From: Ruditapes philippinarum
Lineage: Eukaryota
Length of the DNA stretch: 64,000 nucleotides
Assembly (NCBI RefSeq): GCF_026571515.1
Contig: NW_026864183.1
Coordinates: forward strand, 62,001 to 126,000
Direction of reading: 5' to 3'
Made by a program: the position numbers and the translations under genes. Below the pieces are notes generated by a model. It was not told the DNA's origin, searched no databases, and was given only the letters and a program-made list of their open reading frames with translations. Positions 1 through 64,000 of this stretch are shown here, in pieces (positions within the stretch are counted from its first letter, which is position 1; every line of letters begins with the position of its first letter).

Positions 1-538
1 CGTCTGTCTGTCCGTCCGTCACAAAACTTGTCCGGACTACTCCTCATAAACTACTGGTGCAATTTCATTGAAACTTTACAGGAATGATCTGTACCAAGTC
101 TAGTTGTGCATATTGTCAGCATTTTTTCGGTTCAATGTTTTTATCAGAGTTATTGCCCTTTAATAATTTTTATTCTTTAAGTCTGTCCGGACTACTTCTC
201 TTATAGCACTTATGCAATTTAAATGAAACTTTACAGGATTGATCAGTAGCTCAAGTCTTTGCGCATATTGCACAGGTTTCCCGGTTGAATGATTTTTGGC
301 CGAGTTATGACCCTTTGATAAAAAGGTGTTTTTTTCTGTGTGTTGCCAGATACACAAAAGCTTGTCCGGACTACTCCTCATAAACTACTGGTGCAATTTT
401 GTCCAAACTTTACAGGAATGATCAGTACCAAGTCTAGTTGGGCACTGTCCGTCTGTCTGTCCGTCTGTCAAAAAACTTGTCCCAACATGAAATTGGCCAT
501 CATGAGGCGACACATGTGATCACTGATCGCTCTTGTTA
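1..538 (-). mobile_element. Non-autonomous Helentron/HINE-like element with ~170-bp internal tandem units, truncated by window start
   Basis: GTCC/GTCT microsatellite; three diverged units 'ttgtccggactactcctcataaactactggtgcaattt..aaactttacaggaatgatc' at ~28, ~183, ~362; terminus 'gatcgctcttgtt' (reverse of AACAAGAG). Confidence 0.65.
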
Positions 539-963
539 TTTCATGGTTGTTGGTCAAGGAGTGTTCAAATATGAATGCATCTAAGCACGTAAAAATTGAT
601 TTTTCATGGGTTTCACTTGATATTTCATTTCCTCAAAGTTTTCACCTCCAGATCAGTCTGTGGAGGCACTTTCATATTCTTCTTAAGGTAAATATAAAGA
701 CACTGTATTATTGCAGAATTGATGTGTTTGCGCTGATAAAATTTTAACCTGAAAGGTATTTTTAGCTTTAGAAACAAACAGAAGTCACAAGGGGTAAGGT
801 CAGGTAATTATGGAGGATAGTTGAGCACAACGACTTTTTTCTGCCCCAGAAAGTATTGCACTTTAAACGCCATGTGCGAAGACGCGATGTCATGCAACTT
901 TCTGACATTGGCCAAACCGTTTCCGAAAGTATTTGTTAGTTTTTGAAGAACTTTTCGCATTAA

Positions 964-1562
964 CCCTTTACCTCATATATACGCGAAACAACGCACTTTC
1001 GACCCCCCTTTTTTAGGCTTGAAATAGTGAAAAAATGCCCTATTCGGGCCCCAAACACATGTTTTCGTTTGAGAAATGTTGCTTAAAAAGTGAGCACTTT
1101 TTCGGCGCGGCCCCCTATCCAAAAGGTACATAAAGGGGGTTGCCAGAAGGGTTGGGGGTTTTAAGGGGGGCGGAGTCCCCCTCATCTCCAAGAAAATTTT
1201 GGACTTGTGAGAGGCTTAAAATGAACCCATGTCGATCATAAGGTAACGTGTAACCAACTCTGAAAAGCCTTTGACTCTATATCAATCCCTTGAGAAGTTG
1301 CAGCACTTTGAAATAAATTTTGATGGAAAAAATGGAGGCAAAATAGTGATTTTTGGCAATTTTGAGATGTCCCCTCGTTGCCATGGTTACAGGAAATTTA
1401 AGACTGAGCATGTTGTTACAAAGGCAATGGTCCAGTCAACATTTGTGCCAAGTTTGATTAGTATTGAAGCATTTTTCATAGTTTCATAGCAGTTTGAACT
1501 TGTAAGAGGAGGCTTTTCAGTGAAAATGGCCATTTTTCACAATATGCTCATGGGGGAAAGGG
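964..1562. mobile_element. piggyBac-like MITE (TTAA TSD), copy 1
   Basis: TTAA|CCCTTTACCTCAT ... ATGGGGGAAAGGG|TTAA; body shared with 1698-2314 and 47405-48018. Confidence 0.8.
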
Positions 1563-1697
1563 TTAACTAAAAAAAACATAAATGTTACAAAACAACATTT
1601 TTTTCACCAAAATTAGGTAAAAGATCACATGTTAACATGGAAAAACTAGATTTTGGGTGATTCCAAAGTTTTTCAACATTTTTTGTTATCTCTTTAA

Positions 1698-2314
1698 CTC
1701 ATATATACGCGAAACAACGCACTTTCGACCCTACCCACTTTTTTAGGCCTTAAATAGTGAAAGAAATGTCCTATTCGGGCCCCAAACACATGTTTTCGTT
1801 TGAGAAATGTTGCTAAAAAAAGTGAGCACTTTTTCGGCGCGGCTCCTCATCCAAAAGATACATCAGAAGGTTGCCAGAAGGGGGATGTACCCTTTTTGTT
1901 TGGGGGGGGGGGTTGAAGGGGGGCGGAGTCCCCCTCATCGCCAAGAAAATTTTGGACTTGTGAGAGGCTTAAAATGAAGCCAGGTCGATCATAAGGTAAT
2001 GTGTAACCAAAGCTAAAAAGCCTTTGACTCTATTTCAATCCCTTAAAAGTTGCAGCACTTTGAAATAAATTTTTATGGTAAAAATGGAGGCAAAATAGTG
2101 ATTTTTGGCAATTTTGAGATGTCCCCTCGTTACCATGGTAACAGGAAATTTAAGACTGAGCATGTTGTTACAAAGGTAATGGTTCAGTCAACATTTGTGC
2201 CAAGTTTGATTATTATTGAAGCATTTTTCATAGTTTCATAGTATTTTGAACTTGTAAGAGGAGGCTTTTCAGTGAAAATGGCCATTTTTCAAATACATAT
2301 ATGCTCATGGGGGA
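1698..2314. mobile_element. piggyBac-like MITE, copy 2 (ends eroded)
   Basis: Direct repeat of 964-1562; same pseudo-ORF 'QHFEINF.GKNGGKIVIFGNFEMSPR'. Confidence 0.75.
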
Positions 2315-2681
2315 ATTCATGCTGTTTTGCAAGACTTAGCTACGGAAGGTCATAAATATTCAGTACAGTAGTAAGTTAATGTGTCATCGATATGACATAA
2401 TGCTTACTTTTATTTTTCTCTGGTTCTTGATTTCATCTTTCATAAACAGGTTTATCTTGACGTATTTGTTTCCTTGTATGTATTATAAATGAATGACGAA
2501 CTATACAATCAGGCTATATTGCTCGCGACAATATGATAATGGCATGATTGTCTTAATTAACAAGATACAGACTTTAACTTACAACAAACACTGTATCTTT
2601 CTAACTTGCATGATGAAAATGCCACTCTACCGATTAGCACTAAAACAGTGAACGTAAAATGTAACGGGAAGTACGTTATAA

Positions 2682-3762
2682 CACCGGTCCATTTTGACGC
2701 CATCTTGTGCCATCGTATGACCCCACACTAATTTTTCAGGCTCCGGCAGCAACTTCGTGAACGGTCGCAAAATATTTGGCATGCCAAAAAATTACCGGAA
2801 GACATTGCGAAAGTTCATTTCGTGTTGCATTCGTATGCCAATTTTGCGCTTCGTAAGGCTGTCGTGAAGTCATCTTGTCAAATCGTGAACTTTTCTTCGT
2901 CTTTACTTCGTGTGATCATCGGTGCCATCTTGCATTTTTTTTGCCTCAAGAAGACAATACGAAGGAAACAAGAATATGCCAGATTGTCTTGGGATGTCAA
3001 CACGACTACGTCAAACCCCCGCAATACCGTCGTTTCGGTACCATTAAATCGAGATGGGACCACGATGTGGACGAAGAAAGCAAATATGAGTGGCTCAAGC
3101 GTTGCATATGCATCATGGTGGACATATATTTAAAGGCTACTCTCAGACCATCTTTCTTATCTGTCAGTCCTGCACATCTCTACAGAGACTTCAAAAACTT
3201 TCATTATTTGCAATTTATTAACAATTATTTTCAGTATATATCCTGTAGAATAGCATTTTTTGACGATGAGCCAACAAAGAAATAGAACGCAGCAGCATTG
3301 ATACACCTTAGAAAACATGATGCGCAACTCTGACAGGCCCACCTTTGGCGGCATGATAAAGTTCAATCAAATTTAGTTGTGCGCCCAATACTATCAGCAA
3401 CTAAAATTTGCCGTGGTTGGCCGAACGTTTTTTAACACTTGGAGGTCACATAACGCCTTCGTGACCATGTTCAAATGCATCGTACTCAAAATACGATGTC
3501 GTGTACCTATCGCATGTCCTGCGGGTAAACTTCTTGTTAAAATGCACCTTTAAGGTGACTTCGTATGTGGATCGGATGCCATCGCGCCACCTTCGGTAGG
3601 AATCGTGTGTGGATCGGAAACGATCGCGTAGCATTCTGTAGGAATGATACTTGCTTCGGCTTCGGCTGTTGATTGGCTGTCGACTTATATCGGGGCCATT
3701 TTCATTCCATATTCGTATGCCCATCTGATGTATGCTTATCGGACAGTGTGACGCCTGCATTA
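2682..3762. mobile_element. Degenerate CpG-rich DNA-transposon-like sequence (possibly PIF/Harbinger-derived)
   Basis: Abrupt GC/CpG enrichment over background, repeated ttcgtg/atcgtg/atcgg subterminal-like motifs, overlapping short ORFs with no recognisable product; clean TIR pair not resolved. Confidence 0.35.
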
Positions 3763-5373
3763 AGATTGCAATGCTTTATTTGATTATGTAATACCGTACG
3801 TATGTTCTGGTTTGTCCCCCTTGACAACAGAGCGAAGTTTAAGTTATATCAAGGTATGTATACTGGTATGTTTACATGGAAAATGATAAAAACTACCGTT
3901 ATCATTCATTATTATCTAAAATGTTTTCTTCATTTCAAATCGAAACAGAAACTTAATTTATTACAATGTAATATGAAATCAATGAAAAGCTGCCATTCAA
4001 CATTATAAACTGAAATTATGTAAGTACATTTTTTTGCAAGAATATGACTTCTTATTACATTGTTTATATTATTATATTTAATCAACCTTAAGGTTTTGCC
4101 ATATCGATGTGAAGGACTTTTGAGTCGCAAAGCTGTGTGCAAAGCTATGTAGAAAATGGTGGTCTTTGATAAATTCACATAACGATGAGTACGTCTGTTT
4201 TTCGTTGGCGTAAGATTGATTCAAAGACAACTCACAAGCATCTTTCACATGACGGTCTTTACCTGTCCTACTTTGTCGCAAACATGTTTAATGACGTAGT
4301 ACTGGTTTAGTTATTGCTCATCGACGCGGACAGTTTGTACCACGGTGTTTGTGTGTTACGAAATGACGACAAGGCATGGTATATTGCTGTTGAATTGGTA
4401 CTGTCTTCGCCAACATATTTCCTGTGGCTTCCTTTCCAAACTGATTTCGGTAGCATCTTTGAATTGACGGAAGGTAGACCTATTAGCGACTGACATGTCA
4501 TATACTTGTTTGAAATCAAAACGGCAAGAATTGGTCGTGCATGAAGACGCACGTTGACGAAGTACAGTTTTAAATAGGCGCATACGCATATAGGACAATG
4601 CACGCTGTCGCAAGATGACATGTGTCTACGCTGGAATGGTCATGTGTAAATTCACGCTAAACACGAAATTAAATATGTTTTAAGGGAGGACGTAAATGAG
4701 GACGACGCAGGACAAAAATTTGTTCACGCATGACGGTGTAAGATTTCTCAGATAAGTCCTCAGGCCTTTTTTGACATGCTAAAAACCCAGGTTGAGCAGA
4801 TATTTTGTCCCGCATAAACGCTGTTCTTTTTGGAAAAAAAATAACGCAGGACTCTGTCAGGATTTTCAGTCATGCACCTTTCGTAAATTTGTTTTTACTG
4901 CCTTTAGTTCAATACACGAGATAATTTATTATCATTTATTAGGTAATTGGCAATGTAGTTATACATCTTTTGATGCAGCCATCGCGACCTAGTCTCGTAA
5001 AAAGTCGGCACAGTCCGTCAGATCTCGTAAAAACTTGTAAGATAATCATATCAAGTTTTGGTTTTCTATTCTTTGAGAATGGTATATCTGAAACATAAAA
5101 ATCATCCCATATTTTAATTATCACCATCTAAATTTTAACGAACTAATATCTGCTTTTTAGATATACAGATGCCAAGCTGACCGAGTATATACGTGCTGTT
5201 TCAATAATTACGAATACTCGGCGAGGTGTACCGAATGATTATATCATTATTAAGTATATCCCTCTTGTAGATTATAACAATTCTATCTTTATATTTCTAG
5301 CTTATAGTAGTTGTATCTCCATTTTTTTTAAATTTCAGTAAACTCACAGTATTTGTGTGGGAAAAATTAAAAA

Positions 5374-8300
5374 ATGGATTCATGTGACATCCTCGTATAC
5401 TGTTTGTCAGGACTGTTGTTTTGTGCGATAATTGCCTGTCTGGCTATGTATTTATGCACCTATACAAAGTAAGTTTATTTTACCTTTATTTCACACCTTA
5501 TTGAAGATAGCCAATTGACTTTCAGTGTTTGAACTGGGTGAAATTCCAATAGAAATCATTTCGGATCCAATTTTATCAATTTGACCTCGGCTAGCGCCTC
5601 GTCCTATATAGATTTTACACAAATGGGGTGCAACGGTGATATATTGCGATACAGTTCATTTTGCGATACATTGATTACATTATGACAAAAAAGAAAAGAA
5701 AATAACAGAAAACTGAAAGTATCTTATTTAATAAAATGAAATTTTATTGTTAAGAACTCTTAATGTAGTGTTAATCAAACTATTAAACCAGATCACAAGA
5801 CAAAAAATATCTTCTACACAAAGACTGATTGACACTGTTATTTGAACAATTTACGTCATCGGAAGTAATGACTTTTATTTTTTCAGTCATTTGCTGATTT
5901 AAATACTACATGTTGATTCCCTTTTTCTCGAGAAATTGTACCAAAAATAGCCATTTCTATCCTATCAAACTCGTCCACTTTATCCATGTTGTAATAGTAT
6001 ACGGAGTATGTAAACATGAACAATGTGACTTAATTTTTTTACTCATTTTTCATGCGCGGCGACTTTGAAGAAAAATTATTATAAATCAGCATAACAAATG
6101 CATCGGTGAGAAAAATCTCAAGTCGGTACCAACTGTTTTAGATTAAACATAATAAGGCGGCATTTCATACAAGTTTCTTTCGAAATACGTAAATGCTTTG
6201 TTTGGGCAAACAGAAACAAATATTATGGAAAATAATCACACCACGAGGATGTTGTATCGTCATATTGTTTCACCTTTATATTACAGCATAGAATATATAA
6301 ATGTACTCATAATGTATATCATAACGTAATATAATCACGGTATCTTTAACAGGACAAGTGGAGCAAAATTAAGAAAGGAATTATTACGAGTTAGAGAGGA
6401 GAACTCACAACTAGAAGATGAACTTAGAAAGGAGACACAGGAAAAGAATGATGCCTTGAAACGGTAATATCAAATTAGATATAATTAAAATCGGTGTTAA
6501 CGTTTTCTGACTTTTATTGGTAAAATCACATTTTTGTCTTTAATTTTTTTCCTTTTAGATAAAACACTGAACATTTGCACGTCTAGAAACAGAAAATTAA
6601 ATGTCTTTAAAATATCGAAGACTTGAAATGAGGATATATTTTTACAGTCTGAGCGCCATTATGTCAAGTCGTTTGAGGGATGAAAACTTTGATATAGCAG
6701 ATCTGAGCGACGGAAATCGTCCAACCAAAGTGGGAGAACAGTTTTCAGAACTTTATGACAATCAATGGACAGATGCATACGATACAACCAAGAATTTCTT
6801 CGAGAATACTATAACAGAACTTGAAATAATTCAAATACTTCTAGAAATAGTAAAGGTCATCTCATTTACATAATATATTTTGGCAATTTGCAACGTTACT
6901 TTATAAGTCTTCTTTATTTGAAATATAATTACATGTACATATTAAATATATTATTTTTTAAATGTGTTAATTAAAACTGACAAGGTAAATTTGTCAAATC
7001 TATGATAAAAAAAATTAACATTTCCCAGTTCAGAAACTAAAAGATGATTTTGATGCAAAATTGCAAGAAATGTGGATAAATATTGATATGAGGTCTTTCC
7101 AGAATAGTTAACACTGATATTGATTTTAAACCAGTTTTTTTTATAAGATTAGAAAATTCCACTTCAAAGACAATAATGACAATAATATCTAACATGCGTT
7201 TATGCCATTATTATTATGTTTTTACATTTGATTATACAAAAATTATAGTCATTTATCTTAGATGTCTTACATGTATTTTGGAGAAAAAAAAACAGGAAAT
7301 TTTAAATACATGTAAATATTGCATACATCTGCATTTTTGTTATTTACCCTGAGGCCCTCTTATCAGCAGGGGACTAGTATAAATACCAATACACAGCATG
7401 ACTTGAGACTGTCCTCTTGTATAAAAGCATTCCCTTTATACATTAAATTTTTAATATAGAAATCTTAAATAAAGTTATCAATTTTATTTATTTCATGCAC
7501 AGATATATAAACTTATATTTAGCTCCATGATTTCTTTGAAAAATTTTAATTATTTATATCTTTAAAAAGTATGCAAGCATTTCATGGTTGAAAAACATAA
7601 TATCACAGTATATGGATTGTTTTAAAATCAATGAATTAATATTCTCTTTCAATCTTGAACATGAGGAATTGCCTCTTAAGTTATATATTATTTTTACACC
7701 GTTAGGATATCGGATTATTATATGTAATATCCAAGTTGGTGTAAAATTAGTTTTGAGATTCTTGTGTCTGTAATAATAAGTAGACAATAATTTAGATCTC
7801 TGGTAGATTTATTTTGTCTCAGTCAATTTAGTATGTGTCTCAAATACAATACAATACATAAAAACATCATTCATAAAGAAATCATACAAGTAATGTATAT
7901 GTATCTGAAATTATCTATATTATAAAAGATTTCATAATTTTACTCATTTCATTTATAACCAATGAAGATAACATATATAGGTTTATTCTATCTACAAAAA
8001 TAAAATAATATTTCTTCGTTATTATTCTAACAAATTATTTAAAGTGGGGAATGGTATTAATTATATATAAGTTACTCGCAAGGCACATGAGAAGTACCGA
8101 AATGTTTTACATGAGATCATGATTTTTTAAACAACAATATTACTAACTAATTGTAACATAAAATTATAAACTTGATAAAAAATCCTATAATTATAAGGAA
8201 CACCTTATTTGACAATTTTAAATTTGGAAGGTATTTACAAAAAACATATCTAAACACATAAGGATGATTAAAATTAAATTATTTCTTAAACATATTTCTA

Positions 8301-11160
8301 GAATACATTTTTCTATAAATTTCAACTTTAAAAAGTATTACAAATCTTAATGTTGTAAAATTACTAAACTGGTATCATATTTAACTCTTAATATGTAAAA
8401 ATATAACAGTTCACTATTTAAACCTAATATGAAATAAAATTACAAAGTTTACAACAAAGTAAGAAATGAAAAATATAACAAATTTAAACAAACAGAAAAT
8501 AACATACCTGTAATAATAAGTAGACAATAATTTAGATCTCTGGCTGATTTATTTTGTCTCAGTCAATTTAGTATGTGACTGCCAGAGTACTGTCCAAGCT
8601 TATATACAGGAGTCTGATATCTGCCAAATACCTTGATGAATAGTCTCAAGTTTCTACTTTGAATTATTTATTAGATTTATGTCACTTTTACTTGTAATTA
8701 CAACAATGTATCTTTCAGAAGTATAGAAAAAGTGGTTTGAGGCAAACATAACATATATTTCTTACACAATAAATATGTTGACAATTACTGACTTGTCTTT
8801 CACATTAAAGTAATTGATGAATGTATGAACCTGTTGCTAAATATTTTGAGAACAATACAATATTGTTTAGTGTGAACTCAACTGTAATTGGAGATAAAGA
8901 AATACTTTCACAAATACTTATTATGTACGAAAGAACTTTGAAAACACACGCCTGCATTGTATGGATTTTAACAAGAAAATGAGTTATAAAAGGAGCCCAT
9001 CAAATGTATATTTTTCTACTTTATAAAATATTTGCTTGACAATTGCGAAATCATAAAATATTATACCAAGCATATTCACACAAGTCCATGTAAGAACATA
9101 AGGTGTAAATCTATAAGTTACACTTTCGATGAGCAGCACTTTATGGGCGTTGAAAGTTTTGAAGTTTGAATCTTCGGACCGTAGGGTCATCAGATTTTGG
9201 CGTCCTGAAATGATTCTTTCCGCTTTGAGTGGGTGCCCGAGTTGTGTTTGCAGTATGTTGTTTTCGTTGTAGAGATCTTGACACAATGTCATCACCCTCC
9301 GCTTGGTTGTTCTTGGTAGATCGTTGACAACATCAGGAAGCCAATGTACACCAAAACGGTGCCGTGTTGCTTATACACATTGCTTATTCATTAGGCTGTC
9401 CAGCTCCATTATCTAAGTAAATTAATGTATAAGACATTTTTTTCTTTCAAAGATTATATTGGCTCTTTTATAAACATGACCTTTCATATGATGATAATGA
9501 CCAGTTTTTAACAATACAATACATTCCATCTCATTTAATTATAACATTATATTCCATTGCAGAGAAATCATAGCTTACTTATTTGTTGAAATAGATTATT
9601 TAAAACAATGAAAATTAAATGACTTCAGAAGAAAAAAACAAGCATTGTACAAAAACAATGTTACAGTTTTAACAAATAGAAATAAAGAGCACACAAGGCA
9701 TGTAGTTTTGTTATGTTATCAGTAAAAAAACTATTCACTTGGTCAAAAACGTTACTTTCGATGTTTGGATCACCGTTTTTATCATACGATTATTTTATAT
9801 TAACTAAATCAATTTAAAATAGTTTGATGTCTAGGTGACCGCAATACATAGGTTGAAACAGATGTGAAAAGCTACATTGATATTTTGTTCTTAAAACACT
9901 TCATTTCAGAGCCACGAAGTATAATTGCTGTTCTAGGCTGACATGTAATGCCTTGCAGATACTTTACCTCTATCACCAAGGGCTTAATATAAACAATGGC
10001 ATCGAGGTCCAAGTTACTTTTTGTTGCAAAGTTAAGTTTTATTTAGACACAACCAACTTATCAAGGGTAGTGACATAAAGAAAAATATTTAACTGTTACA
10101 TTTCAGGAATGTTTTACAGAATGTAAAGACGTATCAATAAACCAGATGGAAAAGTTAAAGGAGAACGTGGCAAATATTACCGTCATTATTACAAAGGTAT
10201 GCTATAATTTACAAATAAGCTATATTTAAAAAAAAACGAATAATGTCATTTTATTCATTTTTGCTTCAAGTTTGAGTTATAAAACACTTTTTCATAAAAA
10301 ATTCTGGAGATCTTCAGACATAAATAAACAAAAGGTTTTGCAAAAGCTCGTTATCATCAAATATTTTTATACAATAAAGCGTAGAAAAACATGTTATTGT
10401 TCATGTTTAAAGACTATTACAGAAATAGAAAAATTTACATTGTTACATTTTAAATAATAAGCCAATGATGATATGAATATTATTCTAGAGTGACAGTCAA
10501 CTTCCGTTTTATCTGATGCAACGTATTAAAATAGAGAGGAAACAATCCGCCCCGAACCACATTCCAGCAGTGGATATGGTTTGTATATTGTTGTCTTGCA
10601 GACACGTTGCATTTTGATTACACATCATCTTTACGCAGTAAGACATTTTGAACTTATTCCTACTGTACACTTATTAATAATTTAAATTTCTCATGATAAG
10701 TAATATGGCTTTTAGACAACAATGATAGTATTTGTTGCAGGCTTTGATAAAGCGAATGAAGCACATTAAGTTTGTTTTAGACATGATTATTATAATATCG
10801 CATTAACACATGTTTCAGATTCTACCTAGGCTGGAGCGGAACTTCTCATCGAAAAACCAAAACCCAAAATTTCTTCATGAGCCTTCTGTTAAAGCATACG
10901 TACAAGAATGTCTGAAACTTTCGTGGTTCATGGTCATACAAGACCCTCCAATGACAATGGTACTTGAACCTGCATCCAATGATTATAAATACTTTAAGGA
11001 GTACAAGAATCGAGGCAAATTTCTTAGTTATATTGTATGGCCAGCTTTGCTTTTACAAGAAGAAGGTGAATTGATATGTAAAGGTGTTGCAGAGTTCACT
11101 AGCACCTCTTCGTCTCTAAATTCAGAAGTGGAACTAAGAGTATATTTTGGATATAATTGA
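5374..11160 (+). CDS. TM-anchored coiled-coil MIEAP(SPATA18)-C-terminal-domain protein, copy A (~311 aa, 6 coding exons)
   Basis: Exons 5374-5468 (MDSCDILVYCLSGLLFCAIIACLAMYLCTYT), 6353-6463 (coiled coil), 6648-6855 (LSAIMSSRLRD..DLSDGNRPTKVGEQFSELYDNQWTDAY), 10107-10196, 10489-10578, 10819-11160 (YVQECLKLSWFMVIQDPPM..YIVWPALLLQEEGELICKGVAEF). All GT-AG, phases compatible, 936 nt open; last-exon motifs resemble the SPATA18 C-terminus as I recall it (FIQEIC..MQALEPPL..VWPAL..KG). Confidence 0.85.
7768..8577. repeat. 70-bp direct repeat (7768-7837 / 8508-8577) flanking a 670-bp AT-rich insert
   Basis: 'ctgtaataataagtagacaataatttagatctctgg..gatttattttgtctcagtcaatttagtatgtg' occurs twice with 2 mismatches. 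Confidence 0.85.
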
Positions 11161-11897
11161 CCTGTATATTTTGGGTATTATCGTTAATATTGATAAAATT
11201 TCAAGTTCCTGTGGGGAAAAGTAATATTCTTATCATGTAGCATGCATACCAAAGTTCATAATGAACAAAGTCTTTCGTGCACCCATTCATGAATGATATG
11301 CAATTCTTGTAAAAACCAATTAACCATTGAAAAGTTTATAAGAAAATCTCGTCATCATATGTCTACTAGTTCATCTTAACTTGCTGCATTTCTTGCTTGG
11401 ACGCCTTTTGATGCTTTGTATCAATGTTTTTCTTGTATTCACTTGTTTTTGCCTGACATAGCTGCTTACCTTAGAATAAATTTACGTGAAGTGGTCCATT
11501 ATAGAAGGTCTGAATTACCATTCATGACCATGTTGAAAGTATTTAGTATCAAAGGTGATAATAAACCACGAAATAATCATACATGGATGTTGTTGATAAG
11601 TTTGAGATATATGATTCGATAAAGATATCATTAGATATCATTATATTTTTTCATAAAATAAATTATTCTAAAACAAAATGGTATTCTTCATCAAATAAAT
11701 GTCCATAGCTACATAACTACTAAATACTTTATCATTTATTTTATTTTAAGAAATATTTGTATAGGTATATGAAAATTGTGTCCATTGTAGACTAATTCAC
11801 TTTACATCATGATAAATAAAAACAAATATAGTAGAATTTATATACAAAAATATAAAAGATAAAAGAAAGTATCAACGTATTAACTACATACCTTTTG

Positions 11898-12157
11898 TTA
11901 AGGTCGTTAACTTCAAACCACTTGCCCCTCACCTCTGTGGGTTCGAATCCCGACAGGGACTTTAAATTCTTTCATGTGAGGAAGCTATCCAGCTAGCTTA
12001 CGTAACGTCGGTGGTTCTACTGAGGTACCCGTTCGTGCCGGAAATAATGCATACCAAAAGGGCACCGAGGTCTTCCTCCACCAGTAAAGCTGAAACGTCG
12101 CGATATGACATATACTGTGTCGATGTGATGTAAAACCCAAAACAAACAAACAAAAAC
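11898..12157 (+). mobile_element. tRNA-derived SINE (MetaSINE-like core)
   Basis: B-box GGTTCGAATCC at ~11940, core 'gaggaagctatccagctagcttacg..gtcggtggttctac..gtcttcctccacca', (CAAA)n tail; reverse copies at ~44.0 and ~46.5 kb. Confidence 0.8.
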
Positions 12158-12831
12158 ATACTTTTGGGTGAAAGTGTAACATTTAGAAAAAAACAGGTCA
12201 TAAGGTTAGAAAAATACAAAGTGAAACCTCTGGCGTCTTTTTTAATTATTTCATTGTTTTTCCTTATAATCAATATAATGCTTTGCAGTGTTAGATTTTT
12301 TTTGCCATAAATAGGTCATAGTTCAAATAGAATTATAGTACACCTGATAAGATGTAAAACTGTAACTTGTCATTTTTTTCTAATGACACATGTCACTACT
12401 ATTGACAACCTTAAAATCTAATAAAAGAAAAGAAAAAAGTGATCGCTCAGAAGTATTAATCACAGCAAAATGACATGAACATTGCAGACTCGTTTTCATT
12501 GAGTCTGAAAATGAAGAATAATGAATAGCTGCAACATCCCTCACGCCTCGAAGCACCGGCTTGAGCGGTACTCAATTCTGTACACTTAATAGTGCTGGCA
12601 TCAATGTCCCCGAAGGACCAGAAAATATAACAAATTTTCCCTTGTTTTATTGTTCCTTTGTTTTTAATATTACCAAGTTAGCAAGTATTTTAGCATTTTC
12701 TTCTTTTTTAATAATTGCACAGACTGAGGTAATCAACTTCTCTAAATATATTTTCATACATATAAGTTTTAAATCTTCCTTTCTTGATATTCTGCTTTGG
12801 ATGTATTTTCTGTAAGTGTAATGAGCGTTAA

Positions 12832-13331
12832 AGGGATACTCAGGCAAAATAATGACAAAAATGATCTTGTGTACTCAAATCACGTTAAAATGACATTTCT
12901 AAAAGTCCAAACATGAATTTCTGTATTAATTCTATATATTTTGGGTTTAAAGTGTAAATATATATATGTATGTATAACAAAATCTAGACGCCAACAGAAT
13001 CACCGAACACTTTTAAAACAAACCATGTGACTTGAAAAAACCCTTGAAGTAACAATAACAGATATTGTGGATATTGTATGATTAAAACAAGTCTAAGTCA
13101 TTTATTTTGGCATGTTCTTTACCGTTTCCAGAGTTAACTGTGACAAATATTGTGAAATATTAGCGCTCTAACCTGACCCACGCGGGTCAAGTTCGGAAAC
13201 TACAATTTTATTCTTTATATGGAGAAAAGTTATGTTCCTTTGACTGCCTTGTGTATTCATTTTGAGGATATATAAAGAAAAATGAATGAAAAATTCAAAT
13301 TAAGAAATGAAAATTTTGCCTGTGTCTCCCT
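12832..13331. mobile_element. Kolobok-like MITE (TTAA TSD)
   Basis: TTAA|AGGGATACTCAGGCAAAAT ... ATTTTGCCTGTGTCTCCCT|TTAA. Confidence 0.75.
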
Positions 13332-14972
13332 TTAATGCAGGCAGCTTTCATGTTGTTGTTCACAAGCATGTTTGTGGTCTTTACTTTTTTTATATTTTTA
13401 TACACTTTTAACTATTTCTACTGCCTCATAATTTACAATGGTTTATTTAGTTTTGTCTTTCTCCACAATATCATCCATAATACTAAATGTAAGTTAAATC
13501 AAAAGACCGCAGTATTCACAAGTTTTTAGATAATCGGGCAGCACATTTTTAATGAGTGTTAAGGGAGAAGACTTTTGACCAATAGTGTCTATTCTGTCAT
13601 CTTCCTTATATGCCCTTGACAGGTCCTTCACTTTTACGAGACATTCATTGCCAGTTGACCATTTCCTTTAAGTGTTAAGACAATTGGTAGCTTATTTGGT
13701 ATCTCCTTAAATGATGCAGCTGTATGTTTTTGCCATATCATCTGGGGGTCGTACACAGACATTGTGGTATTGTCGTGTGGTATTTGCCGGCATGACATAC
13801 ACTGTTCGTAGACGACTTCACGATATGATCACCCAATGGCTGCCAGTTTTGTCCATTTTAGCCTTGTTTAGGTCTGCATAGGCATACTACCCTACATACC
13901 GATCTTTGTCTAATTTTCTATGTCTGTAATATCAACCTTTAAAAGTTTCCTTACAGTAACACAATGATCGGGAATATATTTAATGATGAAAACTGTATGA
14001 CATCATACATACGATCGGAATCGTTTAATTACTGCAATTACTTGGCATGCCCATGAACTTTCAAGAAATACAATCACTTTTCACCTTAAATAGTTTAACT
14101 TTATATTTGTTCCCCTTATCTTGAAGCAGAAGATTAAGAATCACTGTCAGTTGCATGCCACTTGGACCAACAGTATTACTTTCAAAACACAATACGAGCA
14201 GCTGAAACTTTAATACAAGCTATTGAAATTACATATAGCTAGCTTGGAGTTAATAATTATATAAATTTGGCACTGATTAATTCGTCACATAACTTTGACT
14301 CGATAAAAATATGTAATCTTGTAATCGTGGCACATATTCTTGGTGGTCTCCATTTTTGGGCGAGAAAATTGTGGCATTCAATGTTATAATGTATAATAAA
14401 AGTTCAGCTAGCTATCATGAATTTTAAAGTACACTATCAACATAAATAATGATGGACTCTATAGATGAACTATATACCGAGTAATTTATTCATATTGATG
14501 CTTAAAGAATTGCAATTACTTAGAGTAATCTTTTATTAAATGGAATAGTTGCTTTCGCTGGTTTTATAACTGAAACGGACACTTAATTAGATTTAGATCT
14601 ATATAAACCATTACATGTTATTTCAACTTTCATGGTAAGATTGAAATGAATTAAAACTACCTTTATCATTGGAATCGAAAGAGGAATGAATATGGTTATT
14701 TATGATATAACATATATTTGTATCTTAAAAAAACAACAAAAAGCAACAACATGTATTTTCCAAAAAAAATGCCATGACCTAGTTACTATTTTTACCTTTT
14801 TTACAAAGAAAAATGATGGTTTATAATTAACTTAATCCGATTTTTAGAAGTCAAGATATTGTGCTATCTTTAGTAAACACATTTATCTAATCTCATTGGG
14901 CAGATTTGATAAACGTGACTGTAAACATACTGTATTTGTTACATTACGATTTATGCAGTTCCTTTGTGAATT

Positions 14973-17900
14973 ATGGATGTCCGTGATTACATTATTTACT
15001 CAGAGTCAGCTGTGTTGGTTATTGGAATTATTGTAGTGATAATTGAATCCATACGCCAGTGTTTAAGGTACGTATATGAGCCGCGTCACGACAAAACCAA
15101 TAAAATGAGTTTGCGGCCAGCATGGATCAAGACCAGCCTGCGCATCCGCGCAGTCTGACCAGGATCCGTGCTGTTTGCTATCAGTTTCTCTACTTTTTAT
15201 AGGGTCTGTAAGCGAACAGCATGGATCCTTATCAGACTGCGCGGATGCGCAGGCTGGTCTGGATCCATGCTCGTCGCAAACCCACTACGTTGGTTTTGTA
15301 ATGGGGCAGCTCATATTTCTATACTGTTATCCTAAACTCTTATCTCTTTATTTGATGCAACCAAATGCCGTCTGCAGGTTTCGCACTTCAATTTGTCATC
15401 ACTTTCTCAAATGTTCTTGTTTTATAATGTTTTCTTCCTAAAAATGATTTGTAACTGCTTTCGATATAAAAAGCACCATTTTTCACATCAAATAATTATA
15501 AGACTATTATTACATTATCACAGACGTCGCAAGGTGCGCTCTCACGACTTGGAGCGAAACTGTCATGAACGCTGTGCACATATAAATAGGTAAGCATAAC
15601 ACTTATCATGTAATGGTATAATATTGTTTGATTGATAGTCATAGACATGTGCCATGAAAAGTGCTGTTCTTGTGAATCTTTGTATCATATACTAGCTGTT
15701 GCAACCAAACCTGTATTAAGGAAAAATATGGTTTCATGCAGACTATTTTGGGATCTTACAAATGTAACATTTGTGCTTTTTCATCAAATATGTATGACAA
15801 GTGTTTTTTGAATTCAACCTGATTTTCTGTCTGTCAAGTAGCATTTTGTAAATTTGACGTGGATATATTTTGCAATGTAGATGTAAAGGTTACTATACAG
15901 TATAGAAGGTACGATTTATTTTTTAATTTTGAACATGGCATTTCCAAAGCCCTATATTGTTTTATAGATTATTGTTGCAACTATTGGATCATACGCTGCT
16001 GTAAATTATTCTTCATTCCGTTTTAAGGGTAGACAAAATAAATATAAAGCCTGCAAAATTAATTGACAGGCTGGTACCGTAGAGTACATGTATATATATA
16101 TAATTGATCTTATTAGGTTCAATGAAGCTGAATCAGAATGGAAGACGGCGAAGACAATCCTACAAAATAAACTTAAACTAGAGGAAAATGAAAAAAAAGA
16201 TTTTTTAAAACGGTAAACCTTCCTCGCTCTTAAAAATATACAAATGCTTACATTGAATGGGTATTTCCAGCTATTGACTAAGTCTGTTTACTGGCATTAT
16301 AAACAGTATTGTCAAACATCTTTAGTATGTCCTTTTAGAAAACAACCTGTATTGTAAAATATCCATGTTTATTGTACTTCCTCTTTTTTCTGTATGAATA
16401 TGTGAAGTCTTAATTTGACCAAAAACATGGGCAGCGTTTCCTTTTTTATATTAAATTTCAGGAAAGCCTCATTTACATCTTGATATCAACATTATGTCAT
16501 CTAATATTTATTATATTTTTGCATAATTTTTCATAATTTTCATATATTGAAGATATAGAACACTGAATTAAGAAAATATAATTTGATTATTCAATAGATA
16601 TCAAAGAATCAACCAGGTACAAGATGAACTTACAAAGAAAAAAGCTAAGAGGGAATGCGTTATTAAACTACAATCTATTTTCCTTAAAGCTTGAGAAGTT
16701 ACTTGTATTTCATTTATTCAATTATATAATTAGATTGAAATGACGAATAAATACCATAGTCAAGTTATCTTTATTAGGTTTAAAAATGCTGAAGAAGAAT
16801 GGAAAAGACAGATGTTAGGCCTGCACAATGAGCTTACAAAGGAAAAAGAAATTAAAGATGATGCATTGAAAATGTAATTATTATTTTTTGCTTTTAACTA
16901 TTGGTTTATAATGACACCTCTTTCCCAATATTTTAATCTATTGAACTCTTTACCTACGAAAGGAATAAGCGTAATGTAAGATGAGAATATTGAATGTTGA
17001 ATATTATGATTTATTTCAAGATTAACATTTTTTCGTCGGGATTGGAAAATACAATGGTAATTTACTGTTAATGTTGAAAATATTTAGACAGAAAGCAATT
17101 TGTTTCAATAAAATATTCATGAAACAACAGTACTTTATTCCTTTAAGTTTGAGAAATTATATTAACTTATATTTTATTTTATTCAATGATGTATTTAAAA
17201 TGAAACAATGAGCAATTATCATAGTCAAGTTATCCTTGTTAGGTTCAAAGATGCTGAAACAGAATGGAATAGACAGGTGTTAAGCCTACATGATGAACTT
17301 ACAAAGGAGAAAAAAGTTAAAGAAAATGCATTGAAAAGGTCTTCTTAATTTAATATTGAACTTGTCCTGTGTTATACTTGGAGATTTTCCATCATCTATG
17401 TAAGGGATTCATATATCAAACTGTGTAATAACAGCCAACATAATCATGCTTACTGATATAAGTAGTTTACTAAACTAAAGTTGAAATCACGAGGCAAATG
17501 TCTCGTCTTTGAAGAAAGACTTTTGTGCTTTAAACTATTGGTTTTTAATGACGTCCCTTTCCCATTTTTCAAATCTATTGAACTCTTTACCTACGAAAGG
17601 AATAAGCGTAAGGTATGATGAAAATGTTTACGCTATTTACACATGTGATTTATTTAAATAATGATTTTTTTCATCGGGATTGGAAATTACAATGGCATTT
17701 TAATAATAATGTTAATTTTTTTTAGAAAGAAAGTATTTGTTTCAAGAAAATGTTTACAATAACAATCGCTTATTCAATTTTTTTTTCAAAATATGTAAGT
17801 ACAATGATGAAATATAATCGTCATCAATATGATCTAATTAGGATCACTGAAACAGAAGCTGAATGGAGGAATAAGGTGTCAATCCTGCAAGATGAACTTA

Positions 17901-20005
17901 GAAAGGAGGCACTAGAAAAGGACGATGCGTTGAAACGGTAAAATTCATTTTGAAAAAATAACAGCTAAATTGTTGAATAATATTTATATCGATTTGTGAC
18001 TTTTGTCACGTTTAACTTTTCAAGCATTTGTCAAATTACTATATTGTAAATAATTTCAAATTATTTAAGTACATTTTAACATCCTAAGTGTCAAAATGTA
18101 AGTACATTTTTAACAGCCTAAGTGCCATAATGGCGAATCGTTTGAAGGACGGCAACCCTAATGTAGTAGATCTGAGCGACCAAAATCGTCCAGGAAAATT
18201 GGGAGAACAGTTTACTGAACTTTACGACAATCAATGGACGGATGCCTACGGTGCTATAGATGATTTCTTTGGGAAAGCTAAAAGTGAGCCAGAAATTATT
18301 AAGATTCTTGTTGAAATTTTTGAGGTAATTATATGTACTTTCTATTTGATTACTTATTCGTTTTTAATATGTCTAATGTTTTTAGATGTACAATTTCCTA
18401 ATTTATAATAAAATGCACGTTACTCAGTTGCCATCTCTTTACAAAGGAGGTTAGTCTATTAAGTTGAACATGTTTACGCAATGCTTAAATTGATATCATA
18501 CAGTCTGCATCTCCTTTAAAAATAACAGTTATAAAGCCCTCGTCGTCGACAGACCCGACTAGGACAATATTTAAATGTGTCAAAAATATATAACATACCT
18601 TAAGTATCACACATAGGAACATTTGAAAGGAAATGCTACATAACACTGGAATATTTCAGAAATGTTTTACGGAATGCAAAGCTCTATCTGGAAACCAGAT
18701 GGATCAGCTGAATGACAACGTGTCTTGTATTGCTTCTATTATCACAAAGGTACGAGCTATTGAAATTTAAGCTAGTTTTATGCTTTGTTCAGTCCCCGAA
18801 AACTTTAGTATAAACTGAATAAGTGAGTCCAAATTTCGATTACCTTCATATTAAAATATTAAAATGCCAACAGTAATGTCGCCAATATTTATAATACAAT
18901 TGTTTGGTAGTAATCGACAGCTCGTGGACATACGACAACAAAAACAAGAGAAATAAACAAAAATAATCATAATGATAATCTTTCATTTTTTCTTTTGGCA
19001 CATTTTAGTTACCAATCTCGGAACTTTCTGACGGTATTAATAAAAAATCAAAGGTATTTAAGTACAAATATGCGTCAAACGAAAAAGAATAGAAATGGAG
19101 CTCAATCTTCTATAGAATTCTGACATTATCTACTTCTTCGATTTTTTTATTAGATAATGCTGTTATCTAAAATGCTGAGTTAGGTTGGAAGGGAGGGAAG
19201 ACGTAAACCATTCATTCTTCTAACCCAAAATACAAAATGACCGAAGATGAACTTTGTAACATTATCACTAAATATAAAATTTAACATAATGAACTCGGGT
19301 ATTACAACTATTATTCCAGAAAGACAACAATCTTCCAACCGATCTAATGCAGCGCATAAAAGAAGAAAGGAAAGCGTTTGCCGTTGACGAGGTTCCAGAT
19401 TTAACAGTGGTAAGTAAAATTTATATATCTCTATAATCATAGTCGAGTAACATTTATCTTGGTCAGTGACATATATCTTTAAATCTTAAGATTATCAGAG
19501 TAAATTTTAATGAAATACCTCTAGCATTTAACGAGACATGCACTCTCATTGATATCATAAACTAAATTTTATGCCGACGGCAATCCTTAGTAAGATAGCC
19601 CCTACTTTCCTTTAAAAAGTTGAGCTACATATTACATTATTCAAAGATATGTTAGCGTTTTTTACCCCTTTTGCACATAAACAGCAGGTTTAAAAATTAT
19701 TGGTGTTCCAGATTCTGCCTACTCTCAAAACGAGTTTCTCATCGAAAAACCAAGAAGTTGGATTGCTTGATGAACAGCATCTTATTGTGTATATCAAAGA
19801 ATGCCTGAAGCTTTCGTGGTTAATGGTTATACAAGACCCACCAATGGCTATAGTACTTAAACCTGAAACCGATACATATGAAAACTTTAAAGCATACAAG
19901 ACTAGAGGCAAATTTTTAAAATATATAGTATGGCCAGCGTTGCTTCTGATGGAAGGAGGTCCATTGGTAACGAAAGGTGTTGCGGAATTTACTTCAGAAA
20001 CATGA
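14973..20005 (+). CDS. TM-anchored coiled-coil MIEAP-domain protein, copy B (~408 aa if all 10 exons are used)
   Basis: Exons 14973-15067 (TM), 15524-15589, four 96-nt coiled-coil exons 16117-16212, 16778-16873, 17243-17338, 17842-17937, then 18117-18324, 18660-18749, 19320-19409, 19712-20005; the TM exon and head exons (95/208/90/90 nt) match copy A in size; 1227 nt open. Confidence 0.85.
15074..15316. mobile_element. Palindromic MITE (~240 bp)
   Basis: Arms atatgagccg..aaaaccaa..cagcatggatcaagaccagcctgcgcatccgcgcagtctga are the reverse complement of tcagactgcgcggatgcgcaggctggtctggatccatgct..ttggtttt..gctcatat; decayed relatives at ~42.8, ~45.85 and ~53.2 kb. Confidence 0.85.
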
Positions 20006-21113
20006 CGATGAAATATTGATAAACTACATTTGTGCAGTAAATTAAGAACGTGTAGCGCAAAGAAAATATTAATATTATAGTTCCAAATTTAAGTACCAAA
20101 TGCACTTGGAATATTTAAACATTTAAAAGATTCAAAGTTAGAATGTTAAAAGGGACATAGATAATAGGTTAAGATTAAATCCAATCATTTCCGTTCATAA
20201 TTTTGATGCTCTTTCCAAAACAAAAGGTAAATTTCTTTATATGTTTTTATGATAATATCCTTGTGGCATTTAATAAAGAACATTTGCTATCGCACACTCA
20301 TGAACAAACGTGTTTTGTCACAAGATACATTATAGAATAAATTAAGGTATATACAGACATGGTATATACAGACATACGTTTTGCAGGAGTTTTCAAGTTT
20401 TTTTGTGTTTATTCTCTTTTGTATATAGTATAGGTTTAAAAATGTATGTTCTGTTTCAATGTTTATTTTTGTATGAGATTTATTATGTATATAAATTGTT
20501 TGCCATTGATATTATATGTGACCCATGTACTTGTATATACTATTAAATTTGTTGCCTTGTCTACTGGCTTCGTGAAATAAAGACATGAAAATATTTCCTT
20601 TGATGATTGCTTTTCGAAAATTTATATACCAATGCTTCACCTGTATGACTTCCATCAAAGAAGAATAAGTGAAAGGTAAATTACTTTATTGGTACCTTAA
20701 ATGTTGCCAAACATGACAAAAATTAATATTTTGTAGGTACGGTTTGTTTTATTTTGTATTGATTAATGTAACATTCCCTCCATATCTATAGAACCTTATT
20801 AAACAATATAATTCAACAATAAAATATGATTTAAACTATGCAATTTAAAAGTAATCATTTGCAAGGTCCGCATATTTATTCATGCGGAGGCAATCATATG
20901 TTACTATACATACTATATGACACTTATAACCTTGAAGAAAAATATACTACAAATGAGAACAATGAGAAAGTTAAATAACAATATAATTAGTTTCAGTTTA
21001 GGTTACAAATTAAAACGGCCCTTGTTTTCAATTGATTACATTTTGAAAATTTGTAGTAGCATGAGAGTTATCATTTTACTATTTTCCTTCAATATAGAAG
21101 AATATTTTGTTTA

Positions 21114-21472
21114 AGGGACTCCACTGAGGTTTAAAAGCCTAAAAAACATAACATTTGAATTTCTTACATGAACGAGCTTGGGAACTTTAAACAGAAATAT
21201 ATGCAAAGAAAGTTACGAAATATACTTTGAAACAAATTGAAAATCGTATTTTTAAGCTTTTCTTAGCCCGATTGGAGTGAAAAGCGTTTAAACGCTTTTC
21301 ATTTTGGGTCATTTTTTTTACAATTTGAATCATTATTCTGGAAAAACGAAGTGCGCGAATGATCTGAAATTTTGCACAAAGATTAGTGGTCTAAACCTAT
21401 ACCAAATGGTACATTTTTCTGGAAAAAAATATTTTTAGTCCCATCATGTCCAAAAACCACAGTGGAGTCCCT
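21114..21472. mobile_element. Kolobok-like MITE (~360 bp)
   Basis: AGGGACTCCACTGAGGTTT ... AAACCACAGTGGAGTCCCT|TTAA. Confidence 0.75.
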
Positions 21473-22112
21473 TTAATGAAACTTACAAATAGAATTAATT
21501 TAAGCGTGCGTGAGATAAAACATTTACGCAATAACAAATTGATAAAGACCAATGTTATCATCAAATGTAATCTTATTTGGTTTCATTATTTTGAAATCAA
21601 ATCAGTGATGGACATAACTAATGTAACATGAGTTTCAGAAAATGATCGCAATCAACATTGAAAAAATGTAAGTATTTATTTATATATTATATTTCAAAAA
21701 TGTTTGTTAATTTTTATTTATATGTTTTATTCATTATGTGATCTAGTTTTTGACATGAGACGCTCCCTTGTTATCTAATTATGAGCAATAATCTACGATG
21801 TAAAGGATAGTACACACTCATCATCACTTCGTGTAGGTTCGGAAAATTCCGTTAAATTTCGTGATAAAGATATGCGAGCATGCAATTACTGGGACGAAAA
21901 CGTGTTTTTGATTTCTAAATAATTTTGATATATTGAAAGTGACAATGTTTAACCACTTATATGAATTGATTGATCCTTTTGTCAAGGATTTATACTGATA
22001 TTTCAGATTTTTTGAAAGATATATAATAAAAATTAATATCACTCACAAGAAATGATAACTGTATCTCTAAATGATCTTTTTTCACTCATTTCACAGAAAG
22101 TAATGGACAAAT

Positions 22113-25100
22113 ATGGAAACCATTGATTGTATCATTTACACGTTGTCGGCGGTTCTTAGCATTGAGATAATTGCACTTGCGTTTGTATTCATAAGTATTC
22201 GTACTGGGTATGTATCTTCATAAAATATGATAAACGTTTGAAATATAACCGTTTCGTTAATCATCTTAAAAATATTTGTCAGTAGTTTGTTTAATAAATT
22301 TCAAATTAGAATTTTTTACACACCTGTACCTTGGTTTTCATCATAAATATTGCACTTTTCCAATTAATCTAGATGTTTATCATAAATATTAAATAACGTA
22401 TTCTGACTAAGAAATATCATAAATTTACAAAATGAAAATCAAGCAAGCAGACAGGAGAAAAAGCAAAATTAAAAAGCCCAAACTAGTCAAAACTTGAATA
22501 CAATCAGAAAGGTGCTACTAGCCTAGCTCACAATGTTAGACCCCTTATAAATAATACCTTTATTTACAATGGATGAACACTTCTAGAATTTCAGTCTAAC
22601 ACCTTTAAACACATTTGAAATTTGAATAAACAAATAAGTAACGGGATACACAGGGCGACATACGTGACCTAAGCTATTTGAAGCGCTATAAATTCTTAAA
22701 CGTTATTTTGTTTTTGAGAAGAAAATATGCTACACCAAGATTTCTTATCAATTTACGAAAATCAGTAGAATTTAATATATGCAATGTATCATAACTTAAC
22801 AAATGGCAATAAGTGTGTTAATTGTATCAAATATAAACCTTATTTCGCTTATTACTTAAGTGTTTCCCCATTCTTTATATTTGTTTGTTTATATCATTTC
22901 TAGATTCAAGAAAGATAAAAAAGAATTGGAAAGGCAAATATTTCACCTGCAAGCTGAACTTATCAAGGAAAAACAAGAGCTTGACCATGCCTTGAAACGG
23001 TTAAGATAATTTATGCTACCCTGTTTAAAACTGAATTTAATATTTGTATTCATAAGAAAGGTTAAGTTCCCACTTGAACTTTTAATATAAAAATAACATT
23101 TAATTTGTTTTTTTTTGTTTTTTAACTTATATGGCCAATTGTCCAATTTCGTAGTAATTGCCTAGCAGACCCCTAAAAAGTAATATTTACCCTTTTTAAA
23201 ACAAAGTCTTATGTTTAAAGATAAAGAAGAGCTTCAAAAAGCACTTTTCTCTTAAAATTCGAATTCAGACTTAAATTTTACGTACATGTACTTTAATGTT
23301 CCTCTTCTTAGTTATGTTAGTTACTGCATTAGCACCAAAACTGACCCTCTCTGACGTCACTCCATACATTTAAATACATCGTATTGACTTTCGAGTCACT
23401 CTGAATTAGGAATAACAAAAGCTAATATCAAGAGCGTGACATTGCCAAATTGTTTGCTACAGTATTGTGTAAATCATACTCTTGGCATTCCATTTTAATT
23501 ACTTTTGTTACATATTGATTAATCTTTTAAAACTCCTGTCAATTTTGAAACTAAAAGGGTTATACATTTTATGTAACATAACCTTATTTTGTCAACTTCC
23601 AAGGGTACAATTTATCTTTGTAGGGGTATTTAATTTCCAAAACATTTACCTTTTTACCTTTTACATGGCCTAGAGCCCACTATAAGCACTGTCATCACAA
23701 CGTCGATAGGCTACTGTTTTTAACCTTTGAAACGTTTGGCCTATAATTTTTATGTTTATGCTGTCTATTTGAGCAGAAAAAAACAAGTTTTTATATCTCC
23801 CTTCATAAACAAGCACTATGTGTCTTTGAAAAAGCACCAAAGCTGTACATCATTATTACTCTTAAATGTTATTGTATTATGTAAGATAGGTATTGAATTA
23901 TTATTTTTTTACAAGATTTATATCAGCATGCATGATGAATAATCAATCATTCGTGAAATAATAATTACAATAACCTTAATAGGGCTTCAAAAGCAGAAGC
24001 TGAATTAACGAGAGAGAAGATACGCAAACAGGAGAACATAGAACAAGAAGATGCCTTAAGACAAACAGCAAGCCTACAAGAAGAACTTCAGAGGGAGATT
24101 TCAAAGAAAGAAAATGCATTAAGACTGATAACACGCTTACAAGAAATAATTAGAAGGGAGAATTTAGAAAAAGAGAATGCCTTGAGACAGAGAGCATATC
24201 TAAAAGAGGAGCTTACAATAGAGAATATAGCGAAAGAAAACGCCTTAAGACAGAATGCACGCCTGCAAGAAGAACTAAAACAGGAAAGGTTAGAGAAAGA
24301 AGATGCATTATTACAGATAGCACGCCTGCAAGAAAAAAATAGAGGGGAAAATGTATAAAAAATGCCTTAAAACGGTAAAAGTTTTATTTATGCTATATAG
24401 TTTTATCGATATTTGATTATTAATACTTAATAACTAATGTAATTCAACTTATCTTACATCTTAATAGTGAAAATAATTAAAATAATTTATTACTAATTCC
24501 TTATTTCACAAGGTATATTATTCCAAACATTCATGGTCATTAGAAAGTTGTTATGAATAATGGTTGGTTTTGATGTTTTCAAATGTCATGATGAGAGATT
24601 GCTCTAAGTACGTTATTTGTTACTTATAAGAAGTATTAATATTAATACGTATAAACAATAGAAATGTATAATTTGGATATTCTTACAAAATATGTCTTGC
24701 AAAAGTTAAATAGACTTCTCCGTGATTTAGTATGAACATTTATATGATAAAAATAATATTTTATGCTAGAACAGTTTATTTTCTGCGATACGAAGATATA
24801 TAAAGTCGAATCATGTATCGTATACTTATCAACAATATCCATATATATTTTTTATGGGCCTTCTCACTTAGGAAGTTAATATTTCTTTAAAATATCATGA
24901 AACTGTATTTGTAAAACTTAAAAGTTTCAGTTGGGAAAATAACGGGCTTTTGAAAAGTATTATTCTTGCTGCTTTTGTTGCAGCAATACATTCAAAAGAG
25001 ATCAGATTTAGCACCATTTTCCCCAAATATAGCAACAATAGTATAAAAAAAATCACTTCATGTATAAGAGAATTATAAAAATAAAACTATAAAAGCAGTG

Positions 25101-25984
25101 TACTACAGTTTATGTTTCCACATTACTTATCTTTATGGAATATCCATTTAAATGCCCATCAACATAACGGCACGAGATGACATGTGACATGTCCGTGATC
25201 TTAGAGTTTTTGTAAAAAAAAGTATAATATATGTATAGGTATTGCCGACTGCTCTATAAAATCATTGATTGGTATGTCTATGGATTTGTTTATTATCTGT
25301 TTTTTTGTGGGCAATGACGGTTATGCGTGGCTTAATAATGTGTTTTTGACATATAGTTAGAATATGGTAGAATAAAATGTTCTCTCACTTAAACTTTTGA
25401 AGGTGTATTCAAATTTGGGCCGATTTGACTTTAAATGGGCCGTTTTAACATGAAGTAAATTTGTCCAGAGGTGGATTTGACCGTAATCCTATGGACGATA
25501 TGAAGTTTCGTATAGGCTATCCGAAGCGTTTAATGAGATATGCTTGTCCTATGCAAATCTTCAACTGTCCATGACAGTGCTGATAAGGATGTCCAAGAAT
25601 GCTTTGCAAAGTTGAACCAAATACCACATCACTTCAAAATATTATAACGTCTCTTTATACCTACACACAGTAAAAGCATGTTTCAAATGATATTTCAGGT
25701 CAGATTTCGCCTTCATTGAAGAGGTCTTTCTTATCGAAAACCAGGATCAAAGATTTTCTCGTTATGTGTATACAAAGGAATGTCTGAAACTACCGTGGTT
25801 TATGGGGATACAAGAACAACCAAATGAAATAGTACTTGAACCTAAAGCCGATTCTTATGACAATGTTTAGGCATACAAGACAAAAAAGCAAATCATTTGA
25901 GTATATTGTATGGCCAGTGATGTTTCTAGTGGAAGTAGGTCCATTGATAATGGAGATGTTGAAGAGATTGATTCAGAAACATGA
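22113..25984 (+). pseudogene. MIEAP-domain paralogue copy C: truncated or pseudogenised (TM + coiled coil intact to a stop at 24356-24358)
   Basis: Exons 22113-22207 (METIDCIIYTLSAVLSIEIIALAFVFISIRTG), 22904-22999 (96 nt), 23983-24374 (63-bp repeats, TAA at 24356, 4 nt short of frame). No 208/90/90-nt exons found. Frameshifted last-exon relic at ~25704-25984 (KECLKLPWFMGIQEQP; FEYIVWPVMFLVEVGPLI). Confidence 0.8.
24046..24374 (+). repeat. Coding 63-bp (21-aa, three-heptad) tandem repeat, ~5 units
   Basis: DALRQTASLQEELQREISKKE / NALRLITRLQEIIRRENLEKE / NALRQRAYLKEELTIENIAKE / NALRQNARLQEELKQERLEKE / DALLQIARLQEKNRGENV*. Confidence 0.9.
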
Positions 25985-27999
25985 CGAAGAACTGTTGTTA
26001 GAAAAGATATATTGTCGCGGTATATAAGTTTTGTAGTGCATGCGAATCAATTGAAATGGAAAGATAAAACTTTCTCTTTAAAGTTAAAAAGGGCATATGT
26101 TTAAGAGTAATGTGAATATTTAGACATTGAAGAGACTTAAAATATGAAGAAGGCACAATTTAAACGTTATGATATAATGCTAAGCTTAAAATATAACGTT
26201 GCATTAACATACTATTGGAGATTCTTTGAAGTCTTGATAATTTCGTCAAAAGTATTGAATGAAACAATAGTAATAAAATAAAACAACTGTTATAAATAAT
26301 CAATCATTTCATTTTCTGAACTAAAATTATAAAAAAAACTAAAACTTATAGTCAATAAGCACGTAATTGTTTACAAAGCTTTATTTTTGTTATTCATTAT
26401 ATTTCAAGAAAATGTCGGCTGACCAAGTTTCAAAGTTTATATGAATTTCTCCAAGTGTCGGTTAGTAAAAGACCTTTTATGACCTATTTTTCTTAACATG
26501 CGTTTGAAGATAAAAAATGTGTATTATTTTTAATTATCATTGATATAAAGTAAGATTGTTAGATTCGCGTGACATGTAGGTTGGTTTTCAACTTCTCACA
26601 GCTTAAAAAACATCCAGGATATATGCAAGTGCGACAGTAAAAAGACAACGCTCTATAAATTAATCCCACGCTTTTATGCCATTCACCAAATAAGAAAGTG
26701 AAAGGTAAAATATTTGATGGAAACCTTTAAAATTGCCCAACACGACAAAATTAGGTATTTTATAGGTACGGTTTATTTGAACCTGTTCTTGTATATGCAA
26801 TGTATCCCCCAAACCAATAGCACCGTATGAAGCAATTTCAGAAAATTACGTATGAAAATTAAGCTATTTAGATGTGCTCAGATTTGTTCAGATTCGTTCA
26901 AAGGCAGTGATCATATCGCATTTAATGTAAGCCTTATCTTGAAGTAACATAGTTTAATTAAACGAAAATTAATGTTTCTTTGAAGTAAATATGCAAAACA
27001 GTAAACTGCTTGTAAAAAAATGGTAATCAAAAGATAACATAAAGTTATAGGCTTTGATATTGAAATTTCACTGGTTTGCAATAAAACAGATATATCGGTT
27101 ACGTTCAACAAATGAAATAATTGAGCGTCTGTTAAATACATATAACCATTTTGGAAATTAAAAGAAAATGTGAAAATTTATTTAAGAGTAAAAAACCAGC
27201 TTTTTATGGTGTGTTAACATGCTGTATACGTTGTAGCTAAATTAAGAGATACGGGATTTGACAAATTTAAGTCAAATCATACAATGTTGAAAGGTTTAAG
27301 ATAATAACATAAATCAGTTAACATTAAAGCATGTTTATGTTTACATATGATTTGATACTCTTGTTTTATCATATCAATTATCTACATTAGTTTTGCTGTT
27401 CGAAAACGAAAGAGGAATTAAATCAATTTTGTTATATATGTAGTAGGTGGTCAGCAACTTTTTTTTAGTGAAACAGACATATATGTAAGTTTATGTATCT
27501 TAAAATTTAAGTTACAGAATAATTTTTAATTCTATTAAATACATAAAAAAAATGAATACTTTCATGGGAAGTTATATTATCATTGTGTACACCTTCTTAG
27601 CTCAATATTGAAAGAATCTACATTTTGTAATTTTGTTATCATAACTTGTGTTAAAATCGGCGCAAAAATGTTTTTTTATAAAATAAGAAAATAATAATAA
27701 TAAAAAGAAAAAGAAAAGAAATACACAATGTTATAATAAATATTATCTTATTATTTAAGATAAAACATTTTTCAAAAGTTTGTTAAAACTATGACCATTT
27801 CATCACTTCTTTTGTTTTTGTATAAGCCCCCAGGAAGAGTTCAGATATTGTTAATTTACAAATCAATGCCTTCACAAACTTCATCTGACCAAAGAAAACG
27901 GCACGTGACTGCAAAATGAAGGGTACTGAAACTACGCAATATAAAAATGTTTTGTTTTGTTTTGTTTTTTGTTAATAAATGTCTTTTTTTGTGACAAAA

Positions 28000-29735
28000 A
28001 CATGCTCAGACGTGAGATTTTGTGATGGCAGTGTGTCTGTCGTCTTTTGTTGTCCACAATTTCTTTCAACAACATCTCCTCCTAAAGTATTTGATGGATT
28101 ACGACCAAACTTTACAAGATGATCCTAAAGTGGTTCTCTACTACATTTATTTAAACGGTTCCGGTCTGATTCAAAAGAAGGTCACAGGAGCTAAAGAAAA
28201 AACTTTTTCAAAATGAAACCTTTAAAGTTTTCTTTTCAGAAACTACAAAGCCAAGAGCTGAGATATTTAGCAGGTAGCATCACCTCATGGTCCTCTACAA
28301 AAGTTATATAAATCATGCCCCCGTGGTCAAAAATGGTCCCGCTCTAGGGGTCACTCAGTTTACATAGGCGTTTAAATGAAATTGCATCTAAGTCTTCTTT
28401 TATGAAACTGCAATGCCTAGAGCTTAGATATTTGGCTGTAGCCTTGTCATGTGTATGTCAACAAAAATGACATAAATCATATCCCTAGGGTCAAAATTTG
28501 CTATACTCCGGGGGCCACTTAATTCATATAGACTTGTAGAGTAAAAATAACTTCAGGGCATTTTCGGGAGTTTTCATATAGACATATAAATTAAAACTGT
28601 TCAATAGATTTCCTTAAAACTTGACATTTTGTTAGAATATAATGACAGAAATATTTCAAGCGAAAAACGGTGGGTGTCATCGATGATTCAAATTTTGAGT
28701 TATTTGCCCTTGAATCAGCATGATGCCATTTTCTTAAAGATATTGACACAGGTTTAAAGCTGAAAGAAAAAACAAAAAAAGAAAAAGAATACCAAAATTA
28801 ACCCACTTTTATTCGTTCTTAAAATTTTGCACAATGACTCAAACCAAAGTAAGCTAGGATGGTCCCCTATGGTACCACTGTTCTTATTATTTCCAGCAAA
28901 TTGTATAAATAAAAAGAACTTGAATTTACTATTTTATTAAATTGTGTTTAAATGTCGCATTTTGACTTTAAAATACACATGTCATTCATAGAATAACTCA
29001 ATGATTTAAATTAGAATCATCTACGGTTAGTCCGCCATGTTTTGAATGGGAGCTTAAATGGAGAGCACTATGGTACCGTAGTATGTAAATTGATGGCCAT
29101 TTTTGGCTTTAGTATAACTTTTTTCAACAGAATGTGACGTCACTACAGTTTCAGCAGACGACCTTCACTTGTCGGAACATGAAATTATCAGTTTAACTGA
29201 TAAATATGGGGTAAAATAAAGAAGTATTTTCAACACATGCGGGCAGCTTTGGATTTTTCTATCAATGACAGAAATTTATTTGAAATGAAAATATTCTTAA
29301 CAATTTCTATCCAAATTAAAAAAGGAACACTTCCAGTTTCCACTTTCATGGTTGAAAGAGTATTTGGTGGCGTTCAGTGGGTAAAGAAACAAATTTTCTG
29401 CTTACACCGGAATTGGAAAAGACGCGGTACCCGCGGGGAGTACTATACATGAAAATAATAAATAATAAGCTTTAACTTCATTGTAAATTAACTGCCCTTG
29501 AATTAAGTAAAATAGTCCAATTAAGTGTCAGATAATTCAAAAACGAGAACTATAACCGCCATTTTTTAACATGCCAGTTCGATTGAACAGTTTTAATCAT
29601 GCCTATATGTCTATATGAAATCTCCCGAATTGTCCTTAAAAGATTTCTCCTCAGTGTCTAGAGCTAAGATATTAGGCATGTGGCATGACCTTATGGTTTC
29701 TACAAGAGCCCCGCTCCAGGGGTTACTTATATAGA
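28000..29735. mobile_element. HINE/Helentron-like element with internal tandem units, interrupted by a Kolobok-like insertion
   Basis: 'catgctcaga..tgtgatggc..gtctgtcgtc' head; units 'agagct(g/t)agatatt..atcatgcccc..ggtcaaaa' resume at ~29660 after the insertion; related in reverse orientation to 48348-49586. Confidence 0.6.
28556..29635. mobile_element. Kolobok-like non-autonomous element (~1.08 kb, ~50-bp TIRs)
   Basis: ttca|GGGCATTTTCGGGAGTTTTCATATAGACATATA..TTAAAACTGTTCAAT ... ATTGAACAGTTTTAA..TATATGTCTATATGAAATCTCCCGAATTGTCC|ttaa. Confidence 0.75.
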
Positions 29736-30748
29736 TAGATTGATTTCGTTAAAGAATACATAGACATGGACATTTAAACATTATGTAAGGTACAATTGTA
29801 TCAGAGTATGGAGACTTTTCTTTTGAAAATGTGTCAGAGTTAAATCATATACATATACATGCACAGTGCGTTAACTGGAGTGCAGGTTTAAGCCAATTGA
29901 TTGGCTCACTTTTGCTGGGGTTTACTTATTGTCATGGCAGAGAAAGGGAAAGCGATATGTATATCATATTCAGATGCTCGTTCATTGGTTACTTTTTTCT
30001 GGGATGACAACAGGGGACGTGTTATATGTTTGACTATGATACAAAAGAGAAAGAACATCAAAACACTCGGCAATCTGATTCATACTCGGAGGCTACACAA
30101 CCTCGTACAAATCAGATAGCCTCGTGTTTCGAGGCTCTTTCTATTACATATTTAACATACTTGAAAATAAATAAGCCATGACATGTACACCAACACCAAG
30201 GATAGCACAAAGAAATGATACTCTTATTTCCATTGTGTGTTGGTGGCAAAACATAGAGAGCCTTTATCCAGTGCAAATATCGTGCACCTTAGTGCAGTAA
30301 CGAAATAAGTTCTTCTACATTTTACAGAAGTTAATCAGTTAATGCACTAAGATGACGATATATACTTTCAATTAAATATCATCGAAGTTAGATTTCAATT
30401 ATTTTTACACAGTTTACACGCCATTGCGACCACTTCCGTTAGACAATAGTGTGTATTTCTTATCAAAACATTATGCTTTATCAACATACTGCTTCACTAA
30501 CGCAGTAATTAACGGCTATTTTTGTAATTTTTGAACTCTTTTTGGTGATTATAAGTGCCGCTTGGAATGTGTAAAATGCCTTATTTCTTCACTTCACAAT
30601 ATCTCACCTTTTGATACATTTTCAAATTTTTCATGCTGCTTTAAGAAAAGAACAAATTGCGACCTTTTGATTTAAATGACCACATTTATAAATTGTATCA
30701 ATTAATGTACGGATTTTACTTACAATTCACAGAATACGGTGGCAGAAT

Positions 30749-33700
30749 ATGGATCATTGTGCTGGACCCATTTACCTTGAATCAGTATGGTTGATGGCAT
30801 TCATTTTTGTATCAATCATTGCAATATGTACGTTGAAGAGGTGAGTGTTCTTATGTATCGCATAGTATTTTTAATGTCCGAGAAGCTCTTTAAATAAATG
30901 ATTGTGAAATTCATTGTACTCATTTTCCCACTGTACGAGGGGTGTTCAAATATGTATGCAACTAGGCCAATATCTTGCTTTTAACCAGGCTTTACATGTA
31001 TCGTATGGATGGTTGTATAAGCTCTCAATTTATACAATACATAAGTAAGTCAGCTCAGTAGCTTTGACAATAGCTCGATTAACGCTATCTACTCGTGTAT
31101 ACTAAAGCTAAAATGGTTGGGAAAAGGTCTCATTTCACTGACCAAATATGGTCCTACATCAAGATACGCTGTATTCTTGGTATACATGCGAAATATATAT
31201 TTAACAATAAACTTTCTTTTTCCATCTGTCACACGGTGGTGTAAAAAAATTAAAAGTAGTGTGAATTCAGTAAAATATACACCTCATGCACGCCGTTCGA
31301 AAACTGCAACTTCGCCAAAAATGGTTGAACATGTAAAGGATTTGATTGCTACTGATGCAAGATTTACAACTAGCTATATAGCCAAATGCATTGGTATCTA
31401 CCGTAGGAGCCGCTCATAAATTCTCAAACGTCATTTAAATATGTGAAGGATAAATGCCAGATGGATACCCCTAACAAAAACGCAAAAACTTGCTCGGGTA
31501 AGAACCTCCAAACAATTGTTGAAACAGTTCCCTAAATACAACAATCGATCTTTCGCAAATATCATCACTGGCGATGAGACGTGGATTCACTTTTATGAGC
31601 CCAAGCGAAAGATACATAACACAATATGGGCAACCAATTGAAGTAAGAGACCTTGACAAGCAAAACACACCATTAACTTTACCAAATTGCAGTACCAAAG
31701 GGTAAATCTGAAAATGGCAAGTTTTACAAAGTCAAGGTCCTTCATAAATTAAAGAAATATTTCAAAAGCCGTCGACCAGCAACTGGTCACCATGGTGTCA
31801 GGTTGTTGCATGACAATGCTTCGTCACACAAAGCGGCCATTAAGCGGCCATTGTAAGAGAAATTCTGAATCAGAAAAAGGTTGTCGAGCTTCGTTACCCT
31901 CCTAATTCGCCAGATCTTTTCCCTTTGTGACTTTTTCCTATTTCCGAGGCTCAAAAACACCTTGCTGGAAGAAAATATCAAACGCAAAAAAATCTCGGTT
32001 CGGCTATTTTCCAGTGTCTGAAAAATATACCTCGACATGATTATGAAAACGCATTTAAAAACTGGATAAAAAGACTTAAACTTTGTATATCACATTGTGG
32101 TGAGCATTTTAAATGATTGAGATAATTTATTTTGGCTCTTTGTTAAGCACTTCTGAAAATTGAACAGTTGCATTGATATTTGAACACCCTTCGTATATTT
32201 TAATTTTTGTTTAATTGTAAGTTAAACAGATAAAGTATTTTTTCAGCCTCAGATGCTACACGCTAGTTTTCAAAAAATGGTTAAAGTTAAGCAGTAGACC
32301 ACAGTGTTTATTACCGGTGATATCGAGCACATCAGAAGAGTACGAGGAATTGCGCAGTCCGGCATGTTGTGATGCAAGAGAGAGGTAAGCTTACATTGAT
32401 GATAAAAATTTTGATAGTTTCTTCGGTACGCAATCTGCTTTGATCATATTGTATGTTTACATCAATATTAGGATTGTATCAGTAGTACATGTATAAGAAA
32501 TAAGTATATTTTTATGTACGGAATATTATGTGTATGGACAAAAAATATGTAAATGATGTTTTTTTCACTTCATAAACTCTTTTTATTAAAAAGTTTCAAA
32601 AAAAAAATCTATTTGTGATACTAGTATGTGATAAGATTGTGATATGTGATTAGTGATTACATGCCTAAAAAATTAATCCGAATATAAACTGGCATCACTA
32701 TCGAATTAACTTTAGACTCCATGAAGATAACATAAAATGGATGAGTGAGATGTCAAGCCTACAAGATGAATTAAGGAAGAAGGACGATGCCTTGAAACAG
32801 TAATTAATTACACTTTTACCCCGCTAGTATCCCGCTTAAGTTATGTAGTGGAAATTGATTGTTTTACATAATTGACATTAGAATTTTGATATCAAACATC
32901 TTTATTCAAATAACTTGTAGTTTAGAATTTTGTCATACCGGGCAGATGGATATGCGACCGGTGTATGCTAGCCTAAAGGTAAGTCATTATATCATTGTTA
33001 TTCCATAGAGAGTTGAGCCCGGAACATTTATGCTGATGCTTCAACACTCATGATATATTCATCGGTCGATTGTATCTTTTTTGTATTGATTGCAGGTTTA
33101 AATTTATATGCATGTTACAATCACTATTTGTTCAATGACCCGTTACAAAATGTTTAAATACCGACGAAATTCTAAAAATAAAATGGCTTAAATAAGATAA
33201 ATTAAACAAACAAAAATGCAGCCGTAAGATCAAGGATTTGGACGGTTCCAGAGATGTTATATTTCTAATACTTAAAGATCGTTCAGCACCACAATATTGT
33301 TTTGTTTGTGGTATTTTGATTTTAACTATTTGGTATTTTCTTGTTGGGTGGCTACAATATTAATTCCTACTTGAATAATGTTTAATCATCCTTAAGATAT
33401 GTTGCCTGCTTTTTAATTTTGTCTATTGATGTCTTATCTATGATATGCAGGTTTTATTACCTTTTACCCCTTTTTCAAAATTTCGCGTTTAAGCCACACG
33501 TATTCTTAGAAAATACTTGGGGACTATATGCAACTTTTCATGGAATGACACAAATAATAGTGTCACATTGAAGATATCATTATTACCGCCATATAAACGC
33601 GGATGTTTCTAAAACCAAAATAGTAATATGTTCATGTTTATATGTTGAATTCTGCTTAAGCTTGTGCTAGGTTGTGTGGACGGAAGCTTGTAGATACCAC

Positions 33701-33865
33701 TATCGTTCCTGACCAGGCTCGATCAAATTGAGTCTGTAACATTTCCATTTTGCCGTTTATCTTTATTTGTAATATACATGCACCTGCATATATCGTCAAA
33801 CATATTTTACTGGCACAAGAGGCCTGAAGGTTATTTGTTACAGTTAATAAGTGCAGTAACTTTCA

Positions 33866-33897
<32 letters not shown>

Positions 33898-36800
33898 AAT
33901 TGATTGATTGTTTGAAAAGATTGATTGATTGATTGATTGATTGAAGAAAATGACTTAATATTATACTCAAATTAATTTTATGAGGTTCAAGGAAGCTGAA
34001 GCAGACTGGAAGAGAAATATGTCACGTTTACAAGATGAACTTACAAATGAACAACAACAGAAGGAGGATGCCTTAAAACGGTAAAGCCCTGTTTCGAACT
34101 TGGTATGTCCATTCACAGATGAGGAATTTAACATACAAATTCACTTTCATGTCTCGGTTATGGCCACTTTCGTTTTAAACACTGTCATAAAACATTTATA
34201 AAGGTTTAAACGACTCAGATTATAATATGAACAGTACATTCTGAGAAGCAAGTCTTATATTGGAAATATACTATGGATTGTCAATTTCTACATAAGTAAG
34301 GCGGTTGGTTGAAATGTATCAAGGGAACGTGTTAATGAGTTCAACTGACGCCTGATTTTCTCATCTGGCAACATTACTCATAAGTTCCAGGAAGCGGATT
34401 GGGAGTTGCTTTTAATACGACTGAGCTTGAATGAATATGTTCTAAGTAATTTGTACATGAATTTCAACTGTTTTTCATTTTACAAAGACTAGATAGATAT
34501 ATGGTTACAAGAAGGATGAATGTTTCCGGACAATTTGCAGTAGATTAATTTCTAAATTGATTAAATAGAAATGTCATTGTTTTTCCAGACTAAGTGCGAT
34601 AATGTCGAGCCGTTTAAGGGACGGTAATCCTAACGTAGCAGATCTTAACGATCAAAATCGTCCAACCAAAGTGGGGGAACAGTTTTCAGAACTTTACGAC
34701 AATCAATGGACAGATGCTTATGGTGCTATCAACATTTTTTTCGGGAATTCTTTAGCAGAGAGTCAGATAATCCAGATTCTTCTAGAAATTTTAGAGGTTG
34801 TTTTATACTTTTTACCAACGTGTCTTTTAATCCTTTTAGATTATTCTTATTATCAAGATGGTTTTAAGTCTCTCAAACATTGTTAAGTCATGTAGCGACA
34901 ATTCATGGTTTTTTGGTCGAGGAACATCTCAAATGTCAATAATGCGTTATTTCCTGGAGAAGAGGACACCTAGGAATAACAACTGGCCTGTGGCAATACT
35001 TAAATGGAAGAATCCAAAGTCCCTGTTGAGATTCAAACCTATAGTTATTTCTTAAATCAATGATTGATATCATATGAAATTTGTTTGACTATTGTCAAGA
35101 ATGTCTACATGTATATAATCCAGTGTAAACATACCAATTATATAATAACATAAAATCTGACCCAATAAATAATATGAAAAGGCGCAAAATCGTCTTTACT
35201 GCATAATTACATTAATTAGTGTTATCATGGACTCAACGACTTAGAACTAAAGGAAAATACGTTAAATAAATGTAAAATAAAACTGATATAAACTTGGACA
35301 TTTCAGCATTGTTATACAGAATGTAAAATCATATCAGAAGACCAGATGCACCAACTCAATAACAACGTGGCAAGTATTGCGGATGTTATTACAAGGGTAA
35401 GTACTGTTAAATAGTCGCAAAAAATCCTACTGTTGTCTATATTAAATGATTTATTTCCAATACAAATGAAATATTTAAGGATTAGTGCAATATTGAATTG
35501 AATTGAGATTTTAAATTCTGTTCTTAAAAATAGTTGTTTTTTCAGCTGTCATGTGTATTTCTTCTGTAGTTAAACTTTGGTTTCAAGATTGATTGACCAA
35601 AACCATGAAAATAATTCCAACATAATTCATAATTCATTCACGTCTTTCTACGTGACTGTGAACTGTCATAAAAAATGTTTCAATATTATCCTATCAATAC
35701 CTAAACACTGTATCGACAAAGGGAGGCACGTGACCTGTATAGGGGGACTGCACAGTGTTTATGAACATATTTAATCTTGCTACAAATTTCTTATTTAACA
35801 TATATGGTGTTATACTGACAAATAATGTTATGTATTAACTCCTATTACAGAACAGACAATACAAATTGATAATTATTAAACTCTTACTTTAAAAATGAAA
35901 GATAGTACATTTTTACACATCACAGTAATTGCTTGTCAGTTAAGGCTAAAATAAAACAATTTTGTTACTTTATTCAAGAGATTATAGTGTAAAAATACAA
36001 CAAATTCTGTCAATACCCACTTCAAAATAGACTGGTAGTCCTGTAAAATCTAAATATAAACAATTAAATATGATTACTTTTAAACAATAGAGAAAAAAAG
36101 AAACCCCAAAGAAAGCCCAACACGACAAAATTGAAATTGTTGCAGGCTCGGTTTGATTGAACTGAACAAGTGCAAACTACCGTCCTCGCCCCCTCGCAAC
36201 GGCTTCAGCAGGAACTGGTACAATTTTGAATTTAAAAACATCCGCAGATGTGTTCATATGGTGATTATCATGGAACCTTCAACACATAAGTGCCATTCCA
36301 CGAAAAGCGGCATATGGTCCCCAAATAAAATATATGTGTGCCCTGAACTAAAAAACAATGGGCGGAACTAAATAAAATGAAATTTTGAAAGGGGATCAGA
36401 GGTTATGAAGCCTGCATATCACAGATAAGACGTCAAAAAACAAATTTAAAAACAGACCACATATCCAAAGGGGGTTTCAACATTATTAAAGTGAGGAAAA
36501 CTGGAACCACCCAACAAAAAAATAAGACCATTTATTTTTGGAAAGAATCAGGTGATCATCGCCAATACCAAGTTATTAACATTATTAAATTTGTTCAGGG
36601 CATTTCCTAATAACAGATTTTAATGACTACAAAGTAGACAGAAAACTTGCAGCATCTGCAATATCTATCTATTTGCCTGGACAACATTATCTAAGGGGAA
36701 AGCCATATACAAGGTGCCATCATAAAGGTGATAACACTCATCATCTGGGAGAGAGGAAAGAGTGCATGCCAGGAATCAATTGGACTACAGTAGGACTCAT

Positions 36801-37968
36801 TCTGTTTTAGCAATAACATTTCTTAGCTTTAACTCCATAATAATTCTAAAATTGTACATTAAGTTTTTAGATTAGGCTTTCAAATAATAATTGTTCTTTC
36901 TTTTCATCTGTCCTAGAACTGCTTGTACTCACATATTAAAATAAATGTCAACATCAAAATTTTGTTGAACAAATGTTTTACTTACACTTATGAAATTGAA
37001 CACTTTCATTAATTAATCAATAAATATTTAGCCCCCAGATTTAAAATTTCATTATATTCAATCTCTACCAAAATGTTTAAAACATGGACCATTTTCATTT
37101 TTCTCTTACTTATTTCTTGACAAGATATTTTCTTTAAAAATTTGACTCATGAATTTAGAAAGCAAAATTTGAAGGTATGTACAGATCTTTAAGAGTATGG
37201 CCAACTTACCTCCTAGAGTCACGTGGTTTGTCGATACAGTGTATAGAAACCTTTGGAAAGTTTTACATGCTAACCCTAAATTATCATAAAACATTAAGTT
37301 AAGGCTATTAAATTCAGAAAACAAATATATGATTGAAATTCATAATACTATTTCAGAAACACAACAGACTTCGGACTGATCTGATGCAACGCATAAAAGA
37401 AGAAAGGAAAATGTTTGCTCTCGATCAGGTTCCAGTATTAGAATCGGTCTGTATTAATGACATCTATCTAATGAAAATGGTTGTCTTTACTGCTGTGTTT
37501 AATGCTAATGATATACAGACATTTTGGTTCAAAGTTTTAATAATATAAAAAAGCATAACTTTTAAAGTCTGTTACATTGTTTGAATAATTATAGTGATCA
37601 ATTGAGATTCAATATATTGTGTATTCATGACAATAAAAAAGAAACAAAGTTTAAATATCATTTCAGATCCTACGCAGTCTTAAGAGTAAATTTTCTTCGA
37701 AATACCAGGACCAGAGATTTCAAGATGATCCGATTATTATAACGTTTGTACAGGAGTGTTTGAAGCTATCGTGGCTGATGGTTACACAAGACCCACCCAT
37801 GGCAATTATTCTAAAAAAACCCGAAGCGAGTTTTAATAATTTAAGCCATAAACAAAACTTTGAGGAAGTGTTTTAAGCTAATTTTTTGGCCCGGGGGCTG
37901 CTTTTTAAAAGGGCGGAGGGGGATTAATTAACGAAGGGGGGCCCGAGGTTTTTAATTTTAAAAAAATG
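30749..37968 (+). CDS. TM-anchored coiled-coil MIEAP-domain protein, copy D (end of last exon garbled)
   Basis: Exons 30749-30840 (MDHCAGPIYLESVWLMAFIFVSIIAICTLK), 32247-32384, 32716-32799, 33985-34080, 34589-34796, 35307-35396, 37357-37446, 37667-~37968 (FVQECLKLSWLMVTQDPPMA, then homopolymer-rich, stop-laden sequence still alignable to VWPALL..KG). Confidence 0.75.
30936..32193 (+). mobile_element. Full-length decayed mariner transposon (1258 bp, TA TSD) in intron 1 of copy D
   Basis: TA|CGAGGGGTGTTCAAATATGTATGCAACT ... AGTTGCATTGATATTTGAACACCCTTCG|TA; fragmented transposase motifs ARWIP, IITGDETWIHFYEP, LLHDNASSH, PPNSPDL..CDFFLFPRLK with stops and frameshifts. Confidence 0.92.
33867..33943. 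repeat. (GATT)n microsatellite
   Basis: Two adjacent GATT runs just upstream of a copy-D exon. Confidence 0.95.
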
Positions 37969-40845
37969 AAAAGGAAAATACAAAAATGCTTTTATTTTTT
38001 TAGATAGTTAATTGAAATCTGTCAAAAAACAATGTTTTTTTCTTGTGCTTTTGAAAAATAGGTCATAAAATTTAAAAAAGTAATTGCTTATCAATGAAAA
38101 GATCGGAAGCATTTTAAAATTTAAAACCCCTTGTTTTGGGCCTTTCCCGGTTATATTGTATCTTTTTAATGAAAAATAATTTATTTTATAAAGGAAAAAG
38201 TGTTTAGAAAAATACATTTGCACTTTGGAACAATTACCCCTAACCAAAATTTCTAGACTTCCAACACTTTAAACGGATCAATGTCCATTCAACTACAAAA
38301 ATTTCACTGCTCGTCTCCAAGCTCATCTTTACTCCCACTGCTCTTTTATCGTCTTTTAAACGACAATGCTCCAATCATTTATTCACTTATTATTCCAGAC
38401 CAGGTATTGGTACGCGTTTAACTTTTGCAATGGAGGGACCGTGACCTGTTTTCAGTACATGGAGGAGCATGTGATCTGTTAACCGTTTATTGGTTAAACG
38501 AAAACTAGCTAAATAATGCGTTACGGATTTACCCTAGGAATTATCGAATTACATAATTAAACAACACTATTAGTTGATATTTCAAATTTTCATGTTCGAC
38601 CTTCTCCGGTCTTCAACGGTCACCAGTTTCTAAAGACCTTCTTCTATATTGATCGATTATTGTCAACTATATTCCTGATACAAACGTTTATTTATCCCCC
38701 CAAACAATGTTGAAAATAGTTAAATGAAATATCTTTGTCATTAAAAATGTTCCCCGCAGGAAACCATTTTACTTGTATCTACTTTAGTATATACATATTT
38801 TTAATATCCTCTTTAAATGCAATAACTAATGTCATAACTATAGAACACCGATTGGAATATCACCTTTAAAAATTGCCTCGTACTTCATCTAAGTATTGTT
38901 ATATTGTTTCTGATCTTTCGGGATCACTGTTTCCTTGAACAAATACTGCTTTTGAATACCGCTTAAGCCGGTGCTAGGGCGCGAGAGTTGAACATTTCAT
39001 TTTCCGCTATCTCTTATGAACTGACTCAAAACAATCAGGCCTGCTATTTACCACTCTTCGTTGTGGTTTGCAGAGATTCCTTTTCTCTCTATTTCATTGC
39101 TCTCGAAGTATCTCTCCTTTCCGGAGTTTTATATGAAAAACAAATTGTACACGTATTTTAATGTATTGGACATATGTTGGAATGTTGCTTTCATATGCAA
39201 TAAGTACAATATACTTGAATTTCCTTCCTTTACTTCAAAACTAAACATAACTTCATATAGTATACCTATAATGTCAACACTTTTATTCTACCATCAAATA
39301 CATTAACCAAAAAGTATAAATAAAAGCGATTGCTATACTTTATTCATACTATTATTCTGTAAACTAAAATCACAACTTGATCATGAACAATTTGTTACAT
39401 AATGGCCTAGCTATTATAGTTGTACACAAAATTGCCATCTATTATTCATTTTGAAAGCATTATTTGTAAAGATAATACCGAATTTACATTTCATGTTAAT
39501 AAAGGGAGGTAATAAGATATCTGTTTTCTATAAAGTCTAAGTCAAATTTTTCAATAAGAAATAAATGCATATATTTTAATGATTACATATAATGTGGACA
39601 AATATTTGCTATACATATTGTACATATTATTCGACGTTTGAAAATTGTTTGAGAAGCATAATAAATTTCACCTAAGTGTGGTAACAACCTTAATTACAAC
39701 AGAAGATCTTTCAGAAATATTTAAGATCATTTAAATTAAGGGTCTTATCAACTAAAGATGTGTTGATTCATCCATTATTTCATAAGATGTAAATCTACTT
39801 TTACTTCAGTACACTCTCAGTGGCAAGCAAAAATATTTCAGTAAACTTAAAAAGTATGTTTAAGACCGTGCTTATTATAATACACTTTAATATTGTGTTT
39901 CCATTTAAGCTCAGATGAACCAAAAAAAACGGACAGTTGATAAACTAAGACAGCTGTAGATTACATGTGACAGGCATGCAACAATACCCATTTAAAGTGT
40001 ATGTTTGGGAATCACCTTTTTTTTACAAATAATTTATCCTGAACTTTCAGTTCTGGTGAGCTAATAATTATAAGATACCAACACCAGCACAAACTAATAG
40101 TTTTTTGTCAGGATCATCTGCTAACTATGTTCAATGCAACACCGAAACATTAGTGTTTTTTCACATCAAACAGTAATACACGAGCCTTATCCCAGCAAAA
40201 CAATATTACGTTTTAAATTATATAACTTAGAACTCAGTCTGACAAATTGACATTTAAAACTGAGGTCATCTACACAATCACTTATATATAAAATCGTTGA
40301 CGAAACAAATAAATAATTCTTCAGCTATTAAGTTACAATGCGGTCTATCCAATGGAGTAACATCCTTTTTAATAATTGAAAAAAAATCCATTATTACATT
40401 TTCTTTTAACTGAAGAAGGAAACAGTCTCATATAAAGAACAACACTGAAACAAGTTTAAATGTTTATTACAAGGCATGAAATGATAAATGAAATGTAATA
40501 TACAACATAGCTTAAACAAATTTCAAAATAATCTTAAAATAATTTTTTTGGAAATTGACATTCCATAAGTACTATCACAGGCATCAAGAAAACAGACAAA
40601 ACAGCATAAATATAAAATGTTTTTCTTTTTTTATTAATTGTGGGACAGAAAAAACAGCATTTTTGTCCTCATATTCATATGATTCTTTGAGTTTATTAAG
40701 TAAAAATATCAGTCACTGAATTTTGCATACCATGTATAATAGTGTCTGATTGTTTATTTTGTTTTTGTTGTTGTAATTTTTTTAATGTAGATATAAATCA
40801 TTAAAATACACTGTTATGCTTTTTGTTACCATTATGTAATGATCT

Positions 40846-43800
40846 TTAGTTGTATGGAAACAACTTTGTTGGTAATGGCCAAACCATTTCTGAAAGAAAA
40901 CAGAAAAAAGTAAGACATGATGCTGAATAGTGAATTATTATTATCATCAAACACATAGTAACATTATATATACAATGTATATATATACTTTCTCTCTAAG
41001 CACAGCTCACACTTCGGACAAAGAATTTTTTAATTTGCTTAAAGAAAAACCATCCAGCAAGCTTAAAGCCACATGCCTCCAGGTTCATGCAAATTTTCGT
41101 AAAATTTTTTAGAATGTATTTAAAAGTAAAATCTTGTGAAGTGAACGAAGATATTAATCCACACATTGCAAATGACACTTAAAATTCACATAAATCACAA
41201 AATATCAAAAAGCAGCCCTTACTGTGTTAACAACAGAGTAGAATATGGTGATAAAGATTACAAAATCAGTCATTAATCACAAATGTAACAGAACATGTAA
41301 ATTATTACTTGAATCCTTTTTATAATATCTTAGTAGATCTGGTTTTCTTGAAATATTTTGGCTCATCTAAAGCCATGCAGCTTTAAGGAAAGTCACTCTG
41401 TAGTTATATCCAATATTCATGCTAATGCATGAAATAATCTATGAATACTCAGTTCTTTCTTTATTTAAATATAACATAAAGGGTCTTCTTCAATCCTGTT
41501 AAAGCAGAACAATGGTTATATTAATTTAGCTTTGCTGCTTCAACTTTAATAATTTATAAATCTGATATTTATGTTTGGTTGCCATTAAAATAATTTTACA
41601 CTACCTAATTGATAAAAAACTCACCACTTTCCAAAGTGACATCAAAGGGTTTCTCATACATGTCCAAATACTCTTCAGGCATTATCATTGTAGAGTCATT
41701 CTCCTCCAGTAAAAAGTGAATATGTGCTAAAAGTGAACAAACAAGCAATTAAATATTGAAACCTCACATCACTAAACTTCAACTATGACTGCCTGATATG
41801 AAAAAAACACATCCTATTGGATTTGGTCAAACTGTAGTCTTATAGGCAATGACCAAGAACTTCATACTATGTGGGCTGTCCAAGAGAAGGTGGCATGATT
41901 TTGTAGTATAATGTGGACTACCATAAGCAGAAACAAGACTTTTTGTTGTGGAATTTATAGATAGATTCTAGCAATCCGAAGACCAGGGGTATCTATTGAC
42001 ACTCGGACCTTAAGACACTTAAATGCTTTTACATTTTTCACTCAATATATTGGGTGCCTGTGACTGGTATGAACCTGTTTATATATTAACAAATATATTT
42101 AAAATACAGTGTATATATAATAATTTAGTACAATTTACATGGATTAAATTCAGTATCTAAAATGGTGATAACATGATACGAAATAAACACAAAATTGAAT
42201 TGATCTTTTCACAATATTTTTACTCCTGTAATGTCAAATGATGAAATAAAATACTATTACACAATTTATTGATGAACTGTCAGAAACATTTCAACAAAAC
42301 ATATAGCCCCTACCTTGTTGAGGAAGAAGATCTGGGAACTTTTCATGCAAAGAATCTAGTGTTGACTTAAAAGCAATCTGAAAATTGATAAATAAAATAT
42401 GGTAAGTAACATTACATTTGTTTCATATATATTTCATGTATTAAGTTTAGGGGCAAAAGGTTGGAAAGACTAGGAAAATATTTATATCTGCTTCCAGTAT
42501 GGCAAAGTTTAAAAATAGAAAACTTCTATCTTACCCATGCCATGATAAATTTGTAGCTTGTCAAGCTTTGAATTTGTAACTGTTCATTGTTAATGTAAGG
42601 GGTTTTGGTATCAGAAGCTTAAATTAATCAGCCAGATCAAACCCATAATACTTAGATGTATAACAGCACCAGCCATCATCATTCAGTGCATTCAAACAGT
42701 GAACCTCTAACCACCAAAAACATCTTATATGGCCTTGTCCATCTTTCAATCTGGACAAAACATTTCATCAATTTCAAAATATGTACTGACTATAGTGAAC
42801 AGTGCAGACCATGATCAGATGTGCCGGCTGATCTTGGTCTGCACTCAGGTCACATGGGTAGAATCTTTTTCAATCAGCAGGCTTAGAGTAAAAGTCTATG
42901 ATTGTATAAAATATACACCATACACAAACCTTTCAATAGAATCCCTTACATATTACTGGAAGCAAATATACAATAGATCTGAATAACAAAATACATGTAA
43001 AAGAATAAAATAACAATACAGGAGAAAAGTGGCAGACTATCAGCTAAATATATGTACAAAATATACAAATTCCCAGTGAAATAAGGATCAAAAAATAAAA
43101 CTGATTCAAATTTATGAAAACTGATTCAAATTTACTTATAAATGGAAATTTAGATTAAACTTAATCATTTTGTGAAGAAGAAAAAGTGGTAGTAGTAGAA
43201 GAAGTTGTCAATTGAATTAAAATCCTAATCGTTGATTCTGTTTTTCTACTCAAACAATGTGCAAAGTGTCTCAAAACAACTCGCCAGGCAGTGAGCATTG
43301 TTCAGTGCTCTTTATCTAAATTAAGTCATTATTGAAATGTAGTAAATCATCCTTACACACATTTTATTATATAAATATGATAATATGAAACTGATCTTTT
43401 AAACAAGCCGGACACAATTGCCTGATAAATATATTAAAAATGAAATACTATAGTAAATGATCCAATCATAGGAAATCAACTTAAACTGATTTTGTTCTTT
43501 CTAAGTATTTTTGAAAGTATTTTTGAAAGTATTTCTAAGTATTTCACAATAACACTGTTTCAATTTAAGTAGACTCTTCATGACATATGCCCACTTTCTA
43601 GTCCCATTCAGTGCACTTGTAAAAGAAGATAGTTAAGTGCCCATCTCTACATTATCTACAGAGCCTATCATATGTGTATATTTTTACCATCGGCATTTTA
43701 TATGCTACCTGAAAAGCTCCTTCACTAGAAACAATTCAACATCTAAAGCAAGGTTCAACCCCATAAATGTAAGGCAGAAACAAAAGGTTCAAACTTAACA

Positions 43801-46800
43801 ACATTGAGCATTTAGTTTTATAACAAGTTCTTGTGATTTAAAGAAGGTTAAAAAAAATCAAAATAGAGAACATAATTGCCATGTCACATCACCTCATCTG
43901 AAAGAAATTTTGCACAGTGCAAGAATATTTGTTGTTCTTAAATTATGCAGATACAGATGTTTTGTTTTTTGTTGGATTTTAAGTCACACCAACAAGTTTT
44001 AAGGTCAGTGATTTAGCAAGTTTCCAGCTTTACTGGTGGAGGAAGACATCAGGTGCCCCTCTGTGCATTATATCAGGCACAAATTGGCACCCGAGTAGAA
44101 CTACCAACCTTCTGTATGTGAGTTTCCTCTCATAAATGGATTCAAACCACACAGCAGTGACTCGCAGACAAGTGATTTGAAGATGGTAACCCAAACCACT
44201 AAACCATGGAGTCCTCTGATGCTACAGACACTTATCTTTCATTAAAAGATAATCTAATCTATTGGTAGATCCAGTAAAGCTAAACTGAAAATAGGTTCAG
44301 GTCAAAGCAAAACACTTATTTGAGAGACTACATAAAATGTAACAATTGTGAACTGCATATAAAATATGGCAACTGAGACTATGAAATATCCCAAATACCA
44401 GTTTTGCAACATTACTGGTAAGGGGAATTCAGAGGAAAAATACAAGGAAACAATATATATAACTAAGCAATTTCTTCACATTGAATTTCAATACCATGTG
44501 CTTTTACATCTACAGTGCTAACCTAAACATACCAATGTGCAAGTGAAAAAAAACACATTCTTTATTCCTATATCAAACTCCATATCAATATCAAAATCTT
44601 AATGAGATTAACACCATGCTTTACAATACAGCACATCAAAGACTTTCAGCACTTCATATACCCATAAAAAATGCATGTTTTATTTACCCAATCCTCCTCA
44701 TTTATAAAGCTAGTACCATCAGGCATAATCTAAAGAATAATCTCAAAATATTTAGATCAAATTCACAACTGGCATTTCATAAAACAGGTATCACAACACC
44801 AAATTCGCAGACACAGAGTTTTACTTTTTGTAATTATGTATTCTTTATTGGATATAAATATAACGAGGAATGCCAACATTCATGCACAAAACCTGATTTA
44901 AATACCAATACAAGGACTGTCCATAAGACAGTAGGCTCGAGTATTCTCAGTGCTTGACAGTAAGAAAAGGGGCATAACTCTAAAAAAAGGTAACTAAGAG
45001 TTATGGGACCTATGCCCAACAAGTTAGATCATCACAGAAAACAGGTGTGTGAAGTTTTAACAAATTCCTTTCAGTAGTTAGAGATACCAACTTGCACGCA
45101 AATCTTAACCAAAGTGCGACTGCAATACAAATACTGATGCTAACATGAGTACAATAGCTCACACTATTCTTCAAATTGTCAAGCTCAAAACAAAGAACAT
45201 CTTTTGTTCAAAATTTCTTAACATACAGAACATGTACAGGATATTAGAGCGAAAGGACTCGCAACTCTTTAAGTAATCTGATAAAATCTTCTTTGCTCAA
45301 ACTTCCTTGTAATAATTTGATGTATACAAACATTTAAGTAATATTTCTTGTAATTTGTTAAACATTAGTCAGAATGACCAATAGACAGACAGACGAACAG
45401 ACAGACAAACAAATATATAAATAGATGAACATACAACATCAAAACAATATCTTGCAGGCAATAATTCAGGAAATATTGGTTAAAATATTGGTAGAGGGAT
45501 TGACACTGACTGATATAACACTATTTATGTAATAATATCTTCTACTGTAAAAAAAAAACAAGACAAAAAAAATAAACCATTTCTAAGAATAATAAAATAA
45601 AAATCTTAAAAAAAAAATAATTGTTATGTTACATCTAATTTCATATGGTTTAACTTGATATGTTAAAGTATATATGCGTTAATTTTCAAAATAAGGCTGA
45701 GAAAAGTTGGCAACAATTTTGATTTTCATGTGTGAACTTACTGAATTTGTTAAATAGGCTTGTCCAGCTTCCATTTTTTGAACCATCCATGTTTATTTTT
45801 TTACAAATATTAAAATGATAATTTGAAGTTGTTCAGCCAACAATATAAAGCCTGGTCAGACTGCACGGAAGTGCAGGCTAACCTGGCACTATGCTGGTGG
45901 CAAAGGCCAATCACTTTTGGTTTGAGCAGTTTAAGAAAAAGATGAAATACCTTTGGAATGATCGCCAACTTGCTACCAAGTTTAAGTAGTTGTGAGAGAA
46001 GATCTATGATAATTTTATCGGCACCTTCTGATGATTCATAAGATTCCATTCTAGCTGCCTGTATATCCAACGTCCTGAAGTTCCACTGTTGGTAAAGACG
46101 TGTGGATACGTTCACCGTAGTTAAGGAGTTATTAATACATGTTTAAGTAGTGTACATGTGCATGGGTGCAAGTTGATTGAAAATTTGGAAAAACCTGAAA
46201 ACCTTTATTCATAACCATTTTCATACATAATTTTATAGTAAAAAATGATGAAATTTGTCACAAAAAACCTGAGCTTCAGGCATATGCCTGAAAACTTGCA
46301 CCCATGCATGTGGTTGGAAATGATTCAATTATAGATCTCTCTATTGAATTAAAGAGAGATAAATCTAGTTAATGGTTGTCAATGAAACTCGAGGAAAAAC
46401 TGAATATGTAGAAAGTAAACTAACATGCTGAATTGTCTGAATTCAAATATGGACCAACCAACTGTTTATTTCAGAGATGTGGAGCTAATGCTGGGAAGCA
46501 AACAATGTTATGGCAATTTTTTCAGCTAAATTACTGATGGAGGAAGATCTCAGATGCCCCTTCATCAAAAGCTGCATTTTAGCTGAACCACCAACCTTTA
46601 AGCTATATGAAGCTAACAGCTTTCTAATGTGAAATAATTTGGAGTCAATTCAGTCTAAAATGGAATTTGAATGTACAGATCTGAGCTACCTATTGTATAC
46701 ATTTGGTTATGAAGGCATTCTTTTGAATTAACAATGAATTGTTCCAAGTTCAAAGCAGTACAAGTCTTTAAAAGTTGTTTTTTTTTTTTTTTAATTTCAA

Positions 46801-49800
46801 AATCTGTGGTGTAAATGTTTGGACTGTCACATTATGAAGCATATCAAACTTTTAAAACTCTCCCATTAGGCTGCATGCCACAAGATTCTACCAATTTTCA
46901 TGAAAATTTGGAAATGTATTTCAAAGTATTGTGTAGTGAACAAAGAAAGTAATTTACACACTGCAAACTGCACTTACAATCCATGTAAATTACCAAAAAG
47001 AGATCAAAATATACAAAAATAGCTGTTACTGTGTTAGTCCTGCAGTAGAAATATGGTATTATAAATATACTAAGATCAGTCATTAATCATACATAACATG
47101 TAAATTGTTACTTGAATCTTGAATCTTTTACTTTTCTTAAAATCTTAGAGTTACATCTCTTCAAATTTGATTTTCTCTAAATATTTTAGAACATCTGGAG
47201 GTGTGCAGCTTTAATGATTTGTATAGCAAATTAAAACATGTATTTATAAAGGATATATCATGTGAGACAATAAGTATTTTTGCCTGTTCTAGAAAACCAT
47301 CTTCCTCTTTTTGTGTCTTTATTATATCTCTCACCACTTCAAGAATCATATCTGACGATGTCTGGAAAATAATAATAATAGAATCCTATAATAATTGACA
47401 TTAACCCATTACTTCATATACACGCCTTTTTCACCCCCCCCCCCTTTTTGTTGTCTCAAATGATGAAAAAATGCCTTATTTAGGCCCCAAACACTTGTTT
47501 TTGTTTGAGAAATGTTGTTAAAAAAAGTGACCTCTTTTTCGGCGCGGTCCCCCAACCAAAAGATACATCAGGGGGTTGCCAGAAGGGGGATGTGCCCCCT
47601 TCTGTTTGGGGGGTTTGAAGGGGGGCGGAGTCCCCCTCATCGCCAAGAAAAATTTTGGACTTGTGAGAGGCTGTAAATGACCCCAGATTGATCATAAGGT
47701 AACGTGTAATCAACGCTGAAAAGCATTTGACTCTATCTCAATCCATTGAGAAAGTGCAGCACTTTGAAATCAATTTTGATGGAAAAAATCAACGCAAAAT
47801 AGTGATTTTTGGCAATTTTGAGATGTCCCCTCGTTGCCATGGTAACAGAAAATTTAAGCCTGAGCATGTTGTTGCAAGTGCAATGGTCCAGTCAACATTT
47901 GTGCCAAGTTTGATTAGTGTTGAAGCAGTTTTTATAGTATTATAGCAATTTGAACTTGTAACGGGAGACTTTTCAATGAAAACAGCCATTTTTCACAAAA
48001 TGCTCATGAAGTAATGGGTTAAAGGAACTTGACTTAATTTCTTTTACTTAATAGGACTGGGAATATAATGTGTTTCTTACACAAATCAAGCTTAGAATCC
48101 CATAAAAAATCTAATACAATTATGTAATTCTGATTGTTACAAAAATAGTTATTATTTTGCATATTTTTCTGTTTTTAGTGCCAAAGTTGATCTATGTATC
48201 TATATATAATTCAGTTATCTTTTTATTCTTCTCTGTTTATCATATACCTTTCATTAAAAATAATTAAAGTAATTATGGATATTTGTAAGTGACTATCTTA
48301 ATCCTGGCTTTATTTCAATCATCTTTCAATTATCATCACACTTTAACAACAAGAGGGCCCAGAGGGCCCTGGATCGCTCACCTGAGAAAAAGGTCAAAAG
48401 GTCAAAGTTGAGTCCCTTTTTCACCAAAAAAGCACAATTTGAAAACAAGGGACAGCTTAATCTGAACAATTTTTTGTACACTGTCATCAAGGAAATTTTG
48501 TGTAAAATTATTTCAAAATTGAACCAGTGGTTTAGATGTTGTTGTCTAATTTTAACTCTGGCAGTCATTTTAATAAACAGTTCAGCCTGTCACTAAGTGA
48601 GAAGTGAGCTTATAAAAAGATGACAGAAAAATTGAAGGAAAACAAACATTTGACCTGGCTGGGGATTGAACTGTCAACCTTGATCCCCTGGGGCAGGGCC
48701 AATTTTGACCCTAGGGTTTCATTTGAACAAACATGGTAGACATACACTAGAAAAAGTTTGATGCCAAATATCTAAGCTCTACCTCTTGTGGATTTTTACA
48801 AGAAGATTTTTAAAGTTTTTACTATATACATGTAGAGAAAATCAATGACCCCTGGGGCCAGCCCAATTTTGACCGTAGGGCTTTCATTTGAACAAACATG
48901 GTAGACATCCACTAGCAGATGTTTTATGCCAAATATCTAAGCTCTAGCTCTTTTGGAGTTTCACAAGAGATTTTTTAAGTTTTTACTATATACATGGTAT
49001 ATATAAGGAAAATCAATGACCCCCTGGGGCGGGGCAAATTTTGACCCTAGGGCTTTTATTTGACCAAACTTGCTAGACATCCATTAGAAGATGTTTCATA
49101 TCTAAGCTCTATCTGCTTTGGATTTTCACAAGAAGAATTTTTTTTGTTTTTACTATATATATATATATATAGTAAAAACTAAAAAAAAAAATATATATAT
49201 ATGCATATAAGGAAAATTAATGAGCCCTGAGGCCGGCCAATTCTGACCCTAGGGCATTTATTTGAACAAACTTGGTAGGCATCCACTAGAAGATGTTTTA
49301 TGCCAAATATCTAAGCTCTAGACCTTTGGGTTCTTTACAAGAAGATTTTTTTTCAGATTTTTTGTAAAAATATCTTTAGGCTGCCATGGGAACCAGAGTT
49401 CTTTATGGAATTAATTCTTTGAACAACTTTGGTAGAGCTTTATGCAAGGAGCATTCCTGCAAAGTTTCAACAAATATGGCCTAATGGTTTAGGAGGAAAA
49501 AGTTGTTGAAAAAATTTTGTTGACACAACCAGACAATGGACAATGGGGCCTCACTGCCTTTAGGGGCATTGTCCCCGTGACTAAAAATAAAATTTAATTT
49601 TCTACCTCTAGGGTAAAACAGAATTTATCTTTTTTGTACTATTAACCCTAGCCTGTGGGCAAAGATGAATTTAACAGGCAAACCCGTAAGACCAAAGATC
49701 AAACAGCAATCAATGCCCTCGATCATGGGCTGCACTCTGGCATTAGTTATATTATTTTGAAAATTTTTCCAAAATGAAAAATGGTTTTGTCCAGATTGAG

Positions 49801-52800
49801 AGAGCAAGTTCTTTAAGAATTAAGTTGGTAAGGGGGTTTAAAAATTTTTGGGGAAGATATATAGATTTTCCTTACAACTAAAAGGGTTTTAAGGGACACT
49901 AGAAGAAGACCTGTTATTGTTCAGCATGCTGGTAGTTATTCTGTAAGTTCTTCAACAATCTGTCATAATGATCTGAAAAATAAAAATTACACCTCATATT
50001 ACACAGCCTATTAATGGATATAAATTACACACAGTTGACTGTTCCTCTTAAACTTTCACTCTCTCTATTGGATAACATGAGAATAACTATCAATATAGGA
50101 ATTTTTTGTGTGTTCTTTCTTTACATCTGAGGTCACTCACGGTGTCACTACCAGTTCAACATCACATAGGCACACTCTTGCAAAAATTTGCAGACTGGCC
50201 TTTTGACATCAGGAAGTCACCAATGCTCCTTAATGTGTGTTCTAGCCAAGTAAAATACTTTGAAAAAATATTATCCATAAAAATACTACCCATTCAACTA
50301 TAAAATGGTTGAAAAAGAATCTGAAATGTTGTTATGTATGACATTTCACTAAATGGTCACTAATGGAAATTTAATTTATTTTTATCTTTCTTTAAAAACA
50401 ATTACTGGACCTCCACTTTTTTTTAGCTAATCTTATGTTACATGGACCCTACATGTAGGCCAGGAGGTATTATAAAGGAAATCATGTACACAAGATGACA
50501 GTTTCTTGTAGAAAAGCAGGCCTGACTTTTTTTAATGCAAATACTGGTAAAGAAACCAGGAACATTTGTTAGACAACTAACAATCAGTATATAACAATGA
50601 TTTTTAAAAAAAAGTACATTTTTATTGCCTACAAGGGTTTGACTTAAATATAAATTTTCACCCAGTTTAAGTTAACAAAAAGAAAAAACAACAAAATCAC
50701 TATACTCACTTCCAACTTCAATTCTGTCATCAACATTCTCTCTTAATTTTCCAACATATACTATTCTGTGAACCAGATTTTTCTGAAATTATAAATATAT
50801 CTTAATATTGAAATATAATATTAAAAGTTTTAGCAAATATTCTAACATTTAAATAAGCTCATAATAATGGAATTGTCTAGATTTAAATAACAGCTGGTCC
50901 AATTTACTCCCTAGGAAATAAATCATTTTATGCAGTATTTTCTATTCATGTAATTGGTTACAAGTTATGAGGTAACATCAATACAGTGACATCATTGAAT
51001 ATCTATTATAATTACAAACTGCTGTTGCTTATACTGGAAATGATAAATATTTTCCGATTTTTTGTTGTGCTTAAAACATGGGCATATCATTTTTAATCTT
51101 TCTTCTTCTCCACAAAGTAATGTTCATAATTTCAGGGTTAAGAAATCTCTTAATGTATCATACTGTATCAATTACTGAAAAATAATTTTTTCTTCAACAT
51201 ATACATGTATGTTAAGAAAAAGATTAATATACAATCAGCTATAACAATTATAAAATTTTGTTCTTTTGGATATTGAAGCAATCAGTTTATACATTTTTGC
51301 CTTTACAAAAACATTAAAAAAAAACATGCACATTTGTGACATTAATTGTCAATCAACATTTTGAAAGTTTGTGTAGTACTGTGTTTAAAGTCTCTGATTT
51401 ATACAGTTTTCGGTTAACTATTTTGTGCTCACACAAACTTTGTACATGCATTTGAATGTTGTTATTAGTGAAAGCCATATGAAAAACCATGTAAATTAAG
51501 GCTTATTATGCTCTGCATTCCTAAAATATGGCAATGCAAATTAAATCTAAATACTCTACCTTCCTAAAAAAAAGATTTTATCATTAATATCATTATTAAT
51601 ATCTCAAAAATATATTTCACACTGCAAATTTTTCTACCATTTTACTAGAACCTCCACCTTCTGCTGGATCAAAACACGAAAGCTCAAAAAAGCTCTTCTT
51701 AGGCCAGTCCCATACTCTTTCCTGGGGTTTCTTGGCTTTCCGGCGCCTTTCTGGGCTTCGAGACCCAGGTCTTTGCTTTTCCTGATCCCCTGCATCATTT
51801 TGACTATCATCTTTATTACCTTTATCTTTCTCTAGCTGACTCATTTTTTCTGCCATTGTTTACCTATGTTCCCGTTTTATTTAAAAAAGCTCTGGAACCA
51901 CCTGACTACTGTTTTTACCCGAGCGATTTTAGTTATAAAATCACCCAAACACTGTTTAAAATTTATTCACGGCAAGTCCATTCAAGTTAAATTCAAATGC
52001 AAAAAATAAAAACTTCCTAATCTAAATATTAAAGAATATGGTATATTTGTTCTTTAATAATAATTATCAAATAAGTTGTTTATTCCACACAATATAAATT
52101 TCATCCAGCTTTTTTTCCAGATTTTTTTTAACAATGTAGATCTAATAAATATATATTTTTTTCTGTGAATTTATGTGTGACACATGAATCTTCTAAATCT
52201 CTTCACATGACAAAATTTAACAAGTCTGATTTAAAATTGAGAGTTAAAAGATTTGTTTTAACACACAGACTTCACAATACACTATTGGTTACTTAAAAAC
52301 AATCTTATCACTACAGGTATAACTACCTGTTGACAGCATGTGATAAAGTTTCAATCATACTGATAAGCTTTTAATAATGTTTCATTCCATGTTGACAAAA
52401 GTTTAATCTAAATGTCTTTCAAATCACAATATCTTAAGTAAATATACACCAGCTGAAACAAACATAATGCCGGCAAAATCAACAAAAATCTACAATCTGT
52501 ACAAATGCTGGATTTTTATTGTAAGCCTTAAATATTCTTCACTTGTGATTTTTTTTTTGAACTGTATTAAAACATACCTGAAAATGGTTTATTCTAAGGG
52601 ATTCATTTCAAGTGTTTTGTGTTAAGCAAATATTAAGAGTATGTTTGTACAATGGGATAAGATACAATAAAACTATAGTGGCATATTAGAAACTGGCAAT
52701 TTATTACATATACTTTGGGTGAAAAAATAAATCCCAGAGCTTTGTTTGATGAACAAATAGTAGTTTACCAGATAACTGATCTGCTACTTGTGGAAATTGT

Positions 52801-55800
52801 GAAAATTAAGTAAGATGAGGAACAATTTTTAGAAATTCAAAAAATCAAAATGAAGATGGGGAAAAAACAAATGAATTTGCATGGTAAGTAATGTCAATGA
52901 AGTGATTACTTTTATCATCATTTTACTAAAAGCATAAATATTTTTGACTATACTTTTTGTGAACATTTCATTTAATTTTTTATCAACAATGATATTGTAC
53001 CTAATGAGGGATAAATAAGATACTGGCATATATAGGATGGTTGCTGATGTCAGGTGAATAGTAATTATCCCTGTATCCTGCTCAGGACTTGTAAATTGTA
53101 GTCATTTCAACTGAATTGGGAATTGCTCATAATTTATATAATTGCAATGATTTTCATACCAAAATTATTTGAATTGAGATTAAAAATTGAAATTAGAATT
53201 CAGTATACATCAGACTGTGTGGATGTGCAGTCTTGCATAGCTCTACTGCAGTATACAATTTTGCAACAACCTTTAGAATTGTAACTTGTAACCATTTATA
53301 GTAAACCATTCACTCTTTTTGGATGACATTTATAATTACAAATCTAAAGAATGAAAAGAAAAGACTTGAGTATTTAACCTCGGCATAATACTGGTTGGAG
53401 AAATAACTTTGACTTTTAAAATCTCAGATTCTTAAACTGCCAGTTTTTTTTGTTAAATATGTTAAGTTATTATTAAACCTTCATGCATATTTAAGATTTT
53501 GACCCACCTAAAAATAGTTTTTTGTTTTGGTTTTTTTCAAATATTTTATGATGCGCTTCAAAATTATTTATGAAAATGGGAACTTGTACAGTTTTTTTAA
53601 GGTCCTGAATAAGGTAAACAAAACTAAATGGGCTTTTTACCATATAAATAACAGTAGATAAAGCAAACATTTCATTGTAGAGTCAAATTACAATTAAACA
53701 TGTAGCTTGAAAATCAGCATCAATCATTTATTTTATTTTAATATTTCAAAAGTTTTTACTATTTTTTGTTGATATTTTTTTTTACCATTTTTCAAGACAC
53801 CTTCCCATTTAGTCAAGGCCTGTGTTCAAGACAATGGTAACCGTAAAAAGAATGATTTGATGCAGTTTTTCTTGTAGACAAAAAGTTGTGGTTAACATAA
53901 ATGCATTAAGTAGATAAATCAAATCTCTTTTCCTGGTGTCTTGCATGCCTATACAATTTAATCTGTACCATGTCTTGTGATTACAAGCACCTGTTACTTC
54001 TAATCCCTTTACCTTTCTTGGGAGCCTGCATATTTCAACTTGAGATAATATAGTCAATCTAATTAGACTTGTCAAAGCGACTTGGAAATATTTTTTGGAT
54101 GGCAAGGTCTTTTCTAAAATCCAACCATCAACTGTATTTATCTACATGGACACTGCCTAGTTAGACATTGTTGGTAGCGTTAATTAGCAATGTAAGGAAG
54201 AAATGTCCAACTTCACTTGATACATGTACATGTAGATACAAATACATGTATGTATCTGTTTTTTATAGATATTTTCCAAATATTAAAATTTTTCATTTTT
54301 TGATTACATCTAATATGATTCATAATCTCACTTAATTACTCTCTCAATACAAGTTTGCTATTCAGCCAAAAATTCAAATCGTTTTCAACAATTTTTTTTA
54401 TCCTGAACAGTTCTCTCAATACATAAATAATGTTAGAGAAATTTCTGTATATATTGACAAGTTATTGGAAAAGAACTTCGGCTAAGTTTATTTACTGGTG
54501 CAAAAGTATGACAACATATTTAGTATAATTTACTCATTAGAAACTTTTAATATTTTTGCTTTTCAAAAAAAACCATGCTGCTTTAATTAAATTGTGTCTT
54601 TCCATTATATTGTTAAAGGGTATAAAGCTATTTTTTGTTCTTTTGTAATTAAAATGATTACAGAATATCCATAATTTTCCAATTGTAAACATGACAGTCA
54701 GAAAAAAATAGGCATAAATGTAACAGTTTGACAGTAGGAAAAAACTGTATAGACTTTACATTTTATTAAATGGCTCAAATCGTTCACACATAAGTAATTT
54801 GGCTAGAGATAACACGAAAAAGGTTTGTTTTATATTTCGTATCAAACATCTTTTGTAAAGTCTTTCATCCTTAAGTCTTAAAAAATACCAGAGCAATAGC
54901 AATGGGTATTTTTCATTATGGAAGTGGCTTAAGCCGTACGGGCCCGTACGGCTAGCCAAAAGTTCTAGCCGTACGTGAGTCACGTACGATTAGCCAGGTC
55001 ACACTGTATTGGCTAGCCGTACGGCACTTTTAAAAATTATATGGAAGTCAAAAATGCATATGTTGTTTTATGACTTTATGAGGATTTTAACCAAGAAACA
55101 GCAATTGTCTTCGTATGTTTACTTTTTAAGAGATTAATCGCCTTGTTGGCTACAGTAAAGAAAGTACGAATATATATTTTTGTCATCTCAAGACGTCGAG
55201 AAAAAATAGCTTTAAAATAACATCAATTGAAATAGTTTACAAAATTTTGATAATAATCCTTTTTTGTCTCATTATGTTTAATTTTCAAATTGAAAAAAAA
55301 AACACCGAAAATAATTTTTGTTGGGCTCTGATAATTGCGTCAATTACCGACGGTATAGAAATTTTTCCATCATTAAGGAAAGTTTGCATGTTCCGTGAAA
55401 CGCATTCTAAAATTCTATTGTCAGTCCCTAAGTAGGCTTTATAAAATTAAGGCTAATTAATTGACTGTGCTTTTATGTTCGATATTTATCTACTGTATTT
55501 GAAAAGTATTAAATTATTTTTGCTTTTCGTCGTTTTTTTTCAGTATTCTTTTTATTTATTTCTTTCTTTCCTTCTTTCCCTCCGATCATTATTTATTCGA
55601 TCCATGTGCTTAATTAACAAAAATGATTTAACAATTCATCTTTCATACAAATAAAACAACATATCATATTAGCATGAAAATCATGTACCTTATAACTAAT
55701 AACATGCAACGTTGACACTTTTATCAAAATAGATTATAATTAAAAGGCTTGTTCGTATTCAGTTTTTTACAAAATGGCGGAGCATCTGTATTAAAGTGAA

Positions 55801-56839
55801 TACACTAGGACAAATGCGAGATTGATTAAAATCCTAGTTTAAAGACAAAAAATAACATATACTGGTGCCTCGTATTTCCGTGGTACCCATATTTCCAAGG
55901 TAATAGGTATAAACAGTCTAAAGTACTTCCTAGACTTCTTGAACCTGCCAGTCGTTTAACTTTTACTATTTTATTGTTTTTTTATTGAAATGTGACGTAT
56001 ACAACTGAACAAAAAATATAATTTAATTGAAATTAGGAGCAGAGTAATTTATTTCACCATTTTACTTTTGGATTTCATACCTTTTAAGAAAATCTTCTTT
56101 GTTAAACAACCATTGACATATTTGATAAATGCCAAAGAGAAAATCCCCACTTTCAGATGAGCCTAGGTATAGGTGTACTAAAAAAATAAAAAATACTATT
56201 TATTTTGCTTTTGAAACTGTTAAAATGTAATTGCCTTGGAAATATGAGAACACAATTTTACTCACTAGGCAGCAGATGGGTGTTAATTACAATGTTGTAT
56301 ACATAATTGCTTACATGCAATCATTAAATGGAATAAACTATGATGGAATTGACATGTCTATCCTACAATATTCAATGTGTTTTCCAGAATTTTATTCTTT
56401 TAAATTATGTTGTCTGTGTTAAACAGTTAAGTACCACGGAAATATGAGGCACCATAATATGCATTTTCGACTTCCATATAAGTTTTAAAAGTGCCGTACG
56501 GCTAGCCAATACAGTGTGTCCTGGCTAGTCGTACGTGACTCACGTACGGCTAGAACTTTTGGCTAGCCGTACGGGCCCGTACGGCTAGCCACTTCCTTTC
56601 ATTATAATCTTCTAAATATTACCCCACCCACATATTTTGCATTGTCGAAAATGTAAACATTAGCGATAACTTCGCCGTTTAAGTTTGATTCAAAACAATT
56701 TGATCGTCAATCACATTGACCAGTTATAACAAAGCAATACCTTGCTTGCCGCTCTGTTTTTATCTTCAATTACTTCAAGGAGCGAGGTTCTATGAGCTTC
56801 AATCAGTGAGTCTTCTCTTTCCATACCGGAGACCGCCAT
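40846..56839 (-). CDS. TEX47: Testis-expressed protein 47 (C7orf62) orthologue, 8 coding exons
   Basis: Exons (-): 56839-56741 MAVSGMEREDSLIEAHRTSLLEVIEDKNRAASK; 50782-50710 KNLVHRIVYVGKL..; 49972-~49876 HYDRLLKNLQNNYQHAE-(frameshift)-ITGLLLV; 47361-47257 TSSDMILEVV..KILIVSHD; 46109-45951 VSTRLYQQWNF..; 42377-42314 ..LHEKFPDLLPQQ; 41726-41625 ..PEEYLDMYEKPFDVTLES; 40889-40846 EMVWPLPTKLFPYN*. Colinear with human TEX47 motifs as I recall them (VTGLLL, SHNIPMRLFMQW, PDLL, MYNRPIHITLDSEVVWP). Confidence 0.88.
43960..44215 (-). mobile_element. tRNA-derived SINE, same family as 11898-12157
   Basis: Reverse-complement core 'cagctttactggtggaggaagac..aggtgcccc..tgcatta..gagtagaactacc'. Confidence 0.75.
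44958..45190 (+). mobile_element. HINE/Helentron-like fragment
   Basis: 'aaggggcataactc..agagttatgg..gtgtgaagttt..gtacaatagctc..tattcttcaaattgtcaagctcaaaa' terminal pattern. Confidence 0.5.
46159..46308. mobile_element. Short MITE (~150 bp) with 16-bp TIRs
   Basis: TGCATGGGTGCAAGTT ... AACTTGCACCCATGCA, with internal cctgaaa motifs. Confidence 0.7.
46495..46640 (-). mobile_element. Degenerate SINE copy
   Basis: 'tactgatggaggaagatctcagatgcccct..gaaccaccaacctt..agct' matches the SINE core. Confidence 0.55.
47405..48018. mobile_element. piggyBac-like MITE, copy 3
   Basis: TTAA|CCCATTACTTCAT ... ATGAAGTAATGGG|TTAA (perfect 13-bp TIR); body homologous to 964-1562. Confidence 0.85.
48348..49586 (+). 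mobile_element. HINE/Helentron-like element with ~4 internal 165-200-bp tandem units
   Basis: Head AACAAGAGGGCCCAGAGGGCCCTGGATCGCTCACCTGAG; units 'tgacccctgggg..ccaattttgaccctaggg..atttgaacaaac..atatctaagctcta' at ~48681, 48846, 49017, 49221. Confidence 0.75.
51623..51856 (-). CDS. Probable alternative first coding exon of TEX47
   Basis: ACAATGG start with in-frame TAA two codons upstream; MAEKMSQLEKD..RSPERRRKAKKPQERVWDWPKKSFFEL..KFA|GTGTGA phase-0 donor, compatible with exon 50782; the exact donor is uncertain. Confidence 0.55.
54920..56596. mobile_element. Non-autonomous Mutator(MULE)-like element, ~140-bp TIRs, 9-bp TSD
   Basis: TSD TTTCATTAT at 54911-54919 and 56597-56605; TIR GGAAGTGGCT..AGCCGTACGGGCCCGTACGGCTAGCC..AAAATGCATAT. 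Confidence 0.9.
55863..56454. mobile_element. Nested TIR element inside the MULE-like element
   Basis: TGGTGCCTCGTATTTCCGTGGTAC ... GTACCACGGAAATATGAGGCACCA. Confidence 0.7.
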
Positions 56840-57469
56840 TTTGTAAACCCTTTGTTGCTATAGATACATTTTAATTAATATTTTAATATAAAGAGATTTA
56901 TTCAAGTTTAATACTTTTTCATTTCTTTTATAAATAATTAGTTAACTTTAAAATCAATTTATTAAAAAGATCTTTTTAAATAAAATAAAATAATAAAAAT
57001 CATTGTCATGAGACGCTCTGGAAAAGCGTCTGGTTGATGTTATGATAGTCATATGTGATCATATTTGACATAATTATCATTTATGTCAAAGAAAATTGAC
57101 AGTGTTATGTTTTTATCATAATTATTCAAAGAAATAGGTAAAATCAAGTTTATTTAATTCAATTAGTTTTATAATATCACTCGGAGTTTATTTGGAGACG
57201 TTACTGTATTTTTGGTGGTTATTTTGAGAAGGACTGGGCAAAGTATTACAAAAACACTTTTTCATCACACACAGTAGACTAGTAGATCTAGGTGACACAA
57301 TGTACATTTGCACTTCTGCAGATTCATCTTTCATGACAAAACTCGCTTCATCATATTTCATATGTTGTTGGTGCTGCATTAATAAATTAATTAATTTAAT
57401 TTGATTGCTCAAAATTGACCTGTTTCAGTCATACTCATAGTGACATACGTATGGTGGCTGACCTGTGGC

Positions 57470-57960
57470 ATTCGTGTTTTCGCCCCGCTACCCCACCAAG
57501 CGAAAAGTTGAGAATTAATAAGTTAAAATGACGCGGGGGCGAAAACACGCTAATTAGCAGAGACGGGAGGGGGAAGTTTAATAAATAAATCTTTGTCTCG
57601 CGGGGTCCAGGAGCAAGATTTAAGAAATAAAATGGCAGGAGCACTAATTAGCATTTATTTGCTCTGCTCCCCCACCATATTAACTTGTTAATTCTCAACT
57701 TTTCGCTTGGCGGGGTCATGGGGCGAATACACGCTAATTTAAGCGGGGGCTCAGGGCAAAGTTTTATTTATTAAACTTCGCCCCACATCCAAGCTTATTA
57801 GCATGTATATTTTTATTTATTAAACTACGCCCGTGCCTGGGCTGTTATATATCTTAAATCTTACTCTGCGGTCCCGCGGGGCAAAGTTTAATTTATAATT
57901 CTAAATTTCCCCCTGTGTCCCCGCTAATTAGCATTTTTTTGCTCAGCACCCCGGCCATTC
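57470..57960. repeat. GC-rich foldback/inverted-repeat cluster
   Basis: 57491-57530 'ccccaccaagcgaaaagttgagaattaataagttaa' is inverted at 57676-57715; recurring 'gcggggc..aaagttta..aataaat' / 'gctaattagc' motifs. Confidence 0.65.
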
Positions 57961-60077
57961 TCCCATAAAAATGATTTCAAATAATTTCATTCTGCTTTTT
58001 GGTAAAATAGTGATGAGTTAACCAAAATGGGGACAAATGGACTGGTTTAGGATGATTTGAACAAATATAGGGGACAAGTTGAACTGTTGACCAAAACAAT
58101 GTCAAGTGGGAAAAATTGACCTTAGGACAAGTTGGTCTGACAACTAAACAGTGAAGTTTTTAACCAAATTATTTAGAATCATTCTGTAAAATAGAGTTTA
58201 TGTGAAACAAAGTTTCTAAATCAGTGATCGGGGCCAAATTGTAATAAATGTGATCATATGAGATAAAAAACTACAAAAAACACCTTTTGAAAGTTAATTA
58301 GTAAAAGTCTTCGTTTAAAACAAAAACAAGTAATTCCATCAATTTTTTTATATTAAATGTTCAATTAATAACCTAAATTTGCCAAATATGCAGCAGACAT
58401 GCAGTTGCATACATGTACATGTGAAATCCCAGCGGGATTTAAAAAAGTCCTGATATTTTGATCCTGATCCCGATTCCCTATATTAAACATGAAAATCCTG
58501 ATGTTCGTCTCACTGTAAAAATCAGTTGTCACATGTATGCAGTTAATTTATCATCTTGACTTAGAATTACTTTCCTTTTGTTGATCAAATGATCATGCCG
58601 GAACCATTGAACTTTAGATGAAAGAATAATAAACTAGAAGTAAAGCATGTTATCACAGAGTTATGTTAAAAAAAGTAATAAAAGTCTTTGGTTTTATGCT
58701 TTTATTTTGTAAGATATTTTTTCATTTATCATGTTTATTCCAAACATAGATCTGCCTCAAGTGTTCAAACAACACCTGTAGAATATCATGTTACTCAATC
58801 AATTTTTCATCCCATCTCATCCCCATAATCCCATCCATCTTCCATCCAATTGTACATTGACCAACCTTAAATTACATCCACTTGTTAATCCGCACTAAAG
58901 AAAAGAAATACATGTAGAGGGTCATCTTACTAAGCAGAACAAAAGAGAACAATATTACAATTAAGTTTATTCCAATATTCCAAAACAAAAGAATAAGGGG
59001 CCAATTGCATTCTTTTAAACAAAAGAAAGCAATAAAAGAAATGGTTGCATATTTCATTCAATCAATGTTTGTGCTGTTATTAGTGAAACATGTATCTGAA
59101 TTGCATCAGAATATTTGTGTTCAACAGTTACCATAATAAATCACAGTTTTAAGCATGAGTCTTAAGTCATGTACTATTTAGAAGTCCATGGGTCAATGGT
59201 TGTCAACCACAGTCAGATACACTAGCTTCCATTGTTCAATATTTCAATGGCGCAAGCCAACAACCTTCAATAGACTGCATTTATTCTCTTACATGGATAT
59301 TTAATATTGATGCCATAATGCATTTTCTTCGTGTTGCACCAGATTTGAATTTGGTTTTAGTGCTTTTGATTGTCCCTAACCCCCACTTATCCAAAAAGCA
59401 GTTTTTATAGAATTTTTTGCTACCAGTTAAGATAGAAATAACAGTCAAAATAGCATGTTGAGCATGTATAGATGACTTTTTCACATTACATGTACATGTA
59501 CATTAATCATGTGTTCAAAAGTAGACAAAACAATCATGTGTTCAAGAGTAGACAAAACATTTTTTTTTTTTTTTCAACAAATTATTTTATCCTAAACAGT
59601 TCTGTTACTATTGTATGAGAAATTTCTGTATTCATGACAAGTAATTGAAAAATAACTTTGGCTAAGATTAATTACTAGTTCAGATATTTTTCTCATTAAA
59701 AATATTAATATTTGTGCTTTAAAAAAGTATAAAATAAACAAATGTTTGGAGACAGTGGAAGTGTGCTGCTTTAACTAATGTGACTTTCCTGAGCATTATA
59801 TTTTTTATTGTTAAAGTGTATAAAGCTATTTTTGGTTTCTTTTGTGATTAAAATGATTATAAATATGGAATATCTAGAATGAAAGAAATTTATTAAAAGG
59901 TAGCGGACATGCGTGAAATAATTGACAAACCTACTAAAAATAGCCAACGTTTAATTATTTTTATACACTTAAGGTTATTTAATTTTAAATTATTACAATT
60001 TTTACTTTTAATTTATCAAAGAATTAATGGTATATTTTATTTATTTTTTGTGTGTTTTTTAGGTTAGTGTATAAAGA

Positions 60078-61256
60078 ATGGAAAACACAAACTTGATCAG
60101 ATTTGTACCAGAAGGATGTGAAAATGATGTTGTCAAACAAAAGAAGCAAGTAAACAAGGAAAGTCTTACTGGGGAGGAAGCCAAGTCGTTCTATGAAGAT
60201 TTGATCAAAGATGATATTGAATCAGAACAGACTAGAAAAAGGAACAGGAAAGGAAAAAGAAATTCCAAAGAAAAAAGCAAAGATGGAATGAAAATTAACT
60301 TAAAGAAGAAACATACAATTACATTGTGTGATACATATAATGCATTAGAACAGAGGAAAGTAACCAAAGAAATTGTTGAGATAAAACAAGAACTTGATGA
60401 GCCAAGTTTTGGCATTGACAGTTTTGATAGTGGTGTTGAAAGACTGTATGAAAAGAGAAAGGTTAATCACTCTGAAGTTAATAAAAGTATTCAAATGCAT
60501 ATGCTTAAGTGTGCTCAAAATGGTGATTTGCCTGGACTGAAGAAGTTGTTCAAGAATGAAAAGGATTTAGATGTTGATTTTCAAGATGGATATGGATGGA
60601 CTGCACTTATGTGTGCAGCAGTTTCTAGGCATATAGAAGTGATAAAGTTTCTTATTTCTGTGGGTGCAAACAAATATATTTTGAATAATGAAGAAAAGAC
60701 GGTTTTAGAAATATGTGAAGAAGTTGGTGCAATAGATGCTAAAATTGTAATAAATACTTTCACTGGACGCTCAGATGAAAAACCTGCAGTGAATAAGAAT
60801 GTAACCTTTTTCTGTGATGTATGTAAAAGTGAGTTTCGTGAATGTACAAAAATAAAGCATGAAACTTCCACTGTTCATCTGTTCAGTCTCAGATTGAAAC
60901 CTAAACCAGATCAATTTTCTATACCAGAAAGCAATCGTGGCTTTCAGCTGATGAGAAAGTCTGGCTGGGATGGATGTAAAGGGCTTGGACCTGAAGGTCA
61001 GGGTACTAAATATCCAGTGAAAACTACTCTTAAAAGAGACAGATTATGTTTAGGTTCTGAAGTGAAAGAAAAAGCAAAAGTTACACATTTTGGACCTAAA
61101 GATTTAGAAGCAGTGAAAACAGTTCATAAACATTCACAGAGAGTTATGTCAGCTAGAACTGTAGCCAAAAGAGAAAGAATAAGAAGAGAGAAAAGAGACA
61201 AACAATGGGAGAGAAATTTAAGAACTTACATGAACATTGATAGCCCATATTTGTAA
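60078..61256 (+). CDS. GPANK1: G-patch domain and ankyrin repeat-containing protein 1
   Basis: 392-aa ORF with ankyrin repeats (DGYGWTALMCAAVSRHIEVIKFLISVGA), CxxC..H..H finger (FCDVCK..HETSTVHLF), G-patch (SNRGFQLMRKSGWDGCKGLGPEGQG..P); splice acceptor at 60061-60062 just upstream; AATAAA at ~61417. Confidence 0.95.
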   Translation: MENTNLIRFVPEGCENDVVKQKKQVNKESLTGEEAKSFYEDLIKDDIESEQTRKRNRKGKRNSKEKSKDGMKINLKKKHTITLCDTYNALEQRKVTKEIVEIKQELDEPSFGIDSFDSGVERLYEKRKVNHSEVNKSIQMHMLKCAQNGDLPGLKKLFKNEKDLDVDFQDGYGWTALMCAAVSRHIEVIKFLISVGANKYILNNEEKTVLEICEEVGAIDAKIVINTFTGRSDEKPAVNKNVTFFCDVCKSEFRECTKIKHETSTVHLFSLRLKPKPDQFSIPESNRGFQLMRKSGWDGCKGLGPEGQGTKYPVKTTLKRDRLCLGSEVKEKAKVTHFGPKDLEAVKTVHKHSQRVMSARTVAKRERIRREKRDKQWERNLRTYMNIDSPYL

Positions 61257-61542
61257 TATGCATGCATTATGCATATATGCATATTGTAAAAACATGCTCT
61301 GTGATACAAACAAAAGTTTTAAGACTGTCCTGCATTGTATGGCAATAGTCTTGTTTTAATACTTATTCCTACATTTTATTTTAAATATTAGGTAGTAATA
61401 TTTTAAAAAGTGCTCTAATAAAGGTCAGTCTCTGGATATCAGCATCAGTTTAATATTACCCCATTCACGAAAAGGTTAATTTATATCGTTTAATAAATAA
61501 ATCCTTATTTAGTACCAGTCCAGTAATGTACATGTATATATA

Positions 61543-62295
61543 AATGTATAACTCCGGTTATAACGAACTCAATGGAACATTAAAATATCGTTCGCTATAT
61601 CCGAAGTTCGCTAAAAGCGAAGTAGCAGCAACTTGCTGACTTGTTTGGATGGGGAAATTTGCCGTGAAAAAGCCATACTCTTCACTGGTTACCGATGTAA
61701 CCGTATTTACTTCAGCGGTTATTTAATGCGGGGCATTTTATTGGGCAATATATCATGTACATGGTACAAGTATTTATTCATGTATTTACTGTCTATAAAG
61801 TTCTTACCATTTGTTTTCTTTTTTTATTATCGTTTGGTTAATATTGCAAACAAAAAAAAATCGATTATTTGGCAATTATCGGGTATTTACAGCAATCAAC
61901 CGAGGGTGTGAAATACAAATTTTCCGTAACAAGTAGGAAATTATATTGTGAGAACATTTTATCAAAATCTTTATTCCCTGAAGCCATAACTAACTTGTGC
62001 AATCATTCGATTGTTTAATTATCGGATAGCGTTATTCATGTACTGATCCTAATCGAGCGCATCCCGATATTTCAAGTATAACAGTTTGTTATAACCGAGG
62101 AAATTAAAATGATTTCCGTCATTTGGGGCTTGAAAAAATGGTTCGTTATAGCCGAAAATTCGTTATAAGCGAGTACGTATTAAGCGATGTGATTAAATAT
62201 AGAATAAAGAAGGAATCGGCCGGGGATGTCAGATTTAGTTCGCTATTAACGATAATTCGTTATAAGCGAGTTCGTTATAAGTGGAGTTATACATT
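61543..62295. mobile_element. pogo/Tigger-like MITE
   Basis: TIRs AATGTATAACTCCGGTTATAACGAACTC ... GAGTTCGTTATAAGTGGAGTTATACATT, with subterminal TTCGTTATA repeats. Confidence 0.75.
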
Positions 62296-63099
62296 CATAT
62301 ATACATGTACTGTAACAAGCTCGTGTCAATGTTTTCTGACTAAATTCATCTTCATTTTCTGATTAAATTATTAATTATTAAAATGTCCTTTAGTAAGATC
62401 TTGTTATCATCATTTCATTGTTGTTTATTAAACATCTATAGTGATATATAGCCGAAAAAAAATCAGTTTGTTACATTGTATGCTGTAGTTAAGGAAGACA
62501 ACAGAAACCTTGGTTTAAAGGGGTCTTAAATCTAACATTTATAGACATCTTGCGAGACTTTATTGGAGGATATATTGTGTGATTTTACTATAATGTCGAT
62601 GGACACACCAAATCCTTTGCCAACTCTCCCTGGCACCAGCATTGAATTTGTTCACCTTGTCATAAAGGTCGTTAAAACTTGTAAAGTTTGAGCTCTATCG
62701 ACGTCCGCTCCTAAATTAACTTAAATTGGATGTTTAGGCTAATTCATTCCATTTCACATCCAAATAATAAGATTCCAATGATTTTTCTAATAGCTACCTG
62801 CCTGCTACAGCTTATTTTTGACAAAATTCAGTTGCAACGCAGCTGTGCCGCTTTTGCAATTCCATGAAAACGATCTTAAAGACGCGCTAAATGTTATTGC
62901 TGCTAAATGTTAGCAATACCTTATATCCGCGTCCATGACAAAGTGATCATTATTCACTGTAATTAGTTCTTAATGTTTGCGATAAATTGAATATTATATA
63001 TAGTCGTGTAGATTCGATTAACACGCCTATGCGACGGGGGCCGCTTGAGACCATTTCCATTTGGTTAGGGCTTTGTGCCTGATTGTGAAGTAAAGAAGA

Positions 63100-63930
63100 A
63101 CCTTCAAATTGAAACAAGGGCTAATCCGCATCTGAATCAGACAAATGATGTTTTAACGGTTGCCTCCGAATAATGGTCTTTTTACAAAATACATACACTA
63201 TATACAGAAAGAAGAAAATCGGCAATAGCTTGCGGACTTTTATAAAATTGACGGAAAAAAAGAACATCTTTACTAAAATCAAAGATTAATTTGCAGCTGA
63301 ATCTGATCAAGTGTGTTTGAACGTTTGGCACCAACAAATGGTGAGAGACGAATATTCTTAAATAAGAACAAATCGCCTATCAAAAAATCAACTATATCAC
63401 GCGTTACTCTTGAGGCCCTTTTACTTAGGTCTTTGTGCCGTTATTTTGCTGCAAAGGAGAACCTCCAAACTAATGCAAGGGCAAATTTTGCAAAAGAATC
63501 AGACAAATGGTCTTTTAAACGGTGCATGACTGCAATCTTGTAATAACATGCTTTAACGCGCGCGTTTTTGTCACACACCACCTTATCAAATTTTCATGAA
63601 ATTGTACGTAAGACCACTCTTTCGTGCCTATTTGAAATAATATACACAACAGTTTCAGAATGGTTGAGTCTCTCCGAAAATGCTTACGAAAATTTCCATC
63701 GATCTAATAGTATACAGAAAGAACAAATCACCGAACCTTAAAACCACCAGGCAATGAGGGCCTCTAGAGGCTATTTCCTTTGAGCCAAAGCTTACATTTA
63801 CATACATACTTACATTTCTGTAAAGAAGAGTCTCCAAACTGAAACAAGGGCTTATCCGCAACGGAATCAGACAAATGATGTTTTAACGTTTGGCTCAAGA
63901 AAATGGTGTATTTTACGAATATACAAAGAA
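63100..63930. repeat. Diverged internal direct repeats (probable TE remnant)
   Basis: 63100-63195 ~ 63830-63925 ('tgaaacaagggct.atccgca..gaatcagacaaatgatgttttaacg'), with partial units at ~63300 and ~63495. Confidence 0.6.
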
Positions 63931-64000
63931 CAAATCACCGATAAAAAACATTAACATCAACAACAAAAAAAACAAATAGAAAAATGACAATGACTTGCGG

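What the first reader, a model, noticed from the sequence alone, without database searches (positions are those of the whole stretch)
5374..37968. Tandem array of membrane-anchored MIEAP-domain genes with a modular, variable-length stalk
Seen: four head-to-tail paralogues share one plan, a 92-95-nt TM exon, a variable set of phase-2/phase-2 linker or coiled-coil exons, and a fixed 208/90/90/last-exon head. Known: vertebrate SPATA18/MIEAP is a single-copy mitochondrial quality-control protein with no N-terminal TM helix that I know of. Inference: this is a lineage-expanded, membrane-tethered MIEAP-like family under birth-and-death evolution, with divergent anchors and stalks but a conserved head. 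That pattern is typical of innate-immune or stress effectors. It is the best candidate in the window for an undescribed system.
Basis: partly seen in the sequence, partly recalled or inferred. Interest (0 to 1): 0.85.

Follow-up and report, generated by a model that had tools for sequence, protein, structure and literature searches.

The report
Membrane-anchored MIEAP gene array in clam
This stretch of Manila clam DNA holds a row of related genes, two intact, one doubtful and one dead, whose proteins pair a membrane anchor and a variable-length coiled-coil stalk with the 'mitochondria-eating protein' (MIEAP) domain. The family's expansion in bivalves is already published, but I found no description of this anchored form, and its function is unknown.

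Summary
The window (Ruditapes philippinarum, contig C12670) holds four head-to-tail MIEAP-domain (PF16026) genes, and a fifth lies just upstream.

- **Shared plan:** each gene starts with a 92-95-nt exon encoding a transmembrane helix. Next come phase-2/phase-2 linker or coiled-coil exons whose lengths are multiples of three. A 208/90/90/last-exon head follows.
- **Genes A and B:** both are intact and equal the RefSeq 'uncharacterized proteins' LOC132724768 and LOC132724769. Public RNA contigs show eight of gene B's nine splice junctions. A 1378-nt transcript contig encodes the whole 408-aa protein, anchor to head.
- **Gene C:** it lacks the 208/90/90 exons and carries stops and frameshifts, so it is a pseudogene.
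- **Gene D:** its last exon is broken as assembled.

The 'lineage-expanded MIEAP family' reading is correct but already published (Regan 2021). What I did not find in the literature I could search:
- a Venerida clade of signal-anchored MIEAP proteins, predicted N-out/C-in;
- a model-supported parallel dimeric stalk;
- fast-changing anchors on a conserved head that has no clear solved fold.

An immune-effector role is unsupported. Two other notes of this scan describe MIEAP arrays elsewhere in this genome.

The parts
5374..5468 (+). Gene A (LOC132724768) exon 1: start codon, short acidic N-terminus and transmembrane helix; 95 nt, phase-2 donor
   Evidence: identical to residues 1-32 of P0001
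6353..6463 (+). Gene A exon 2: coiled-coil stalk, 111 nt, phase 2/2
   Evidence: heptad a/d contacts 38-77 in the dimer model
6648..6855 (+). Gene A exon 3: 208-nt first head exon (conserved loop and first head helix)
10107..10196 (+). Gene A exon 4: 90-nt head exon
10489..10578 (+). Gene A exon 5: 90-nt head exon
10819..11160 (+). Gene A last exon: C-terminal half of the MIEAP domain, stop TGA
   Evidence: PF16026 47.9 bits on this exon alone
14973..15067 (+). Gene B (LOC132724769) exon 1: transmembrane anchor, 95 nt
   Evidence: an RNA-run contig ends exactly at 15067 (table 8)
15524..15589 (+). Gene B exon 2: basic, Cys/His-rich linker, 66 nt
   Evidence: junction to the next exon seen in RNA contigs
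16117..17937 (+). Gene B exons 3-6: four tandemly duplicated 96-nt coiled-coil cassette exons (16117-16212, 16778-16873, 17243-17338, 17842-17937)
   Evidence: all three cassette-to-cassette GT..AG junctions and the junction to the head seen in RNA contigs
18117..18324 (+). Gene B 208-nt head exon
18660..18749 (+). Gene B 90-nt head exon
19320..19409 (+). Gene B 90-nt head exon
19712..20005 (+). Gene B last exon, stop TGA
   Evidence: PF16026 45.5 bits
22113..22207 (+). Copy C exon 1: transmembrane anchor, 95 nt, intact
22904..22999 (+). Copy C 96-nt coiled-coil cassette exon, intact
23983..24374 (+). Copy C long coiled-coil exon made of 21-aa (63-nt) tandem units; 392 nt (not a multiple of 3), in-phase TAA at 24356-24358
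25699..25970 (+). Copy C remnant of the last exon: TAG at 25868-25870, 1-nt insertion after it, conserved QDPP motif lost; no 208/90/90 exons upstream
30749..30840 (+). Copy D exon 1: transmembrane anchor, 92 nt
32716..32799 (+). Copy D coiled-coil exon, 84 nt
33985..34080 (+). Copy D coiled-coil cassette exon, 96 nt
34589..34796 (+). Copy D 208-nt head exon, open
35307..35396 (+). Copy D 90-nt head exon, open
37357..37446 (+). Copy D 90-nt head exon, open
37667..37969 (+). Copy D last exon: open for 69 codons (PF16026 34.4 bits), then TAA 37874-37876, TAA 37925-37927 and indels in a homopolymer-rich stretch; family stop position TGA 37967-37969

Best explanation
This is a tandem array of a clam-specific (order Venerida) subfamily of the bivalve-expanded MIEAP-domain family. 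It has five genes, four of them in the window.

Each intact gene encodes a single-pass membrane protein with these parts, in order:
- a 5-13-residue acidic N-terminus;
- a transmembrane helix encoded by the first exon;
- a juxtamembrane stretch rich in Cys and basic residues;
- an alpha-helical stalk;
- a C-terminal MIEAP head, modelled as a helical bundle plus a small beta-sheet.

Shown here:
- the exon plan;
- Pfam membership;
- transcription and splicing of gene B, including a full-length anchor-to-head transcript contig;
- that the anchored proteins form one clade;
- decay of copy C and damage to copy D;
- faster amino-acid change in the anchor than in the head.

Inferred:
- The charge bias (negative N-flank, positive C-flank) predicts the N-terminus outside or in a lumen. 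Stalk and head would then sit in the cytosol.
- The stalk forms a parallel, in-register coiled-coil dimer that continues into a head-to-head contact.
- Because the stalk is built from symmetric phase-2 exons that duplicate freely, the head's distance from the membrane differs between paralogues. A stalk of about 38 residues in A would span roughly 6 nm as a helix, and about 150 residues in B roughly 20 nm.

My working model: these are membrane-tethered, dimeric versions of a Mieap-type scaffold. They present a conserved ligand-binding head at paralogue-specific heights above an intracellular membrane face. The anchor and linker are free, or driven, to diversify, and copies are gained and lost. 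The ligand and the target membrane are unknown. By analogy with human Mieap, an anionic phospholipid is the first candidate.
For: - **Exon anatomy:** all borders are AG/GT and the frames are open. The spliced A and B products equal RefSeq proteins P0001 and P0154.
- **Family membership:** PF16026 scores 75.3 and 70.8 bits over profile positions 1-193. All 86 aligned relatives match PF16026.
- **RNA:** eight GT..AG junctions of gene B are seen in contigs of three runs. They run linker > cassette 1 > 2 > 3 > 4 > 208 > 90 > 90 > last. An exon-1 contig ends exactly at the donor, 15067.
- **Full transcript:** P0250, a 408-aa protein 97% identical to gene B's, sits on a 1378-nt contig. Since 408 codons are 1224 nt and the gene spans about 5 kb, that contig can only be spliced mRNA.
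- **Topology:** the N-flank charge is -4 to 0 and the C-flank +1 to +5 in all 10 clade members and in copies C and D. Most have a juxtamembrane Cys.
- **Structure:** the AF2 model has pLDDT 91.2, with one continuous helix over residues 5-81, a helical bundle over 94-237 and a beta-sheet over 244-292. The head-only model has pLDDT 92.7 and pTM 0.89.
- **Dimer:** ESMFold2 gives ipSAE 0.39 against a best control of 0.02. This mark was reached by 21 of 30 solved homodimers and 0 of 23 solved monomers. The three runs agree in at least 90% of contacts and the partner pLDDT is at least 78. Same-residue contacts at 42, 45, 49, 52, 56, 59, 63 and 66 indicate a parallel, in-register pairing.
- **Clade:** the 10 anchored proteins from Ruditapes, Mercenaria, Mactra and one unnamed transcript assembly form one branch, SH-aLRT 99.
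- **Evolution:** in the recent U/A pair dS is about 0.1 in every exon, but dN is 0.28 in the TM exon against 0.04-0.10 in the head exons. That is 12 of 31 residues changed against 29 of 226 (Fisher p 9e-4). Between two gene B alleles, 8 of 13 differences fall in residues 1-54 (p 4e-5). Head omega in the older pairs is mostly 0.07-0.45; two pairs over the 30-codon 90a exon (U-D 0.90, A-D 1.25) are higher.
Against: - The exon 1 > exon 2 junction of gene B was not among the junction rows the reads tool listed; 164 rows were not shown. It rests on the 1378-nt contig, the RefSeq model and the contig that ends at the donor.
- Transcription of A, C and D was not tested; the single read-laying run went to gene B.
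- Topology, dimerisation and structure are predictions. The complex tool warns that eukaryotic passes may come from memory.
- No exon skipping was seen, so 'tunable' stalk length is shown between paralogues only, not by splicing.
- The anchor's mean hydrophobicity (2.2-3.2) does not point to a particular membrane.
- Faster anchor change may be relaxed constraint rather than selection, because the omega of 3.6 rests on only 1.5 synonymous differences.
- No functional data exist for any bivalve MIEAP protein.
Confidence: 0.75

Rival explanations
1. Mitochondrial outer-membrane version of Mieap. The N-terminal helix is a signal anchor for the outer mitochondrial membrane. The cytosolic head binds cardiolipin or phosphatidic acid exposed on damaged mitochondria, as part of organelle quality control in an animal that faces daily hypoxia.
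For: Human Mieap acts at mitochondria, and its structured, hydrophobic C-terminal half is proposed to bind cardiolipin-type lipids (PMC10845071). A short N-terminus, a single helix and a positive C-flank are the layout of signal-anchored outer-membrane proteins (established knowledge). Regan 2021 links the expansion to intracellular damage control.
Against: The anchors are strongly hydrophobic (mean KD 2.2-3.2), and from my own knowledge that usually favours the ER route. Juxtamembrane Cys, and the MG-start lipid-anchor motifs in sister clades, suggest plasma or endomembrane targeting instead. No localisation data exist. Lipid binding by the head is untested.
Confidence: 0.2
2. One reading: a diversifying innate-immune or stress effector family, with anchors and stalks evolving in an arms race.
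For: The family is large and lineage-specific. The array shows birth and death and holds a pseudogene. Amino-acid change is concentrated in the anchor and linker, both between paralogues and between alleles.
Against: No immune-type domain was found in 86 members. The head, which would be the recognition part, is the conserved part. The predicted topology is cytosolic. The searchable literature holds no induction data for these genes. Transmembrane segments tolerate many substitutions, so fast change there needs no arms race.
Confidence: 0.12
3. The MIEAP head is a very divergent GrpE-like dimer, a nucleotide-exchange or docking factor for Hsp70-type ATPases such as the expanded HSPA12 family. 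Here it would be tethered to a membrane.
For: With the head-only model, the best three of 48,161 PDB representatives are GrpEL1 and two bacterial GrpE chains (Z 6.5, 6.3 and 6.2, with 103-116 aligned residues spanning the whole model). GrpE also tops the weak Foldseek lists. The dimer model has the same order as GrpE: paired long helices, then a helix-helix contact between the two heads, then a beta-domain. HSP70 and MIEAP are both greatly expanded in bivalves. Note s1-792527 of this scan proposes the same idea at another locus, but that is not independent evidence.
Against: Z values of 6.2-6.5 are below the tool's own noise mark (a typical best Z is 7-8 for models with no true match). No Foldseek hit reached E <= 0.001. 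None of 86 members matched Pfam GrpE. hhalign of the family profile against the clam's own GrpE exon gave probability 0.07%. There is no HSP70 match on this contig, and no contig is shared between the listed MIEAP and HSP70 hits.
Confidence: 0.1
4. Gene-model artefact: the TM exons are chance ORFs or belong to other transcripts, and the true proteins are soluble.
For: A Mercenaria relative has an isoform without the anchor (P0158 against P0007). The exon 1 > 2 junction of gene B was not in the listed junction rows.
Against: The 1378-nt contig encodes the anchor through to the head. Transcript-size contigs from other runs encode anchored relatives, such as P0010 on 1309-1646 nt. All five copies keep a homologous first exon with the same phase. 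Anchored proteins form one clade across three genera.
Confidence: 0.03

Closest known systems
Vertebrate Mieap / SPATA18 (Pfam PF16026)
   Same: The C-terminal MIEAP domain matches end to end. A coiled-coil region precedes the domain, as in human Mieap, which has two coiled coils N-terminal to a structured hydrophobic C-terminal half (PMC10845071).
   Different: As far as I know the human gene is single-copy and has no transmembrane segment; it has long disordered regions and forms condensates at mitochondria. The clam proteins are short (311-408 aa), start with a signal-anchor helix, have a compact helical stalk and occur in tandem arrays. About 23 strongly conserved residues lie N-terminal to the Pfam domain border.
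Bivalve MIEAP expansion (orthogroup OG24 of Regan et al. 2021, PMC8382680)
   Same: It is the same family and the same phenomenon: tens of copies per bivalve genome. This genome has at least 143 exon-level matches, mostly in contig clusters.
   Different: The passages I read in that paper (a term search) report counts and duplication timing. They say nothing of architecture, membrane anchors, exon structure or the Venerida anchored clade.
N-myristoylated / palmitoylated MIEAP paralogues of bivalves
   Same: The head is the same and there is a coiled-coil region. An N-terminal membrane-attachment signal is likely: 34 of 190 family members begin with MG, many with MGxxxS/T or Cys pairs. The sister group of the anchored clade is rich in these.
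   Different: A lipid anchor rather than a transmembrane helix. The lipidation motifs were read by eye and not tested.
GrpE / GrpEL1 nucleotide-exchange factors
   Same: The overall order of elements is alike: a long paired helix, a helical bundle that contributes to the dimer, then a small C-terminal beta-domain. It is the top-ranked, though weak, structural match.
   Different: No sequence or profile similarity. Z is below the noise mark. This is resemblance only, not membership.

Membership tests
MIEAP (Pfam PF16026 / SPATA18 family) | Profile match above the curated gathering score over the whole domain | tested here: met
   P0001 (gene A) 75.3 bits and P0154 (gene B) 70.8 bits, profile 1-193 of 195, cut-off 27. 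The last exons alone score 47.9 and 45.5 bits. D's last exon scores 34.4 bits over profile 108-163. C's last exon gave no Pfam hit, though nhmmer finds it at 3e-39.
MIEAP (Pfam PF16026 / SPATA18 family) | Coiled-coil region N-terminal to the domain | tested here: met
   A continuous helix spans residues 5-81 at pLDDT above 90. The dimer model shows heptad-spaced same-residue contacts, score 0.39 against a best control of 0.02.
MIEAP (Pfam PF16026 / SPATA18 family) | Soluble protein without a transmembrane segment (the canonical vertebrate form) | tested here: not met
   All five copies begin with a hydrophobic 19-mer of mean KD 2.2-2.6. This marks an architectural variant; the domain itself is still a member.
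MIEAP (Pfam PF16026 / SPATA18 family) | Mitochondrial localisation, cardiolipin binding, p53 inducibility | not testable with these tools
   These are known for human Mieap only (PMC10845071).
Signal-anchored (type III, N-out/C-in) single-pass membrane proteins | One N-terminal hydrophobic helix, no cleavable signal peptide, net negative N-flank and net positive C-flank | tested here: met
   The N-flank charge is -4 to 0 and the C-flank +1 to +5 in 12 of 12 clade sequences. This is a sequence rule only; the topology has not been measured.
GrpE (Pfam PF01025) | Sequence or profile similarity to GrpE | tested here: not met
   0 of 86 members match PF01025 at E <= 10. hhalign against the clam GrpE exon gives probability 0.07%.
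GrpE (Pfam PF01025) | Shared fold | tested here: inconclusive
   GrpE chains take the top three places in pdb_via_wide (Z 6.5, 6.3, 6.2; rmsd 3.5-5.1 over 103-116 residues). That is below the tool's noise mark. The Foldseek E-value is about 1.

The most novel reading that the evidence does not exclude
The MIEAP head is a cryptic GrpE-like dimeric docking or exchange module for the equally expanded atypical Hsp70s (HSPA12) of bivalves. The anchored subfamily found here would place that module at defined heights on the cytosolic face of membranes. Together they would form a membrane-tethered chaperone-cofactor system whose reach is set by duplicating stalk exons.
Probability: 0.1. Interest if true: 0.8.

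Novelty: new variant of a known kind. Interest (0 to 1): 0.45.

Why it matters
MIEAP is one of the largest bivalve-specific gene expansions, and its biochemical role is unknown even in humans, where the mechanism is debated.

This work adds three things:
- One clade is hard-wired to a membrane by a signal anchor, and other clades carry lipid-anchor motifs. This suggests the family works at the cytosolic faces of membranes, which narrows where to look.
- The clean modular gene plan, with one exon for the anchor, symmetric exons for the stalk and fixed exons for the head, makes these genes convenient for domain-swap and length-series experiments.
- The confident head model has no clear solved relative, and the one weak resemblance (GrpE) gives a concrete biochemical test.

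If none of this leads to a function, the locus remains an ordinary example of birth-and-death evolution in a known expanded family.

Tried and rejected
- **nhmmer:** the first run, given a raw alignment, returned nothing. It was repeated with a built HMM.
- **Structure searches:**
  - Foldseek against the PDB, with the full model and with the head-only model, gave no match at E <= 0.001.
  - The BFVD viral library gave none.
  - VIA-align on the full model returned only long-helix matches, Z <= 7.4, covering residues 1-83.
  - The PDB sequence search returned only coiled-coil noise, with best E 0.011.
- **GrpE homology:** no Pfam GrpE hit in 86 members, and hhalign probability 0.07%. I ran no further search on building a GrpE profile.
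- **HSP70 linkage:** there is no HSP70 match on contig C12670, and no contig is shared between the two hit lists; both lists are lower bounds. Long ORFs in the contig flanks are P450, a KDEL receptor and a reverse transcriptase.
- **A second copy of D's last exon:** I searched this assembly for an allelic contig and found none.
- **Literature:** I found nothing on anchored MIEAP, or on clam MIEAP expression.
- **ESM Atlas:** the only hit was an unnamed Mucoromycota cluster at 0.90, which I did not follow.
- **Exon skipping in gene B:** none appears among the listed junctions.
- **Joined spliced models:** A and B were searched through the database's own proteins P0001 and P0154. Exons were joined only inside local scripts, to read frames and flank charges.


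Full report
**What is there.** The window is G000:C12670:62001-126000 of a 1.41-Gb assembly. Exact protein matches to RefSeq records identify the species as the Manila clam, Ruditapes philippinarum. A self-comparison of all + strand open segments shows repeated exon sets at about 5.4-11.2 kb, 15.0-20.0 kb, 22.1-26.0 kb and 30.7-38.0 kb, with E-values down to 1e-45. Profile HMMs built from the exons find exactly three copies each of the 208-nt and the two 90-nt exons, and four copies of the last exon. A scan for ATG-started, GT-ended, hydrophobic first exons recovers the four claimed anchor exons: 5374-5468, 14973-15067, 22113-22207 and 30749-30840. The anchor exon ends in phase 2. All stalk exons are multiples of three (66, 84, 96 or 111 nt). 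The 208-nt exon restores phase 0, and the two 90-nt exons and the last exon are phase 0.

**Identity.** The last exons of A and B alone match Pfam MIEAP (PF16026) at 47.9 and 45.5 bits, against a cut-off of 27. A search of 1.8 billion representative proteins with A's last exon returned P0001, 311 aa and 99% identical. P0001 is XP_060565714.1, 'uncharacterized protein LOC132724768', and it maps exon for exon onto gene A. P0154 (XP_060565715.1, LOC132724769, 408 aa) is gene B, including the linker exon and all four cassettes. The full proteins match PF16026 over profile positions 1-193 of 195, at 75.3 and 70.8 bits. A fifth gene (LOC132724767, P0153, 82% identical to A) lies at C12670:57323-61559, just upstream of the window, with the same six-exon plan.

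**Are the anchor exons really spliced to the head?** I laid contigs of three RNA-type runs and raw reads of a fourth on gene B. Eight GT..AG junctions were listed: linker > cassette 1 > 2 > 3 > 4 > 208 > 90 > 90 > last, each at the predicted base. The exon 1 > linker junction was not among the rows shown; 164 rows were not listed. One contig does cover 14900-15067 and ends exactly at the donor. Stronger evidence comes from the protein collection. It holds P0250, a 408-aa protein 97% identical to gene B's product, on a 1378-nt contig assembled from a public run. The gene spans about 5 kb, so that contig must be spliced mRNA running from the anchor to the stop. Anchored relatives from other runs also sit on transcript-size contigs, such as P0010, 363 aa on 1309-1646 nt. 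The second refutation test therefore also fails to refute, at least for gene B. Transcription of A, C and D was not tested.

**Which copies are alive.** A and B are intact.
- **Copy C:** it keeps an intact anchor exon and one 96-nt cassette. Its long exon of 21-aa repeats is 392 nt, with an in-phase TAA at 24356-24358. It has no trace of the 208/90/90 exons. Its last exon carries TAG at 25868-25870 and a 1-nt insertion, and has lost the conserved QDPP motif. C is a pseudogene, or at best encodes a headless anchor-plus-stalk product.
- **Copy D:** it is open through six exons and 69 codons of the last exon. It then meets TAA at 37874-37876 inside a stretch where bases look smeared into homopolymer runs, while the family's terminal stop stays in register. 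This could be poor sequence or real decay. No second copy of the stretch exists in the assembly, and no RefSeq protein for D turned up in the homologue search.

**Family context.** This genome has at least 143 exon-level PF16026 matches, many clustered on single contigs. That count is a lower bound, since only 150 of 202 candidates were scored. The bivalve expansion is published: Regan et al. 2021 report 53.1 genes per bivalve against 0.6 elsewhere for their largest Mieap orthogroup (PMC8382680). Gerdol et al. 2017 found the domain over-represented among gill-enriched transcripts of a mussel (PMC5549309). I found nothing on a transmembrane form. Among 190 full-length relatives in hand, 17 have an N-terminal hydrophobic helix and 34 begin with MG, often in myristoylation-like or Cys-rich contexts. 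A head-only tree places the 10 anchored proteins of Ruditapes, Mercenaria, Mactra and one unnamed transcript assembly in one branch (SH-aLRT 99). An MG-rich group lies next to it in the same, otherwise unresolved, 23-row group. Other anchors arose separately at least twice. The Mercenaria members carry neighbouring LOC numbers on one chromosome, so the array is probably older than the two genera; that is an inference.

**Protein anatomy.**
- **Fold:** AlphaFold2 with an 80-sequence alignment gives pLDDT 91.2. The model has one unbroken helix from residue 5 to 81 (anchor plus stalk), a conserved loop, a helical bundle (94-237) and a small beta-sheet (244-292). A natural head-only relative gives pLDDT 92.7 and pTM 0.89.
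- **Topology:** in all 12 clade sequences the flank before the helix carries charge -4 to 0 and the 15 residues after it +1 to +5. Most have a Cys at the cytosolic end of the helix. By the positive-inside rule the head is cytosolic.
- **Dimer:** a two-copy model of residues 30-311 passes the tool's mark: ipSAE 0.39 against a best control of 0.02. That mark was reached by 21 of 30 solved homodimers and 0 of 23 solved monomers. The runs agree in at least 90% of contacts, and the partner pLDDT is at least 78. Same-residue contacts fall at heptad spacing from 38 to 77, with a second contact through head helices 151-192. The model supports a parallel dimer but does not show one.

**Evolution.** In the young U/A pair dS is about 0.1 in every exon. 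dN is 0.28 in the anchor exon against 0.04-0.10 in the head exons. That is 12 of 31 residues changed against 29 of 226, p 9e-4. Between the reference allele of gene B and the transcript contig, 8 of 13 differences lie in the first 54 residues, p 4e-5. Heads of older pairs show omega mostly 0.07-0.45, which indicates purifying selection; two pairs over the 30-codon 90a exon reach 0.90 and 1.25. 'Divergent anchors, conserved head' therefore holds. Whether the cause is selection or relaxed constraint is open.

**What the head resembles.** No solved structure matches by sequence or by Foldseek, and no viral model matches. In the exhaustive aligner the three best of 48,161 chains are GrpEL1 and two bacterial GrpE chains (Z 6.5, 6.3, 6.2), spanning the whole head. 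That is below the tool's stated noise level. There is no Pfam or profile support either, and no HSP70 gene is linked to this array. After seeing my own result I found that another note of this scan (s1-792527) proposes the same GrpE reading at a different locus. I keep it as a low-probability lead.

**Verdict.** The exon-level observation is real for A, B and most of D, and wrong for C. The family assignment is right, and the expansion is already known. The immune-effector idea is unsupported. What seems new is the architecture: a monophyletic, signal-anchored, probably dimeric MIEAP subfamily. Its stalk length is set by duplicating symmetric exons, and its anchor and linker evolve fast. Function remains inferred.

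Noticed in passing
window 15074-15421 (intron 1 of gene B); partial copy 45836-45922: A repeat with summed depth of about 1e5 in contigs of RNA-type runs and thousands of raw reads on both strands. It is probably a very abundant transcribed SINE- or MITE-like element of the clam.
   Followed up: no
window 16708-16991 and 17173-17628: The cassette-exon duplication in gene B copied flanking intron sequence too: 16708-16886 resembles 17173-17351 (79%) and 16884-16991 resembles 17521-17628 (87%). The duplicated unit was therefore a genomic segment of about 465-640 bp, not a retro-copy.
   Followed up: partly
window 24032-24361: Five to six tandem 63-nt (21-residue) units lie inside copy C's long stalk exon. 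This is a second way of lengthening the stalk, by repeat expansion within an exon.
   Followed up: partly
window 25699: Copy C's last-exon acceptor is shifted by one base. A phase-2 stalk donor would therefore splice in frame directly onto the last exon. This suggests C once made an anchor-stalk-half-head product before it acquired its stops.
   Followed up: no
window 45813-46115 (minus strand): An exon of a TEX47-family gene (PF24787, E 4.6e-11). Another note of the scan reports a U12 intron there.
   Followed up: no
window 60078-61256 (+): A single-exon 392-aa ORF with ankyrin repeats and a G-patch domain, GPANK1-like.
   Followed up: no
family-wide (proteins): 34 of 190 full-length MIEAP-domain proteins start with MG, many as MGxxxS/T or with Cys pairs, and some have Cys-rich N-termini. 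Lipid anchoring seems to recur in the family.
   Followed up: partly
P0007 versus P0158 (Mercenaria LOC123563272 isoforms X1 and X2): Isoform X2 lacks the anchor and starts with a different N-terminus. Anchored and soluble forms may therefore come from one gene through alternative first exons.
   Followed up: no
P0001 residues 70-93: A nearly invariant motif block (N82, D87, L88, D90, N92, R93, P94) lies just N-terminal to the Pfam domain border. It is modelled as a loop between stalk and head, so the conserved unit is larger than PF16026.
   Followed up: no
ESM Atlas hit for P0001 residues 70-311: An unnamed cluster of 98 Mucoromycota proteins scores 0.90 by language-model features once PF16026 clusters are excluded. 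This could be a distant fungal relative of a domain said to be absent from fungi.
   Followed up: no
L001:2211-2618, L008:1891-2241, L012:741-2249 (contig flanks): The array's wider neighbours are a KDEL-receptor exon, a cytochrome P450 exon and a reverse-transcriptase ORF. No further MIEAP copy and no HSP70 lie on the 142-kb contig.
   Followed up: partly

What the first reader, a model, noticed from the sequence alone, without database searches (positions are those of the whole stretch)
16117..17937. Tandemly duplicated symmetric 96-nt coiled-coil exons: a splice-tunable molecular ruler
Copy B has four 96-nt phase-2/2 exons (F..AE.EW..Q...L.DEL.KE...KDDALKR) plus a decayed fifth at ~16600-16670. 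Intron sequence is duplicated with them (16887-17130 ~ 17520-17760), which points to unequal crossing-over of exon+intron units. Any subset can be skipped in frame, and donors vary in strength (GTAAAC, GTAATT, GTCTTC, GTAAAA). The number of coiled-coil stalk exons differs by copy: A 1, B 4, C 2 (one amplified), D 2. Head-to-membrane distance could therefore vary by paralogue and by isoform.
Basis: partly seen in the sequence, partly recalled or inferred. Interest (0 to 1): 0.7.

Follow-up and report, generated by a model that had tools for sequence, protein, structure and literature searches.

The report
Clam protein stalk from duplicated exons
In a clam gene one short exon is present in four tandem copies that are spliced in together in the RNA data that cover it, so they likely lengthen a predicted rod between a membrane anchor and the protein's head for good rather than act as a splicing dial, while sister genes carry rods of other lengths.

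The parts
14973..15067 (+). Copy B exon 1: start codon and hydrophobic segment (predicted single membrane anchor), ends in phase 2
   Evidence: hydropathy 2.41 over 19 residues from residue 6
15073..15316 (.). High-copy palindromic repeat (MITE-like) in intron 1; not part of the finding
   Evidence: depth of hundreds to >12,000 and opposite-strand joints
15524..15589 (+). Exon 2, 66 nt, also phase 2/2; basic RRRK then Cys/His-rich linker
   Evidence: junction to B1 in 3 of 3 RNA sets
16117..16212 (+). Stalk exon B1, 96 nt, phase 2/2, donor GTAAAC
16598..16669 (+). Decayed stalk-exon copy: acceptor kept, shortened to 72 nt, donor lost; not spliced in
   Evidence: similarity test; B1-B2 joint skips it
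16662..17117 (+). Duplication unit 1 (upstream intron + B2 + downstream intron, ~456 nt)
   Evidence: intron parts 79-81% identical to unit 2
16778..16873 (+). Stalk exon B2, 96 nt, donor GTAATT
17119..17754 (+). Duplication unit 2 (contains B3 and an extra ~180 nt right behind the donor GT)
17243..17338 (+). Stalk exon B3, 96 nt, weak donor GTCTTC that is used
   Evidence: joint 17338>17842 in 3 of 3 RNA sets; 4 of 9 letters match the consensus donor
17341..17520 (+). Stretch present in unit 2 only; likely an insertion that replaced the +3 onward part of the donor
   Evidence: single match in the genome search
17842..17937 (+). Stalk exon B4, 96 nt, donor GTAAAA; the position held by the single stalk exon of paralogues
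18117..20005 (+). Four core exons (18117-18324, 18660-18749, 19320-19409, 19712-20005) encoding the MIEAP domain
   Evidence: PF16026 E 2e-19, residues 207-402; junctions
5374..11160 (+). Copy A (P0003, 311 aa): one 111-nt stalk exon at 6353-6463
22113..26000 (+). Copy C: gene fragment; anchor exon, 96-nt exon 22904-22999, exon 23983-24374 amplified by a 63-nt internal repeat and ending in a stop, no core exons, broken last exon
30749..37990 (+). Copy D: stalk exons of 84 nt (32716-32799) and 96 nt (33985-34080); last exon broken in this assembly

Best explanation
The four exons are tandem duplicates of the family's ancestral frame-neutral stalk exon and are spliced in together in all three RNA sets that cover the gene, so they likely give this paralogue a fixed, longer helical rod (predicted about 19 nm, against about 5.5 nm in copy A) between a predicted membrane anchor and the MIEAP head. 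Shown: exon anatomy, the ~460-nt B2/B3 duplication unit, all-in splicing as the only assembled path, ancestral 2/2 phase, independent stalk-exon duplications in other paralogues. Inferred: each 32-residue unit is a coiled-coil block with nine core positions (four heptads plus a stutter), so adding a unit keeps the helical register; the rod is probably a parallel dimer facing the cytosol (basic residues follow the hydrophobic segment); stalk length is set per gene by exon birth and death (a fifth copy died here), not dialled per transcript. The odd B3 donor is likely a scar of an insertion and leaks as intron retention, which would end the protein two residues after B3.
For: Joints: E2>B1, B2>B3, B3>B4 and B4>core in 3 of 3 RNA sets (three studies); B1>B2 in 2 of 3, with a loose end in the third that reads like B1's 3' end; 0 of 10 possible skip joints; none of these joints in the DNA set X15. 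P0008, from a 1378-nt contig, has all 408 residues without a gap. RefSeq lists one protein for this gene. No shorter near-identical protein among 105 hits of 224-714 aa. Last stalk exon phase 2/2 in 8 of 8 mapped genes, 66-123 nt. Independent duplicates: 3x66 nt, 2x105 nt, a 48-aa spacing four times in P0024. One helix 80-192 in the model; hydrophobic period 3.57, near 32/9. dN below dS for B2/B3 (0.16 vs 0.40, few sites).
Against: Contigs drop rare forms, so minor skipping can be invisible. Contigs carrying mid-stalk joints are shallower than flanking ones in X1 (24-38 vs 96-98) and X2 (35-55 vs 69-81), though flat in X20 (80-86 vs 85-103); the tool says contig depth cannot rank parts of a gene, but this is what partial skipping would also give. 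Only 4 of 20 holding runs were laid and tissues are unknown. Raw reads did not cover the exons. RefSeq models show stalk skipping in 4 of 10 multi-isoform family genes, including the sister gene with three 66-nt exons. B1 is modelled with low confidence and a break at 72-79. Dimer state and membrane topology were not tested.
Confidence: 0.7

Rival explanations
1. One reading: the four exons are cassette exons skipped in regulated fashion, so this one gene makes rods of several lengths.
For: All subsets keep the frame. Stalk donors match the consensus at 4-6 of 9 letters against 6-7 for the gene's other donors. RefSeq isoforms X2 and X3 of the sister gene LOC132753897 each lack one of two near-twin 66-nt exons; three genes of other bivalves have isoforms lacking 28, 42 or 56 stalk residues. 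Mid-stalk contig depth dips in 2 of 3 RNA sets.
Against: 0 of 10 skip joints in three RNA sets while intron-cover contigs at depth 3-13 survived; one RefSeq protein, one full-length transcript contig; GTC donors also serve unskippable core exons. The isoform models were not checked against reads and the genes were picked for having isoforms.
Confidence: 0.15
2. Tolerated drift: the extra units are near-neutral by-products of local duplication in a large, fast-turnover family, and stalk length has no tuned role.
For: One copy has died, one donor is damaged, C is a fragment; B2/B3 exons (82%) are hardly closer than their introns (79-81%); all six RNA-contig variants checked in B1, B2 and B4 but one change the amino acid; 130 matches to one family protein in this genome.
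Against: All four units keep exact length, frame and core pattern after about 20-40% DNA divergence; dN is below dS in 5 of 6 B-B pairs. This shows selection for an intact helix, not for its length, so the rival is compatible with the anatomy in the best explanation.
Confidence: 0.4
3. Unit number is polymorphic between individuals (copy-number variation by unequal crossing-over), which tunes length at the allele level.
For: A tandem unit with 80% identity exists; an unexplained 121-letter loose end at 17134, near the unit boundary, in two X15 contigs.
Against: DNA set X15 holds all four exons in order with no joint removing a unit; three RNA sets and P0008 have four; no second haplotype in the assembly. 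The depth dip in X21/X22 coincides with a GATC-free stretch, 16106-17831. Units 20% apart recombine poorly (general knowledge).
Confidence: 0.1

Closest known systems
Bivalve-expanded Mieap-like family (Pfam PF16026; orthogroup OG24 in PMC8382680, passages read: 807 genes, 53.1 per bivalve against 0.6 in other molluscs)
   Same: PF16026 over cut-off in P0001 and in 90 of 90 aligned relatives; tandem clusters; coiled-coil-like N-terminal region.
   Different: Belongs to an 11-member clade (of 90; FastTree support 0.999) with a hydrophobic N-terminus, named from Ruditapes, Mercenaria and Mactra; stalk built of whole-exon repeats. Neither point appeared in the passages read.
Vertebrate Mieap / SPATA18 (PMC10845071, passages read)
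   Same: C-terminal MIEAP domain behind coiled-coil segments.
   Different: Human Mieap is described with disordered regions around two coiled coils and forms mitochondrial condensates; the clam protein has a predicted membrane anchor and one continuous repeat helix. Orthology and function were not tested.
Tandem exon duplication with mutually exclusive splicing (PMC9741552, passages read)
   Same: Homologous same-length exons in tandem.
   Different: Here the copies are joined to each other in series, not swapped; the paper itself says tandem duplication is common and mutually exclusive splicing of the copies is not.
GrpE nucleotide-exchange factors (PF01025; 1dkg, 4ani, 3a6m; architecture from PMC12987570, passages read)

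Membership tests
MIEAP-domain family (PF16026) | Pfam PF16026 above gathering score | tested here: met
   70.8 bits against cut-off 27, profile 2-193 of 195
MIEAP-domain family (PF16026) | Role in mitochondrial quality control, p53 induction, mitochondrial location as for vertebrate Mieap | not testable with these tools
   known for vertebrate Mieap only (PMC10845071, PMC8382680 passages)
Tandem exon duplication | Adjacent homologous exons beyond chance | tested here: met
   57-79 of 96 nt identical; tblastn cross-hits down to E 6e-9
Tandem exon duplication | Flanking intron copied with the exon | tested here: met
   B2/B3 only; other pairs not above shuffles, B3/B4 upstream marginal at p 0.01
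Alternatively spliced (cassette or mutually exclusive) duplicated exons | Skip junctions in transcripts of this gene | tested here: not met
   0 of 10 skip joints in 3 RNA contig sets; limit: contigs drop rare forms
Alternatively spliced (cassette or mutually exclusive) duplicated exons | Mutual exclusion of the copies | tested here: not met
   B1>B2, B2>B3, B3>B4 joints seen; P0008 has all four
Alternatively spliced (cassette or mutually exclusive) duplicated exons | Tissue- or stress-dependent inclusion | tested here: inconclusive
   raw-read runs did not cover the exons; tissues of contig runs unknown
Coiled-coil stalk | Long amphipathic helix with coiled-coil period | tested here: met
   [not shown]
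Coiled-coil stalk | Oligomer formation | not tested
   no complex was folded
GrpE family / GrpE-like fold | Helical bundle followed by GrpE-type beta domain | tested here: inconclusive
   [not shown]
GrpE family / GrpE-like fold | Sequence profile match to PF01025 / GrpE models | tested here: not met
   GrpE not among the 25 families shown for 90 members; one weak hit, E 0.008, on a coiled-coil stretch of 1 of 10 proteins; hhalign probability 0.1-6% against a shallow GrpE profile
GrpE family / GrpE-like fold | Binds an Hsp70 nucleotide-binding domain and speeds nucleotide release | not testable with these tools
   needs biochemistry

The most novel reading that the evidence does not exclude
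The MIEAP domain is a far-diverged GrpE-fold module, and bivalve Mieap-like proteins are dimeric Hsp70 co-chaperones (perhaps for the family's co-expanded Hsp70s). In a Venerida clade they are tied to a membrane, and repeated duplication of one frame-neutral exon adds stutter-bearing coiled-coil units that set reach or melting behaviour of the stalk, gene by gene here and by exon skipping in some sister genes.
Probability: 0.12. Interest if true: 0.8.

Novelty: new variant of a known kind. Interest (0 to 1): 0.36.

Why it matters
As it stands, it is a clean, well-dated example of how one frame-neutral exon is repeatedly duplicated (4x96, 3x66, 2x105 nt) to change stalk length across a large, functionally unexplained bivalve family, and it marks out a membrane-anchored clade not seen in the papers searched. 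That is useful but not surprising: symmetric exons are the ones that can be duplicated. The splice-dial claim that gave the finding its first score is not borne out at this gene; the sister gene LOC132753897 is the better place to test it. If the GrpE resemblance held, it would give the MIEAP domain, human SPATA18 included, a testable biochemical job and would link two of the largest bivalve gene expansions.

Tried and rejected
Raw reads: uninformative. X21 and X22, labelled RNA, cover introns and break at GATC, like proximity-ligation DNA; X23 and X24 (about 6% and 12% read) cover 8 and 4 of 30 bins, almost all on the intron-1 repeat, which also filled the joint table (549 rows not shown). 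Their depth dip over B2-B3 was rejected as copy-number evidence because that stretch has no GATC. The X2 joint 17097>17650 (21 letters on the short side, AT..AT, foreign loose ends) was rejected as a short shared repeat. The idea that the duplicated intron or the 180-nt insert is a dispersed element got no support: 2 and 1 matches in the genome, though that search skips common words. A claim of special stalk conservation (0 of 13 P0008 substitutions in residues 54-243) was dropped, because other RNA alleles change B1, B2 and B4. C1/D2 identities were off by one base and were redone. Full-length fold searches returned only generic coiled coils; Foldseek found no match at E 0.001 for the head in PDB or viral libraries; no solved sequence relative. 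Atlas searches gave plant GIL1_IRKI_C, Mucoromycota, ciliate and bacterial look-alikes but no GrpE cluster. Profile comparison with GrpE scored no better than block-shuffled controls (11.5 against a mean of 15.2). Paper searches showed no paper on this locus, on a membrane-anchored Mieap clade or on a Mieap-GrpE link; the library lacks most subscription journals and no supplements were read.

Full report
Observation. They belong to a 10-exon gene (14973-20005). Its model equals RefSeq protein P0001, titled LOC132724769 of Ruditapes philippinarum, at 408 of 408 residues. The protein has a hydrophobic N-terminus followed by RRRK, a 66-nt linker exon that is also phase 2/2, the four 32-residue units, and a MIEAP domain (PF16026, E 2e-19). 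A decayed 72-nt copy at 16598-16669 is significantly similar to B3 and D2 and has lost its donor.

How the array arose. Self-comparison gives two matches that together define one unit: 16662-16875 ~ 17119-17340 and 16884-17117 ~ 17521-17754. Aligned end to end, 16662-17117 is repeated at 17119-17754 at 80% identity, with about 180 extra letters directly behind B3's GT. B2's donor resembles those of the other copies, so the extra stretch is likely an insertion that produced the odd GTCTTC (inference). Introns around B1 and B4 no longer align, so those duplications are older. Intron divergence of B2/B3 is 0.22-0.24; exon dN 0.16 and dS 0.40 on few sites. Unequal crossing-over fits but is not distinguished from other routes.

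Splicing test. Of 24 listed runs, 20 hold part of the stretch; I laid 4 raw-read runs and 4 contig sets. The raw reads were uninformative (see Tried and rejected). In one search, X1, X2 and X20 (three studies) show GT..AG joints and are thus RNA; X15 shows none, covers introns and is DNA. Joints E2>B1, B2>B3, B3>B4 and B4>core occur in 3 of 3 RNA sets, B1>B2 in 2 of 3, and the third has a loose end at B2's start that reads like a variant of B1's 3' end. None of the 10 possible skip joints appears in a 14-row table that carries no truncation note. The decayed copy is passed over. Independently, P0008 comes from a 1378-nt contig and has all 408 residues with 13 substitutions and no gap; a contig that short must be a spliced transcript (inference). 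RefSeq gives one protein for the gene. Against this: contigs drop rare forms, and mid-stalk joints sit on shallower contigs than flanking ones in X1 and X2, though not in X20; the tool warns that such depths cannot rank parts of a gene. So all-in is the main form; minor skipping is open.

The weak donor. It is used in 3 of 3 sets. The intron behind it is covered by low-depth RNA contigs in all three (X1 10 and 5.8, X2 13.2 and 6.7, X20 2.7 and 2.8). In X1 it is the only intron so covered; X2 and X20 also cover other introns, and the records overlap the exons by under 31 letters, so they do not count as bridging. Read-through stops after two more residues. This hints at retention, not skipping.

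Copy number. X15 holds all four exons in order with no joint that removes a unit, though one loose end at 17134 is unexplained. The assembly has no second haplotype of the array.

Family context. One family protein gives 130 scored matches in this genome; bivalves carry about 53 members of the main orthogroup (PMC8382680, passages). Of 110 stored proteins, 10 mapped to the regions I fetched, 8 distinct genes plus two variants of B. In 8 of 8 the exon before the core is phase 2/2, 66-123 nt long, ending in a KDDALKR-like motif. Symmetry is therefore ancestral: it allows duplicates to survive and says nothing about skipping. GTC donors also serve the unskippable core exon in A and P0004. The exon was duplicated independently elsewhere: three 66-nt exons in LOC132753897, two 105-nt exons in P0025, and a motif spaced by 48 residues four times in Mercenaria P0024. 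In 4 of 10 multi-isoform genes compared, RefSeq has an isoform lacking 22-56 stalk residues; in LOC132753897, X2 and X3 each lack one of two twin exons. In the window, A has one 111-nt stalk exon, D has 84+96 nt and a last exon that is broken in this assembly, and C lacks all core exons; a fifth paralogue lies just upstream. Ten of 101 proteins have a strongly hydrophobic N-terminus; these and P0016 form a clade of exactly 11 among 90 (support 0.999).

Protein. The model has one helix over residues 80-192 (mean pLDDT 85.9; B1 less certain). The stalk's hydrophobic period is 3.57, close to nine turns in 32 residues, that is four heptads and one stutter per exon (inference). At 0.1485 nm per residue a unit adds 4.75 nm. 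Dimer state, orientation and the membrane involved are inferred, not tested.

Verdict. A real, neatly preserved case of tandem exon duplication that fixes a longer stalk in one paralogue of a known expanded family. The splice-tunable ruler is not supported here and is better sought in the sister gene. Interest 0.36; new variant of a known kind. Supplements of the cited papers were not read and may list these genes.

Noticed in passing
[not shown]
   Followed up: partly
G000:C7154:48493-50902 (L004, minus strand): Sister gene LOC132753897 has three tandem 66-nt phase-2/2 stalk exons; RefSeq isoforms X2 and X3 each lack one.
   Followed up: partly
window 17339-17841: Intron behind the weak GTCTTC donor has low-depth RNA cover in 3 of 3 sets; retention would give an anchor-plus-stalk protein without head or an NMD target.
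   Followed up: partly
window 22113-24374: Copy C could still encode anchor plus a long coiled coil (63-nt internal repeats) ending at a stop, with no head domain; expression not tested.
   Followed up: partly
window 37667-38000: Last exon of copy D turns into homopolymer-rich, frame-broken sequence; may be an assembly error. A D-like RNA loose end appears in X2.
   Followed up: no
window 15073-15316: Very high-copy palindromic MITE-like element in intron 1 of copy B.
   Followed up: no
window 60075-61256: Open frame of 393 aa with ankyrin repeats and a G-patch domain; unrelated to the cluster.
   Followed up: partly
window 31100-32110: Broken frame that by eye resembles a mariner-type transposase remnant in intron 1 of copy D (label recalled, from no call).
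   Followed up: no
runs X21, X22: Two runs labelled RNA-Seq behave like GATC proximity-ligation DNA libraries.
   Followed up: partly
window 17134: Two DNA contigs of X15 run on into 121 letters not found in the laid stretch, near the duplication-unit boundary; possible other haplotype.
   Followed up: no
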